This document shows, one piece after another, positions 1 to 64,000 of a stretch of 64,000 nt of DNA. This DNA comes from Trichosphaerium sp. ATCC 40318. Its lineage: Eukaryota; Protista; Tubulinea. Positions within the stretch are counted from its first letter, which is position 1; every line of letters starts with the position of its first letter. Both the position numbers and the translations under genes were made by a program. The stretch covers positions 124,001 to 188,000 of the forward strand of contig JALMLS010000548.1 in the NCBI GenBank assembly GCA_038496445.1, in the 5' to 3' direction. The notes under the pieces are model-generated. The model saw only the letters and a list, made by a program, of their open reading frames with translations. It ran no database searches and was not told where the DNA came from.

Positions 1-626
1 ATGAACTCTTTCAATTGGTACTGGTGCTGGTGTAGGCATAGGTGGTATACCTAGCGCTTCAGCTTGTTCTGCACTGATTTCCAGCGATTCAAAGAGATCA
101 TCCAAGTCGTTAAATCCTCCCTTTCCTCCAATATCCTGAGTTACAGCTTGGGCCTTAAATTCGTTCTCTATAGCTTCTTCTTGTTCGTCGTCTGAATCGG
201 AAGAAGACGACACTTCATCGGAGAACAAATCCTGAACTTCCTAGCGAAAAACACTCAACCGGATTTATTTTGTTTATCACGTGCTAATAGCGACTTACTT
301 CAGAATCGTCTTCATCGCCATCTATGTCTTCCTCAAGAACATCCAACTGTTCGCCTGCTATTGGCACTTCTGTTTCTACTTGTTTTTTATCTGGTTCATC
401 TATTGAGTGGTAAATAACACGCGAACGCTTTTGGTTTGATAAATTACAGTTTTGACAAAAAAATAAAAAGCAACCGCTGTATAATGTTGTAACCTGCGAT
501 CAAAGCCTCGAATTGCGCGTCTAGATCATCAAAATCAAAACCAGCAGTCCCTGTTCCTCCTGAAGGCTCTGGAGGTGTCGCTACAGCGTCTCCGGATAAC
601 CACGCGTCAATAAAGGAGTCTTCCAT
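1..626 (-). CDS. 5' part of a spliced gene for an acidic low-complexity protein (runs off the window start)
   Basis: ATG at 626 (MEDSFIDAWLSG...). After GT-AG introns at about 408-492 and 242-298 the frame continues into D/E-rich coding sequence down to base 1. Confidence 0.6.
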
Positions 627-805
627 ACGAGTAACGCAAAATCACAAACTTTGCTGTTTGAATACACGTGCTCTATGACTTGACAAAAGTTGAGGCGAAA
701 AAAAAGTCAAGATATTTATTATTGATTCATACACGTGACAATCGAAAAGCTAAGTGTTGTTTTATTCTTGTGGCTCAATAATCATTTGTTGGCAACTGTA
801 CTATT

Positions 806-1312
806 CTACTTCTTCAAGGAGTTCGGGTTTTTCATGGTCTTTTTTCCTTTTAGTATTTCTCCTAACAGATCTTGCTCCCACTTCGACATTTGTTCAAGAG
901 TTTCCTTTTCATCAAGATCACCCTGAATATTATAATTTCTCGCTTCGTATACGAAGTTGAGGCTAGTAGATTTGTATGTAACCTGTCCAGGAAGACCTCT
1001 TGTATCTTCGTGATTTGCAAAAGCCCAACCTGAGCAGGCAAGCAACCTGCCACGATCCGTGGTTATTTTCTCGTTTTGTATGACCTCTGTATACAAACGC
1101 TCGTGAAGAGAACCGCTATGCCCCAAACGGCTTACGTGGTCTCCATGCATAAATGCAGCAACGTTACAGTTTTCAAAGTACACAAGGACACCGACATATC
1201 CTATGTACTCGTCTACTGGGGTTTCAAGCTCGGTTACATTGTCTTCTGTAAGTAAATAAACGGCGCTTTTATTGTACTTTACTTTGTTCTTAAGATTGTC
1301 GTCCTTTCCCAT
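806..1312 (-). CDS. Hypothetical intronless 168-aa protein
   Basis: Uninterrupted ORF with globular-like composition; no family recognised. Confidence 0.55.
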   Translation of the reverse strand: MGKDDNLKNKVKYNKSAVYLLTEDNVTELETPVDEYIGYVGVLVYFENCNVAAFMHGDHVSRLGHSGSLHERLYTEVIQNEKITTDRGRLLACSGWAFANHEDTRGLPGQVTYKSTSLNFVYEARNYNIQGDLDEKETLEQMSKWEQDLLGEILKGKKTMKNPNSLKK

Positions 1313-2242
1313 TGTTTGTGTTGATGAGGTGGTGTTGTTTGTTAGTTGTTTGTTGTTTAATGCTATTTTATTTCGCTATTGTATTCAATGAAAGAATTGT
1401 ATCACGTGATGTTGCATCATTTTTATTATCTACAAATAATACAACTACGATGCGGGTGATTGTAGTTCTTCAAAAACTACAAATAGAATATGCTTGGCTA
1501 TGTTATCAACGCGTAACGATTTTACAGAGAGTTACGAACAGGAATTTAGTTTTAAGTGAAACAAAAAGGTTAGTATGTAGGTGCACTACAACAATAAAAG
1601 AATTGGCTATTCTAGAAGGTTTGAGTGACCATTGGGTATCCTCAGAATTCGTAGTTGCTGTTGTTATATCATGCCTTAATGGCGTTATACCATATGGTAC
1701 CGTAATGTGAGACGATACTTTACTAGTTTTAGTTTCGTGCTAGCACGCAGGTAATTTGCATACAACGTCACGAAAGAAAGAAGTTGTAGCTACATAAGCG
1801 TAATGATTTTTGCTCTGTTTTACTACTTTCCAAGGCCAGTGTCGTTTCATATTGTCCTAACTACCACAAATGTCGTGGCAGATGTCTAAAATCTCAGGTA
1901 AAATGATTGCCGATGCCTCATTCAGGCTTCACAATGACTTGCGAAGTTTCACGTGTCAATGGGGTACCGTACGATGTAGTCAGCTGCTGGATGGACAACT
2001 TAGAGACCATTTCGTAAGAACCATATGAAGATGGCAAAATGAAGCACGACCAAATGCTAGGATTGTATAATCCTAATTTAGCATAATAATAAATGTTTCT
2101 AACTTAGGACTGTCACAATTGCCACTCGCATCTCATTACAACCATTAGTTCTGTCAAGCTTTACGGATTTAAGTAATTTTCTCAGAAAGCATAGTTTTTG
2201 AAGTCAATATAACTTCTAAAAATACAATTGATTGTGTTTGTG

Positions 2243-3884
2243 ATGTCAGAAGCAGCGTACCAGCCAAAATCGTTATTTCCTCAAGGTGTTACTATCGATG
2301 AGTGCCGTCAAGCTATAAAAGGTATCAAAGGATTTAAAGAAGTAAATAATGCGGACTACACGCTCTTTTCGTATGGGTTAATCTCAAAAGAGATGTTTCC
2401 TGATCCTTTAAAGGTACAAAGTACAAACTTTGTGTAAATTGGTTGTTAACACTCAACCAAGGCGACCAATGAGAAACAGTGGCGTGAATGGGCTATTAGA
2501 CGAGAATGTAGAGGAATAGTATTTTCTTCATCTAAACCGAACAAAGTACTCTAAACACGCCGTGAATCGTTTAACAACCTTCTTAGATACTCTCCAGGCG
2601 TTTTCATAAATTCTTCAACGTGAATGAGCTAGAAGAGTGCCAAGCAGGAGATTTATCACTTGAAAGCGGTTGCTACTTGTTAGAAAAGGTTGTACAGCTG
2701 TTATAACGTCGACACTAACATTATAGGCGGACGGAAGCCTTCTTTCGCCATTGTACACAGGTGATAAATTACGCTGGGCATCTAAGAACGGAGTGACGCC
2801 ATTATCCATACAGATAGAGAACAACTATTGCCAAAAAAAGCAAAAACTGTTATTTTCTTTCTGTAAAAAAGTACGCGCATAAGCTTTGGCCTTCACGTGC
2901 GGTATCTGATGTTTGTGTTAGTGGTTAGATAAAGGTTATACGCCTTTATTTGAATACTGCGCTCCAGATAATTGCATAGTGGTCAAGTACGATGAGACTG
3001 AGTTTGTTCTATTAGCACTGCGAAACAACCATTCAGGTATTTATAAAAACAATCACGTGTTGCTCTTATGTTCTTCCTTAGGTGAATACTTGACTTATCC
3101 AGAGCTTCAAGAAGCTGTACAGGGTACTGGCATATCATTAGTCCCAAAGGCACTTGACACGTTGATATCAGAATCCAAGACTGTAGTTGAGCTTATCACA
3201 AAGGTACTCGAAAATACTTTCCAATAGTATTAATAAATTTATAGATATCGGTAGTAGATGGCTTAGAGGGTAATGAGCGTTTTCCTGTTGTGCTTTTTTA
3301 TAACTATGAAAATAGGGTATACATTATATTATCCACATGGTGCTATTTATAAGGTATTGAAGAAAGTGAGAACATTGCCTTTTAATTATTGTATGATTTA
3401 GATTAAAACGAAATGGTATGTTGACAAGCACAAGTTTTTCAAGTATGTCCCACCTGAAAAAGATATCTGGAAGTTTATCCTCGATGGTACAATCGATGAT
3501 ATTGTAGCTAGTTTGAGGGAGTAAGTCTCAAGCCATTTTGATTACAGGATTGTTAACTTCATTGTTAGACGTGATCACGCTAAGAAAATTCAAGAATTTC
3601 AAACTGTTTTTATGAAGGCATACCATGAAGTATGTGACTTGGCGACATCTGTTGTAGAAGAAGCAAAGAAAAAGAATATGAATTCAAAAGACTTTTTTCA
3701 AATGGTTCATAATAGAGAAGATACAAGGAGTATTGAAGCACCTCTTTCACAAATGTTCAATTCAGGATTTGATGCTACTTCTACTATAACAAAGTATATG
3801 TTACGGTTTGTTGGTTCTAGTACTAAACTCGAAAAAGCAAGGACTGTAGTTAATGGTATTAAATTTTCCTGGGATGATGAATAA
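2243..3884 (+). CDS. T4 Rnl1-type ATP-dependent RNA ligase, multi-exon
   Basis: The spliced translation gives RRECRGIVF, RRFHKFFNVNE, motif I LLEK|ADGS, TPLFEY, LEG|YII and YK|IKTKWY, which are the nucleotidyltransferase motifs of the RNA_lig_T4_1 family. Confidence 0.85.
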
Positions 3885-4160
3885 CAAACTTATCAAACAC
3901 GTGATATCAAATAAATCTGGTAAATAAAAAAAAAGTGCTACATGTGTATTTAATACGAAATGTCGTATCTCGCTTTGTCCAAAGAGCGTAATATGAAATC
4001 TTGGTCACTCTAATTTCTATAGCTGGCCTATTTTTAGCGAAACTCAGTTCGAACCTTTTTTGATACAAAAAAGTCAAATAGTTTTTTCTCCCCTGAGTAA
4101 GTCAACCATTGTCTGGCCAGGTTTAGTATTCTCAAAAGTAATTCTAACATTGGAGAGAAC

Positions 4161-6841
4161 ATGGCACCGAAGCTTCTTTTCGGATGGCTTCTCTTAATAT
4201 TCTTTACTCAAAGTTAGTTTACGCGTGATGTGTCGTTTGTTAACTCGTTTAAAATAGCATTGGCATGTCTTACATCAATGGACTGTAATTTAAACGGCGA
4301 TTGTTTGCCTTCGGGTGTTTGTAGTTGCGACAAAGGATGGACAGGCGTTAAATGTGGTGTACTACGTCAAGGAAAGGGATTGTACGTGTGTTTTAAAACA
4401 TCAATTCATCCTCAGCCAGATATCTGACTATTTTACCTTTAGGGTTCCTTACCCAGGTACAAGGGCTAAAACAGATGCCATAAAACGATGATTTTGTTTA
4501 TTTAATAATTTCTTGTAGATCAGGCTCTTAACTGGCCAGGTAATGGTACAGTAGCGTCTTCTTGGGGTGGTAGTATAATAAAAGGTACGCATTGTTTTTT
4601 GACAAAAGTAAATCACGTGAGAAATAAGATGGTAGCCAAGGGTGCTAAGCTCAAGTTGAGGTGTTAGTAATTCTCAGTTTGATTTTATTTTACGTTTTTT
4701 TTTGGCGACTCGTCTTCCAGTAAGGTGCAAAATGACCTGTGAGTTGACTTGAATGAACAATTAACTGATGTGTTGGTTTTTCTTCTTTCTTTGGTATCGT
4801 CCGTACACAAAATAAAAACTGCGCAAAGGCTACTTCGGGGTTAAAACTTGCGTGGGGTGTTAACATGAGTCGAGAATTTGGGATCGTAAATTTAGTGGTG
4901 AAAAGTGAATTTTTAGAAATTGGCATAAGGGAGTAAGTACTTTGGTATGACTCGGGTTCAGGTGCACATATTTTAAAACCCAAGAACTTTCATTGCGGTC
5001 TCTTTAATCTTTTGTGAGTCAAACTTCTGTAAGAGCAGAAAAAGTCCCGAGTGTGACTCACCCCATTCTTTATGAGGGATACTCGTTTCACTAGGGTTGA
5101 GAAATGGTTCGCGTCCGAAATCACATGGCATGGAAAGTTGAGTCGCTGTATTTACTAATGACTCACAAAAAGGGTAGGGACAAAACCTAATACCAAAGTT
5201 TAAACATCACTTTTTATTGTAGCACGTGATAACAAGTAATTTTTTTTGTGGTTTTTTGTTATGACTAGCCCATTCTGTCAGGTCAAAACTCGATTTTTTT
5301 AATTCAAGAAAGGGACTCAGGTTTTGTAAATGTTCATGCTATGACTCACGTTCTGTCCGGGTTTTAAAAATGGGCTCAAGTAACAAGTGGTTTTTATTGA
5401 ATGTGAACGTGTACTATGCGCATGCGAGATTATATGTTGCTTCCGTTCTGTCAGGGTTAAAAACAGGTGTTAGTCATTACCCCCAACATTATTTATAAGT
5501 CAACAATTCGGAAATTTAAGTCAAAACCACTTACCTAGTAATAACACTAGACGTCCAAACAATATTGTTTTTTTAATGTGTTTTAGAGGATGATATCTAT
5601 CATCTCTTTGTTAATACTGTTTGTGCCAATAAGACGACTATGCACGATAAAAACGCTGTTATAATACACGCAGTGGCTAAGGATATAATGGTACGGTGAA
5701 GGATGTCTATCGTGAAAGGGGAGGGCGCAAAACCGGCCTCAATCTTTTTTATTCCGCTTTGTCGAGTTTTTATTCATTCTCGTTTTAGGGCCCATACCGA
5801 TACTTTGATACAGCTCTAGGCCCTGCTACTACTAACCCACATATCGTTAAAGCTCCAGAAGGAGGTTACCTAATATTTAATACGCTAGATAATCCAAGGT
5901 GTGTTGAGGTTTTCATCCAAACAAAATATCATCAATTTTAACTCTCTTCTAGCGACGATTGGGTTCCTTGTACTGGTGAACGTGATCTGGATGAATCTTT
6001 ATCTAACGGAGTAATACCTCATTCAATCAACGTAGCATACAGCAAATAGTAAGGCATATTTACGAATTACTTATCTTTGCTTACTTTTTTTTTGTAAGCT
6101 TGACTGGTCCTTGGAAGCGTTATGCTCTTGAGGTTGAGATGGGCCCATACGGTATATACTACAACCCAGCTGTTTATATTTTCGAAAACGGCACAGTACT
6201 CATGGTGCTCACTGGTTACTTGGGCGATAATTGCAGTGGCGTATACTGCGAGAAATTAGTAATGTTGAAGGTTAGTTGTTTGTGAAACTGTGTTAACTGT
6301 TTTTTTTAATAATTTTCTGGTAGGCTTACGATTGGCGTGGTCCTTATAAATTAGTTAATCCTCTGATTTTTGAGCATTCAGGAGAAGATGCCTTCTTATG
6401 GAAGGATAAGAGAGGCTTTAAGATGTTATTCCATAACTTCCAGACACCTGGTTGGAATATTGACAGCACTCTTGTACTATCAAACTTCTTAACTTTTTTT
6501 TTTTCTCTTTTTCGGCATGTTGTGCCGAATAACGTTTGGTTCTAGGTTGGCGGGTATGCTTATTCTCTTGATGGTATTACATGGACAAGATCCGAAGAAA
6601 TGGCTTTTTATACTACAGTACCTATGATAACAGGAGGTTCGAAGACGTACACAAGGAGGTACGTTATCTTCTTTCTTTTTTTTTTTTTGTTTTCGCAATT
6701 TGTTATTAAACTTGTGATAGGGAACGTCCTGAAATTTACTTTGAAGATGGCGTGCCAAAGTACTTATTAACTGCTTGTCAAGCTGTTTTTGAGCTTGATC
6801 ACCCTAGTACATTTAATATCGTACCAATACTGACTGATTAA
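4161..6841 (+). CDS. Secreted protein with an EGF-like domain and a putative GH43-like beta-propeller, multi-exon
   Basis: Signal peptide, EGF pattern CNLNGDC..GVCSCDKGWTGVKC, then SSWGGSII, YHLF, HAVA..GPY, NPHI, GPW, NPAV and EDAFLW motifs typical of five-bladed propeller hydrolase-like proteins. Confidence 0.7.
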
Positions 6842-7477
6842 TAATCCTTAAAACAACTTAATAAACCTCTTCACAACATGTGATGGTTACCGTCAAACTT
6901 ACTGATTTTCTTGTTTTTGTGCTTTGCTATTTTTATAGCCAACCTATATTTAAAAATACTAAGAGAAGTGATTTACGACCACATCTAGATATGCGGCGTT
7001 TGTTGTAATACAATTGTAAGTCCGCGCAGTAGTCGGCCAAGACGAAAAAAAGAAAATTCGAAGCTGAATTTCTTTTCTACCAAGGAATAGTTTTACGCAA
7101 TGATATCTCGATATCCCTGGTCCCAAAATAGAGTGAGAAAATGTGGTCAAAAAAGGTAATTCCTTAACTTAAACTACGGAACTCTTTACGGACTTACATT
7201 TACAGCACAAGACATACGGCATTTGAATCGTTTTAGTTACGGCTATTTTGACCATACTTGAAGCTTTACTTGCTAAATAAAGAATAAAACAGCTAAATTG
7301 AACTCTTTTTACTCGCAAACGCTCTTATGTATTCGAAAAAGGCGTCTAAAGGTATTTGTAATGTTTGCTCCAAACAATTGTTTCCTTTTTCGTAAAATAC
7401 TTTCGGAAGTATGTTATTGTATTGCTCATACTCTCTATATATGTGTATTCGACTATTGATCTTTTTTTGTAGAAACA

Positions 7478-8551
7478 ATGAGCAGCAATTCAAGAAAACA
7501 ATGTCACAAGAATATTCTTGACTTGCCTGTTGAGATTTTGTGTTGTTTTGTAGACTTTCTTTACAAAGCGCGATTCAGCTTTGCCCAAACATGCTGGAGT
7601 TTCGCTAGTGTTATACACAACCATATGGGATATAAAAGAATATATCTAGACACCAACCAAGCTATCTTATTCTGCAAAAAACGACAAAACTTAGTCAGAA
7701 ATACGCCGATTTCTTGCGGACTTAAGTTCGGAAGAACAAATCGCGATATAACTGACAAAGGTGTCAAATATCTAGCAGGTGCTCGGAACTTGAGCCTTTC
7801 TTCATGCATTTCAGTTACAAACAAAGGTGTAATGGCACTAGCGGGTATCCACACAATCGATTTAAGTGCTTGCTCGAAAATAACAGACAAAGGCGTTTCT
7901 GCTCTTGCTGGTGTTCACACAATCAATCTTTGGGGTTGCACTAAGGTAACAGATAAGGGAATTAAAAGCCTAGCTGGCGTGTATTCTATAAACTTGGAAG
8001 AGTGCGTGGCGTTGACAGATGAAGGAATATGCGCGCTTTCTAGTGTTCATGATATTGTTCTTACAGCATGTAATCGTGTTACAGACAAAGGTGTTAAATC
8101 GCTTGCCTCATCTCACTCTGTAACACTTTTTTACATGGATAAGGTTACGGATGAGGGTATAAAGGCTTTAAAAAGTGTTCATACACTTAAGTTAAGCTTG
8201 ACTGGAATCACCGACAATGGAGTAAAAGAATTGTCAAATGTAAATGAACTTTTTCTTCGTGGATGTAAGCATGTCACTGATAAATCAATGAAGTCTCTTT
8301 CTAATTTACATACCCTTCACCTCCGATCTATGGATAATATAACAGATAAGGGTATAAAGCACTTGGGATCGATACATTCTCTGAAACTTGAGCAATGCGA
8401 TTTTGTTACGGATAAAGGAATGTCTTCGCTTGTTGATGTACACTCTATACATATATATGGATGTGTAGGTATATCTTATCAATGTAAAGAGCGTATTAGA
8501 AGTGCCCGAAAACATCTTAAAAACAAGACAACCTGGTGTGGGGGCTGGTGA
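7478..8551 (+). CDS. F-box/leucine-rich repeat protein (intronless, 357 aa)
   Basis: N-terminal ILDLPVEIL F-box followed by about 11 repeats of xTDxGxxxLxxVHxIxLxxC. Confidence 0.85.
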   Translation: MSSNSRKQCHKNILDLPVEILCCFVDFLYKARFSFAQTCWSFASVIHNHMGYKRIYLDTNQAILFCKKRQNLVRNTPISCGLKFGRTNRDITDKGVKYLAGARNLSLSSCISVTNKGVMALAGIHTIDLSACSKITDKGVSALAGVHTINLWGCTKVTDKGIKSLAGVYSINLEECVALTDEGICALSSVHDIVLTACNRVTDKGVKSLASSHSVTLFYMDKVTDEGIKALKSVHTLKLSLTGITDNGVKELSNVNELFLRGCKHVTDKSMKSLSNLHTLHLRSMDNITDKGIKHLGSIHSLKLEQCDFVTDKGMSSLVDVHSIHIYGCVGISYQCKERIRSARKHLKNKTTWCGGW

Positions 8552-8901
8552 AACAGACAAAGATTAGTTAATATTGTAGTAGTTTTAAGTAAAGTTCAAA
8601 GTCATTTTATCCGTTTGAGTCAAGCTTGTTTATTACAAATGTACTTAAGGTCATTTAAAATACAAACACGCTGCCTACAGTTAGGTACATCATAGCAAGC
8701 ATATAACCAGAAGCAGATACTATCAAGAGTACTATTGGCAATAACATTCTAAGAAATTAATTGTTTAACGCTGACTTGTGAGGTCCGTTTCTTAGCCGAT
8801 GGTCAACCGGTTAAGATTATTAGTAGTTGGTAAACCCAGGGAACATATCGCGACCATCTCTAGTTTTAAACACAAATAGTTACAACATTTTTATTTCTGC
8901 T

Positions 8902-9869
8902 TTACATCATTGTACATTTTTCTTTGGTACCCAGTAACATATTTGCATATGTTGTGTTTTTAGATCTACGCCTCCTTTCATGTTCCTTCAATAGTTTCTT
9001 TGTGTGTTCTATTATAACGCCTCTACCAAGTGAGTATACCCTAGATACTCTACATCTTAGTTTTTTTTCCTTTATTTTTATCGAAAGTAGCTGTTTCCAA
9101 AACACTCTTTTCTCAATTCTTTCTTGATTTCCCAACATTAGAAATGCAATTACAACACCTATCCATAGTGAAGCTATACACAGACGTTAGTGTAAAGTAT
9201 AAATTATGCACCCACAAAGAGAGGATAATAAAAGTTGTACGTACACATGAAAAACAAGCAAAAAGTAATAAGCAAAATTAGCACAAACCCACAAATATAG
9301 AGTTTCGTTTTCTCCCTTAACATGACCTTATCGCGCTTTATTTGTGCAGTCACTTCCGCACTATGACGTTCATGTGCTTGTTTTAACTCTAGCAACCTCT
9401 CATCTTGTCGTTTTACTATCCTGTTAGAATCAAACCAACACTTAAAAAAATGACCTTTAAAACAACACGTTTTTGGATCTATTTTGGTATTAAACGGCAA
9501 ACGGTTTATGATTGGTCTCCAAAATACATCGTGGCTAGTGTACACGAATAGAGCCTTGTTCAGCGCTGTAATCTATGATGTTTGTGAGCTCAAAACGCCG
9601 TTTTGCTGTTTTTTTTCTGAAATTACCGCAATAAAGTCTGAAACTGAAAGGAACTGGCAAATAGTGTACAGAACATCAAGAGGGACGCTCGAAAATGCGC
9701 CTAAATCATCTTCCTTAATTGATACTACAGTTTAACGTTAAATTAATTATAACATTAAATAAATCGTGCCTAACGACTCTGGAGCTAGTTGGTAATGGTC
9801 GTGAGGCGTTTCTTCCTCAAATTGTTGTTCTTTACACTTGTTTTCTTTCTTTGTATTCCTGCCTCCCAT
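8902..9869 (-). CDS. F-box protein with coiled coil and two hydrophobic (TM) segments, spliced
   Basis: ATG at 9869 (MGGRNTKK), a GC-AG first intron, F-box FSSVPLDVLYTICQFL, then hydrophobic LYICGFVLILLITFCLFF and SLWIGVVIAFLM segments. Confidence 0.6.
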
Positions 9870-10698
9870 TCTCTTCTGGGCTTGTGCGAAACAAGAAAGA
9901 CTGGAAAAGGGGTGGCCTTAAAAACGATTTCTGTGAAGCAAGCCTGTCAACGTATTTATTTTGCAAATAGCCTACTTTTCACCACGATATCATTTCCCCT
10001 TAGTAATATACACTGATTGGCCTTGTTTCCTGCGTTATAAGTTGATGAGGAACAAAGCCAATGGATCTCACAATTCAGTGCAGGAAGCTGCCAGAAGCAA
10101 TACAAGTTCAAAAGGAGGCCTTTGTCTTTGAGATGGTATGTGGCAAGAAATTTTACAACCTGTGTAGAAAGTCTTATGTCAATGGCAAAAGGCCTTCCGA
10201 TACTGCCTTTCGAAAATGGTTTAAGAAGTGGAGATAAGTTCATTCGTCTTGCCAGCAGCCTCTTTCCCTCATCACTACGTAGGCTTAAGAAAGTGTAAAA
10301 ACATGAAAAAGACAAAGTAAGTATGTACAGTTTGTTCTTCGTCTGTAACTATAACTATGAAGGAAGATGTGGAACATTTCAAGCGTTTGGTTGGACTGAA
10401 CAAGACTGTCAATATCGAAGAACACAATAGGCAACAACAACAATTGTGAGTAGCAATCAAAACATCCACCTCCCCCCCCTAAAATCCTTTTTCTTTTTCT
10501 TTTTGTAAAAATTATTTCTGAATTTTTCCATTTGCAATTCACACGAGTGTTCTTAAATGTAGAATAAATCCGCTTGTGTGGCTATGCTAGAGCCACCAAA
10601 GACTGAGCGTCTTTCCTCCCAAGCGCGTCTCCCTTATATTGACAATGTTGTCCAATCTAACAAGAGTAAATTTATCCCAATAATACTGACTTTACTAT

Positions 10699-12818
10699 CT
10701 CTTTCTACACCGAACAACGGAAATATCCGTTTTTTTAAAGACACAACTGTAAAAAATAAAAATTGTGACTTACCAGCGCTGAGTTGAACTCCATTGATGC
10801 AGCAGTAGTATGTAACACTAGCAAAGACGTTTGTAGAGCATACATTCAGAATTTGAGCTTCCGTTTAAAGAAAATTTTTTTGACGGACCTTAACCAAAAA
10901 GTCCACAAATCATCAAATGGAGCATGAAAACAGCACCTCCAGTAACACTACGGGCCCCTCCTTTGCTAGTTCAAGTGATGATGAAGAAGAAACAGAGAAA
11001 ATTCCAATACAGTTTGAAAACACAAATCAAGTACTTATATAACGCTTTCTACGCACAAAAACGTAACTGAAGGAGTTTTAGGAGATTTCAGAAGAAAAAA
11101 AGTTCAAATACAAAAAACCAGGTCGGAAAGAGCGTAGCCATGTGTTGATTGATAAAGCATCCGGATTGAAGCCTTTGGATATGTTTTTGAGTTTTGTCAG
11201 TGAGCGGTATTGGAAAAAAATTGTTGTAGCCACCAATAATTATGCAAAAAAAAAGGTACACGCAACTTTGGAGTTTCACTAACACTAGTAGAAAGGAGTA
11301 CAACTAGACTTGACACTGAAAGAACTAATGAGGTGGTTGGCAGCATCTATAATACTTGGTGCACATAGGATGGGTCCTAGAAAAGCATGGCAAACAAACA
11401 CTTGTTACGATATGCCAAAATTAAGACAGATCATGATTCGAAACCGCTATGAAGATATTGCACGTTGCTTACATTTACCTACCACTGGAACTAGTGACGC
11501 TGATCCATACCAAAAGATTAGAACTCTTGTTGATACATTTAGACATCAATGCATCAACAACTATCTACCACATGAAAAACTGGCATTAGATGAAGCCACT
11601 CCAGGATATGCAGGGAGAACAAAGCTGATTAAAAGAACCAAACATAAAAAGGTATCTTCCGGCTTTGACATTAAATGCGTGGTAGACTCTGAATCCAAGT
11701 ACCTTGTTAATTTTTTGTTAAACAAAGAACCACATGTGTCTATTCAAGGGTTGACTCCAACAGCAAACAAAGCATATCACCTTATTTCACAGCTTAAACA
11801 ACACGGTCATGAAATTTTTATGGATAATCTGTATATGCGTCCTAGTTTAGCAGTAGCTGTCTATCAAATTGGACAATATTGCACAGGTACATGGAGGAAA
11901 AATTATGGTGTACCAAAAGAGATTTATCGTACCAAAGAAAAAGGCAAAAAAGCCAAAGCAAAAGCAAGAGAAGTTATTCTATACAGTGCTGAACCATTAG
12001 ATAATGTAACATTCATGGTTGGTCTTGGTCTTTATGACAAGCGCCCATTTTATTTTTTAACAACAGCATCATACGAGTTTGAAGAAGTTATTGGAGGCAC
12101 ACGACAAAAACTTAAACTTGATTGTATCCATGCTTACAACAACTACATGAATGGAGTAGATGTTTTTGATCAATACATGCAAGTAAGTGTTTACAGGCCA
12201 AGTGTTAAATGGTGGAAGCGCTTGTATGCTTGGATAATTGATGCTGCCATCATCAATTCATTCATTTTATACAAAAGTTGCCGTCGGAATACTACCAAGT
12301 TGTCTGATTTTAAAACAACACTAGTTGATGAATTACTACAAAGGTACACATCTTTACTAGTTGATCAATTAATCAGTGTAGATTTGCGGAGTCTGATACT
12401 GATGAAGACAGCACACCAATAGTCAGTTTGAAAAAAAAAAAATATAAAACTACTACAAGTTTACCTGATTCTCGTCTAACTGCACAACGCCACTTTCCTT
12501 CCAAAAACACTCGTAGATTGTGCATTGTGTGTAAATTAACCAAAGAAAAGGCTAAAGAAACACAATATTATTGTAAAAGCTGTAATGTGCCTCTGTGTGC
12601 TGCTCCATGTTTTATGTTGTTTCATACAAAAAAACATTGCAAATAAAAAATTTTTCCTATCATGACTATGTGCACAACTGAATTGTAGGTCAGCACTGCC
12701 TAACAGCATGTGTTTATACATCAGGGTACCTTTCATCCATTTTTTTGCAATTGGTGTTGTTAAATTTCAATTTTCAAAAAAACGGATATATCCGTTTTTT
12801 ACTCAGGGCAAGAAAGAG
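10699..12818 (+). mobile_element. piggyBac-family DNA transposon (about 2.1 kb)
   Basis: Terminal inverted repeat ctatctctttct (10695-10706) / agaaagagatag (12811-12822) and an internal inverted repeat (aacggaaatatccgttttttt / aaaaaaacggatatatccgtt) enclose a piggyBac transposase gene. Confidence 0.85.
10917..12646 (+). CDS. piggyBac transposase (DDE_Tnp_1_7 type) with C-terminal Cys-rich domain, about 3 introns, apparently intact
   Basis: DDD triad in LALDEA, MDNLY and MNGVDVFDQ, plus a KWWKR motif. The intron at about 12343-12380 joins in frame to the C-terminal CIVC..CKSC..LC..PCF..FH domain. Confidence 0.9.
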
Positions 12819-13323
12819 ATAGAAAATAGTCACAAATACTAGGATGTTCTTTAACACATTTCTTCGTTACACAAGCACTAATTGCGAGGATTGTATGAAT
12901 GCCAGTGAGTGATTTGATTCCTTCATCTGTCACAGAAGTATGTGAAACATTTATTGTATGAACGCTTCTGAGTGCTCGTATGCCTTCATCTGTTACTGAT
13001 GTACCTGAAACATTAATATAGTGAACACCTTTGAGTGCAGTGATCCCTTTATCTGTCACAGCAGTATAAGAGACATTTATTGTATGAACACCCGAGAGTG
13101 CTTTAACACCTTCATCTGTCACATCTGTGCAATAGAGACATATAGTGTGGACACCTCTTAGCGCTTTGATACCTCTATCTGTTATTTAGGTGCTTGAAAG
13201 GTCTATCTCATAGATACCAGCAAGCGCTATGAGACTTTCATCAGTTATTAAAGTATTTTTAAGTTCAATTCTGTGAACTCCAGAAAGTGCTAACAATTCA
13301 TCATGAAGTTTTATGAAGATCTA
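12819..13323 (-). pseudogene. 3' segment of the disrupted F-box/LRR gene
   Basis: LRR units (xTDEGxKALxGVHTI) with one frameshift near 13300 and an in-frame TAA near 13187. It continues the 36360-36699 segment across the TA duplication (GVHTI|DLHKT). Confidence 0.85.
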
Positions 13324-13374
13324 CAGTACTAAAATAAAAAGAGGAAAAATAGAGGGAATCTCTACAAAAAATCA

Positions 13375-13885
13375 AGGGAATTTTAGACCTCCAATCCCGG
13401 GGTATTTCATCCTAAATAGACAAGGAAATTTCCTTAAAAATCCCTGATGTAATTCTCTCAAAAATCCTTGGTGTAATTTTAACAAAAATCTTTGATGTAA
13501 AACACTAAAAAACCTTATGAAATTTCGTCAAAAATCCTTAGTGTAACTCTCTCAAAAATCTCTGGGGCAATTACTTTAAAAATCCCTTAAGTAATTTCCT
13601 CAAAAATCCCAAAGTAATTTCCTCTAAAATCTCGAAGTAATTTCTTCAAAAATCCCTGGAGTAATTTCCTCAAAAATCCCCAGAGTAATTTTCTTAAAAA
13701 TCCCTGGAGTAATTTCCTCAAAAATCCCTGGAGTAATTTCTTAAAAAATCCCTGGAGTAATTTCCTCAAAAATCCCTGGAGTAATTTCTTAAAAAATCCC
13801 TGGAGTAATTTCCTCAAAAATCCCTGGAGTAATTTCCTCAAAAATCCTTGGAGTAATTTCCTCAAAAATCCTTGGAATAATTTTA
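13375..13885. repeat. Left subterminal tandem array, 24-bp unit GGAGTAATTTCCTCAAAAATCCCT
   Basis: About 11-12 near-perfect copies at 13590-13880, with degenerate copies toward the TIR. Confidence 0.9.
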
Positions 13886-13918
13886 TCCAAACCACGAAAA
13901 AAAAGTCTACTTTATTGG

Positions 13919-16363
13919 TTACAATTCAAAACAATAAGAATCACAAGCAAGGTTTACATAATCACTGTATACATCGTTTAAAGTTGCTAATTTTAAATGC
14001 ACTAAAAATAGTAAATAGCAGAGATGGTTTAAACACACGCACATAAAGTGTAAAATTGCAATACTTGTCCTTCTGTTTCTTTGATTTTAAGGTGTTCTAT
14101 GTAGTTCTTTAGCTGTTCGTGTTTACCCTGAATAGTGCTAACAGTGTCTTTAAAAATATTAATTCTACCGTCGTTGTATTTAGCAATAAGTTTTATGATT
14201 CCAATGCCAGTTCCTCCGTGTGTCGTACAATTTGATAATTGTATGTCATACACCACTTGAGAGTTTGGAATGGACAATTCACTTGTAATCAACTGTTTGC
14301 TGTCATAAAATAAATCAGACGTCGCTAACAATTGTTAATATTATAATTTTTAGAAAATTAAAAATCTAGAACATACCTACAAAAGCGTAATTGGCTTTGT
14401 GTTTAATGACAGCTGTCCAAAACCTGCGTAGTATAGATTTTATTAAATTGAAAAAAGTCAAATCGCGTACCATTTTTTGTTGATTCCAAGACCATCAAGA
14501 GAGGGTTTATTGCACAGTATAACAGTATTATTGTGATAAACTGGAATAAGTGTTATCCAAGATGTTGTGTCATCATGTTTCAAGGACTTAAGCATCATTA
14601 ATAGCTAGAAATTAATAATTACATTTTACACGTACATTTTTTGGAGGAGGAAAAGAACTATCATCAGACAATATGCCCTTGTATACTGTTCTTACAAAGC
14701 TGAACAAACAATTTGCAGTAAAAAGATAATCACTACCACAAAATAAAGGCAAAAAATCATCAAGTAATAAAGTTCTGTTTTCACAATCTCCATCAATGTA
14801 CACTTTGACATTTTTTGCTATTTCGAACTACAAAATAATGTTAACACAAAATTAAAGAGCAAAAACAAAAAATATACTGTTTGTCTAGAGTTGTCGTCAT
14901 CTCTTGCATCACCCGGAAATTGTAAAATATAGTTTTCACGATATTGAATATCCTTGAACTCAATTAAATGGTGAATGATATCATAGCGTACTGTTTCAAG
15001 TTGTGATACATTTTGTCTGAGAGCAGATTGTTGGAAAAGCGGTTGTTCATTTTCAAAGTTGACAGGTTGGTTTGCTCTGGTAGGGACATGACGTTGACTC
15101 AAGTTTCTGCGATTAATATTTTGTCGCGTAATTGTAGGTTGCGATTGTTGTTCATGTTGGCTTCTTAGTTCTACATATTGTTGTAAAGATTGTTGCTCAA
15201 ATGTTCTTATATTGGCCATGCGCTTTTGACGCCTTACTTTTGAAGCCTAATTACAATGATTGGTATTTTTAGTGACAAAATTTATACATACTTGACTTAA
15301 TTGTATTGACATAGGGTCAGGCAGAGAATAGTCATCGATCACGATAGGTTGTACAGAATTGGAAACACATTTGGGATGTGTAAAATCGGAAGTGTTGCTA
15401 ACAGTGAAGTAAGCAGTTGAATGACAGTATAAAATCAAGTAAACGCACAGTATGTCACATAATTTATCATTTTGTATTTTGTATAAATCGTATGCTTCAA
15501 TGTTAAGGACTTGATGTTCATTTTTGTTAGCATAGTCCTTCACTTTCTACAATGAAAAATTAAATGTGTTGTGTTAGAAAAAGATATTCGTACTTTATGA
15601 ATGTATTTGTACGCATCCAAATAAAACTGGTTTGATTGTTCAGAAAACCATTTCTCAAGCGTAATTTCAGCACAAGCTACCATTTTATGCGCTTAAAAAA
15701 AGGCATTAAAACAAAGAAATCTTAAAAGGCTTATATGTACTTAAACTGTCTATATTTTCAGAAACCATAGCTTGGCATTTCAAATATGCAATAAGTTGCT
15801 TGTTGAAAGGCTTTAAAACTCCTTTACAGTATTTTTCCAACACAAGTGCACATTTGGTGATATCGTCATCTGAAGTTATGCTGGTGTATGATTGTTGGAT
15901 ATCACCTATCATGGCGTCGGAATGATTTATTAAGGCATATTTTCCAATATACCAGAGGTATTTTCTTCCCATTGCTCTTTTCCAAACCTGATTTAAATAT
16001 GTAAGTATGGCGTGAAAAAAGACAATAGAAACATCAAACGCACAGCAACTTTACTTTTGTTTTGAAGGGCAAACTTTAAACTTTGTACATCATGATTCAG
16101 GCTGTTTATCGTTGTTTTCATCTCAGATAGCGTATCATTTTGTTTGTTTAATACAAACAAAATTTGTTTAAAAGCGACTAAGCTTGTGTAAGGTAATAAT
16201 AAAACACTGTAAAGTAATAACCAGTACCATTACAAAACTCTAAGACCAATTCGCTATCAATTAAATCTATATTATCAAAATTTATAGCAGTAGGATTTTC
16301 TTGTGGACTGTCCACTCTACGACTGTCCACTCTACGTCTTTTTCTGTACGGCGTCGAAGACAT
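13919..16363 (-). CDS. Transposon ORF2 of the outer element: N-terminal NLS/coiled coil and C-terminal Ulp1-like (probably inactive) domain, multi-exon
   Basis: Spliced translation MSSTPYRKRRR...KRAMGRKYLW...AHKMVACAE...DDFLPLFCGSDYLFT...W|FWTAVI...HGGTGIGIIK; homologous to 26203-28255. Confidence 0.7.
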
Positions 16364-16396
16364 GAACAGTAATTTATTGATGTTTACAAATTATGA

Positions 16397-19300
16397 CTAT
16401 TGAATTAGCATTTTTTGTTGTTTCAAGTGTTGCAGTCTAGTTCTTTCGCTGTCACCTACTATTTCTTCAATTGTTTGGGGATTCATGCTGTTGTAGGCTT
16501 TGAGCGGACAAAATGCAAATATTTGGGTGGTGAAGCCTTTTAAATAGGTCACACCTCTATAATGTACAAACACATTAGCTACTGAGTCATTTTCTAATGT
16601 TAACAATGCGCACCTTGTGAAACAACACACCCACAATCCTATATATTCACTTTCAGCATTGTTGATTATTCTTAGCACACGAACAGGGTTACGATAATGG
16701 AAGCATAGTTGTAAACGAAATTGTTGTCTTTGACTCGTTACAGCAGGTATTGCAGCAACCAAATTCCTATTTTCATGTACTCCTCCAATACCAGTTGTGG
16801 TAAAGTATTGAAGAGAGCCAACAGTAGACATAGCACTGAGCACTCTAATGCTACAGTTTAAGTTAACTCTAAGAGAATCCATAGGAAATTGTTCATCTAT
16901 TGTGTCGCTGGCGAACGTTATTGTACTAAATGAAATAAATTTAAAGTAAAAAGAACATGATAGTGATACGTGTTTTGTCTAAACCCTCTTGTTGGCAAAT
17001 CACAGTCTGGAATCTTTTGGTTCATTGTGTGTCCAACAAATGGTCCATAGTAACCCGTTTTGGGACAGTTGTCGTCATCATTTTTATGCGTAAAATAATC
17101 AGTCTCTAACATTTTTTTGCAATTAATGCAATAAATGACACTGTTATTTTGTATCATCTCAGTTCGCATGAGTGTACACCACTCCTTGAACTTCCTTGTA
17201 GTTTGTAAATGCTTACTAAACAAAGTATTCATATTATTGTGATGCTTTACTGCTTATACTGTTGTACCTCTGTTGGTTTTTCTTTCTTTTTTTTGTTGCA
17301 GTTTTTTTGACACCAAACGACCTCGCCACTGAGTCTTTGAGTGTTGCGTTCGATATATGTGATGCCAGTGGTTGTAATGCAATGTATGCTGCCTTTTTCT
17401 TTGATTCTTGTTTAAATAGAGCCTTGCTAAAAAGTCTGACAGTCCATATTTTTTTGCCTTTTACTCTTGAAATAAACGCCCTAACTCAAGAATTAACATT
17501 ATGATGTAAACCAAGTATTTTACCTGTGTTTTATGGTTTTGTCTTTTTGTTGATACTTTGGTGGCGTGTATACAATGCTGTTTGGAGTAGACAATATGTG
17601 GACGCTTTTAACAGCTTTAGCACCATTAAATTTAGTGTATTGTAGTGTAAAGTCTTTAAAAGACTTGTCATTTGGGTGTACAAGCTCATCAGGTTTACCA
17701 GGTTCGAAAAAATCGTATGCAGAAAGCACAGCAACCTACAAAAACAAATTAATACAATCACAATAACATATAAATTTACCTCTTTATCAATCCCGTATGC
17801 TTTGCTTTTGTCCTGATGATACACAAGGCCAACCCTAGTTTTATTTGTGGTACATACCTCCAAGGTTAGGCCTGGGTACACATGCACCGATACACACAAA
17901 CCAAATTTGTAACGTTGGCTTGTTTCTATTTTGTCTAAATCGTATCCTTTTTTGATGACGGGATGGTTCAAAGCTAGAAATAAAAGAGGTATCACTCCTA
18001 AAGGAAACTGATTATTTCCGTTTTCTGAATTATACACTCTGTCCTTTCTAAAAAGGTTGCCTGAAAATATGTGCCCTCCCTCTATTGGATGTACAGCAGA
18101 AACAATCCTAAATATAGAGTTAATAACACAAGTAAAAAACCCAAAATAGTCAACCTATTAGTGAGATTGTTGTGGCCTCTTGATGTTTCTATAGCCATAG
18201 CATCCATTCCAACATCATTTATAAGAAGTCTCGTGCTTGAATTCCAGACATTTTTGATGTGTAGTAACGGAGACAAGCTGTCATCGTCATCATCCAGGGT
18301 GTACAATGCATTTTGAGCATTACCACTAAATATGTAATTAATTAGCACTAACAACACGAATAATATGTACCAAAGGAAAAAGCGTGACAGTTTTTTCTTA
18401 AGATCCTTTGTACAATTGTAAAGCTTTTCAACTATGGCTGTCATAGGACAACTTTGTTGTAAAGCTAAAGCAAAATAAAACTTTAACACACGCTTAAGGT
18501 CATCTTTTGAACGCGAAATCGCACTACAACCAATTAAATCAACAGACATAACATATGTTGACATACTAGCGTTCTTTGCGAATATCAAAAAACCTATCAT
18601 GATAGTCGACTTTGTTGGCGTGCATGTCTTCTTCATTGCCATTGTTGTCTAAATTAGCAATGTTAATCTAATCAAGCACAAAAACATACACCATTGAAGA
18701 TGTTGAAAATATTGTACATACCACTGCGATTACTGGAAGACTGTACACCATCGTCAAAGTCGGAGACATCACCTTTACCACTGGTGCTGTCTTTGTTGAT
18801 GTTGATGCTGAAAGAACGTATGCCATCGTCATTCTCATCACTGGAGACGTCATCCTCATCACTGAAGACGTCATCCTCATCACTGGAGACGTTATCCTCA
18901 TCATTGGAGCTGTCTTTGTCAAAGTCAATGTAAAAAACCATAAGCCATTGTTGACATTGATGCGTACCATCTTTATCACTGGTGCTGTCTTTGTTGGCGT
19001 CAATGTTGGAAGGACTTATACCATCGTTGTCATTGGAGATGTCATTCTCATCACTGGAGCTGTTTTTGTTGGCGTCAATGTTGGAAGAACTTATACCATC
19101 ATTGTCATTGGAGACGTCATTCTCATCACTGGAGCTGTCTTTGTCAAAGTCAGTGTAAAAACCATAAGCCATTGTTGAAGTTGGTGTGTACCATCTTTAT
19201 CACTGGTGCTGTCTTTGTTGGCGTCAATGTTGGAAGGACTTATACCATCGTTGTCATTGGAGATGTCATTCTCATCACTGGAGCTGTTTTTGTTGGCGTC

Positions 19301-20008
19301 AATGTTGGAAGAACTTATACCATCGTTGTCATTGGAGACGTCATTCTCATCACTGGAGCTGTCTTTGTCAAAGTCAGTGTAAAAAACCATAAGCCATTGT
19401 TGATGTTGATGCGTACCATCTTTATCACTGGTGTCTTTGTTGGCGTCAATGTTGGAAGAACTTATACCATCGTTGTCATTGGAGACGTCATTCTCATCAC
19501 TGGAGCTGTCTTTGTCAAAGTCAATGGCAGAAAAGAACATGTCATTGATAAAGATGAAGGCATAATATGTACCATTGGTTCTATTAAAGTGGTTACCAAG
19601 TGGCTTTGTTCGAAATGGTGATGGTCCTAGTAAGCTTTAGTTAAAATAAAAGTGTAATAAAAGTATAGCAGTACTGTATGCGTTGTTTAAATGCCTATCA
19701 AACAAGTCTTTGATATTTGTTCGTTTTTCAATAAATTCAATGTCTTCATGACAATAGTCATATATACAAGCAGACCTATTAATATTGACTGAGATTTTAC
19801 ACAACTATAAGATATAAGACGTACTTTTTAGTTTTTTCTTTAAAATAAACGACTCCATATTTATCGTATGTCGGTTCTGCATAATGTATAACCTTCACCT
19901 CCGTATGGTACATTTTGTTTAATGCACTTTGTAGGGTTGCAAATCGTTTTGATTTTTGTTCTCTCTTTCTTCTTTTATGTGACTTAGTTGTCACACAAAC
20001 AGGGTGAG
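16397..20008 (-). CDS. Cargo gene: acidic repeat region, AlkB-like 2OG-Fe(II) dioxygenase, CxxC..H..C motif and SRA/YDG-like domain (5' end uncertain)
   Basis: Manual splicing gives a continuous frame: NRIVSAVHPIEGGHIFSG...CVSVHVYPG...GLVYHQD...VAVLS...NSIVYTPPKYQ...KHRAF...KKIWTVR (AlkB-like), then YYGPFVG...FTTTGIGG...NPVRVLR...EYIGLW (SRA-like). Confidence 0.7.
18780..19520 (-). repeat. Coding tandem repeats (about 224-bp period) encoding D/S/N-rich units, each carrying a putative intron
   Basis: Three copies of DFDKDSSSDEND...SSNIDANK with putative GT-AG introns at 18914-18967, 19139-19191 and 19363-19416. Confidence 0.8.
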
Positions 20009-20019
20009 CTAATCATTAG

Positions 20020-20340
20020 TCAGTGTTTTAAATTCATTTAGTGTTGAACAAAAAAAAACCCTGTCTACAAAGCGTATTAAATATCGCGGTGGCCACGAAA
20101 GCCGATGAACGCGTAAGAGCAGGTTGTAAGCCGTTTTAAATTCAATTAGGGTTGAACAAAAAAAAACCCTGTCTACAAGGCGTATTAAATATCGCGGTGG
20201 CCACAAAAGCCTATGAACACGCGTAAAAGCAGGTTGTAAAGCTGTTTTAAATTTGAACATATTAAAAACCGCGTCAACAAAGCGTATTAAATACGACAAA
20301 GCTACGAAAGCCAATGAACGCGTAAAAACAGGGTTTAAAG
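20020..20340. repeat. Tandem repeat, about 109-bp unit, 2.5-3 copies
   Basis: gttgaacaaaaaaaaaccctgtctacaa..cgtattaaatatcgcggtggccac at about 20043 and 20151, with a degenerate copy at about 20252. Confidence 0.85.
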
Positions 20341-20649
20341 CAAATTGGCCAAAAAATATCCAAAATAGCGTTTAACACAACGTATACGCATTATACTTTT
20401 AAAAAGCACGATGAACTGCCAAAAACAGGCGATTAAAGTGCATTTCATTGTAAAACAGGTAAAAATTATAAAACCTTCCAAATACTATCGCTAGATGTAT
20501 CAATGTGTGTTTTGAATGACTTTGGGGAAAAAAGAAGTAAAATAGTAGCTTATACACGTTTAGGGTATACAAGGCTACAAAGGTACGTACGTTTACGTTT
20601 CCTCTCCATTTGATGTATTGTATTGTATTAAATGGGTAAAGTCCAGTTC

Positions 20650-22300
20650 AAGTCAATCTTGTGCTGAACTCTTCTCCGAAGGCCGATAGACGGCTCGCAT
20701 GTACGTCACGGCGGCAATAGCCGCTGTGCATCTTTTCTTAATCCTCCAAAAGAGGATTTTAACATGCAAGAAGATAGTTCAGATAGTAACCCATCAGAGT
20801 CCTTCAAAGCTCGCTGAGGCGGCTCCAGGACATTGAATATTAGATTTACATGATTGGCGTGCCAGCAAAACGTCGCATCAGGTGAAGCATTTTCTTCATT
20901 CTCATCGACATCAACCGTTCCTAGAAACGCCAATAAGTGTACACTCAAGCGGAAACATAGGTATGAAGTTTTTTGAAGTGAGCAAACTATTGAGTGTAGA
21001 GCTTTGCTAAAGGTTTTTCCATGAACGTTATTTGTTATTGCTGCTACAAGAAGGAAAAAGCTTGATGTATACCGCTCTTTGCGAGATCAAGCAACAATAT
21101 CTTACCATCCTTCCAGGTTGCCATAAAAGTTATTCTTTTGCGTAAGGTCTTTGGTTCTATTGGTGTTGTCATTGTAACGCTTGAAAATTATGAAAAATCT
21201 TACTCACTGGCTTCACTTGAATCAGAGTCGTCAAAGGCAAGCAAATCATCATTGTCCCCCTCCATATCATCAAGGCCGTCATCTTGTGATACATACCCTG
21301 ACAAAAAATGTACTTACATTTGTCTATGTAGGTACCTACGTAAAAATGAATCTTTACCATAAATGGTGTCAAAAAGGTGCAAATGTATAAAATTACATTT
21401 GGGCCATTAACTCCATTTTACGTACTTTCAAAGATAAGATACAGTCACCTCTTGTTGAGTTGCTTCGAGTGTCAGATGTATGTCTAGCGCCTAGGTAAAA
21501 AGATTACAAATCAACTGCTGTTGATACGATGACAAATTGGTAATGAGTTAGCACAATTGGTGATCAACGGCCTTGTGAAACTGTGGCACAATTTCGTCAA
21601 CTGTTATAAGCATACCTGACATACCAAAGAAACATATTAATTGCTTCAATTCAGCTGTTCTAAACAGCATAGCAAACACTAAAACTGAAAGCTTCTTAAA
21701 CCGCTTTTTTGTTCTAAAGACGCTGTAAATAATGTGTACAATGAAAGTACAAGCACTGTACCTATTCATTTGTCACTGTGACACACGCCGTCTGTGTTGA
21801 GCTGAAATCCATTTGCAGACTTTGCTTGGGAAGTATTAAACGATTTTTGACCCATTGTAAAGTGAAATTGTTGGAAATAACTTAGAGTGGACGCAACAAA
21901 ATAGCGTTTGGCGTCATCCTATAGCAAAGTTGGTATGTACGGACTTTCTACACAATGGAATTACCTTTGGTAGCCGCTGTTGGAGCTGTAGAGATCGTGT
22001 AAGGTACCCCAACGTGAGTAACACAACCTTAAGATAAAGGTCATCTATACCGTTTTCCGTTGGCGTGAGGGGTGTCATCCCACAACAGGTGGAAAATCAA
22101 GCTCCTACAATGCATTTGAGTTTTATTAGTCCAAACAAATACGATAGTACATCCAGTTAAATCAAGCATCTGTGACGTGTTGTTCAAATACATTCTCAGC
22201 AATCTTGACAGCTAAAACCAACGTTGACGAATTATAGCTGTAATTTCATGTCAAGTACGCAATGAGCCTTTATGTACCTATTATTACCAAAAGTAGTTAA
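20650..22300 (-). pseudogene. Degenerate multi-exon gene fragment inside the outer element
   Basis: Series of GT...AG intron-like segments and short coding-like pieces (DDGLDDMEGDNDDLLAFDDSDSS; GTVDVDENEENASP) with stops; no family recognised. Confidence 0.35.
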
Positions 22301-22694
22301 AAGCTGTAGTGCAACAGTACAGCCGTAACGTTGGGCGATGAAAGCACACTCAACAACACAATACATACAACGTGTACAAGTGACCATTCAAAACTAAATA
22401 GGCTCCCACATCACACATCAAATTGACACCAAAGATGCCACAAAAAGCAAGAAAAAACGATCGACAACAATTAAAATACTTTTGCAATTCAATAAATTCT
22501 TTCATTGCGATAACACTCACTATACAACATAACTAAACATTACACAATAGTACATTATTTTTTAATAGGTTTTGACATGTCAGTGGTTAGGGTTACAAAG
22601 AAAACCTAATACTAGTTTAGTTATAACTTACAAATTAGGGTTCAGCATTTGAATACTGTGAAATGTTGAGTTCGTACCGTAAGGACAAAGGAAG

Positions 22695-23005
22695 CGCGAC
22701 TAAAACAAGGTAGAGAAATTGTGTTCCCGCCTAAATTGATAAGTAACAGGTAAAAAAAGCGCAAATAGTTGCAAACGTACGTATCATAATCTCCAGTAAG
22801 CGCACAACTAAAACAAGGTTGAGAAATTGTGTTCCCGCCTAAATTGATAAGTAACAGGTAAAAAAAGCGCAAATAGTTGCAAACGTACGTATCATAATCT
22901 CCAATAAAAGCGGGCAACTAAAATAGGGTTGAGAGGTTGTTTAACCGCCTAAATTGATAAGAACCTGCAAACGATAGCGTATTTAGTTGTGAACGTACGT
23001 ATTTG
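22695..23005. repeat. Tandem repeat, about 108-110-bp unit, about 3 copies
   Basis: taaaacaagg..gagaaattgtgttcccgcctaaattgataagtaacagg..caaacgtacgtat at 22701 and 22809, with a degenerate copy at 22919. Confidence 0.85.
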
Positions 23006-25006
23006 CGTAGAAGATCACATAAATATCACGGTAAACAAACCTCAATGACAACAACAACTGAGGCACACAAGACAAAAGGAGGCCAATCCTTTTCGGGTCA
23101 GAGCTGTTGTTATCGAGTGTGGCGCGTTTTTTTATTGTTTTTTTATTGTCAACATTTTTCAAACACATTTATTGTTTGCGGAGCACTGTGTACCTGGTGT
23201 TTAAACCGCTCAGGCGTTGGTATTGCGGGGTAGGAATTGTGGAGCTAGGATTACATTAAGAACACTGAGCTTAAGAGGTAACTGAACGGGCACAATGCAA
23301 TCAGGCGTGGTAGTGACAAATACAAAGTGGAATTTTATCATTGCACTAACTTTTTGGGCTCCAAGGTACAATGAGCATCACATCACTGACACAACATGCC
23401 CGAATGACGCTATGGAGGGTAAAAAAAAATAAATCACCAACATTTGAGCATTGCGTACTATTACTATGCCCACACGCGTAGATTAGCCGTGTGTGTGCGC
23501 CTAGCGTTGTTTTTGTAACACTAAACGCTGTTGGAACAAAAAACTCCCAAACTGAGCCTAAACGCACGTACAGTCATCATAAAGCGCTTTAGGTATTGTA
23601 CATACCGTTTAATGGGCACAGGTAACACTTTGGGGCAATTGACGCGTTTTATGGGATAATTTGCCAAAAATGAAAATGAAGGTCCAGCACTTTTGAAACA
23701 GTGCTTTTTATAGCAATTAATGATGATTTGAGCGCTTTTGGGTAGGACAAAAAAGTAAGGATAGCACTAAGTCACGTTTTGCCTATATACGGTAAGTAGA
23801 ACACCTTCCTAATTTGCTCTCAAACGATGTAAAACTGCTGTTATTCCCCAATGTAGCAACGCAGACTAATGAGCGCTAGTGCTCAGAGTAAAATTTAAAC
23901 ACTTTAGGTGTAATATGGCACATTACGCTCTGAAACGTAATAGCGCTAGTTCAAGGTACTAAAGCGCTTACATAATCAATCACATGTTTTAGAGTAATTA
24001 CACAGAGACCACAGTTCGAGGGTCATAAGTATAATATTGGTCCTAACTTTCTACCAAATAAAAGAAACAAGTCAGCACCAACATCAACTTCCACCAAGAG
24101 ACACACAGTGACATCCATCAACAAAAACTCTCCAAAAAGCAGGAAGATGGACCTTGAGCTAGATGGTAAGTGTAATCATATAATTTTCATTTTTCAGACT
24201 TGGACCCTACAGTAATCAATCTAATGTGGACACAGAGACCCCAAAACACCCCTGTCTAAAAGGATGTGGACACTGTCATAAGGAATGCACATTTCAAAGC
24301 ACAGACTGTAACAGTGAGGTTGTGATCCTCCGTTCTAAAGGGATCATGATCATACCAGAAAGGCTGACCAAGTTTGCAGATTGCTGTAACACATTTACGT
24401 TTGTATAATAAAACGAAGGCTCTGTGAGATCGCATGGCCTCCATTGCAGATATTATTGATTAGCTTGTTTATTGCCTTTTGGTGATCCTGCACACCTTTC
24501 TCCTTCGTTGCTCGCACTGTGCAAGTGTTGTTTGCTGAACCCACAGGCGCTAAAAATCCATCCTCTTCTGCTGCCTCAAAGAAGCATAGAACAAAGTCCC
24601 TGACTTTAAAACTTTCATTTCACTTCCGTTACAGGTGTGTTATATGAGTCATTGTTATGTGACTGTGTCATCTGGTATTCTATCAGATGTGACATCTGGT
24701 GTCTATTGGCATTGCCATATGGGATGAATACTTGTGCTGGCACTTTGTTGTTCCTCAAGCTTTGTAATTGTGCTTCATCACCCACAACGCCTGCACTTGT
24801 TTTATGAGTGTGTTGATCATTGTCTTTGTTGACACAGACAAATGTGTATGTTTTGAAGTCACACTTTCTGTAATCTCAACACTAGTTTGTTGAACCATAA
24901 CAATGAGAAAGTGAAATTTGTTTAGTTTTCTTTTGCGAAAAATTCTATCAGTAAAAAAATATGTTTTCAAAACAGAACAAATTTATTATAACAGATAATA
25001 TTACAG

Positions 25007-25745
25007 ATGACCTCAGAGGTCATTTCATGCCATGTGTGTAAAAAACGTATACGGAAATCCAATCTGGCCAGACATTTACGAACTAGTTATTGCCAAAGTT
25101 TAAAGTACAGTCAATCTTGTAGTGCGCCACAGGTAATGCTTTTAATAGCAATTGATTATTTTTAAATGTTTTACAAAGGAAAACAACACTATAAATACCA
25201 CCAACTCATCTAATTATGCCTACAATACATTGACAAACAGACATTCGCTAGTTCAAAATGAAATGTACACTTATACTCAACCAAACCGTTACATTCAACC
25301 ATACCACGATATAAATATTTCACATCGCCAATACACCATGCGACCTCAATACACCTCACAATTAGAGCATTTTCCATTCGAAAATACAAAACAAATACAA
25401 CTTAACCTACAAAACAACTTACAAACTCAAATGACATCTATTTATGAGGCACCAATAGTTGACAAGATATTGTACCTAATTAGAAAACTACAATTGGAGC
25501 AACAGCTTTCAGATGAAAATGTGAAATTGTGGTTGCAATTTTACAATACGACAGCTATGCTATTACCTTCAAATAACTCCAACAACCTCTTTTCAACTAA
25601 GCTTAGAACAACATTGGCCAAACAAATGTTTACTAAGGTACTTGCTCCTACAATTAATATTTTTATTGAGACTTTATAGTACACTGCAAAGCTCGCAATG
25701 AAAAAAATTAGTGTCAAAAGAAAAAACAAAAGACCTTTGACAATA
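25007..25745 (+). CDS. Outer-element CMC transposase, 5' part (interrupted by the nested element)
   Basis: MTSEVISCHVCKKRIRKSNLARHLRT (Zn finger) and DKILYLIRKLQLEQQLSDENVKLW; ends at KRPLTI at the TA duplication. Confidence 0.8.
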
Positions 25746-26202
25746 CAGTACCAATTCATAGCTGTTATTTTTGCTGTAAATCTTAGCTATTTTTGATATA
25801 CTTCTTGTAAAGAAATAAACGGGAAAACTCCCACTTTTTTCTTGGAGAATTAAGAGCGAAAAATGAGCAACCACAAAATTTTTACCTAATAATTTGTTGA
25901 TACTTTTCACAGTAAATACGTCTTAACTACACATGAAATATCTACTATTTAGTAGCCAATTTTACTATGCAATCAGCGTGAAATAAATTATAATTCAAAC
26001 TCAAATTGTGCCCTTTTATTTTTGAATTACTTGTTAATTAACTAAACTATAGTGAGTATTTCTGTATTAAATAAGGTCAAATTTGCACTAAGTAATCCTG
26101 AATTACCAAAGAAATACTTGGTATTTTCAACAGAAATCAGCGAAAATTACACATGATAAAAAACCAGTAGTTTTTATTGGCACTACAGCCGCTTTTACTA
26201 CA

Positions 26203-28255
26203 TCAGTTTGTTGCACCAAATACAAAATGGTCAGGGTTAGATTGCGCTTGATAACACAGTTGTTGCATTGTGACCATCCCTTGTTGCACTACAAAAAAAC
26301 AGTCAACGCAATAATAAAACATAAAATCACTTGCCTTTTGCATACTCTTCCTTAAAAGGAACATGGTCATCAGCAGTTACAAGGCGAGCAAAACATTCAG
26401 CATCAAGGTGTTGGGCCTTGCCTGTGCATCTGTACTCCGCCTTAGGAGTTTGAGATTCATCATGAAACCACTTTTGTTTTAAAGTTTTGATCAATCCTAT
26501 GCCAGTTCCACCAGGAGTGTGAATGGCCGACATACAAATAGTGTTAGCTATGTCAATCTCATTTATTCCAAAGTGATCAGCAGCCACCACACGAACATCT
26601 GCAATAAGTCTTTTGTGTGCTAAAAACAAGGTGAATCAACAATAGTACAAAATGAAAAAACCAAAGCAATTTCAATCCGCCATACCCAAAAAAGTAAAAG
26701 ATTCATTGTGATAAACAAATGCTGTCCAATACCTATTTCAACATTAACAAAACAAAGGGTATTGCAACATACCATGGCATCGTAACATCACAATTGAGCA
26801 GTGTAGGATGTTTACAAATGTATACTTCGTTTTGTTCACCATAACACACTGGAACAGGCAACACCAATGGCATGGTAGATCCAGAACCTGCTGTCTTTGA
26901 CAAGTAAGAAACAAATTGTAGAAGAAAAAGTTCAAAGGTTGGAGTAATACGCACCAGAGTTCCAGCCAAGATCTGCTGTTTTGTTGCCACTGCATACTTT
27001 TCAGTCCGCAAAAATGGAAGAAGGGCATCGACAGTGAAGAGAAAGTCTTCAGCACAAAGTAGAGGTAAAAAATGTTTCATAGCCACTTTTTCTTGTGTTG
27101 GATCTGTGGTTACTACAAATTCTGTGTTTGCTGGTATCGAACTCTAACACAGATTACTACACTGTAATTAAATAAAAAAAACCAAACGTACTTGAGCGTC
27201 ATCTAACATTGAAACATCTTCCGTATCCTTTTTTTCACATGGCTGTTTAAGTGCTCCAACAAACACTCCCAAACCGAATTCATCATCTGGCTTTTGTTCT
27301 TTTTGCTTTGGTTGTATTGGTGTTTCTTCAAATTCATTTTGATATTTCGTCACCTGAGGATGTCTGTAATCCAAGTCATCTATTACTGGCTTCAAAGAGG
27401 GGTGATGGGACACCAAGGCGCTGTATTCTGCCAAAGCGACTGCCACAGTAGGTTTTTTACCATTGAGCAATGTTTTAGAATTTTTAACCAATTCAATCCT
27501 CTACAATAAAACGCAAAATAAGCAAGTTGCAAACTCAATTTAAACACTAACATAAAGAAAGTACTCATACGCAGCTCCATAATGCATTTGGTTAGAGTAT
27601 ATGTTGGCCATAGTCTTCTCAGCAATTGCTACACACTTGTGGGCTTTAAATGAAACAAATTAGCAGTTGTTACTAAAAAAACTAAGTATTCGCACCCACT
27701 GTAACCATGTCCATTACTGTAGCACGGTAAGTGCTTCCACAAGCATACTTTATCAATTGATTCACTGGACCATATGTATCTTTAAAGACTCTGGTTGTTC
27801 TGAAATGATCCATAGCACGTAAGTCACTGTAAGTAACATCCCTTCCAGTATGTTTCTGAAAAACGTCATTTATAAGTTTGAAAGCCTGGTTTCTTTGTTT
27901 TAGAACATCTACAAACTCAGCTGGCATCCACAAAAAATTGTAAATCAAGGCTCGTTTAACTTCCTATGTGTCATTAGTCAACCAACGAAAGCAAAGAATG
28001 GAAAGAAAATACCAAGGTCTGTTGTTGAGCCATCTTTTCACGCTGTGCTTTAATCTCTTCACTTAGTTTGGTAACAGTTGTTTTGAATTGAAAGAACTCT
28101 GCTTTGAGTTGCTTTAAACTGTTATCAAACGCATTAATAGTTGCAATCATTTCTTTTTGGTTTTTAAGTATAATAACAGACGCTTTGTGTAGCTGTTGAA
28201 AGTAAGGGATCATATCCTCCTCTGTTAGCTGTTTCTTTGTAGGCGGCTGAGACAT
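26203..28255 (-). CDS. Transposon ORF2 of the nested element (homolog of 13919-16363), multi-exon
   Basis: MSQPPTKK coiled coil...KRALIYNFLW...AHKCVAIAE...HFLPLLCAEDFLFT...W|YWTAFV...PGGTGIGLIK; intron positions are shared with the outer ORF2. Confidence 0.75.
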
Positions 28256-29160
28256 GTTGCCTGAGTGGTTGTACAGAAAATATTGAGTAACACGACCACG
28301 TGGATTGGTATTCTTAGTATTATAAGAATATTTCAGAAGTTACAAAATTGGAATTGTAATCGCCTTGAAATTAATTAGCGTGTATGTAAATTGGATTTTG
28401 TAGCATACCACATCTGACCAAGCGAAAAGTTACAAATTCCGTAAACCCACGTGATAAAAAACCAAAACCAAAATTTATTTACATATTTGATACCTGGTGG
28501 CGTTTACAAAGCTATGGTAGTGGCGTTATACTGGCTTGAATTTTTTTGTATGATTTTTCACGCTATAATCCTGTTGATGCCATGAGAGCGCTATTGGCAG
28601 CGTAGGTAGACGCTATTTGTAGCGTTAGTAAATTTTACACGTATCTGTACAATACAGTTGGTTTTTCATCACGTAAAACAACGTTGAAGAGTGTTTGAGT
28701 CTAATCTTACCATACAGTTGCTTTTGGCATCGTAACTTTTCTTTTAGCTACCGAATGACTTTTGTGGCTTGAACGTACCATGTACAGTGCCTAGGTATTG
28801 TGATCTTTCTTGTCATGCCGGGTAATGGTTAGACGGTGAGCTTACATTGAAAATTTTGTTATCACTTAAATTACATAAGCTGTACTGCAAACGCCAAGAA
28901 AGAGCTTACCGTGATAACAAGCAGGTCAAGTTAATGCAATCCTAAGAATTCCTTAAAAAATACACGTGTAGTTTTATTAAGAACAATGTACTGCACTGTT
29001 TTTAGCCAAATACATTTGCGTTCTGTAGAAACCATTGTGGCAGCATCAAACAACCTTAAGGTTCTTTGAAATGTATTCAAAAAAATACCTCTGTGAAAGC
29101 AGCCGTGGCAGTACAGCGCAGGTACATCCCAAAAGCGCTTTGATAAATAATGGTGCCTAG

Positions 29161-30048
29161 ATACTATCACTGACCAGCTTACCTCTCGAATTACAACTGT
29201 ATACAATGGATTTAGATTTTGGAGTATATAAAATCTGGCCACTGTTAAACAGAGCAGCCTCCTTTTTCCGCTTCAACAAATCCATTGAAAAGAGTGGAGT
29301 ATGGAAGTCACAGTTTAAGCGTTACTACTTCAAAGATGGACTTCAACATGGTGAGTGCAAAGACTTTTATCCAGACGGGAGGGTACAATACATTGTAAAA
29401 TATCATAAAGGATGTGTTTTGAGCGCTTTGCGGAGAAGTTATTATGAAGGAGGTGAAGCCATGGTGGTGGAGTTCTTTGAAGAACAAAAAAATCCCCTTG
29501 TACAAGACTTTGTAGATTTGAAGAATTTGTATGAAGAAGTCACCTGCACTTGTGGGTACGACTTAGCCACAAAAAGTGACATCGTTTATGTAGCACTTAT
29601 GCATCTTTTCTCTGGCAATGCACGTGATGTCATTGAATACCATATCCCAAGCAAAGACGTTTTCACCAAAGAAAAAATAGATGACATGTTTCTTTCAAAT
29701 GTATTGGCCAATAACATACCCAAAGCTTGCTTTGGTTCTATGAAAACTAGCTATAGATGCATTCCGAAAGATTCTAATTACAAAGAAGGTTTGATAATGA
29801 CGTGGAACAGCCAACAAGCCTTAACACACATTCGTCAGTACAAAAATGACCAACCACATGGTTCATCACTTTCCTTTCACAGCAATGGTGCTGTTTGCCA
29901 TAGATGCCATCTCAGTAATGGTGAACTGCATGGAGATTGCAGTGAGTACTATGAGAACGGTCAAGTGAAAATGCAAAGTAGATACGTGAATGGTAAATTA
30001 ATTGGTAAACTCACACTCTGGTTGAAAGATGGCGCTTTAAAGAACTAA
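29161..30048 (+). CDS. F-box plus MORN-variant (MORN_2/YwqK-like) repeat protein, cargo of the nested element; 5' exon uncertain
   Basis: LTSLPLELQLYTM F-box-like motif in frame just upstream of the 29206 ORF; repeats of HGxxxxYYENGQxKxxxxYxNG. Confidence 0.7.
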   Translation: MLSLTSLPLELQLYTMDLDFGVYKIWPLLNRAASFFRFNKSIEKSGVWKSQFKRYYFKDGLQHGECKDFYPDGRVQYIVKYHKGCVLSALRRSYYEGGEAMVVEFFEEQKNPLVQDFVDLKNLYEEVTCTCGYDLATKSDIVYVALMHLFSGNARDVIEYHIPSKDVFTKEKIDDMFLSNVLANNIPKACFGSMKTSYRCIPKDSNYKEGLIMTWNSQQALTHIRQYKNDQPHGSSLSFHSNGAVCHRCHLSNGELHGDCSEYYENGQVKMQSRYVNGKLIGKLTLWLKDGALKN

Positions 30049-30199
30049 ACCTTGTACCTAATAAAGAAAACACGTGTTTTTGAATTTAAAGTCAAAGCTG
30101 GTTTTCAAATCGTTTGTTTTGACTTTAGCAGTGTAGATGCTTGGAACTTTTACACCATGTGCGTTTCTTCCGTTTTGTAAACTGTTTCATTTATTTTTA

Positions 30200-31653
30200 T
30201 GCCAAGCAACTCAAAGGCACCTTGCACACTCGACAGGGAAAACTAGCTGCATGGTTCTTTATAGCTGTAGTACATAAATAAAACCATAAGTACAAAATCA
30301 AAGAATGAGCTATGTACACAGCAGCTTGCAAGTTCCAGGCATATCTCCAACTATTTTTTCAAGCCTAGCATACACATTGAACGTCTATCAAATATGATAT
30401 AGTTTTAGCATAGGCTTGTTGTAAATTTTGGCGCACCTTATCCAATTTAGAACAATAACACTTTATGCCATAGTGCAATGCATTCAAGTCTTTTACTACA
30501 TAATCTACAGCATCTTCAATCATGATCTTGGATGGTAAAACCATCAGAGGCATCACACCTTGCATAGTGCCACTGTTGGGCATGTTCCATATGACCATGT
30601 ACATGGGTCCCACATTGTCTTTTTTGTCATAAGTAAAGTCATCGTGGCATAAATAAACTACAAAAAGAAAGTCAGTAATTGCCCATCTAGTTGTCACGCT
30701 CACCTGCCAGCCGAATGTTTTCACTTTTTTTTTCCACATCTTCATACAACTTGTAGTAGCGTTCTGCAGTGTCTGGGCCCTCTATGATCCTGATCCTTTG
30801 TGTCTTTCCTTTCAATTCCATTTTGGAGACATAGTGAGGATACTTAGATGTGTCATTGATGGCATCTCTGTCTGTCAGGTTGTATACCAACAGTCTGATA
30901 TATTGTGACGGCGGAATAAACATCAATTTCTTGGTTTTGGTCACATCCACTCTGACAGACATTTCTTTCAGTTCAAGTGAAGGTGTAAACTGCAAGTGAG
31001 AAGAAATATTAATTTTACAATAACTGTAAGTTGTTACGTACAGCTTTGAAGGCGGCCTTGGCTCTTTTTGGTGTCAAAAGATCATAGTTGAATTGCTTTT
31101 TGCCACTTTTGTCCATCAGTTGAGCTGTTGATCTTATAAAATCCAGCCATATTCCAACGTTATCATCTGACAATTGATTATCTAGCTGCAGTTTTCTAAC
31201 AAGACACAACACCTTTTCTTCAGGGGTTCCATTTTTTATTGAGCGCCACATAACCCTTTCACTTATCGCATGCTCCAGTTTGGGTTCTGTGGTATTGTAA
31301 AATGGAGACTTCGATGGTAATCTCTCAGGCAACATTGGCACAGGTTCAACTAGTGAAGCGTCACACAATCTAGAAGGATATTTGAATGGTTGAGGTTTGT
31401 CCAGGGGTTTGAGTGCTAGCTTTGCATTCGGTTTTGGTTTTGAGTAGCACGTTTTCTCCTTTTCCGTGATAAAAGTATCTTGATTTGTGCGTTGTTGGCG
31501 TTTAAAAGCTGGGATTAAATGCTTGTAGTATCCGCCATTGCTGGTATAACCACCAGACTTGTGTAGTGCTGTCTTGACATGTTTAGCGTAATGTTTTTTG
31601 AGTATTCTGGATCCACAGCGTAAACACGTGATGCGAGGGTCTTTTTTGCGCAT
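30200..31653 (-). CDS. Nested-element CMC transposase, 5' half (in an inverted segment)
   Basis: MRKKDPRITCLRC..HVKTALH Zn finger, EKVLCLVRKLQLDNQLSDDN, YLCHDDFTY..GPMYMVIWNMPN, VGDMPG and FPCRVC. Confidence 0.8.
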
Positions 31654-31696
31654 CTTAATGAGTTTTTTAATACCTAAACATAGTGTGCATAGTGGA

Positions 31697-33467
31697 GACG
31701 TCAAGGTTTGTCAGCTCAGAACTGCCAAAAAAGTCTTGGATTTGAAAGGTAATAGTGGACAAACAAATGAGGAGAAGTTGAAAGAGCTTTGTTTAAGAGA
31801 TTGGGTATGCTTTTTTTGGGTTTTTTTTACTAACATTGCCACAGAGTCCATTTTTAACGCTTCCTAACTTTGACATTCATCAACATTCTCCCTTTTGCCC
31901 TTTTCACAATGTGCTGTTGGGTGTTTCCAAACCCATAATCAGTGCAACATTGGATTGGTTGCAAAGCCATAAGGGACGAAACTGCAGGAACTTGGTGAAC
32001 AACCAAATGCAATGGTACAAGCGTCAAAAGCATGTACATCTTGTAAAGTAAGTTCTTGTGTTTATCTTTGCATGGTTTTTTCCTTATACATGTGTAGAAC
32101 TAAAGAGTTGTGGGACAGCCACGGTGCACTCAACACAGAGCGCCAATGGGATGGCAATGACTTTAGGTCATTTTTACAGATGGCTTTGTTTGTTTTTAAG
32201 CCCTTAGTTTCTGATAAGATTATGGGGGTGTGGTAAGTGCTTTTCTAATTGTTTCATTGTAATTTAAATAATTTGTATCAGGAGGACCTTTTTGGAGTAT
32301 GTGGCATTGATGTCTAGGGACTTTTTACAGTATGACAGGTTGAATGACATCACTGTCCAAGCCAAGCGATTGTTGAAAGAGGTGGCAGCATGTTTGCCAG
32401 GTGCAGCACTGTTTTTTTGCTATTTGGTGACACTCACTTAGAAGCCAACATCTCCACTCCAAATTGTCATGCGTTGCTTCACCATGAACAGCATGTGAGA
32501 ATGTTCGGCATGCCCAAACATTACAGGTATGGGCAATGCTGGTGATCTTATTTAATTTTGTTTTAGTACCTACAGTTGTGAATCTAGGCACATAAAAGTG
32601 AGAAATTGGAAGCATTCCACCAATGGATTGCACAAGGAGAAGTGCGTAGATTGAAACAATAGTTTTTTGGTGACTTTGACAATGACAATTGTTGTTTATT
32701 TTTTTATTACAGTGACATCATGGTGCGAGAGATGTTCATGTATGCCTCCTGTGCTTTAAAAGACTTGAGTGTTGTTAAAGTTCATGTTGAAGCCCGAAAG
32801 GCATTCACTGTGTCAGTGCCAGCATTTTGCAACATTCCACAGGCACAATGGACTTTGCGTAAGTGAAGTTTTTTTCCTGTAATTACTTTTTACACAAAGT
32901 CTCCTTGTTGTAGATAATGCAACCTCAATGGAACTGAGCACAGAGTTGAGAGCAGCTTTGATGAGGGATGTTTGCAAAGAACAATATGGTGATTTGGAAT
33001 CTTGTTCTGTGGTGGCCTACAAAAAAGCAAAATGTGCTGCTAGAGAAATGACGTTGTCTACCAAGAACAACACAAGCTTTAAAAGTTGGAGGCCGATTCA
33101 TGGTGAAACCAGGAGCAATTGCATTTATTTAGAAACCACCCACATAGTGATGATGAGTGGTAATGTTTTTATTTTTGGCAGGTATTGTGGTTATTTTATG
33201 TGATTGTTATTGACACAAATGCATGTAGGCTATTTGAGCTTTACAATCCACAAAAGAAATATGATGAAGCTACTAATTTGGTGGCGTGCGTGTTTTTAAA
33301 TATGTGCTGAATATCTTTTTGTTGATCTCAAAACAAGGTTGCAAAGTGTAGAAGGCTTGGCATGTGTACCTTTGAGCATGGTGTACAAGCAAGCCTGCTT
33401 AATACCAGATCCTGTTGTTTCTGGTATGTTTTTGGACAACTACTATCAATATGCAATACCTAATTAA
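31697..33467 (+). CDS. Nested-element CMC transposase, 3' half
   Basis: DVKVCQLRT...HSPFCPFHNVLLGVSK...WDGNDFRSFLQ...CHALLHHE...FGMP...SCESRH...NYYQYAIPN*. Confidence 0.8.
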
Positions 33468-33669
33468 TATTGTAATTGTGCGGGTTGTGTGTTGAAGCAC
33501 TTTTTTTACAATAAACAATGCACTTCTTTTTCTTTATTATTTCATTGGTAAATTTTTTTTATTTTAAGTGGCCGGCACTGAAATAGTAGCGAAATATTTA
33601 AAAACAGTGAAATACGAATGAAATCATTATTATTTATCTTTTATTTCTTTGAAGTGAATTGGTACTGTA

Positions 33670-36155
33670 CCATTTATCCCTCCTTCTGAATATGTCAGAC
33701 TCCTTATGTATCACCTGACAGATAGAAATGCCATCAATGACACTTCAAAATATCCTCATTATGTTTCTAAGGTTGATGTGAATGGAGATGTACAACAATC
33801 CCACATTTTTTCTGGTCCCGAAACTGGAATTCGATACAAACAAATGTATTCCGATGTCAGTAACTTATCAAGCAATGTTAAATTAGCAGGTATGTTTTAT
33901 TGCCATCACAGTTTTATTGTTGTTTAATACCTGTTTTGTAGCTTATCTATGCCATGATGACTTCACTTACGACAGAAAAGAAAGTTTAGGACCAATGTAT
34001 CTTGTAATATGGAACATGCCAAATAGTGACGAAATGCAAGGAAAAATGACTTTAATGGTGTTACCCACTGATGTCATTATGGTTGATGCAATGAAATACA
34101 TTACAGATGATTTGGCATCACTTTACAATGGAATAGATTTGTATTGTCCCATATTGAAACAAGTACTTTATTCATTATTTTTTTCTCCCGAGTTTTAAGT
34201 TGTTTTTAGACTTTTACCGTCTATCTCAGATTGGAAAAACTCTTAGGAGATATGCCTGGAACATGTAAGGTTGTTTGTACGTTGTTTTATAGTTACAAGC
34301 CAGATTGATAACATAATGTTTAGCTATAAAATCATATCAAGCCAATCTTCCATGTAGAGTTTGTAAATTAACCAAAGAAGCAATGGCAGAATTAAAAGAA
34401 TGTCAAACTCTGCGAACAACAAACAAAGCATTAAAATTGCATGCAATTGATTCATCTCCATTTCATTTACATAATTTGTGTTTAAAAGCTTGGGTACGAA
34501 TCGACAAATTTTTAAACTAATAATATTAGTCTCCATTTCTATTTTTGCCTGATTTTGACATTTTCCAACACACTCCTTTTTGTCCGTTTCACAACATCAT
34601 TTTGGGAGTTGCAAAACAAGTTATGATAGGCACTTTTGAGCTTTTAGAAACGCATCAAGATGTGAAAATTATTGCAAGAGATAAAATCAAAAAGGGAGTG
34701 GAGTGGTATAAGCGGCAAAAACATGTTGTTGTCACAAAGTGGGTTTTCTTGTTATCATCGCTTTTTATTTACTTTTATTAAGAATAAAACCAATTTGGGA
34801 CTCCAAAGGACAGTGTACTGTTTTAAAAAAATGGGATGGAACTGATGTTAGATCGTTTTTACAAATGGCATTATTTGTTTTTAAACCTCTTTGTTCTGAA
34901 AAAGTTTTAAAAACGTGGTACAAATAATGTACTCTGTTTATAGTTTACTGATTTTATTTTAGGCAAGTGCTTTTAGGCTATGTTTGTTTAATGTCAAAAG
35001 AATCTTTAAAAGCAGAGCGTTTGCCACAAGTTACAACAGAAGCTAAACGTTTAAAAAAAAAAATTGGAAAATATTTACCAAGTACTTTTTCGCTTTGTTC
35101 TTCTCTAAAAACACTATTTTCACACTATTTTTAGATGTCAACACTAAAACTCCAAACTTCCATGCTATACTTCATCACGAACAAGCCATCAGATTGTTTG
35201 GTATGCCAAAATATTACAGGTAAAAATTGTCTTGATAAAAAGCAATTACTAACGGTACTAGCACCTACAGTTGCGAGTCCAAACATAAAAAAATCAAAAA
35301 TTGGAAACATAGCACCAAAGGATGTAAAAAAATTGAGTACTAGAATCCATAATGGTCTTTAAACACTAATATATATCAGTGACATTATGATCAGAGAACG
35401 AGACTCAATTTCGTCATATTTATCTGGTGACTTCCAAACTCATCTTTCGCAATTATCCACTAAAACAAAAAACCAAAGTAAACGTATTACTTACTTAGCT
35501 CGACAAGTACACAACAATTTAGAAGCTGAGTGGACCTTACGTGAGTGCATCTAAACATTTTAATTGCTTATCTATTTGAAATTAGATGGAAAAAAAAAAG
35601 TACAAGAACTATCAACTCAAATGATAAATGTGTTGATTCGTGACACATCTGTGCAATCGTTTCAAAACACTGATTATCCAATTGCTTTTTACTCATCTGC
35701 AAAGTGTATAGATAGAGATGTATCAATTTACACCTCACCTCGTAAAAACACATGTTTTAAAACGTGGCGACTTAACTTTGATATTGAAAGTAGAAGTGAT
35801 TGTATTTATCTTGAAACAACTCACATTATTCAACTAAACAACGATGATGAAATTTATGTTTTTGGAAGGTATTAAATGACATAAACTATAACAATGAATT
35901 ACAATCTAAGTATACTAGGTTGTACACCTTGCTTAATCCTCACGAAAGATATGATTCAGCTACTAATCTGGTTTCGTGCGTTTTATTGATATATTGTTTT
36001 CAAGCTCATGTTTATTTTACAATAGCTTAATTCGACAAAATGACTTGGCTTGTGTGCCTTTGTTTATGGTGTTTAAACTCGCTTGTATCATTTCAGATCC
36101 TATTGAAAATGACAAATATTTGGTTAACTACTATCAACAAGCAATACCAAATTAA
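33670..36155 (+). CDS. Outer-element CMC transposase, 3' part
   Basis: CMC signature in order: D (HDDF), D (GDMPG), CxxC (CRVC), PFHNIILGVAK, HxxxH (FHAILHHE), E (SCESKH); ends NYYQQAIPN*. Confidence 0.85.
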
Positions 36156-36169
36156 CGTCAACAATAATA

Positions 36170-36340
36170 AATTGCAAGAGATTTTTCATAAAATTTCATG
36201 TTTCAAAAGAGATTTTTTCAAAAATTTCATAGTCAATGAGATTTTTTCAAAAATTACACTCTTTGTCAAAGAAAATTTTTTAGAGAATCTCCAATATATC
36301 ACGTTTTTTGGGTAATTTGAGGAAATCTCTATAAAATTCC
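36170..36340. repeat. Right subterminal repeats (inverted relatives of the left 24-mer)
   Basis: gagatttttt(c)aaaaattt units and ggtaatttgaggaaat resemble the reverse complement of the left array. Confidence 0.6.
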
Positions 36341-36359
36341 CATTTTCATTTTAGTACTG

Positions 36360-36699
36360 TATTGTATGAACTCCTTTGAGTGCTTTAATGCCTTCATCTG
36401 TTACTGATGTACCTGAAATATTAATATTGTGAACACCTTTGAGTGCTTTGATACCATTGTCTGTCACATGGGTATACGCAATATCAATTGTATGAACACC
36501 TTTGAGTGCTTTAATACCTTCATCTGTAATTCCAGTTAAAGAAATATCAATATCATGAACACCAGCAAGCGCTTTAATGCCTTCATCTGTTATATCATCA
36601 TTGCATGAGAGATTTATTGTGTGAACACCAGCAAGCTCTTTAATGCCTTTATCTGTCACGAGTGTATTATACAGAGCAATTGAATGAACACCTCTCAGC
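36360..36699 (-). pseudogene. Middle segment of the disrupted F-box/LRR gene
   Basis: Five LRR units in frame with 37348-37711 once the MITE is removed (DRGLKALR|GVHSIAL). Confidence 0.88.
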
Positions 36700-37347
36700 T
36701 AGCGATGTTCCAAATGGATAGATTGCAAAATTCGTATTTGAACCAAATTTTCTTGGTTTATTCGAATATATTCTTCTCGCTTTTTTTGTGGTGAGATAAA
36801 ACGGCCACAAATTACATCCTTATTGCTGTCCTGAACCCATTGTTTTAATTCCGAACAATCTGAGACTTTTTTTTAATAAGCAAGTAATAGATAAAACTAC
36901 AAAATTGTGTTTATGTTTTACCTCAAGTGATGGCTATTTCTACGCGTGGAAAGTACTAAAAAGTGGTTTTGAGACAGCAAAAAAATAGATCACGTGGCGG
37001 GCTCAACATTGGCTCGAATTGTCAAAAAAACGTCACCACTGGCACAATTTCACACAACAAAAGTGTCGGTTAGGCTCACTGTGACTTTGTTTTACCGCTA
37101 AAATGTAGATATCTTAAACTCACTCAATATAGGGCTTTCAACCACTCTATGTATAGAACTATGCATTTTTCAACGTATGAGAGTGGTTTGGATGAACAAA
37201 AAGCACTTGGTGATTAAAAAAAAAGCCAACAACTTTCAGTTTCACAGTCGCTCTTCTCTGAAAACCGAATCGGAATATATTCGACTATTTCCAACTTTTT
37301 ACGTTCTGGCGATAGATTCGGTATTCTATTCGTTTGGAACATCGCTA
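36700..37347. mobile_element. Non-autonomous hAT element (MITE), 648 bp
   Basis: 15-bp perfect TIR tagcgatgttccaaa / tttggaacatcgcta and 8-bp TSD ctctcagc at 36692-36699 and 37348-37355; no coding capacity. Confidence 0.92.
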
Positions 37348-37711
37348 CTCTCAGCGCTTTAAGTCCTCTATCAGTCACCTGAGTGTCTTCAAGATTAATT
37401 GTATGAACGCCTTTGAGTGTTTCAATGCCTTCATCTGTAACATAAATACCCTGTAGATAAATCATGCGAACACCAGCGAATTCTTTGATGAGATCATCAT
37501 TAAAGTCACCATCTAATATGATATTTGTGTTTCTAAGAATACCAGCATGTTTTACAACTGTTTTGGTTTGTTCAGGTGATACCTTAATTTTATGGTATCC
37601 AATAACGTCGTGAATGATAGAACAGAGTAGGTGACACGTCTGACAAGCCGCAAATCGCGCTGTGGTCGTTTGTCGTAAAATATGAGCCAAAATCTCAGGT
37701 GGCAAGTCCAA
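37348..37711 (-). pseudogene. 5' segment (F-box and first LRRs) of the disrupted F-box/LRR gene
   Basis: DLPPEILAHIL F-box and ARFAACQTC, paralogous to 7478-8551; the true ATG may lie slightly upstream. Confidence 0.85.
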
Positions 37712-37979
37712 AAATCCCTGATTAGCACTATCACGTGTTTGCGGTAAGTAGAAATTCGGTAGACAGTTCCTTCTTACTTATACATCTAATATTATTCCCA
37801 TGTAATCTACAATTTGGCTAGCTGTTGCGTCGCAAAAGGGACGTAGCCAAGTTTTGACTGCAAACTCTTCTCAACACCAAAAAGGAAACAGATTCTGAAG
37901 GCTCTGTGTTTTTTTGGTTTCACTCCAAATACACGTAGTACTATAATTCTTGCTTTCACTCAAGGGCGGCCGGATGCCT

Positions 37980-38741
37980 AAGGTTGCTGGGATAGATCAA
38001 TTATGACGAAGGGTAACTACGATCCTCCAGACTGCGTGTTTTGTGGTGAACTTGGTAGGCGTGAAATTTTTTTAAAAAGAGAAATAAATTGGACTTTTGC
38101 TCATTCTGATGCAAGGCTGAAAATCGCCAGATTTCTTTATTAACTGGATTGACATAGCTATTAGAGTTCAAGTTATCTTTACCATAATGGTAACCAAATT
38201 TCTTGTGCCTTGCGACACTAGTAATTGTAGTCTACAATATGGTACAACCGCAGCAACGTTTTATTCCTCCAGGTGGTGGGCCGTAGGAGGCCATCATAAT
38301 CGCCCCATCTGGTGCCAAATGAGGACCCTGCAATCAATTTAGCATACAGTAACCCTTTACTGTGTCAAAAATCGCACGTATGGAACAGATACTGCCGGTA
38401 ATGATTCCAAGCGCATTCTTTCAGCGGAGAGTTGTTGTGAACCTAAACCGAAAATTATTTCGGTTTCTATTTATCCTTTGACTTAAACAGTGTTGGGTGA
38501 CGCACTCAGATGCTGCACTTGATCAGAAAAGCCACTTTCAACTACTTTTGCTTTGTAGTACTCAATGGCTTCATTCAGACCTTGTATATTAGAACCGGAG
38601 CCTTGTGGGGTGTTTGGACTGGAAAGTAACTGATTCCGTTGTTCCTCTTTTAAAAAAATCAGAAGTGGCTTCATAACCGGTTTCAATGCTTCTAGTACCT
38701 AAAAAGAGAACTTCTTGTTGAAAACCAACGGCTGCTTCCAT
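37980..38741 (-). CDS. Hypothetical spliced protein
   Basis: MEAA|VLEALKPVMKPLL... with short GT-AG introns; the 3' end is uncertain. Confidence 0.4.
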
Positions 38742-38972
38742 GGTTGTTGGTTTATTAGAAAATTGATATATTTATGTTTTTATTTTAGCTAAAACCAAGT
38801 TATTTCAAATAAAAAATGGAAATAAAAAAGCGAGATCTTGGGCTCCCCTATTTTGTATCTGGTACTATTATCTTATGTTTTAGATAGAAAAGATATCCAA
38901 CATTACAGTATCGCATTTTGGCGTGGTTACAAGGAAGAGGAAGGGTAGGAAAGGTATTTGTTAACTTTTTAT

Positions 38973-40502
38973 TTAAAAGTTAATTGGTAGCACGTGAACA
39001 GGAGATTGTACAGGAGTTTCAATACCGGTTTCCAGTAAATGACCTTGATCATTTATGGCCAGAGTAATAATAGTATTACTGTGTTGATTTGCTATAAGCA
39101 TATACTTCCCTGTAGCGTCTATGGCAAAGGATCGAGGAAACTATAAAAAGTAAGCAAAGAAACTTTCTATCAAAAAGCAGTTCAGGATCCACGCCAAGGC
39201 AGTTTTTGTTATCAGAATGTACATGTAAACACACTATAAAATGCAAACCGAGGAGGTAATAATTTGTTGACAGCGGTGAACACAAGCAAAGGTTTACGTA
39301 CAACTCCTTGGGATCCAATGATTTGCGTATTTTCAAGTTTTCCTGTGGTAGGATCTATCTCAAATACTGCAATTGAATCGTGGCCTCTATTCGATGCATA
39401 TAACATATTAGGTAACGTAGGGTGAATCATAATCTCAGCACATGCGCTCCATTCATTGAAATCTGGGGGTAACGTAGACACGATTTGAATCGGTTTCAAA
39501 ATCCCATCGTTCAGTGTACAGGCAGTTACCTAGAAATATCACTTTAGTTCTAAATGATAAGCAAGATGTGTTACTACCGTATTAGCATACTCAGAGATGA
39601 TATAAGCATACTTCTTCGAAGAATGGATTACCATGTGTCGTGGACCTGTTTCATCTCCAAGTTGGAGAAAAGCACCATTTGGGTTTGGCACAAGTGGTTT
39701 TGTGCTGTTCGCCATATCAATGAGGTTGTATTGGTATACCTTGGATACACCTAAATCTATAGCGAATACATGCTTATTATCTGGTCCAACAACGACTTCA
39801 TGCGCATGCGGATCAAAGTTACCAGTATGTTGTATGACTTGTACGGGAGGTGTAAGATTTCCTTTGTAAGTTAATCTTTAACTAACATTTTCTCTCTTCG
39901 TACCATTCTTTGAAGAAAAGGCTGCAATATTGCCCGAACCTTGTCGTAGTGAGCGTACTCAAGAGTTGCTTTTCGAGGGTGGTACCATAGTTGGCTGCGA
40001 AAACAAAGTCTCCAGTTTTATCGGTTATTACATGACATCCATATTGTCCAGATGTCGTTTGTGCGTTTATCTTAGTTAGACCAAACGATTTTGATATTTT
40101 AAAGCTTGTGACAGTTGAAGAGTCACCTTCATTTACTGCATACAAGTACTCCTTTGATGGGTCTACAGCCAAGAATGATGGACTTGCTGTGTTTTGAAGT
40201 GTAAGAAGATTGACAAAACATTTCGTTTCGCAACGCACGTGTGGTTGTTGGTTGACCGTTAGTTAGAGGAGTTAGCTTGCCTTGAGCGAAAGAGTAAGCG
40301 TAGATGCCTAAGAAATTGTTTAGAGTGCTAAATATTGTATAAACAACGTGCCTTTACCGCTTCCGCCCATTTCAGAGGTGTATGTCCCAACAAAAACAAT
40401 TTCCGTTGCTACATCATTAGTTTTCGCTTATATCATTACCGTACCAAGAGATAGAACACATAAGAATAGTAAGACAATGACACCGAAAATTGTGGCTTTC
40501 AT
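38973..40502 (-). CDS. Secreted lactonase, 7-bladed beta-propeller (6-phosphogluconolactonase Pgl/YbhE family)
   Basis: Signal peptide, then FVGTYT, PSFLAVDP..YLYAVNE, FAANYGSG, PHAHEV, GPRHMV and LYASNRGHDSIAVF. Confidence 0.88.
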
Positions 40503-40715
40503 TGTGAAGAAGCTGAACTGTAAACGTACAAAAGTGGTCACGTTTTTTCCAATCAAAATCCACTATTCCTTATTGATCCCTTTCGGAATTGCACGATTGA
40601 ACAAAGGATTGTAGATAGCTTAACAGCCTAGACGGAAACAAATTACACCAGAGAAGCAAATACAGTGAGGATTTCATGTACACTAAACAGTGCTCTAGCT
40701 ATCTTAAAGTATTTA

Positions 40716-42585
40716 TTATTGTACATAAGGAGAACTATCACAAGCACTCTCTAGTTCTTTTTCTTTACTATCACTTGAGGCACTAGTACCACCCTTCGTA
40801 AAAGCAATTATCCAAATAACTACAAGCAGAACTAAAGTGGCTACAGCGAGTATACAAGAAGCAATTAAAACGCCATAAGAGTCTTGAACAACGGCGATAG
40901 GAGCACCAATTCCAATAGGAAATCCAAAAAATATGAATCCACCAAACAATCCAGCGCTCACCCACACCTTTTTAGATGTTCCCGCTTTACTTCCAGTTGT
41001 TTCTTGAAAAGCCTCTCCTATGTACTTGCTTAAAAAAACGAATGAAAAGGCAAGTCCGAATCCACCAAAGAAGAATGCAGCATAGATAAGATTATCTTTC
41101 ATTTTATCAGTGATGAGCGTGTCACTTCCTGCAAGAATGATAGGCAAGAATAAGCATAACGGAATGATAAGTAAGCACCATAGGGCATTTAATATAGAGA
41201 AATATAGATGACTCTACAAGGTTGTAAGTTAGTAACACTAAAAGATACAATACAAAAACCTCATTCAGAATAAAAACTTGGAAAGAAAGAGGATTTGTAT
41301 CGTAAAGTACAGTCAACTTTAGAGTGTAACTCTTCTAAAAATTTCAAATGTACGCACAATGCTTTTAAATATGTAGAAGCTGCAAGATATAGTTGTAAGG
41401 TATAAGCAAAAAATAATAACCGTTACAGGGAAAATAAGTACTCCCCACATCCATGAATCAAGTCCTAAATAACTACATTTAGAATAAGTAGCATTTCACT
41501 ATCCCTACCAGTTTTAAATTGTACGCTCTGACAGGCTTCATTATCATAGAAACATTGAGAAGACGCGTTTAGCTAAAAAAAAGTTAAAAATCAAAACAAA
41601 ATTATATCGCTTGTAGCGCTCTGGTATTATCTTTAAAAAATTATTGTGAGCCGCTAAACGATATATCGCTTATACTAGAATGCGTAAAAAATAATGAACG
41701 CGTTGTAAAAAATCACAGTTCAAAGTTAACGCAATCGGAAAAAAACGAGAAAAGTTCACAAAGTGTACTTGTATTGACTTTCTAAATGTATCCATTGAGT
41801 CGAAATCCCTTCCAAAATAGCGTTGCGTTGTATAAGGAACATCACCATTACTACAACATGTATCTTGTGTCTCAGTACATGAATACTTGAACTGCAAAAA
41901 ACACTTACTTAGAAAAACACTTGAGATTTTTGTCAGTTTCGATTTACCTGTGTAGTAACTGTGTAACATTCACCACAGTCTATTTCGCATAGTTCATTAG
42001 CTACTTCAGTACAGCACCTGCAGTTACACCTACGCTCTTTATAATATTAGAGTCAACGGAGTATTATTGTAGTGTACAAGTACCTCGTAAAATGCCGTCT
42101 TGATCAACGTATGTACACGTATCACAGCAAGTCTGACAGCATCTGAAGCCGTTACCGCAAGGTCCTGCATTCAGTAACTATTGTGTGAGTTAAAAAAAGC
42201 AATAAACGACAACATACTTGAAGTTGAAGATCACAATCGGGTGTTGTTCTGGAAAAAAAGAAAAAGCGTCAGTTTGTAACAGTGTGTACCGCAAAGTAGT
42301 TAAAAAGCATTTGTACGTGTTAGCACACAAGCAGTTAATCTTTTCGCAGCATCTTGAGCTCGTTGTATTAAAACTTACCGAAGTGCACACTGCACGCTCC
42401 AATCTAGCATCTATTCGCACCTCAGGCGATCTAAATGACAGTTAGTGTCTTTATACAGAATTGTGCTAATTAAAGCACGAAACAATTTAAAACTGCTGTA
42501 AAGGCGTACATTACTACGAGTTGTACAGGTAGATACCAGAGAAGCAAGAAAACCACGCCCAAAGTAATAAACCAGCAAGAACATG
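40716..42585 (-). CDS. Multi-pass membrane protein with a Cys-rich N-terminal extracellular region
   Basis: Cys-rich exons (CCQTCCDTC, QDTCC) followed by several hydrophobic helices; exon boundaries approximate. Confidence 0.55.
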
Positions 42586-43070
42586 AACAGGCTAAATCCG
42601 ACTTTTCTTCCTTGTCACTCATCACGTATTGTTATTGTACGAATAGTTGTTTGTCGGAGTTACGGTATTCAGTGACACTCTGCCAATGAATACACAAGAC
42701 TTTTAGTGTTTTTGTATTCGTTAATTTCAATCAGTGAACGGGCTTGTTTATCACCCTGATTTACTCTTACTTTGAGTGCCTAGGTAAGTTTTGTAGCGTA
42801 GTTGTTCACTTCAAAGACAACTTATTATCAATTCAAGGTTTGTTCGAAATCGCAAAAACTGCGTTTTGAGCAGTTTTGTTCGTCAATGTGATCAGTATGT
42901 AGTTCGCGTTAACAAGCAAAAATGTTTTAGCTACATGCTAGCACCCGTCATAGTAATTATGAGGGCGAAAAATGTTTAGGTTATGAGTAATGACGAACTT
43001 GTAAAAATTGCTATTGATAATTGTGTCAACTCCTTCGTTTACTAAGTCAATACTTATTGTGACAAGAGAC

Positions 43071-46000
43071 TTATTCGGAACATATTGGGCGGGTTTGTGT
43101 GCGTTGGTAAACGGGAACTAAATCAATTGGTGCTTTGATAGTGACCCACTTGGTTTGTTGAATGATTAACTCTTTGCTATCTTTAGGATTGTTCAAGTCC
43201 TTCCATATTCCTTCAGGAAAGTATACTTGACGCTCAGTTTTACCTGAAGACATTACAGGTGCCACTAGAATATCATCACCTAGCATATATTGATCTCCTA
43301 CGGACTGAGCAACAGTATCTGCTGGACAAAACCATGCCATAGGCCTAGAAAAAAATATTACTTTCGTGTTCGTTGAAGAACAAATGTGTCTACCTCACAA
43401 CTGGTAGTCCAGTTGTAGCTACTCCTTGAACTTGTTCAATGAGATAGTTTATATGCTTAGTGCGTAACTTCAAGGTATTTCGGCAAATAGTAACCTAACA
43501 GTGTGGCAACCAAATTAATAACAATGAATAAAATTGGGATATTTTGATTGTTTACTGTTTCTTCATCGTAATCCCATGGGACTAAAGAAAATTGTACTGC
43601 AGGTAAGAATATATTGGCTTGTATCCATCTAATGAATAATTCTTTATCGGGCATTCTAAGATATGGAGTAAGACAGTATTCTGAGGGAAAACACTACATG
43701 TGCAAATACAAATATTCTGCTAAAAACTAAAAAGTTAACAACTCTTTTGTACCGTCCGGCATATGCATTTCCGCCAATCATGTCAGGTAATATGTATCTA
43801 TAACCAATAATACTCAGGTTCAAAGCTGTTGTAATAACACCTTACAATAACTGAGCATAATTGAACTCTTTTTAAAAAAAAGTCAAGTAGTACTTTGCAA
43901 TCCATTGTTTAACCCCCAAACAGAGAACCTATCCCATTCTCTCAATAAACAAGGAGAACCTTGAGTATCATATCCACAACGTACTTCACCAATATTGAAG
44001 TGACTTGCTATATTTTCAACCCATAGTTTTGCATAATAGTTATGGCATGGTATTGAATTCTACTGCAAAATTAGTACCGTAGTGTTGTACTTTGCTCTCC
44101 AAAATTGATACTACAACACTATAAAGTATTGTATTTAAAATCAATAAATACTGTACTTTAAATAATGGATTGTTTGGAAGGAAGGTAGCCTCTCCAGCAT
44201 CGAATTTGAACCCATCAATATTATATTTGTCTTTAAAATCCTGAAGCCGTTTTACAAACCATGAAACAGCATCAGGGTTAGTCACATCAATACCAACGCC
44301 ATCACCTAATACAAGTTATGGATAAAGACACCAAACTGACAAACACAGCATACTAGCATGTGTATTCAAATAGTACAAACTTTTTTAGGTGAGGACTTTT
44401 TTTGGTTCCTCAAATATGGACTTCTGACGAAATTTGTTGTGTACCTTGCCACCATTTAAAACTAGCAGTTTTCATTGTGTCTTTACTCTTCAACCAATAT
44501 CCGTTATCATTTCCTTCCACAAAGGCCTTTGATGACGATACAGCGAAAGGTGTAACCCAAACTGTAACAGAAAACCCTTGCTGGTGAAGAGTTTCAACCA
44601 TATCTTTTGGGTTTGGAAATTTTTCAAGATTAAACTCAAAGTCTCCATACTCTGTACTCCATTTATCGTCTATTTCCATTATTGGAGTCTAAAAGTATTA
44701 CTTTCGTTACAGCAATGCTTTAGAGAATGAGAACATACCGCAAAAAACATGTCATTATCAATAATCTCTTGAGCATAATCAAGTACATTTTTTTGAGTAA
44801 CACCTATTTTAAAACGTGCCCAGGTGCTCCAAGTGATACCTCTGAAAAGATTCAATGGTGGTGATTCTGTAGGCCTAGGCGAAGAGTCTATAATCCAAGA
44901 TTTTTGAGCTTCAGAAACATTATCATGACAATGAACAGAGTACGATATTATCCTATGCATATTAAGCCAAAAACTTGATCAAGACAATATGTTAGGCTCA
45001 CTCATCATTTTCAGAAATACTATCTAATACTTTTATTGTCAACGCCTTATCACGATCTAATGCTCTTGGATCAACCAGCCTAGGAAGCGTCCCTGACAAA
45101 TTAGCTACAGATTCTTCAAAGGATTCATGGACTTGAGGTTCCAGATGAGCTTCGCTCGGTATTGCATGAGTTGCGTTCATTGAAACATGAAGAGGAAACT
45201 TAGGCGCTACACTTATTGTCACACCTGATAGTATTTTAATTGGTAGTAAACTAATCTTATCCGTACCTTCAGAAGTATACCACACAGGATGTAATGCATC
45301 ACCTAAACCTGTGCTACCATTATCACTTACATTGAATGGTCCGTGATCTGTTGGTGATGTTAGTGTTGTCTATTGTCTAAGCGTACTCAATCTCAGTGAT
45401 TCTATTGTCCATAATTGTCTCACAGTTTCTCCTCCGCCATACCAGTGCGCCTTACCAAGATCAAAACTTTCTTGTGATAGCAACAAATTGCTCTCTATTC
45501 GACTTGACATTGGCTTTCCCCAAACATCATAAAACGCTTTTCCAATACACTCACTAGGAGTCCTGTTCCCGCATGGTTCCCAAATATACTCACCACTATC
45601 CAGTAGTGCTTTATACTTGTAAACACACGCGTTACGAGAACTTTTGGAGAATCTAAAAGACCATACACCAAAATCATCACAAATCATTTCTCTTTCTTTT
45701 TGCCAATCGTTTTCAATACCCATTACGCACACTCTTTGCAAACACGTGTCATTTAAATTGTTCAAGAAGTCGTAAAATATGCGTACATTCTAGCATAGAA
45801 CGGTAGTTTCAATTTCAATGTTGTAAGCGATGAGAGCCGAGTTGAAAGTGAAGAACTTGTCGATTTCCAGCGAAATAAAAAGCCGTTCCTCTCTTTAAAA
45901 AACCAGTTTGTGAATCATACACCTGTATACGCAACTGAAACGCTCGCGTTGACTTTGATTATGATTTGCTGCTTACCTTTTGTTATTTTTACGCTTCTTT

Positions 46001-46211
46001 CTAGCGTTTTAAATACTATACAATCGTTTGTGGCTGTTAGTGCGCCTTTTCCGTTAAAATCAAGGTGAGTACTCCATGCTTGCTTTAATACGCCATCACG
46101 CGTTAATTGATACGTTAGCAATGATCTACTAGGATACCACTGCACCAGGAGCTTATTTTGGGCCCCAATACCAGTTAAAGAAGCCCCATTAGCTCTATTC
46201 ATGAGCAACAA
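43071..46211 (-). CDS. Glycoside hydrolase family 31, MYORG/NET37-like
   Basis: WSTWARFK, EIDDKW, GFKFDAGE (nucleophile), PDMIGGNAY, ELFIRW..FLPAVQFS..PWDYD and DQYMLGDDILVAPV; start uncertain. Confidence 0.9.
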
Positions 46212-46345
46212 GCAAAACAGTACTAAGCTTGCTTAAGCCGGAAATGACTGGCAGAAAGCTGTCAAAGAAAACAAAACACGTGATACGGATGAGTTTTTGA
46301 ATACCTTCTTAGACATTTCGAATAGAACCAGCATTGCTTAAGGTA

Positions 46346-48499
46346 TGATAACTTTTTAAGTTGTCAGAGTAATATTTGTGCTGACGTAACCAATGTGTAA
46401 CCTCAATCTATGCTTCCTAGTTATATTTTTCACCGCGCTGTATCCTGTTACATCCACAGAATGTAAGCATAACCAATTCCAAATACAATCTGAATTATAG
46501 TACTTTTTATTTTTTGCTTGTTTTTTCAACTTACATAGTCTAGTTCGTATTGAATCAGACCAGTGTGTGGACACTTATGTTGAACGAGTTAACCCGGATA
46601 AGTCTCACGGTAATGACTCGATATTGGTTATAGCCCCTGGCATTATCGAAAGCATTGGTCTCATTAAATTCAACATTTTCGAGGACGAAGGTACTGTCAC
46701 GTGACTATTCGTAATTATAAATCTGAACGATACCAGGAGGGATTGTAAGAAGAAACGATACAATCTTAAATGCTACTCTAGTTTTAACAGTAGAAGAGGG
46801 CAATGGGTATTTAGATATCCACATAACGAATCCAGAATGGTATTACAATTCAACTTTTTCATCTTGGAATGAAGATCAATTTGTGCCTGGGCTAAATCCG
46901 CCGTTTGCAAACAATACGATACAAATGATCGTCACTGGTTATATTAGATACTTCCAGCGAGGGGGCGCAAACGCATATGGATTGTCTATTAATTCACTTG
47001 GAGATGAAGTGTTGTCGATTTCAAGGTAATTAATGTTATTTTGTACATTCGCTAATTTACGGGTCAGCTGCGATAGCCCAACTGCTAGCGATAGGCCTTA
47101 TTTGGTGATAAATATCGTACCACGGCCAACAGATGCACCTATAACTGAAAGTCCTATACCAACTGATGCCCCTACATTTGCAGCAAGCAGTTGTGAACTT
47201 TTTTACGATGATGGTACATTGTTTTTCCTTGTTTTTTACCATTCTTACCCCTATAGCGTTCTTAAATAAGCATACAGAACCACTTGTTATTTACGGTCAC
47301 GTATGCGCTCTTTGTACGTCAGAATTACCAGGAATATTCAAAGATGGACCAGTGACAGTGACAATTGACAAGATACCAGTTTATTCACAAAGAGATGTTC
47401 GAAAAGATACTACATCAGGTAAGTTTTGACTTTTGTGTAACAAACGAGGAACTGAAAGTGATCCCCTTTCAGAAGCCAAAACAATTCTACTAATAACAAG
47501 TGTCACGTGATTTTTTTTGATAATAACAGTATACATACAGCTGGCTTTTGCTTTCTTGTACCTCGTATCAGTACACAAAGGGATACCGTCGATATGGAAT
47601 TCACGTACTTAATCGTCGTAACCCTCTAAAACTGAACAGTTTTTAGTTTGCCTTTGTACAATGTGACTGTAGAGCAGCCAGTAGACTTTGCTGCGCATGT
47701 TTCTCAAACAATTGGTACGTTTATTTAACCTTCGGCTTACCATATTCTAACGTTGTACTTTTTAGGCTGTACTTTAGCTTGCACGAACATTACAAGTATA
47801 GTTATACCAGATGATTTAGAAATCACATCACCTGCTATAGTAGTCAACAATATTATCATTGAGGGCAACTTCACGCTGTCAGAAACAGGTTTGAACTTGT
47901 TTTCTTCTTTTACTAAGTACTGTAGGCGTGGCTTCACTTGTTGCAGGCACAACAATAACTGTAACTGGCTGTACCAAACTTCTTGGAGATATAAACGTTA
48001 ATGTTAGTGCTGTTGAGATTGAGAAAGATAAAGAACTAGAAATACCAGTTATTTTATCAGGATGTCTTGATGTAAAACAAACTTTCAACATCAATCTTAC
48101 ATATCTACACGTACGTAAACCAGTACCTAAACCGTCCTTGAAAAGTGAGATTTATGTTATATTTATAGGATCGAGAGTGTACCATCAAGAATGGACAAGG
48201 AAGAATGTCTAATTTTGGAATAAGTTTGTTTGTATCACGTGATGACAGCAATTGTAATGCTGAAGATGATGAAGCAAGTTTTAGGATTTTGGTATGGTTG
48301 ATACCTTTAGTTGTATGTGTTGCAATAATCATCGTTATTATGATAGTAGTGATAAGCGTTTGCATAATGTACGAAAAACAGAGTTACTATTGTTTTGAAA
48401 AGGTTGAATATATTTTAACAATAGTCTAGGCGCTCAAGGGAAACTAAGTATGACAAAGAAATGGCTAAAGTTACTGAACAAATGCAATCTTACCGCTGA
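46346..48499 (+). CDS. Type I membrane protein with a DNRLRE/CBM96-like N-terminal domain, PT-rich linker and C-terminal TM
   Basis: DTYVERVNPDKSHG...LIKFNI...RPYLVINI, PTDAP repeats, TM ILVWLIPLVVCVAIIIVIMIVVI; start approximate. Confidence 0.55.
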
Positions 48500-48627
48500 G
48501 ATAAGTTTTTTACCAAAAAGCAGATACAGATACAGTTTCAATTATCTGTTCCCAACTCAACAGCTTGTACAAAAAGAAATACTGTAAACAGGGTTTTTTT
48601 CTCGTTATTACAAGTTCGTTATTCAAT

Positions 48628-49623
48628 TAATAATATCTGTTCCATTGAAAGATTTCCATTAAAAGCTAAAAGAACCAGTCTCAGTACTACAAGCAATGAC
48701 TGAACTCGTACCTCATCATCTTCATCAAAGCTATTTTCGGTGTCTTTGCTTTTTACTCTTCTAGATCTTTCTTCTTCCTCTGCTTTATGTACACTTTCTA
48801 GATTCTCTGTGCGTTCTTTTTCTTCCGCAGCAATCTTATCTTTTTCTTCTTTAATCTATAAAACTCAGTAAATAAAGATGTTGAAGCATGTTTCAATGTA
48901 CTCTTCTTTGTCTTTCTTCTTCTTCAAGTTCCTTTACTTTAGACAGAGGACTATGTTCTTCAATAGGTCCAAAACGCTTCTTAGCAATAACAACATTACA
49001 GTCCGCATTTTCAAGACAATACTTTGTAGTTGAACCAATAAACATTCTTAACACATAGTAAGAAAATAAGAAGAAACTCAACTTCGAACCTAGTCAAACT
49101 CCCAATATCTCTTCTGCCGACAACAAGTGTTGTTATATTCTTCTCTTTAACGGCCTGACAAAGATAGGCATCAGCAGGAAAAAAACAGGTGACTACAAAG
49201 CGAACATGGACACTAGCAACAGACCTCGCAAATACCGTATCCTGCGTGATTATTCCAACCTAAAATAAGTTCTGCATTCACCCCTACTTCCTTTGCCTTG
49301 TCGTAAAAGTACTTTAACGTTTTTTTGGACATCTTGGTCTTTTCTAAAGTTAGACACCTGAGATCAAGTGATGCTGATTAAAAAAACGTACTTCTGAGTC
49401 TTGCTGCTCTGACATGAACTCAACGTTAGATAGGCCTACCATTACTGCATGAACCTCCTCTGCGGCCTTATAGATGTATAGCTTATCATTCTTAATGTCC
49501 ATGAGCGAAACAGCCTTCAAAAAAGTTCGTTAACGATTTTAGCACCGGCTTTTTAACTCTAACCATGTTGAATGCCCATTGAGCATATTCTGATTCGTCT
49601 ACTGCTACAAGCCATCTTGCCAT
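48628..49623 (-). CDS. Universal stress protein (Usp domain) with charged C-terminal tail
   Basis: MARWLVAVDESEYAQWAF...LVVGRR...MFIGSTTKYCLENADCNVVIAK. Confidence 0.88.
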
Positions 49624-50431
49624 TTGTGTTTCCTATGTTACTGTGTTTGAAAAATAAATCTTCAACGGATGCTTGGTATCCGTAAGAACAGAGAAAACTA
49701 AGAACGGTATCTTGTTGTTCTAAGTTTGTACCACATTGGATTGTCTATTATATATTGGGCTATCAAGTGTTGGCTCTACCTCTTCGTTTACAACTTGTTC
49801 ATATCATTAGGCTTGTCTAGTGTGGGACCATGGCGGAATCATTGTATTCCTACATTACACACTCGATTTCGTCCTAGAAGGTGGGGCATAGCAGATTACA
49901 CAGCTTTGTACATCCTCAAGAAGTATCAAATACTTGTGGCATGCTATACTTGCGTATTTGTTAGATTCATTGTACGAAAAAAATTCAACGAAAACGCAAC
50001 GTAGCAGTCCTCCGAATCCTACTACCAACGTCGGTTTAGTCACGTGAATATAAAACTACGCTTGTTTCTTCCAACATAAGATATTCAAAAATAATGAACA
50101 CAGAAGGTGAGCTGCTGGTCTCCAATATTGTAAACATAGTCACTCCTAACCACGTGACCAATAAAACAAAGCTAAATAAATGATTTCGCTACTGTGGATC
50201 TTTGTGCAGTGTTTGCTTATGAAAAACTTCAATAAAAACTTCTTACTACAAAACCCTTGTGTTCCCTTCCACAAGGACCAACGCTCTTGATTCTGTATAT
50301 TTATCTTTCAGTGAGGCGTATTAATATTGTTATGTCAGATGATAAGTAAACTGAAGAATACGGCAAAGAAAAGAACTCCGTATTTGTGTACTGTGGCTTA
50401 AGCAGCAGTTATTCTTTTACTACGTCTCCAA

Positions 50432-53264
50432 ATGAAGCGCTATGTGATAACATGTATCGCCATTAGCTTGCTTACAGCTCTCTTGATACCTCACTCACTC
50501 TGTTGCCGTACTATTACGCCGACTAATAGGCTGCAGGACATCGTTGTACAACCAATAGTAACTCTCAATTACCTTCCTAAACTGCTTTAGGAGAGCAACG
50601 AATGCGTGCTTCTCCAAGGGGGCAATTATGAATTAGACCTGGTTGGAGTTAACAATTTGTTAATAACAGGAGTAAACAAAAACGAGGTTCGTGACCGTAA
50701 CTATACTCTCAGTGCTTATACAATCACGTGATCTGTATTAATTTTTCTACCCAGGTTATTTTTAGTCAAATCGCTGTATCCAATAGTCATAATATTACAT
50801 TCCGGTCATTGAGTATTGTTGGTGGTTCTGAACCACTGTTAGACATAAATGGAGGTACGTCTCATATCAATTTTTCGGTTCAAGTAAAAAAAAAGTTTCG
50901 TTCATATTTGAATAGTGTACATTAACGTACAGTCTTAAAACGTATTTTTCGGAATTCTTTGTAAATAAAATGTAATAGATTCTTGGTCTATAAATCATAT
51001 AGATATTGATATAACATACAATGGTGGAGGTAGTGATGAGTACGAATTATTTTCAAAAAAAATCCAAGCTGTGTACTCAACAACTTCTTCGTTAGGATTG
51101 TCGTGATTGATCCAAGTGTTACACGTACGCTCTTGAGCACAAATCTGTGTTTTAATTGAAAACCAACACTTGTCCACTAAATCTTTAAATATTGTTTCGC
51201 CGAAAATACTTTATTGTGGTCTTAGAGTCCATATCTTTTCTTTCACTTAACGCTTTTCTTTGTTATTAACGCTAAAATAGCGAGTGATACACCCACAGCT
51301 ACAAATAGCTACTTGTTTAGGAGACTCCTACTTAAACAAGAAGGATCAAAGACACCGAGAGGAATATCCTTACTAGCTGGTCACACAAGTATAATATCGA
51401 GTACATTCGAAGGAAACTATAAAGGTTAAACTCAAATCAAACTATTTTTTTTCATTGAGTTGACTACTAACCTTTCTGTGTAGAAGTATTCCTCTCAAAA
51501 CAAGCTGCTGATAAAACGTATGTGAATATCGATAGATGTAAGATATTTGGTGATAATGATTCTGATATGAGGGTATTTGAGTACGACTACATATAAAAAA
51601 TGATAGTTAGAATTCTAACTTGTTATCTAGTTGCCATCAGGGAGGCAACTTTTTCATTTCCAATACACTTGTTGTTGGTGCTCCTAAAAGTAATCACAAT
51701 AGACCTAAATTTTACGTTAACTTTTCTTTTAGTTATGCACTCCAATTGCGAAGACGAAGGTGGTAGTTTCAGAATTGTTTCGTCAACATTTGGAATAGGT
51801 ATTGGAAAAAAATGAGATCGAACTTTCTATTTTTATTAATATGCTAAGGTTCCGAGGAAATAGTTGATGGCCCTGACCCTACACAATACGAAAATATCCT
51901 AACTATAGCAGACATTCCAGAACCAGGAGATGCACTTTTTGAAAGCACACTAAAAGTTGCCCAAAGTGTATTCGAAGATGCCATGAACAATGACTACAAA
52001 ATTAAAGCCACAAGTAGTGCTCTACAATTTGCAGGTAAAACAGCTTTCTTTCTGTAGCTTATTAACGCTTTATAGGGACCATTCAATCTAACATACCTCT
52101 ATACGACATAGGTAAGACTAAATACTAATACAATTTGAAAAAGCTAACAGTATACTCTCAGATAACAACCCACGTGCCAGTGGTTTCATAGATATTGGAG
52201 CATACCAAACGGTATTTTTGAATATTATTTCCAATGCCTTATTCATAACATAGCGCTTGCCTCCTACCTCCGCTCCTACTTTAGAACCAACACAGCCGCC
52301 AACCACACTTCCACCTACGACGTTACCTCCTACAACTATAGCACCAACCACAATGCCTCCAACATTGCAACCAATAACTCCTACCAATGCACCTACTCTT
52401 CAACCAACAACACAAGCGCCTACAGAACCTCCGACTGAAGCACACTTCTGTGATGGTTCTCCACCATCACAACAATTTGTTTGCGTTGACGGTATGCGCT
52501 TGTTTTTTAGATTACAATATAACAAATATGGCTTACACTTCAAATAGGCTCTTGGGTTGCAGATAACACTGTAATTATTGATACTGTTACAAATTGGAAT
52601 GGTACTTTTATCATTAACGGAAACTTATCTATTTTGGCCTCAATAAAGATCAAAAACACTACCATTAGGCTAAGAGGTACTGAAACAAGCAATGTTATAT
52701 TTAGTCCTTACATTCACATAAAGGTTGTGCAAATATAACAGGCAAAGTGACAATTGTAACAGATAATGTAACTAACGGAGAGGTATGACCAAGTTTATAT
52801 TTTAATTACTAAAGAATAATATAAGAAACATGACTTTGTGACCTACGATCCTGGGAATCCATGTATAAATGTGAATCCGATTATAGACGTTGAGGATTCG
52901 AATGAGATATGTCGCAGTGTTACTGCAGTCCCAGAAGATAACGGAATAGGTAAACAAACATGTTCTTTTTTCTTTATGATAAAACACGTGCTAGAAGTTT
53001 TCTTTGTTTGCGTAAAACCAATCGCTGTCATATACCTTCTAATTTTGGATTCGTGTAGGAAGTATAACAGTGTTTTTTATTGTTGAAGAAACGTGCAAAA
53101 CTAATGATTCCAGTTTTCCTCTTGGAGGGATTATTGGTATATGTGTTGTTATTTTCTTTGTAATCCTAATTGTAACTATAATTGTACTCTTCTCTTTCGT
53201 ACCAAAACTACGCAATATTGCACGTCCTTTCAATAAGAGGCTAAGAGAAGGCACATTAGAGTAA
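50432..53264 (+). CDS. Type I membrane/secreted surface protein with a Pro/Thr-rich stalk
   Basis: Signal peptide, beta-helix-like extracellular exons, DIGAYQT, PTTxPPT repeats (52257-52440) and TM LGGIIGICVVIFFVILIVTIIVLF. Confidence 0.65.
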
Positions 53265-53591
53265 TAAAACACAACAAAATCACAATGTACAAGAGCTATA
53301 TTTCGAATTTCTTGATTGCGCCACACGTGGCAGTACAGAAAATATGTTGCAGCTTGTACAGAAAAATAGTTCCTTACTATAGATGAAATCTATTTCTGCT
53401 CACACGCTTGCGTACTGGTGAATCAGTCTGAGGATTTTGGATTAAGGCCCTTAAGGCAGAATATTGCTTAAAGTACAGTTTAGTTTTTTTTTGATGTCTA
53501 CGCCTTTACTGAGGAGTTTTTATCGACTAAGCCTTCGTAAAGCGCGAGAATACACCAAACATAAGGCGTTACAAACTAGTACGTTAACCAA

Positions 53592-55050
53592 GATGGCATT
53601 CTTAGGCAGATATAATTATAAGGTTACTAAACATCGATAGCTGTGCCACTTTATGGCATATCACAGCGATTTGTACAAACTGATCATTGTTTGAAGCATT
53701 TTGATCGTAAACCAACGTTATGTTATACTCTAGGCTCTCAAGGTTCTGCTGTTGACTTCGAGCATCGCGTGAGAGCCGAATTCCGTAAACCTTGCGGCAA
53801 GGTACTACACGGTGATTTCAGCCTGAGCAAAATACAACCATAAGCATTCCCTACGCGTAAAACACCGCCAATATGAATCTTAGACATTATACTACTTATT
53901 CTTGACACTCTTCAGGAAGAAGCACAAGAGCGCCTTGGTGATTGTATATTACTCCTAAAATACTTTTCCGAGGCTCAAGAATCAGTAACTAAAACGGTAA
54001 GAGAATAATTTCAATTTTTATTAAACTCTATTTAGTTCCCTACATACTCTCAAATAGAACCTACAGAGCGTAAAGATGCTCCTTATACACTTGTTCCTCC
54101 TCCAAGTACGACTTTACGGGCGCTACATCAACAGCCACGTGCGCAGAAACTAACTCTTATGTAGCTGAGACAAGAACAAACATACAAGTTGGAGACATTC
54201 TTGTACGCCATCCGCTTCTCAAAGATGAGTACAAGGTACGTTATACAATAATATACTATGACGGTAGTGTCTTATTTATACATAGCGCGCTGTTGTGATG
54301 GTGTATAGTATAAACGAAGATAAAAATCGAATACAAGCTGTCATATTGAACGTTCAGCAACGTGACTCACCTGGAGGTTGGAAAATAAATTACGGTGGTC
54401 CTCATACAACAACAAGAATGATAATACACGATAAAGAGCGTCCTGGAGCTATTAAATTACATGACAACTTATACATGACTGACAAAAGCAATCTGTGAGT
54501 TTAACGGATTTTTTTTTCTTTTGGTTTAACTGACACTCTTCCTTCCTTAAAGAACTCCTGAAGAATACAAGGATGGGTTCGAGGATAGTAGTAACCGTAA
54601 TGAGTATATGGGCATTATAAACTTTCGTATGAACGAGCTCCTTAGCTTGCTTGCTGTTTGTTTTTGTTGGTGTTACTTATTACTGTAATAGGACATTCTG
54701 ATGTTGAATCAGAGTTGCAATCTGGATCCTGGGCACATCTAAGAGCTACAAATAGTGAACATTTGCGCAATGTAATATTTGAACAAAGTACGTTGCCTAA
54801 AAGAAAAACAAAAAACAAACTTCTTGGATGCACGTTTTGAATGTAATGTTATTGATTTAGGTGGAGATGCAACTAAATATAAGAGTATCGTTCATAGTGT
54901 TGGTGGAATCATAAGCACTTGGAGTGCTATCCCAAGAGGTACATCATCCTAGAACATAACACGAATCATGTGAATTACTTGCATCTTTGATCTTTGTTCC
55001 TCTACTGACTTGCTTTGTGACACGTTATGCTGGCTTACATTGATTAATAG
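53592..55050 (+). CDS. YqgE/AlgH (DUF179)-like protein, multi-exon
   Basis: GDILVRHPLL, AVVMV..AVILN, YGGP and ESELQSGSW match the DUF179 motif order; ends approximate. Confidence 0.55.
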
Positions 55051-55414
55051 GTCTTAACAGAGATGCTGTAATAAATAAAGATGTTTACAAAGATGCTATA
55101 TCGGCTATAAAGCCCCACGTGAGAAAGTTCAGGTACTAGAGACACTATTCAAGATTATTCAAAAAAAAGTTTCGCTAACAAATGTTAGCCTTAAAATCAG
55201 ACGTAATGAAGAAGCTACGAGGCGTTTCGGTATTTTAATAATGAGAGAACCTACAGAATATACCAAGGTAGACCCAAGGAGTCCTTGGCGTACATAGAAA
55301 AGTAGCTAAAATAAATATTGTTCAAAGTTGTACCAAAGCTTGCTTAACTTCATGCTGTTACCTTAATACAGCGCACAAAACGACGCTGACGCAATTATTG
55401 TCGCTGTTTGAGCT

Positions 55415-56455
55415 ATGTATGATGAAGAACCAAAGGAACGTGACGTTACTGCTTCAATTCTTTTTCTAGGCGAGCCAGGTACTCTCTAGGCGTAGGGTTC
55501 CATGATTTAAAGGTCTAGGCGCCGGTATTGGGAAAACGACTATTCTAAAACGCTATATGTATGGAAACTTCATCAAAGAGCACAAAACGACATGGAAATC
55601 ATATGTAGTACGCTTTTACGATTTTAGAATAACCGTTGATACTAAATACTCTAAAAGATAGCTAAAGACGTACCAGGATGGAATGTAGAAGCAATTACGC
55701 TATTGCTAACAGAGTACGTATCGTTTAAATTAAAACACTTCAATCACATCAATACGCGATATTACCACGCCTTTTGACCTTTTTACTAAGCACTGCTGGA
55801 AATGAGCCTTTTGAAGGGCCAGGTAAGTGATGAAAATCAGTTGAAGTATCAGACAAAACGCGACTTAACCGAGGCTTTGACTTTAGGCTCAGAGTTGTTT
55901 AAAGAGGCTACTGTGGCGCTGTTCATATATGATGTAACGAATATGACTTCCTTTGAAGGGCTGCAACACTTAATGAAGAAAGTAGATGATGTAGTTGGAA
56001 AAGATGGTTTGGTACGAGCTCAAAACACGTGGACCTCTTTCAAAAAAACAAGAAAAACTTGACAACTTTATTGTTGACTGTGTTGCTGACGCAATTTTTC
56101 TTCTTCAAGTGCTTCATGGTTCTTGTTGCTAATAAAGCAGATTTGATAGAACACCGTGTTATAACACATGAGAAAGGTCTTGAACTTGCTGGGCTTTGGG
56201 ATATACCTTACTTTGAAGTAAGTGCAAAAGAGGTACAACTAACACAAAGCGAAAAAAGTCTTGAAACGTCTTTAGTTTATAACATCACTGACAAGTACTT
56301 TGTAGGGCCTTGGTATTGAAGAATTATTCAAGTATTTAATTGAAGTATTAGAACCAGTTGCACTAGATAAAAGAGACAAAAAGGAAGCTCAAGAGAATAA
56401 GACATGGTATGATAAAATGGTTGACTGGTTTTCTGGCTTTAACCTTAATGATTAA
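55415..56455 (+). CDS. Divergent Rab/Ras-superfamily small GTPase
   Basis: G1 GIGKTT, G3 DTAGNE, YDVT..SFE, G4 NKADL and G5 EVSAK. Confidence 0.85.
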
Positions 56456-56879
56456 ACGCTGCATCATTTGGTTAAATAAAATGTGTTTCTGTACTGTATT
56501 AGTTGTCCATCTTCACGCTTACCTTTTTGTTCACATGTTGACAATGCAATCCCCTTTGAAGAAAAAATAATCATTCCTTATGTCAGTTACCAGTACACTT
56601 TCTCTTCACCATTTTGTTTGCCATAATACCGTATGTACAGACTCACTGAAAGGCAAACAAATCCTCAACACCTGCACCTGGCATGCAGAGCGCAACAAGT
56701 TCAGTAAACAACCATGGCGCAGGTCTATAAGGCTTCTTCCCAACAAACATGCATCACGTTTAAATGTTACATTTTTTTATTTCACATTAAGACCAAAGTA
56801 ACACTCATTCGAGAACAATCTTACTCTGTAACTAAGAATCCTCGACTTCAATCATTAATAGCCCTAATACCAACTTATT

Positions 56880-59101
56880 AGTAAATTACATAACAATAAG
56901 TTGTTGGATTGCTTGTGTTGCTGTGTATGTACCTTGTTTTGGCCTTTGTTAAACGAAGCCCATTATAGTTGGCATCTCTTAGGGCGTATCCAAATCCAAT
57001 CAAAATAGCTGTAGGAATGCTGGATACAGCAAACATTATAAAGTTAACCCAAAAGAAATGTTGATTAGATACAACAAGTTTGTTAAAAACTGGTGTTAGA
57101 AATGTTCCAATACCGCTAATAGTATAACCACTAGTTATGTATATATTAGCATAAGTAACTTGTTACGATAACATACACTACAGATAGTCTACTAAAGTTC
57201 TTAGGACAATATTGTTGTATGAGTTGGTTGGAAAAGAGAAAAGTTGACATTCTCCACAAGATAAAAAATATAAACGTAATGTACTGCAAGTTTGCAATCT
57301 AAGTCTAATATAAATTCGTGACTATAGGCGCCCTAGTAGTTACCTTCATCATGGAGCATGCAACCCATACAGTGCCAAGACCTTGAGATAATAAGGCTCC
57401 TCGCCAAGCAGTCCGTACACCTAACAATGTTAGACTTGATGATATACATGTTTCAGTACTAGGTTACCTTGTTTCTTTGTGTAGAATACAATACCTACCA
57501 GAGGTGCACATATTGCCAGAGCTGGAAGAAGTACAGAAAAAGCAGTAGTGAGGTTGTGTGCTGTTGCTGTATCTTCGTTTATTTTTCCAACATTCGTAAC
57601 CCAACCAATCTGGTCAGGTACTGTGCTCAAGTAAAAGTATCCCAATGGCGCTGTAATTATAGCATACAACCTAATCAAAATTTAAAAAAATACCAGAAAT
57701 CACGTGATGTTGAAGCAAAACTACAATGCAAAACCAAAAAAAAAAATAAAGTATTTTTGTACCAAACAGTAAGAATCATTATATTCGGTGCATCTTCAGT
57801 AAAAGTCTGTTTAAAAGATGGCGGCTTAGTGTCAACATCAGGCTTATTCTTTTCTGTCAATAAGGAATAGTCAGGATCCATAAAAAAAGCGGATGGAATA
57901 ACTAGAACAAACACTAATACTCCATATCCCAAAAAGATCCACCTAGAGACATGTTGTTAAAAAATAACCAAGTGATCAAAGTAACTTACTTCAATGATAC
58001 CCCTTGGTTGTATATAAGGACAAAAACCCAAAATACTATTCCACTAAGATCCCAAGCACCACTTAGAAATCCATTGAAAAAGCCAATGGCATTAGGTTGA
58101 ACTTAAACAAATCACATTAACGTTTCTCATGTGTGAAGCTCTAGATTACCCTTTGCTGCTGCACCAAGATAAAACACCATAAACGCTAGATACATAGTAC
58201 ATCCAATGAGCGTAGCAAAAAGCCAGCATGCTGGAAAGAGCCAAGAAGTAACCTATTAATGTATTAGATACTCATTACAAATAAACACCAGTACCCAGAA
58301 CGGCACATTCGGGTCATGTACAAAAGCTGCAACGATCCAACATATGCTTATTACTACACCTCCTAATATCACAGTACGTTTTACGTTACCAAGCCTTACT
58401 ATAAGCTCTCCAGCAACAAACAAGAGTACATAAAAGCCACCAAAAGCTATTTGAGGAAGCCTATTTAAAGCCAAATTTTGAGCCTGAAAATACATTAATA
58501 TAATAAAACAAGAATCTCAAAATAATATGTTCTTTAAGCACCACCTACAACCTAGTTTTCATAGTGAAAGTACAAACAAAATAAACGCCATTAATTTACA
58601 TATATTGAATACACTAGTGTGAAACACGTGTTTGTAACTATTGGCAAAAGTCCGAAGGTTTTCGATAAAAAATATGGAAATTTCAGGGTTTTTTGCAATT
58701 TTTTTTCCGAAAACTTACGTACTTCACAACAAGGTAACAGCTTTGAAGGTACGCATGTTGACTCCCAATCAGTACCACAAAGGTTGGCGTAAACCTTAGA
58801 CTCCAAAAGAGCTGGTTTTAAAGCAGTATAGTTCGCAACTGGGCCTAACGAGTTGTAACCCATGTTACCATTCGAAAAGACGAATTCGTCTTTTTTCCCG
58901 TTGCGTACCTGTCACTAGAATAGACAATAACACAGCGTGGGCGACTAGTAAATATAGCCTCCAAATAAACTAGTAGAACTGTAAACGGATGATAACAATA
59001 GGCGCCTGAAGTACTTTTTTCTCAGTTTTCTCGTTCGCAACAGGTTTTAAGAGCGTTTCTGTCTCTAAATCACGCATACTGACGTTCAAGGAATCTGCCA
59101 T
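56880..59101 (-). CDS. MFS transporter, SLC43/LAT3 (FMP42)-like
   Basis: GPVANYTALKPALLESKVYANLC signature and many TM exons; 3' end approximate. Confidence 0.7.
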
Positions 59102-59941
59102 TGCCACTGGCTTTTATGAGAGCGCTTTACGCGTTTTGGTGCCCTTCTTGCTTTTTCGGAATAAGTGTCAGAAAATTCAAGACTTTTGGGAACAACTTTA
59201 AACTTTGGTTCTAGAAAATCTTTAAAGCGTTCGAATCTTCAAAGGTGCTGCTGTTGGTACACCGTGGCGGCTTCATAGGGGGCCCGATGTTGTTCGAGCG
59301 ATTTGATAGGGCCGGCATTGCTTTTGAGACACTTTCAGAAAACTTATGATAATTGACCGGATTGTCGACAATCCAAGTCAATTCCTATTTTACCTTAGTA
59401 ATTAGTTGGAGTCCATTTATCGCTAGTAGTACATTTGATGCAAAGCCTATCACGGTCGAAAATCTGAAGAAACTTACAATAAAATAACACAATTAGCAGC
59501 CCTAGACAGAGAAATAGCGGAAGTACGATTACCAAGAGTGCTACTTAGTCCCCTCACCTATGCCCCACGAGCTAGAAGAGCTTTTCCACCTTAAAAGCTC
59601 ACTAACCAACGCTGTAGGAGCAAACAAAAAAGTGAACGTATTTTTTGTATAATATCCACTGGGTATGTATGATCATTGGTTAGAGTTCAAACAGCTCACA
59701 ATATCTTCATGAGTAATTTAAGTTTTTTCATCAGTTCCACAATAATAACCAAAAAGTCTTTGTCACTTTACTCAACATGTAACCCGGTTCGAATTGCCTT
59801 AAGTCTATAATAGGGTTTCTAAGAGCTACGTCACTTTATAGTTCTTGTAGATCAAACTTTACGTAAGTAAACGCTGTTGGTTGTTTTAGTAGTTGAAAAG
59901 TATGAATACAAAAAAAAAGTGTGCACGTGTTAAAAAAAGGT

Positions 59942-60424
59942 TTACTTAGTTATATCTTCGTAGAACATGGTAAAATCGACATTATAGGTAGTATAATGGC
60001 CGAAAGCGTTTTTTTCCCAGACTTGCATCTCCAAGGTATTACTTACAATGGGAGTCTCTGAGGGATCATTTAGGTTTACACTCCTCATGATTTTCATTCC
60101 TGCGTGGTGTGGATCATCTACCATGGACATTGAGCGAAGATTATGAGAGTGATCGAAGTAGTGCACTACAGTAGAAGTGTGCGTAGAGGTGTCACCGTCT
60201 TGTCGATGTACAAAAGAACAATCCGCTTGTATTTCTCCGATCCAGCGCTGTACGACACCGTATGGCGAGTTATATTGCCAGCTGTAATGTTCGTTTCTCT
60301 TTACATTTATTGGAATACCTCTGTTGTTAGGCGCCGTTGATACGAAGTAGAACTCACATTCATAAGCACACTGTACGAGAGTGAATAAGGATATAAGAAG
60401 TAAGATGAAAGTTCCTGAGCGCAT
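59942..60424 (-). CDS. Secreted hypothetical protein (intronless, 160 aa)
   Basis: Signal peptide MRSGTFILLLISLFTLVQC and an open frame; no family recognised. Confidence 0.7.
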   Translation of the reverse strand: MRSGTFILLLISLFTLVQCAYECEFYFVSTAPNNRGIPINVKRNEHYSWQYNSPYGVVQRWIGEIQADCSFVHRQDGDTSTHTSTVVHYFDHSHNLRSMSMVDDPHHAGMKIMRSVNLNDPSETPIVSNTLEMQVWEKNAFGHYTTYNVDFTMFYEDITK

Positions 60425-61532
60425 GTTTGCTATGTATGAAGGTTACACAAATGTTTCCCAAATAAAAAGACTGCTAACTTAAGTAAAGGTACACAAAGTA
60501 TCGTGAAGACAAACAAAAACGCACGTGAGCGTGATGCGGTTGCGTTCAGGAAGATTTGTCGTGATATGAGGTGATCCCGAGTGATTTTGTATTAAAGTTC
60601 ACCCAACAAGTCTCTCACGCACTTACAGGCAAAATACTCTTTTTGACATCAAAAAAAAAGTGTGCAGTGTACCACTTTTTATTGTGAAATAAAGTAAAAA
60701 AAGTTCGAATTTGTGCACTTATTTCTCAACTGTTTCCCTAGATTCTGTCATCATGCGATGAGTTAAACCCGAACGAAAGTCCACACTAAAACGGGAAGAA
60801 AAGAGGTGTCTGTGTGATTTGTTTCGTTCTTTTTTGGCATTTTTTTCAAAACCTCGTTTCGCAAGTTCGGATGTCATTGATATTATCCATACAGCTACCA
60901 GCGCAGCGGTAGTATAGGAAAATTGTTTTGTACGCAAGCGCTCTTTGTAAACACTAGCGCTGTTGTGCTGACGGCATATTCGGGAAAACACGGACGTACA
61001 AGACGTTTTCATCCGTAAACAAAGCGCCTATCTTTTTCTATCACGTTTTCAAATCGTGCCAGCGAAAAAAAAATTTCAAAACAATAAATCACGTGATGGA
61101 CACTCTAGAGACATGTAACAATATTCCTGAGCGATCAAAGAACATTCTGTCGACGAACTATTACTAGATCGCGTACGTGATAATTGTGAGGCAAGATACC
61201 TTTACGAAAGACAAATAGATCGTTGTATACACAGCACCAAAAGGGTTGATAAAACACCACAGGTTCCGCGCAAATCCTCCTGTTTTGTGATAAGGTTTGC
61301 GCCTTTTCTTTTTACTTCTGTGTCGGCCATAAACAACCATACGATGTTGTAATGTGCATTGATGATTAGTGACATGTCAATATTCCTATCTATTTCTCGT
61401 TGTTCTATACACTACACTGAAGCATTATTCAACCGCGTACGTCAATAGAACAATAACCATTTTTTTTATTATTCATGAATTTAGAGCACTGAATATCCAG
61501 CAATGATGTCATAGTACACAAGTACATATCCC

Positions 61533-64000
61533 TCAAGATGTTTGTTTAATAGCATCTCTTAGGTTGTCAACAGTATCCTTGGCATTACCAAAGAGCATAC
61601 GAGAGTTTTCTTTGTAAAACACTGGGTTGCTTACATCAGCGTATCCTGAGGCCAAAGAACGTTTCATGATGATACACTATACGCCATTAGTACACTTACA
61701 TTTGAATAGAGGTAACACAACGTAAGAAAATATAATGAAAGAAGTGTCCAAGAAAAAATTTGACTGAAAAGTTTTTGGATTATTTTTGCTTTGTTCACGT
61801 ACATGCTTAGCCTTCCATACTTCGATGACAGGCATACCAGCAATTGGTGAGTTAGGATCATCTTGAGCAGCACAATTGATAGTATCATTAGCGCCTATAA
61901 AATGATTAAAAGATAGAACAAATAAAATCTAAAAAAAGTACCAATGACGATAGCCAAATCAGTATCTGGGAAGTCATCATTGACTTCGTCCATCTCGTGA
62001 ACAATATCATAAGGAATATTGGCTTCAGCCAATAGTACATTAAGTTGTCCAGGCATACGACCAGCAACTGGGTGAATAGCAAAACGTACAGTCTTGCCTA
62101 CAGGTAGAAAAAAGTAAACCATATTGATCACATGAATAAAAAAATTAAGCATACCTTGGTCACGAAGCATCTTTGTTACCTCAGCAACAGCGTATTGTGC
62201 CTTAGCTACAGCTAGACCATATCCAGGTACAATAATAATACTAAAAAATAGAAACGATTAGTCAAACAATCAGCGAAGAAGGTGTACGATGACACTATCA
62301 AGTTGTCAAAGACGTACCTGTTAGCATCTGCAATAAGTTCAGCAGCTCCCTTAACATCTACTTCAGTATGAGTTCCGGTGATCTCCATCTGTTTGCCTAG
62401 GTGATACGTCAGTCAAAAGTGTTGGTGTTAAAGCATTCAAGCGTACCCTTGGACAAAGCACCATAACCACCGAATAGTACATTAAGTATACTTCTGTTCA
62501 TGGCGATGCACATAATGTATGATAGAATAGCTCCTGAACTACCGACTAAGGCACCAACAATAATCAAGAGATCATTTTGAAGCATGAATCCCTTGGCGTC
62601 AATGTTAGAAGAAAATAGAAACAATCACGTGAGCAGCCTGAAAATAAAGGCCAAAACGATTCTGTTCTATAAGACGCTAGTAAAATATGGTACATACCTC
62701 TGCGCAAAGAGCCCATCCAGAGTAACTGTTGAGCACAGTAATGACAACCTTGAAAAAGACGTAAAAAAAATGAACACAACAGACTTCTCAAATACATACC
62801 GGCATATCAGCTCCACCAATAGCATTTGTAGTAGTGACACCAAGGATGAATGAAAGAGCAGTAGTACCAGCAAGATATGTTAAACCAACAGCGTAACTCC
62901 TAAATAGGAACAAGATAAGTACCAAAACAAAAAAAAACAAGAAAAAAGCACGTGGGCGCTACGAAAAGATACTTGAACATAATTAGGGTCTTTAGGAACA
63001 TACCCTGTGGCCATGTATGCAACCAATAGGCCAACATTGGCTAGAGCCATTGTAGCATTACTGAAGTTATGCATTGGTATCTTAACTGGTTTTGAAGACA
63101 TCTTTCCATCAAGTTTTGCGTAAGCAATCAAAGAACCAGTAAATGTGACACCACCAATGAAAGATCCAAAGAATATTGCAGCCTAAAAGAAAAGCTTAGA
63201 CACCAGAATTTACCTTCTAAAAAACAATTTGTCACGCATTTCTTACCTTGTGTACAACTTCCAAGTCATGTCCAGCCATGAAATTGGCAAAAGAAATCAT
63301 AACAGCAGCAAGACCAACGAAACTATTGAAAAAAAGTTAAATTTCTGAGTGCTGGATCGAAATAAATTAATAATACCTATGGAATAAAGCAGTCAATTGT
63401 GGAAGCTCTGTGATTTGTACTTTCTGAGAAATGTACATACCAATCTAAAAGTACAAACAATAAGAAAAAAATATCAAGGCAAGTAAGTAGTTTTCTCTGG
63501 ATTGTTTTAAAATAAGTACGTACTCCTGCACCAGCAATTCCAGCGATAGCGATTTGAGTCAAAAGTGCAGCATTGATAGGCATAGTAATAAGTGCAGCGA
63601 ATATACCGATAGACACACCAACCATACCAAAGATATTACCTCTTCTCGATGTTGTCTAAAAAAAACAATAAACAATACATCGTTCAATCTTTGACTGCTT
63701 TTTGGTACCTGAGCAGAAAGACCTTTCAACGAACCGATACAGAAAGCAGATGCGATCAAGTATCCCATTTGTACGTATAGTCCTAATCCAGTAGCTGCGG
63801 CATAGACGAAAGCACCAATAAATCCAATACCAGGAATCTGAACACGTGTTAGTTTGACCAAGATACAAGCACACAAAACAAAGCTCAAAAGAACCTCAAA
63901 CGTCTTTCGAAAGAGGGAAATATTAGCCACTTACGATATACATTGGACTGTAATCTGGAGGATCCGTGTCACGTTTAAACATATCCAACATACGTCTTGT
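61533..64000 (-). CDS. NNT: NAD(P) transhydrogenase (fused alpha/beta), 3' portion
   Basis: [65 protein letters not shown] and GYADV.NPVF. Confidence 0.95.

Follow-up and report, generated by a model that had tools for sequence, protein, structure and literature searches.

The window, by which we mean the whole 64,000-nucleotide stretch of amoeba DNA analysed here, contains a real, bounded 23-kb cut-and-paste DNA transposon, a member of a family with many copies. The explanation that we consider highly probable is a divergent transposon of the CACTA/Mirage/Plavaka group, with a sister element interrupting one of its transposase exons. The amoeba family is thus a divergent branch of this known group and not a new kind of element, and may plausibly be a distinct lineage.

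Bounds of the outer element and its host gene

The larger (outer) element and the LRR repeat gene around it are delimited by the following features:

12826-13323, minus strand: host LRR repeat gene, left part, with 63-bp periodic repeats; takes in the TA at 13322-13323
13324-36359: outer element, 23,036 bp, bounded by the TIR pair and a TA on each flank
13324-13340, plus strand: left TIR, CAGTACTAAAATAAAAA
13427-13883, plus strand: left subterminal array, 24-bp unit, 19.2 copies (TRF)
36176-36255, plus strand: right subterminal repeat, 29-bp unit, only 2.6 copies
36343-36359, minus strand: right TIR, CAGTACTAAAATGAAAA as minus-strand reading
36360-37500, minus strand: host LRR repeat gene, right part; starts with the TA at 36360-36361

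The first-pass annotation had claimed exact ends, consisting of a 17-bp TIR with one mismatch, TA flanks and subterminal arrays. All of these are found, with the right array being short. When the right end is read in reverse complement, its likeness to the left end reaches 36 nt, at 78%. Across the window, 27 copies of the motif TCAAAAATCYC stand against 4.6 expected, and 17 of the 27 lie within the left array, whose units probably serve as binding sites for a protein. A genome DNA comparison did not find a second full-length copy of the outer element, and its own mobility would be judged from that of its relatives.

On both sides of the element, the minus strand carries LRR repeats with a 63-bp period, which translate into 21-aa LRR units. 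When the outer element is excised in silico together with one TA, a canonical LRR unit reads across the junction (GVHTI|DL), and the insertion point falls inside a single unit. The earlier claim that excision rejoins an LRR gene holds for this one unit, but the host gene has no open frame: a frameshift about 30 nt beyond the junction is followed by an in-frame TAA at about 150 nt.

The outer element comprises a transposase gene, accessory genes 1 and 2, a patchwork of repeats and the nested sister element. Removal of the nested copy leaves 15,112 bp, in agreement with the roughly 15 kb proposed before.

The transposase gene and its remote relatives

The outer transposase gene has roughly 14 exons, lies at the right end of the element and is oriented toward the terminus. 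All searches with it were run exon by exon, and its exons lie as follows:

25001-25745, plus strand: outer transposase 5' exons (zinc-finger exon and exon 1), seen as ORFs homologous to the nested and C129 copies; severed by the nested insertion
33668-36155, plus strand: remaining exons of the outer transposase, from conserved exon homology
33941-34165, plus strand: first-D exon
34210-34269, plus strand: GDMPG mini exon
34323-34496, plus strand: CxxC exon
34530-34739, plus strand: H exon
35125-35220, plus strand: H(3-4)H exon
From 35260, plus strand: E exon
Ending at about 36152, plus strand: C-terminal exon

The motifs DDFTYD, GDMPG, CRVC, CPFHN, FHAILHH and CESKH all lie in exons that are conserved across subfamilies, which bears out the CMC signature (D, D, CxxC, H, HxxxH, E) read from this gene at first pass. 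In particular, the DDE/DDD triad of CMC/CMCT transposases is represented by DDFTYD, GDMPG and CESKH, conserved in at least four subfamilies, and the cysteine and histidine motifs of the same clade by the conserved CRVC (exon 4) and FHAILHH (exon 8). The catalytic mechanism of the transposase is inferred.

One intermediate protein provides the link to described families. In a search of 1.84 billion representative proteins, the exon-3 profile matched a 616-aa protein (P0005, E=1.6e-4), an intronless metagenomic protein that is the sole full-length relative of the transposase in that set. Four exon profiles match P0005 colinearly, at residues 79-139, 173-210, 251-295 and 391-410; the numbers of shuffled decoys that scored as well were, in the same order, 0, 0, 7 and 3 of 2000, so that the CxxC exon profile, matching at 173-210, was equalled by none. 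The triad motifs align to D82, D166 (in GDTPA) and E422, with residue numbers counted on the P0005 sequence. The ESM Atlas model of P0005 reaches a TM score of 0.65-0.69 over 444-473 residues to Plavaka/Transposase_21 clusters, defined as such because 93-100% of their members carry PF18759 Plavaka or PF02992 Transposase_21. For exon 3 by itself, RAG1_RNase_H, Transposase_21 and Plavaka scored 0.84-0.87, under the 0.9 line of the tool. These results support a colinear match of the transposase to a protein with a predicted fold like that of Plavaka and Transposase_21. The tie to known CMC families is indirect, passing through this one protein and a language-model structure, and a result of this type counts as a lead by the standard of the tool.

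Direct searches were silent. PF02992, PF18759 and PF18758 gave no direct Pfam match in searches of the exons or of the six-frame genome, where PF02992 returned one unrelated match (E=0.4), and ten pieces of transposase exons had no meaningful match in Pfam. When P0005 was the query of a word-indexed protein search, it found itself alone, and neither the exon-3 profile nor P0005 had more than chance matches among PDB sequences. With these three Pfam families silent and only one full-length relative among 1.84 billion proteins, the transposase is very divergent. AlphaFold2 run on P0005 as a single sequence gave a pLDDT of 36, too low for fold comparison, and a MAFFT alignment of 67 exon fragments to P0005 was discarded since it spread the fragments over the full length of P0005.

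A family with many copies and a nested sister element

The first-D exon is present in about 25 genomic copies, which fall into at least four subfamilies with 27-73% amino acid identity, and the family as a whole numbers some 25 copies of the transposase, with MITE ends in excess of 100. A search for the family end pattern gave 137 genomic matches versus 20 for the reversed control pattern, showing that the TIR pair of the outer element is not unique. The CAGTAC termini reported earlier are present on the outer element but are one variant of the family termini, CAGT(A/G)(C/G).

The target duplication can be read from 24 end pairs, 22 from the genome end search plus the nested copy and its twin on contig C270. 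A flanking dinucleotide is common to both ends in 17 of these pairs, one of which looks like a duplicate contig. The duplicated dinucleotides are TA, AT, AA, TT, GT, TG and TC, and 13 of the 17 are other than TA. Among the seven pairs with no common 2-bp flank, two (C270 and C411) read TAA/TAA, as if from a 3-bp duplication. Since many different dinucleotides are duplicated at the paired ends of relatives, the family duplicates 2 bp of any sequence and is not TA-specific. The TA duplication described at first pass thus stands in its length, and as TA for both window elements, but does not extend to the family, which also duplicates AT, AA, TT, GT, TG and TC.

The C129 relative (9421-21987, 12.6 kb), described from search coordinates and two short sequence stretches, has matching end types, a TC/TC duplication and the gene order of the outer element, namely transposase, accessory gene 2 and accessory gene 1. 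In a 910-bp derivative on C411, left-type and right-type ends are paired as in the outer element. The family is probably active now or was so recently, as its near-identical copies suggest; many short non-autonomous derivatives are also present.

The nested element, a younger relative of the outer one, occupies an exon of the outer transposase gene:

25746-33667, plus strand: nested sister element, 7,922 bp, 13-bp TIR CAGTACCAATTCA, TA at 25744-25745 and 33668-33669
26330-28339, minus strand: homolog of accessory gene 1, from amino acid exon matches to the outer accessory gene 1
28419-28886, no strand assigned: unclassified dispersed repeat (70-bp core, 28443-28512), present at over 25 genomic loci with 80-85% identity
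29206-30048, plus strand: MORN-repeat ORF, intronless, 280 aa; PF07661 MORN_2 at E=1.1e-9, above cut-off
30215-31669, minus strand: segment inverted relative to the C270 copy, which puts exons 1-4 of the nested transposase on the minus strand and breaks the CxxC exon (BLAST; exon order and strands)
31797-33464, plus strand: nested transposase 3' exons, which encode the C-terminus as well as the motifs H, H(3-4)H and E

A second copy of the nested element, at C270:18953-26874, is 99.4-100% identical by BLAST. Relative to this twin, the window copy carries a 1.45-kb inversion that breaks the nested transposase gene. A genome search for nested-family ends gave six exact matches, and looser matches were too noisy to use. 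The dispersed repeat at 28419-28886 is not a tRNA and matches no Rfam family; tRNA and Rfam scans of the whole window were likewise empty.

The remaining contents of the outer element lie to the left of its transposase gene:

13919-16363, minus strand: accessory gene 1, multi-exon; weakly conserved in the nested element and the C129 relative
16400-19636, minus strand: accessory gene 2, multi-exon, with an acidic repeat region, an H-x-D-motif exon, a Cys-rich exon and an SRA-like exon
20614-24761, no strand assigned: patchwork of dispersed-repeat fragments, with no recognisable genes; tandem repeats D6 and D7 lie inside

Exons of accessory gene 1 have 31-44% amino acid matches to positions 26474-27137 of the nested element and a DNA match to C129:19373-21376; Pfam gave no match for this gene. 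Accessory gene 2 has paralogs only at C129:17000-18691, within the C129 element, and at two places on C409, and its only Pfam match is weak and under the cut-off (SAD_SRA, E=0.027). Ulp1 and dioxygenase readings of the accessory genes found no support in Pfam and PDB searches that included the C129 and C409 paralogs. Any functions proposed for these genes are putative. In the patchwork, the best-matching contig changes from one short segment to the next, with identities of 74-93%. A cargo of several intron-containing genes, as first described, proves overstated: two multi-exon accessory genes are there, but both are conserved in the C129 relative, and other dispersed repeats make up, as a mosaic, the region from about 20.6 to 24.8 kb.

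Placement among known elements and alternative explanations

The CMCT clade is defined by 5'-CA..TG-3' termini and duplications of 2-5 bp (PMC12730594), and the amoeba family has CAGT...ACTG ends with 2-bp duplications in 17 of the 24 pairs. It resembles CACTA/EnSpm elements (En/Spm, Tam1, Cactavine) in its large size, its DDE transposase with C(2)C and H(3-4)H motifs, the presence of at least one gene beside the transposase, its short subterminal repeat arrays and its CA..TG ends. It differs from them in its termini, CAGT(A/G)(C/G) versus CACTA/CACTG, in duplications of 2 bp in most pairs versus 3 bp, and in the silence of PF02992 on its transposase exons. A Ulp1-like region is known from certain plant CACTA families (PMC2528002). 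With Mirage and PlavakaA, the amoeba family shares the 2-bp duplication and the same motif set (PMC12730594). KDZ (Kyakuja-Dileera-Zisupton) elements are set apart by the silence of PF18758 and by the 8-bp duplications of Zisupton versus 2 bp here.

A more specific alternative is that one of the named CMCT lineages (Mirage, PlavakaA/B, ESTA or Lanisha) already includes the amoeba elements, which would have diverged beyond the reach of Pfam and would not be a lineage of their own. The published duplications would fit, being 2 bp in Mirage and PlavakaA, 2-3 bp in PlavakaB and TA in ESTA, all with CA..TG ends (PMC12730594), and the predicted fold of P0005 is closest to Plavaka and Transposase_21 clusters. 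ESTA is also alike in having a CMC-like transposase whose divergence puts it beyond ordinary classification, and both window elements have the TA flanks. However, PF18759 gives no match, and the reported termini differ, reading TGT..ACA in PlavakaA, CATCA..TGATG in PlavakaB and CACCAC in ESTA. Moreover, ESTA is defined by TA duplications as a rule and its host is a fungus, whereas the amoeba family duplicates any 2 bp. We regard membership of a named lineage as a possibility to be taken seriously, with the balance somewhat against it.

Tc1-type elements insert at TA and often have CAGT termini, and both window elements are flanked by TA and begin with CAGT. One could thus suppose an element of the Tc1/mariner/pogo group, in which the CMC-like gene would be a passenger and an ITm transposase encoded elsewhere would move the ends. 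This is close to refuted already by the non-TA duplications, since ITm elements insert at TA and the relatives duplicate AT, AA, TT, GT, TG and TC as well, and we give it hardly any credence. In addition, the CMC-like gene is the one gene that adjoins such ends in every full-length relative, the transposase is of another type than that of Tc1/mariner, and Pfam on the ORFs of the element gave no Tc1, mariner or HTH match. The amoeba elements are also far larger, and their long subterminal arrays are typical of CACTA-type elements.

The 23-kb unit might also be a composite of two short family elements flanking unrelated DNA, or an assembly join, given that it has no second full-length copy, that its middle is a mosaic of other repeats and that short derivatives with the same ends exist. 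Its left-type and right-type ends, however, are paired and oriented as in the 910-bp C411 derivative, the TA on both flanks jointly restores one LRR unit, and the gene order is that of the C129 element, which has a TC duplication of its own. We therefore consider a composite very improbable.

A further proposal concerns the accessory genes. Published CMC-type elements (Mirage, PlavakaA, ESTA) already offer examples of 2-bp or TA duplications and of dioxygenase cargo, and some ESTA families carry an accessory TET/JBP dioxygenase (PMC12730594). The amoeba family likewise has a conserved accessory gene, a putative dioxygenase/SRA gene, although the dioxygenase reading found no support in searches. 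Conceivably, the amoeba elements are an unnamed deep CMCT lineage with CAGT termini, a sequence-independent 2-bp duplication and accessory genes that include a DNA-modification reader/eraser (SRA-like and H-x-D oxygenase-like) used against host silencing, a reading that we consider unlikely as a whole. If true, the fungal transposons that carry TET/JBP would have an independent counterpart in Amoebozoa. If the common accessory gene acts on modified DNA, transposons outside fungi would also have recruited such enzymes, which would bear on how mobile elements escape silencing.

The family should interest transposon specialists, as the analysis gives a complete, bounded account of a divergent CACTA-like family in an amoeba, with autonomous elements, short derivatives, a duplication rule and nesting. 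Pfam, and hence standard annotation, misses these elements, which in this genome would be mis-annotated as ordinary genes.

Returning to the divergent CACTA/Mirage/Plavaka-group transposon, we propose a basic element of about 12-13 kb with three genes, the transposase and two accessory genes. Its transposase would recognise the CAGT... termini and the subterminal repeats, excise the element and reinsert it with a 2-bp staggered cut, which would leave a 2-bp duplication of no fixed sequence, TA here by chance. The present copy landed in the LRR repeat gene and was then disabled when the 7.9-kb sister element entered a transposase exon; it additionally gained fragments of other repeats, and the sister copy is itself broken by the 1.45-kb inversion. 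The nesting sets the order of these events: insertion into the host gene, insertion of the sister element, and inversion within the sister copy.

Ends and insertion site of the outer element

The outer element (13324-36359, 23,036 bp) begins at 13324 with CAGTACTAAAATAAAAA, and its right end, at 36359, reads CAGTACTAAAATGAAAA as the reverse complement. These ends form a 17-bp inverted repeat with one mismatch, with weaker similarity out to 36 nt, and a TA stands just before the left end and just after the right end. On both sides the element is flanked by minus-strand LRR repeats with a 63-bp period.

12826-13323 and 36360-37500, minus strand: parts of the host LRR gene
13427-13883: left subterminal array, 24-bp unit repeated 19 times
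36176-36255: short right subterminal repeat, 29-bp repeat

The core motif of the left array occurs 27 times in the window, compared with 4.6 expected. With the inverted repeat, TA flanks and subterminal arrays all present, the bounded 23-kb element described in the first-pass annotation is confirmed. That annotation also held that removing the element rejoins an LRR gene. We found that taking out the element and one TA gives GVHTI|DL across the junction, which is how a repeat unit of the host gene normally begins, and the insertion therefore looks precise at the sequence level. The repeat unit is thus restored, but an open host frame is not: the frame shifts ~30 nt past the junction, and an in-frame TAA follows ~150 nt further on. 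Consequently, the host gene looks like a decayed pseudogene or one with homopolymer assembly errors.

The transposase gene and its placement

The outer transposase gene has ~14 exons, of which those bearing the motifs are kept in all subfamilies.

33941-34165: DDFTYD...GP.Y.V.WN.PNS motif
34210-34269: GDMPG motif, mini exon
34323-34496: CRVC motif
34530-34739: CPFHN motif
35125-35220: FHAILHH motif
from 35260: CESKH motif

CMC transposases are defined by a D, D, C(2)C, H, H(3-4)H, E pattern (PMC12730594), and the proposed CMC signature is borne out by these conserved exons. The first-D exon has ~25 genomic occurrences, falling into at least four subfamilies with 27-73% amino acid identity. In one distant subfamily (sequence L051:2855-3007, from contig C86 at ~250.5 kb), the H(3-4)H and E exons are contiguous where the others have an intron; intron presence therefore differs among transposon copies.

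Homology searches were performed exon by exon, with the exons unjoined. No Pfam model matched any transposase exon, and PF18759, PF18758 and PF02992 run against the six-frame genome gave nothing usable. When 1.84 billion representative proteins were searched with a first-D exon profile, seven matched, the sole full-length one being P0005, a 616-aa intronless ORF with no Pfam family on a 3.4-kb metagenome contig (L055, ENA ERZ27251196 k141_413140, 3,441 bp). P0005 is the only full-length transposase relative found in public proteins.

Four exon profiles match P0005 colinearly (residues 79-139, 173-210, 251-295 and 391-410), with 0, 0, 7 and 3 of 2000 shuffled decoys, respectively, scoring as well. 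In addition, P0005 has an ESM Atlas model (pTM 0.68) that, over 444-473 residues, aligns with TM 0.65-0.69 to clusters whose members are 93-100% Plavaka or Transposase_21 carriers. On its own, the first-D exon scores 0.84-0.87 against clusters of RAG1 RNase H, Transposase_21 and Plavaka, no more than a lead by the tool's rating. Altogether, the motif pattern, the colinear matches and the predicted fold of P0005 would place the family within the CMC/CMCT clade, a placement made to clade level. The earlier interpretation, of distinct large cargo-carrying CMC/Plavaka-like elements, is partly supported: it is kept as to clade, but not as to TA and cargo in the form claimed.

Family members and target-site duplication

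No second full-length copy of the outer element was found in the genome. The closest relative, on another contig (C129:9421-21987; ~66-77% DNA identity), is 12.6 kb long, carries ends of matching type and shows a TC/TC duplication. Both elements share a gene order, in which the transposase points towards one end and is followed by accessory gene 2 and then by accessory gene 1. A 910-bp derivative on contig C411 pairs left-type and right-type ends as in the outer element.

Genome-wide, the family end pattern occurs at 137 sites, versus 20 for the reversed control. The ends are multi-copy. CAGTAC, the terminus originally reported, is one variant of the tip; the majority of the 137 belong to ~1-kb derivatives tipped CAGTGG and CAGTAG. 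These abundant non-autonomous elements have ends CAGTGGTAAAATG... and CAGTAGTAAAATAG... and 2-bp duplications of varied sequence (for example, C1:1224432-1225466, C16:493156-494195 and C128:175777-176816).

We examined 24 end pairs, comprising 22 from the genome-wide set, the nested copy and its twin on contig C270. The flanking dinucleotide is identical in 17 (TA, AT, AA, TT, GT, TG or TC), a count that includes contig C330, which looks like a duplicate of C297. The remaining seven lack a matching dinucleotide, and two of them (C270 and C411) read TAA/TAA. Therefore, the family duplicates 2 bp without sequence specificity, perhaps with an occasional 3-bp duplication. TA does flank both elements here, but it is not diagnostic, since relatives duplicate other dinucleotides.

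CMCT elements have CA..TG ends and 2-5 bp duplications, with 2 bp in Mirage and PlavakaA and 2 or 3 bp in PlavakaB; ESTA, an EnSpm-like lineage of rust fungi, duplicates TA, and some of its families carry a TET/JBP dioxygenase gene (PMC12730594). ESTA consensus sequences start CACCAC. The amoeba family resembles these lineages in duplication length, accessory-gene carriage and probable mechanism class. It differs in its own termini, its amoeba host lineage and its invisibility to Pfam models, and, unlike ESTA, it has no TA specificity. It is a variant within a known transposon type.

Accessory genes and the nested element

13919-16363: accessory gene 1, weakly conserved in the nested element and C129
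16400-19636: accessory gene 2, with paralogs in the C129 element (42-55% amino acid identity) and twice on contig C409, nowhere else
25746-33667: nested element, 7,922 bp, 13-bp inverted repeat CAGTACCAATTCA, TA on both sides

Plant CACTA families with Ulp1-like regions exist (PMC2528002); the Ulp1 reading of accessory gene 1 was not confirmed because the Pfam search gave no match. Accessory gene 2 has an H-x-D exon that is conserved; its match to SAD_SRA is weak (E=0.027, short of the cut-off), and domain searches gave no further support. A highly acidic Asp/Ser/Asn-rich tandem repeat (18672-19636, minus strand; units of 75 and 224 nt) is apparently its N-terminal part. The two C409 homologs are inverted copies (6800-8377, plus; 17900-19479, minus) on a 26-kb contig in which no transposase exon was found; they may mark where the gene came from in the host, or belong to another type of element. 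The ~20.6-24.8 kb stretch consists of short pieces with 74-93% identity to different contigs, and is a patchwork of other repeats rather than of genes. Thus, of the cargo of several genes first proposed, two accessory genes common to the C129 relative stand, but this stretch does not.

The nested element interrupts the outer transposase gene within a coding exon, a few codons upstream of the conserved PFIPPSEY sequence. It has a second copy at C270:18953-26874, which is 99.4-100% identical and has TAA on both flanks. The one difference between them is a 1,455-bp inversion (30215-31669 versus C270:23421-24881); the inverted segment carries 9 mismatches, and the 4.5 kb upstream none. Read directly from the sequences, its breakpoints share 6 bp of inverted microhomology, AGG(C/T)A(C/T). 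In the C270 copy, the transposase exons all have the same orientation, and the CxxC exon continues across the breakpoint in agreement with the outer and C129 genes; the window copy is the one with the broken gene. The inversion in the window copy would therefore be either derived and gene-breaking or a mis-assembly.

The nested element also contains an unclassified dispersed repeat (28419-28886), neither a tRNA by ARAGORN nor a member of an Rfam family, whose 70-bp core (28443-28512) occurs at >25 loci with 80-85% identity. An intronless 280-aa MORN_2 ORF (29206-30048, plus strand), which matches PF07661 (E=1.1e-9), is present in the nested element and also in the C270 copy.

Follow-up and report, generated by a model that had tools for sequence, protein, structure and literature searches.

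The window, a 64-kb stretch of DNA, contains a minus-strand gene carried by a DNA transposon, which is inserted in a host F-box/LRR gene and has in turn received a nested sister element (Table 1). Joining six exons (A to F) of the gene across five GT-AG introns yields a frame of 2001 nt with one terminal stop, corresponding to 666 codons counted from the ATG in exon A, or to 829 codons when a probable acidic exon is added upstream. By composition, ~59 stops are expected in 829 codons and none interrupts them (P ~2e-27), which bears out the single continuous frame that the first-pass annotation had obtained by splicing short GT-AG introns; every motif named there likewise lies at the position given for it. 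The start codon of the upstream exon is uncertain because the frame changes in repeats farther upstream. As predicted from its sequence, this is a real, intact gene of seven exons and ~830 codons, split by short introns, and an NLS-like basic stretch as well as a Cys2-His-Cys motif are visible directly in the translation.

Several variants of the model keep the frame, namely a candidate 45-nt intron in exon A (18370-18326), an alternative acceptor of exon D, for which a start at 17480 inserts AFISR, and a candidate intron in exon F (16613-16557 or 16604-16557). The spliced gene is missed by ordinary ORF tracks and by all current protein databases.

Table 1. Positions of the transposon, the sister element and the parts of the cargo gene within the window
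Feature	Position	Strand	Remarks
Outer DNA transposon carrying the gene	13324-36359	.	23,036 bp; termini CAGTACTAAAAT...ATTTTAGTACTG; from inverted repeat and border analysis
Nested sister element	25746-33667	.	Termini CAGTACCAATTCA; TA duplication; interrupts the outer transposase gene
Outer transposase gene, 5' part	~25022-25640		Cut off from the 3' part by the nested element
Outer transposase gene, 3' two-thirds	33672-36159	+	From the tblastx map
Upstream exon (probable)	18690-19172	-	Acidic Asp/Ser-rich repeat region; in frame with exon A via the sixth intron
Sixth intron	18689-18649	-	41 nt; GTATGT...TTTAG; stops in all three frames
Exon A	18155-18648	-	ATG 18642; YVMSVDLIGC
Exon B	17780-18107	-	GGHIFSG 18079-18059; CVSVHVYPG; HQD 17818-17810 (proposed iron-binding His-x-Asp)
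Exon C	17524-17735	-	VAVLS; NSIVYTPPKYQQ; proposed distal His 17528-17526
Exon D	17268-17465	-	KKIWTVR 17455-17435; basic stretch KKRKKN 17293-17276
Exon E	16970-17215	-	Cys-x2-Cys...His...Cys motif 17130-17065; YYGPFVG 17052-17032
Exon F, with stop codon	16397-16925	-	TGIGG 16795-16781; PVRVLR 16687-16670; YIGLW 16645-16631
Five introns	18154-18108, 17779-17736, 17523-17466, 17267-17216, 16969-16926	-	GT-AG, 44-58 nt

The carrier transposon and its nested sister

The outer element is flanked by a TA target-site duplication (13322-13323 and 36360-36361), and its removal in silico gives an empty site that re-creates the leucine-rich-repeat unit GVHTI|DL of the host gene. This F-box/LRR gene found its closest match, at 33% identity, in the transcript of a marine protist. 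Outer and nested elements alike have CAGTAC...GTACTG ends with TA on either side, and short repeats occur in the subterminal regions of the outer one. In CMC/CMCT transposons, the terminal inverted repeats end in 5'-CA...TG-3' and the target duplication measures 2-5 bp (PMC12730594); both elements have such termini and duplications. A tblastx map showed that they also have in common the transposase and a second gene ('gene 2'). The transposase exons gave zero Pfam matches, and the core transposase ORF of the sister copy had Transposase_21, RAG1 RNase H and Plavaka as its protein-language-model neighbours, at 0.87-0.92 and with a recognition of 2505.

The description of the gene as borne by a CMC-type transposon is supported, because it lies inside an element with CAGTAC termini, TA duplications and a putatively EnSpm/RAG1/Plavaka-like transposase, an element whose excision rebuilds the host gene. 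The outer element is classified, from these predicted features, as a CACTA/EnSpm-like (CMCT, 'ESTA-like') cut-and-paste transposon, and the gene as its lineage-specific cargo. Since the carrier's own insertion in the F-box/LRR gene, its transposase gene has been split by the sister element.

The nested sister holds no copy of the cargo gene, and no paralogue occurs anywhere in the 64-kb window. With phmmer, exon F retrieved only two repeat-protein artefacts and no homologue from 1.84 billion (1.84e9) representative proteins, and exons B and F had no relatives in metagenome and viral contigs. Searches of Pfam and NCBIfam with each exon returned nothing above noise; the sole Pfam match of exon E was DUF7830 at the noise level (E 0.11), exon C had none, and exons B, C and F gave unrelated matches only among PDB sequences. 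ESM Atlas recognition of exons B and F was low, and their nucleotidyl-transferase and epimerase neighbours were judged meaningless. The absence of homologues in these collections and of the gene from the sister element, together with an outer transposase already broken by the nested insertion, would suit a fragment captured from the host, or a passenger in decay, that has no function for the element and is open only because the copy is young. This reading is improbable in view of 829 codons and six exactly in-frame splice junctions, all of them intact.

Comparison with AlkB and SRA domains

For the central part of the product an AlkB/ALKBH2-3-like motif series had been claimed, which profile searches did not bear out. 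Pfam, searched exon by exon, gave no match to AlkB / 2OG-FeII_Oxy_2 (PF13532) on any exon, the putative domain being divided among three exons by frame-shifting introns. Bacterial AlkB HMMs of 12, 81, 87 and 120 sequences scored the spliced protein at -0.9 to 0 bits, whereas among solved structures the 12-sequence profile gave 108 bits for ALKBH1, 34 for ALKBH2, 33.5 for ALKBH8, 28 for ALKBH5 and 22-26 for ALKBH3, i.e. at least 22 bits for all canonical ALKBH proteins, and 14 bits for S. pombe Ofd2. The profiles were grown stepwise from enterobacterial proteins, 80 GTDB loci and six divergent AlkBs of plasmids, the most distant at 33% identity, and every one of them scored the spliced protein at ~0 bits; viral AlkB proteins sought as seeds were not found. 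Such a score does not show the motif series to exceed chance; it was equalled or beaten by 134 of 3000 shuffles and by 3 of the 91 other ORFs of the window. Hhalign against AlkB returned a probability of 1.4-3.8%, and the glocal (profile-wide) alignment of the AlkB core a z of 1.15; a higher z with a longer AlkB profile was discarded, the register being wrong and HxD misplaced. The ORF at 53042-53389 reached 11.6 bits against an AlkB profile, a spurious match with its two segments in reversed order and a warning on nominal E-values.

At the level of residues, the HQD(K) of exon B aligned to the invariant HQDK(DE) of AlkB and was the only stretch that any AlkB profile aligned. A second, weak and collinear match paired YVMSV....C of exon A with GYTMSV....C of AlkB (YVMSVDLIGC / GYTMSVAMTNC). 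No alignment method set the downstream His, in KHRV, on His187 of AlkB. In the AlkB alignment N120, R204, L207, T208 and R210 are invariant and Y122 nearly so; the counterpart of R-x-N-L-T-x-R is KKIWTVR, with the first Arg replaced by Lys and the Thr and last Arg retained, and N-x-Y, a motif not clearly kept, falls on TTNKT in one alignment and on VHVY in another. The predicted protein cannot be recognised as an AlkB-family member. Its central region may yet be an Fe(II)/2-oxoglutarate jelly-roll that has diverged strongly, although this appears rather unlikely.

FTO and TET were also undetected by the bacterial AlkB profile; therefore, a comparably distant relative would escape it. This bears on the idea that the central domain belongs to a dioxygenase clade other than AlkB, TET/JBP-like or new, and that its AlkB likeness is generic to the fold, since HxD...H...R is a pattern shared across the whole dioxygenase superfamily. 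Set against this idea, which we hold to be highly improbable, are the FSG and HQDK motifs of the cargo protein, presumably AlkB-like rather than TET-like, and the absence of a Tet_JBP (PF12851) match from the exon-wise Pfam search, which has low power for an intron-split domain. In its favour, all transposon-borne dioxygenases so far have been TET/JBP proteins, some of them found by structure only (PMC12730594).

The claim of an SRA-like C-terminus is weak. Pfam SAD_SRA (PF02182) does match exon F, as the only family to do so, with 14.9 bits against a curated cut-off of 30.7 bits; its E of 0.022 equals the noise level of the window, where other ORFs gave unrelated Pfam matches at E 0.012-0.03. 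A phage/bacterial SRA profile of 7-9 sequences scored the spliced protein at -1.8 bits, and its SRA score was no higher once the putative in-frame intron of exon F had been excised. With the seven-sequence profile, UHRF1/2 and SUVH4/5/6/9 reached 130-149 bits as controls, and canonical SAD/SRA domains 130-358 bits overall. Enlarging the profile from 9 to 85 sequences raised the score of the cargo protein from -1.8 to 2.6 bits, the best among the 92 ORFs of the window, a value reached in 11 of 3000 shuffles (empirical p ~0.004) and by none of the 91 other ORFs; these chance figures are suggestive only, not a priori, because the hypothesis of the first-pass annotation had been drawn from the same sequence.

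Canonical SAD/SRA domains (UHRF1, SUVH4/5/6/9 and bacterial SRA-HNH proteins such as TagI) have TGxGG, PVRV(I/L)R, Y.GL(Y/W) and GF in the same order and at similar spacing, and the profile-wide alignment placed IRVLS, TGIGG, FRLQLC, PVRVLR, YIGLW and KGF correctly in succession (z = 2.3-2.6). The difference lies in residues invariant from phage to human (GGYxDDxD, YTG), which are mostly lost. In the SRA alignment G70, Y71, D73, D74, D76, G78, D79, Y83, T84, G85, G87 and G88 are invariant; the counterpart of the pocket motifs GGYxDDxD and YTGxGG is SAMSTVG...QYFTTTGIGG, in which T-G-x-G-G alone is retained, and the invariant GGYxDDxD pocket and the tyrosine of YTG are lost. An AlphaFold2 model of exon F alone, computed without alignment, was uninterpretable (mean pLDDT 31.6, pTM 0.23). 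The cargo protein, as predicted, is not a recognisable canonical SAD/SRA member; a degenerate SRA-like barrel at its C-terminus is possible, albeit doubtful.

Known systems and possible roles of the cargo gene

Both AlkB-SRA fusions and dioxygenase-carrying transposons have already been published, separately. Iyer, Zhang and Aravind (2016, PMC4738411) described in fungi AlkB proteins of the ALKBH3 clade fused to divergent SAD/SRA domains and proposed them as m6A readers/erasers; according to these authors, the AlkB-fused SRA version is devoid of the usual 5mC-pocket features. The likeness to the present protein lies in the proposed pairing of an AlkB-like and a divergent SRA-like region. The fungal fusions, however, contain a recognisable AlkB and are host genes, whereas the cargo protein scores ~0 bits and is encoded inside a transposon of a poorly sampled eukaryote.

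DNA transposons carrying TET/JBP were reportedly noted by Iyer et al. in 2014. The statement in the first-pass annotation that related DNA transposons carry TET/JBP oxidases agrees with the literature, in that Kojima (2025, PMC12730594) described such elements in fungi, including the EnSpm-like ESTA group with TA duplications. They resemble the carrier in being large cut-and-paste elements of CMCT type that end in CA...TG and duplicate a TA target, and in having an additional intron-bearing gene for which a counteraction of methylation-based silencing has been proposed. The present cargo differs in having no detectable TET/JBP similarity, its dioxygenase nature being putative, and its host is apparently no rust, mushroom or truffle.

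With these two precedents at hand, the cargo gene might encode a highly divergent AlkB-type Fe(II)/2OG demethylase joined to an SRA-like reader, stripping 5mC/6mA set by the host from copies of the element so that they escape silencing. The motifs do follow one another in AlkB order (YVMSV....C, R-x13-FSG, C..N, HQDK, VAVLS, distal His, K.W.VR), and the SRA-like series comes next, in SRA order. This reading, though plausible, is nevertheless unlikely: the AlkB scores of ~0 bits are matched by shuffles and other ORFs and lie below that of a nonsense ORF, the 2OG-binding Arg is replaced by Lys, N-x-Y is not clearly retained, and the SRA invariants are mostly gone. The anti-silencing role as such is pure inference. 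That the element represents a CACTA-like family with an extremely divergent AlkB-type (not TET) demethylase and a remodelled SRA-like reader, an anti-silencing module of separate origin from the fungal TET transposons, is in our estimate decidedly unlikely. If true, a dioxygenase with a reader would extend transposon-carried demethylases, so far known from TET/JBP in fungi only, to the AlkB lineage and to a different eukaryote branch, and would provide a natural reader-eraser fusion to study. The firm results are more modest, namely a well-defined 23-kb cargo-carrying element of CMC type that harbours a nested sister, and an orphan gene that is intact.

The reading we tentatively prefer, with somewhat less than even confidence, is that of an intact seven-exon cargo gene of a CACTA/EnSpm-like transposon, whose product is an orphan nuclear DNA- or chromatin-binding accessory factor, neither a recognisable AlkB nor a canonical SRA protein. 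The product would be a fast-evolving nuclear protein composed of an acidic N-terminal tail, the NLS-like basic stretch and a putative zinc-binding Cys2-His-Cys motif, and would most likely serve the element as an accessory factor by binding DNA or chromatin; we infer this role from the short zinc motif and the basic patch. Counting against an accessory factor of this kind are the SRA-like signal, which is small yet top of the 92 ORFs, the identity of HQDK with the invariant iron-binding motif of AlkB, and the published architectures, namely AlkB with a divergent SAD/SRA (PMC4738411) and dioxygenase-carrying, TA-duplicating transposons (PMC12730594). A further comparison is offered by the TnpA-type accessory proteins of CACTA/EnSpm elements, the likeness, which is not known to extend to sequence, being a second, non-transposase nuclear protein (here predicted) in an element with short subterminal repeats. 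For a TnpA-like role, 'gene 2', which is common to both sister elements, is a better candidate than the cargo gene.

Structure of the cargo gene

The window holds an intact seven-exon cargo gene for an orphan protein, set in a pair of CMC-type transposons, one nested within the other, which both duplicate TA. The minus strand was read over 16000-18600 and its ORFs were listed to check the fragments joined in the first-pass annotation, and all of the motifs quoted there were found in place. The fragments proved to be real exons: six exons, linked by five introns of 71-82% A+T that all start with GT and end with AG (see the table), lead from an ATG at 18642 to a stop at 16397-16399, and splicing yields one 2001-nt frame whose single stop lies at its end. 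A scan for more short introns revealed another one upstream, which connects an Asp/Ser-rich ORF (19172-18690) to the gene exactly in frame; the extended model comprises 829 codons, for which ~59 stops are expected from the local base composition (P ~2e-27). The gene is real and intact, and it is indeed hidden by ORF tracks, its frame being split by introns. Tandem repeats at 18672-19621 encode DFDKDSSSDENDVSNDNDGISSSNIDANK-like acidic units, open in two minus-strand frames; the repeat length does not seem to be divisible by three, which leaves the real 5' end of the cargo gene in doubt.

Introns of the cargo gene and position of the nested element
Feature	Position	Strand	Description
Intron	18154-18108	-	47 nt, GT...AG
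Intron	17779-17736	-	44 nt, GT...AG
Intron	17523-17466	-	58 nt, GT...AG; in-frame alternative acceptor at 17481
Intron	17267-17216	-	52 nt, GT...AG
Intron	16969-16926	-	44 nt, GT...AG
Upstream intron	18689-18649	-	41 nt, GTATGT...TTTAG, stops in all three frames
Candidate in-frame intron	18370-18326	-	45 nt, multiple of three
Candidate in-frame intron	16613 or 16604 to 16557	-	57 or 48 nt, multiple of three
Nested element	25746-33667		CAGTACCAATTCA ends, TA flanks; within the transposase gene of the outer element

The outer and nested transposons

The cargo gene is located within an outer element of 23,036 bp (13324-36359), whose inverted-repeat ends begin CAGTACTAAAAT and which has a TA on each side. 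Since removal of this element and one TA re-creates the unit GVHTI|DL in a sequence that codes for leucine-rich repeats, and F-box/LRR ORFs flank it on either side, the outer element is a TA-duplicating insertion in a host F-box/LRR gene. In a tblastx map the transposase is common to both elements, as is a 'gene 2' close to the left end; the nested sister holds no counterpart of 16397-19172, so that the cargo gene is, by this comparison, dispensable for the outer element. The transposase exons gave zero Pfam family matches; the nearest named protein-language-model clusters of the core ORF were Transposase_21 (EnSpm/CACTA), RAG1 RNase H, and Plavaka (0.87-0.92). Kojima (2025) classed these types together as CMCT, and described as 'ESTA' a group of EnSpm-like elements that duplicate TA and have CA...TG ends (PMC12730594). 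Together with the inverted-repeat ends and the TA duplications, these neighbours support the earlier description of the gene as borne by a CMC-type transposon.

With the outer copy as reference, the 5' part of the nested transposase (31632-30200, minus strand) points the opposite way to the 3' part (31845-33471, plus strand), which suggests an internal rearrangement of the nested element; a MORN-repeat ORF (29206-30048, plus strand) also lies within this element. In CACTA elements, subterminal repeat arrays are bound by an accessory protein. The subterminal regions of the outer element (13380-13900 and 36060-36320) carry arrays of short repeats with AAAAATCyyt...GTAAtt-like units, one of which yields a spurious 102-aa LQGFLRKL repeat ORF (13587-13895). 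Just upstream of the cargo gene, the palindrome CAGTACTG (19669-19676) resembles a head-to-head fusion of two element termini, and may be meaningless, with ~0.35 such octamers expected by chance in 23 kb.

Comparison with AlkB and SRA proteins

The central exons B-D (17268-18107) had no Pfam or NCBIfam match, a weak test given that the putative domain is spread across three exons and that the scan filters discard matches with P > ~1e-5; hence the protein was spliced by script and profiles were built from enterobacterial AlkBs, 80 AlkB loci of GTDB genomes (down to 58% identity), and six divergent AlkBs from plasmids (down to 33%). The spliced protein scored -0.9 to 0 bits with every AlkB profile, the sole aligned stretch being GLVYHQDKS, on the invariant HQDK(DE). 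With hhalign, the core reached a probability of 3.8% against AlkB; two short collinear matches in the full protein, YVMSV....C and C..N......HQDK, had 1.4% and 0.3%. Profile-wide alignment to the AlkB jelly-roll core gave z = 1.15 versus shuffles, and the AlkB score was equalled or beaten by 134 of 3000 shuffles and by three of the window's 91 other stop-free stretches. As positive control, a 12-sequence bacterial AlkB profile was searched against PDB sequences, where it scored ALKBH1 at 108 bits, ALKBH2 at 34, ALKBH8 at 33.5, ALKBH5 at 28, ALKBH3 at 22-26, and S. pombe Ofd2 at 14 bits, against -0.9 bits for the cargo protein. The proposed ALKBH2/3-like dioxygenase is thus not borne out; such an enzyme would have been detected, and for that specific claim the control is decisive. 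FTO and TET were missed by this profile among the PDB sequences, and an equally distant jelly-roll would escape; a 2OG jelly-roll of one type or another in the central region is possible, though less likely than not. A low-complexity ORF (53042-53389, minus strand) attained 11.6 bits with an AlkB profile (nominal E 9e-6, one target) through two segments that lie out of order, a clear false positive which shows nominal HMMER E-values to be too favourable for random ORFs of this A+T-rich DNA.

The 3'-terminal exon F (16397-16925) had one Pfam match, SAD_SRA (14.9 bits, E 0.022; residues 39-98 on profile positions 58-121), below the 30.7-bit cut-off and at noise level, since unrelated families matched other exon-sized ORFs of the window comparably (NCH2, E 0.012; RNA_pol_Rpb2_3, E 0.016; Flavi_propep, E 0.021; CpG_bind_C, E 0.022). 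Genuine SRA-HNH genes were collected from viral contigs by a degenerate GDxhhYTGxGG pattern, and 80 metagenome loci were then added. A 9-sequence profile gave the cargo protein -1.8 bits; an 85-sequence profile gave exon F 2.6 bits from TGIGG to PVRVLR, a score attained in 11 of 3000 shuffles and by no other ORF among 91 in the window. In the profile-wide alignment, IRVLS, TGIGG, FRLQLC, PVRVLR, YIGLW, and KGF follow in SRA order (z = 2.3-2.6). The signal appears real but small, the hypothesis having been picked from the same sequence. As control, a seven-sequence phage/bacterial SRA profile scored UHRF1, UHRF2, and SUVH4/5/6/9 at 130-149 bits and the cargo protein at -1.8 bits; the GGYxDDxD pocket motif and the YTG tyrosine, invariant in SRA domains from phage to human, are both missing from it. 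AlphaFold2 modelled exon F alone with a pLDDT of 31.6, too low for interpretation. Exon F would at best be a strongly degenerate SRA-like domain, and an SRA-like C-terminus is possible, if doubtful.

Neither a dioxygenase fold nor an SRA fold was demonstrated by the profile searches or the exon-F model, and the full reader-plus-eraser reading is plausible but rather unlikely. A basic stretch and a Cys2-His-Cys motif suggest a nuclear, nucleic-acid-binding protein. Each half of the reader-plus-dioxygenase idea already has precedent: Iyer, Zhang and Aravind described AlkBH3-clade enzymes fused to SAD/SRA (PMC4738411), and Kojima reported TET/JBP dioxygenases in many DNA-transposon lineages, ESTA included, presumably to evade methylation silencing (PMC12730594). 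If true, what is new would be a transposon outside fungi that carries an AlkB-type enzyme.

Relatives and neighbouring genes

With exon F as query, phmmer drew only two repeat-protein artefacts from 1.84 billion representatives, and neither exon B (17780-18107) nor exon F had a match in the metagenome and viral contigs scanned. An intact F-box/LRR gene of the window has its best database match, at 33% identity, in a marine protist transcript; the host is, to judge from such matches, poorly sampled. F-box plus RNI-like LRR genes form a cluster (7478-8551, plus; 12799-13122 and 36351-37711, minus), one of them split by the 23-kb transposon. Just outside the latter lies a piggyBac-type transposase ORF (11310-12422, plus; DDE_Tnp_1_7, E 8.6e-48), bracketed by 43-nt imperfect inverted repeats (10713-10755 and 12757-12799) that may be the ends of its element. 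Two ORFs at 55802-56319 (plus) resemble exons of a small GTPase of the Ras/Rab type (LVANKADL and FEVSAKE motifs), probably an ordinary host gene.
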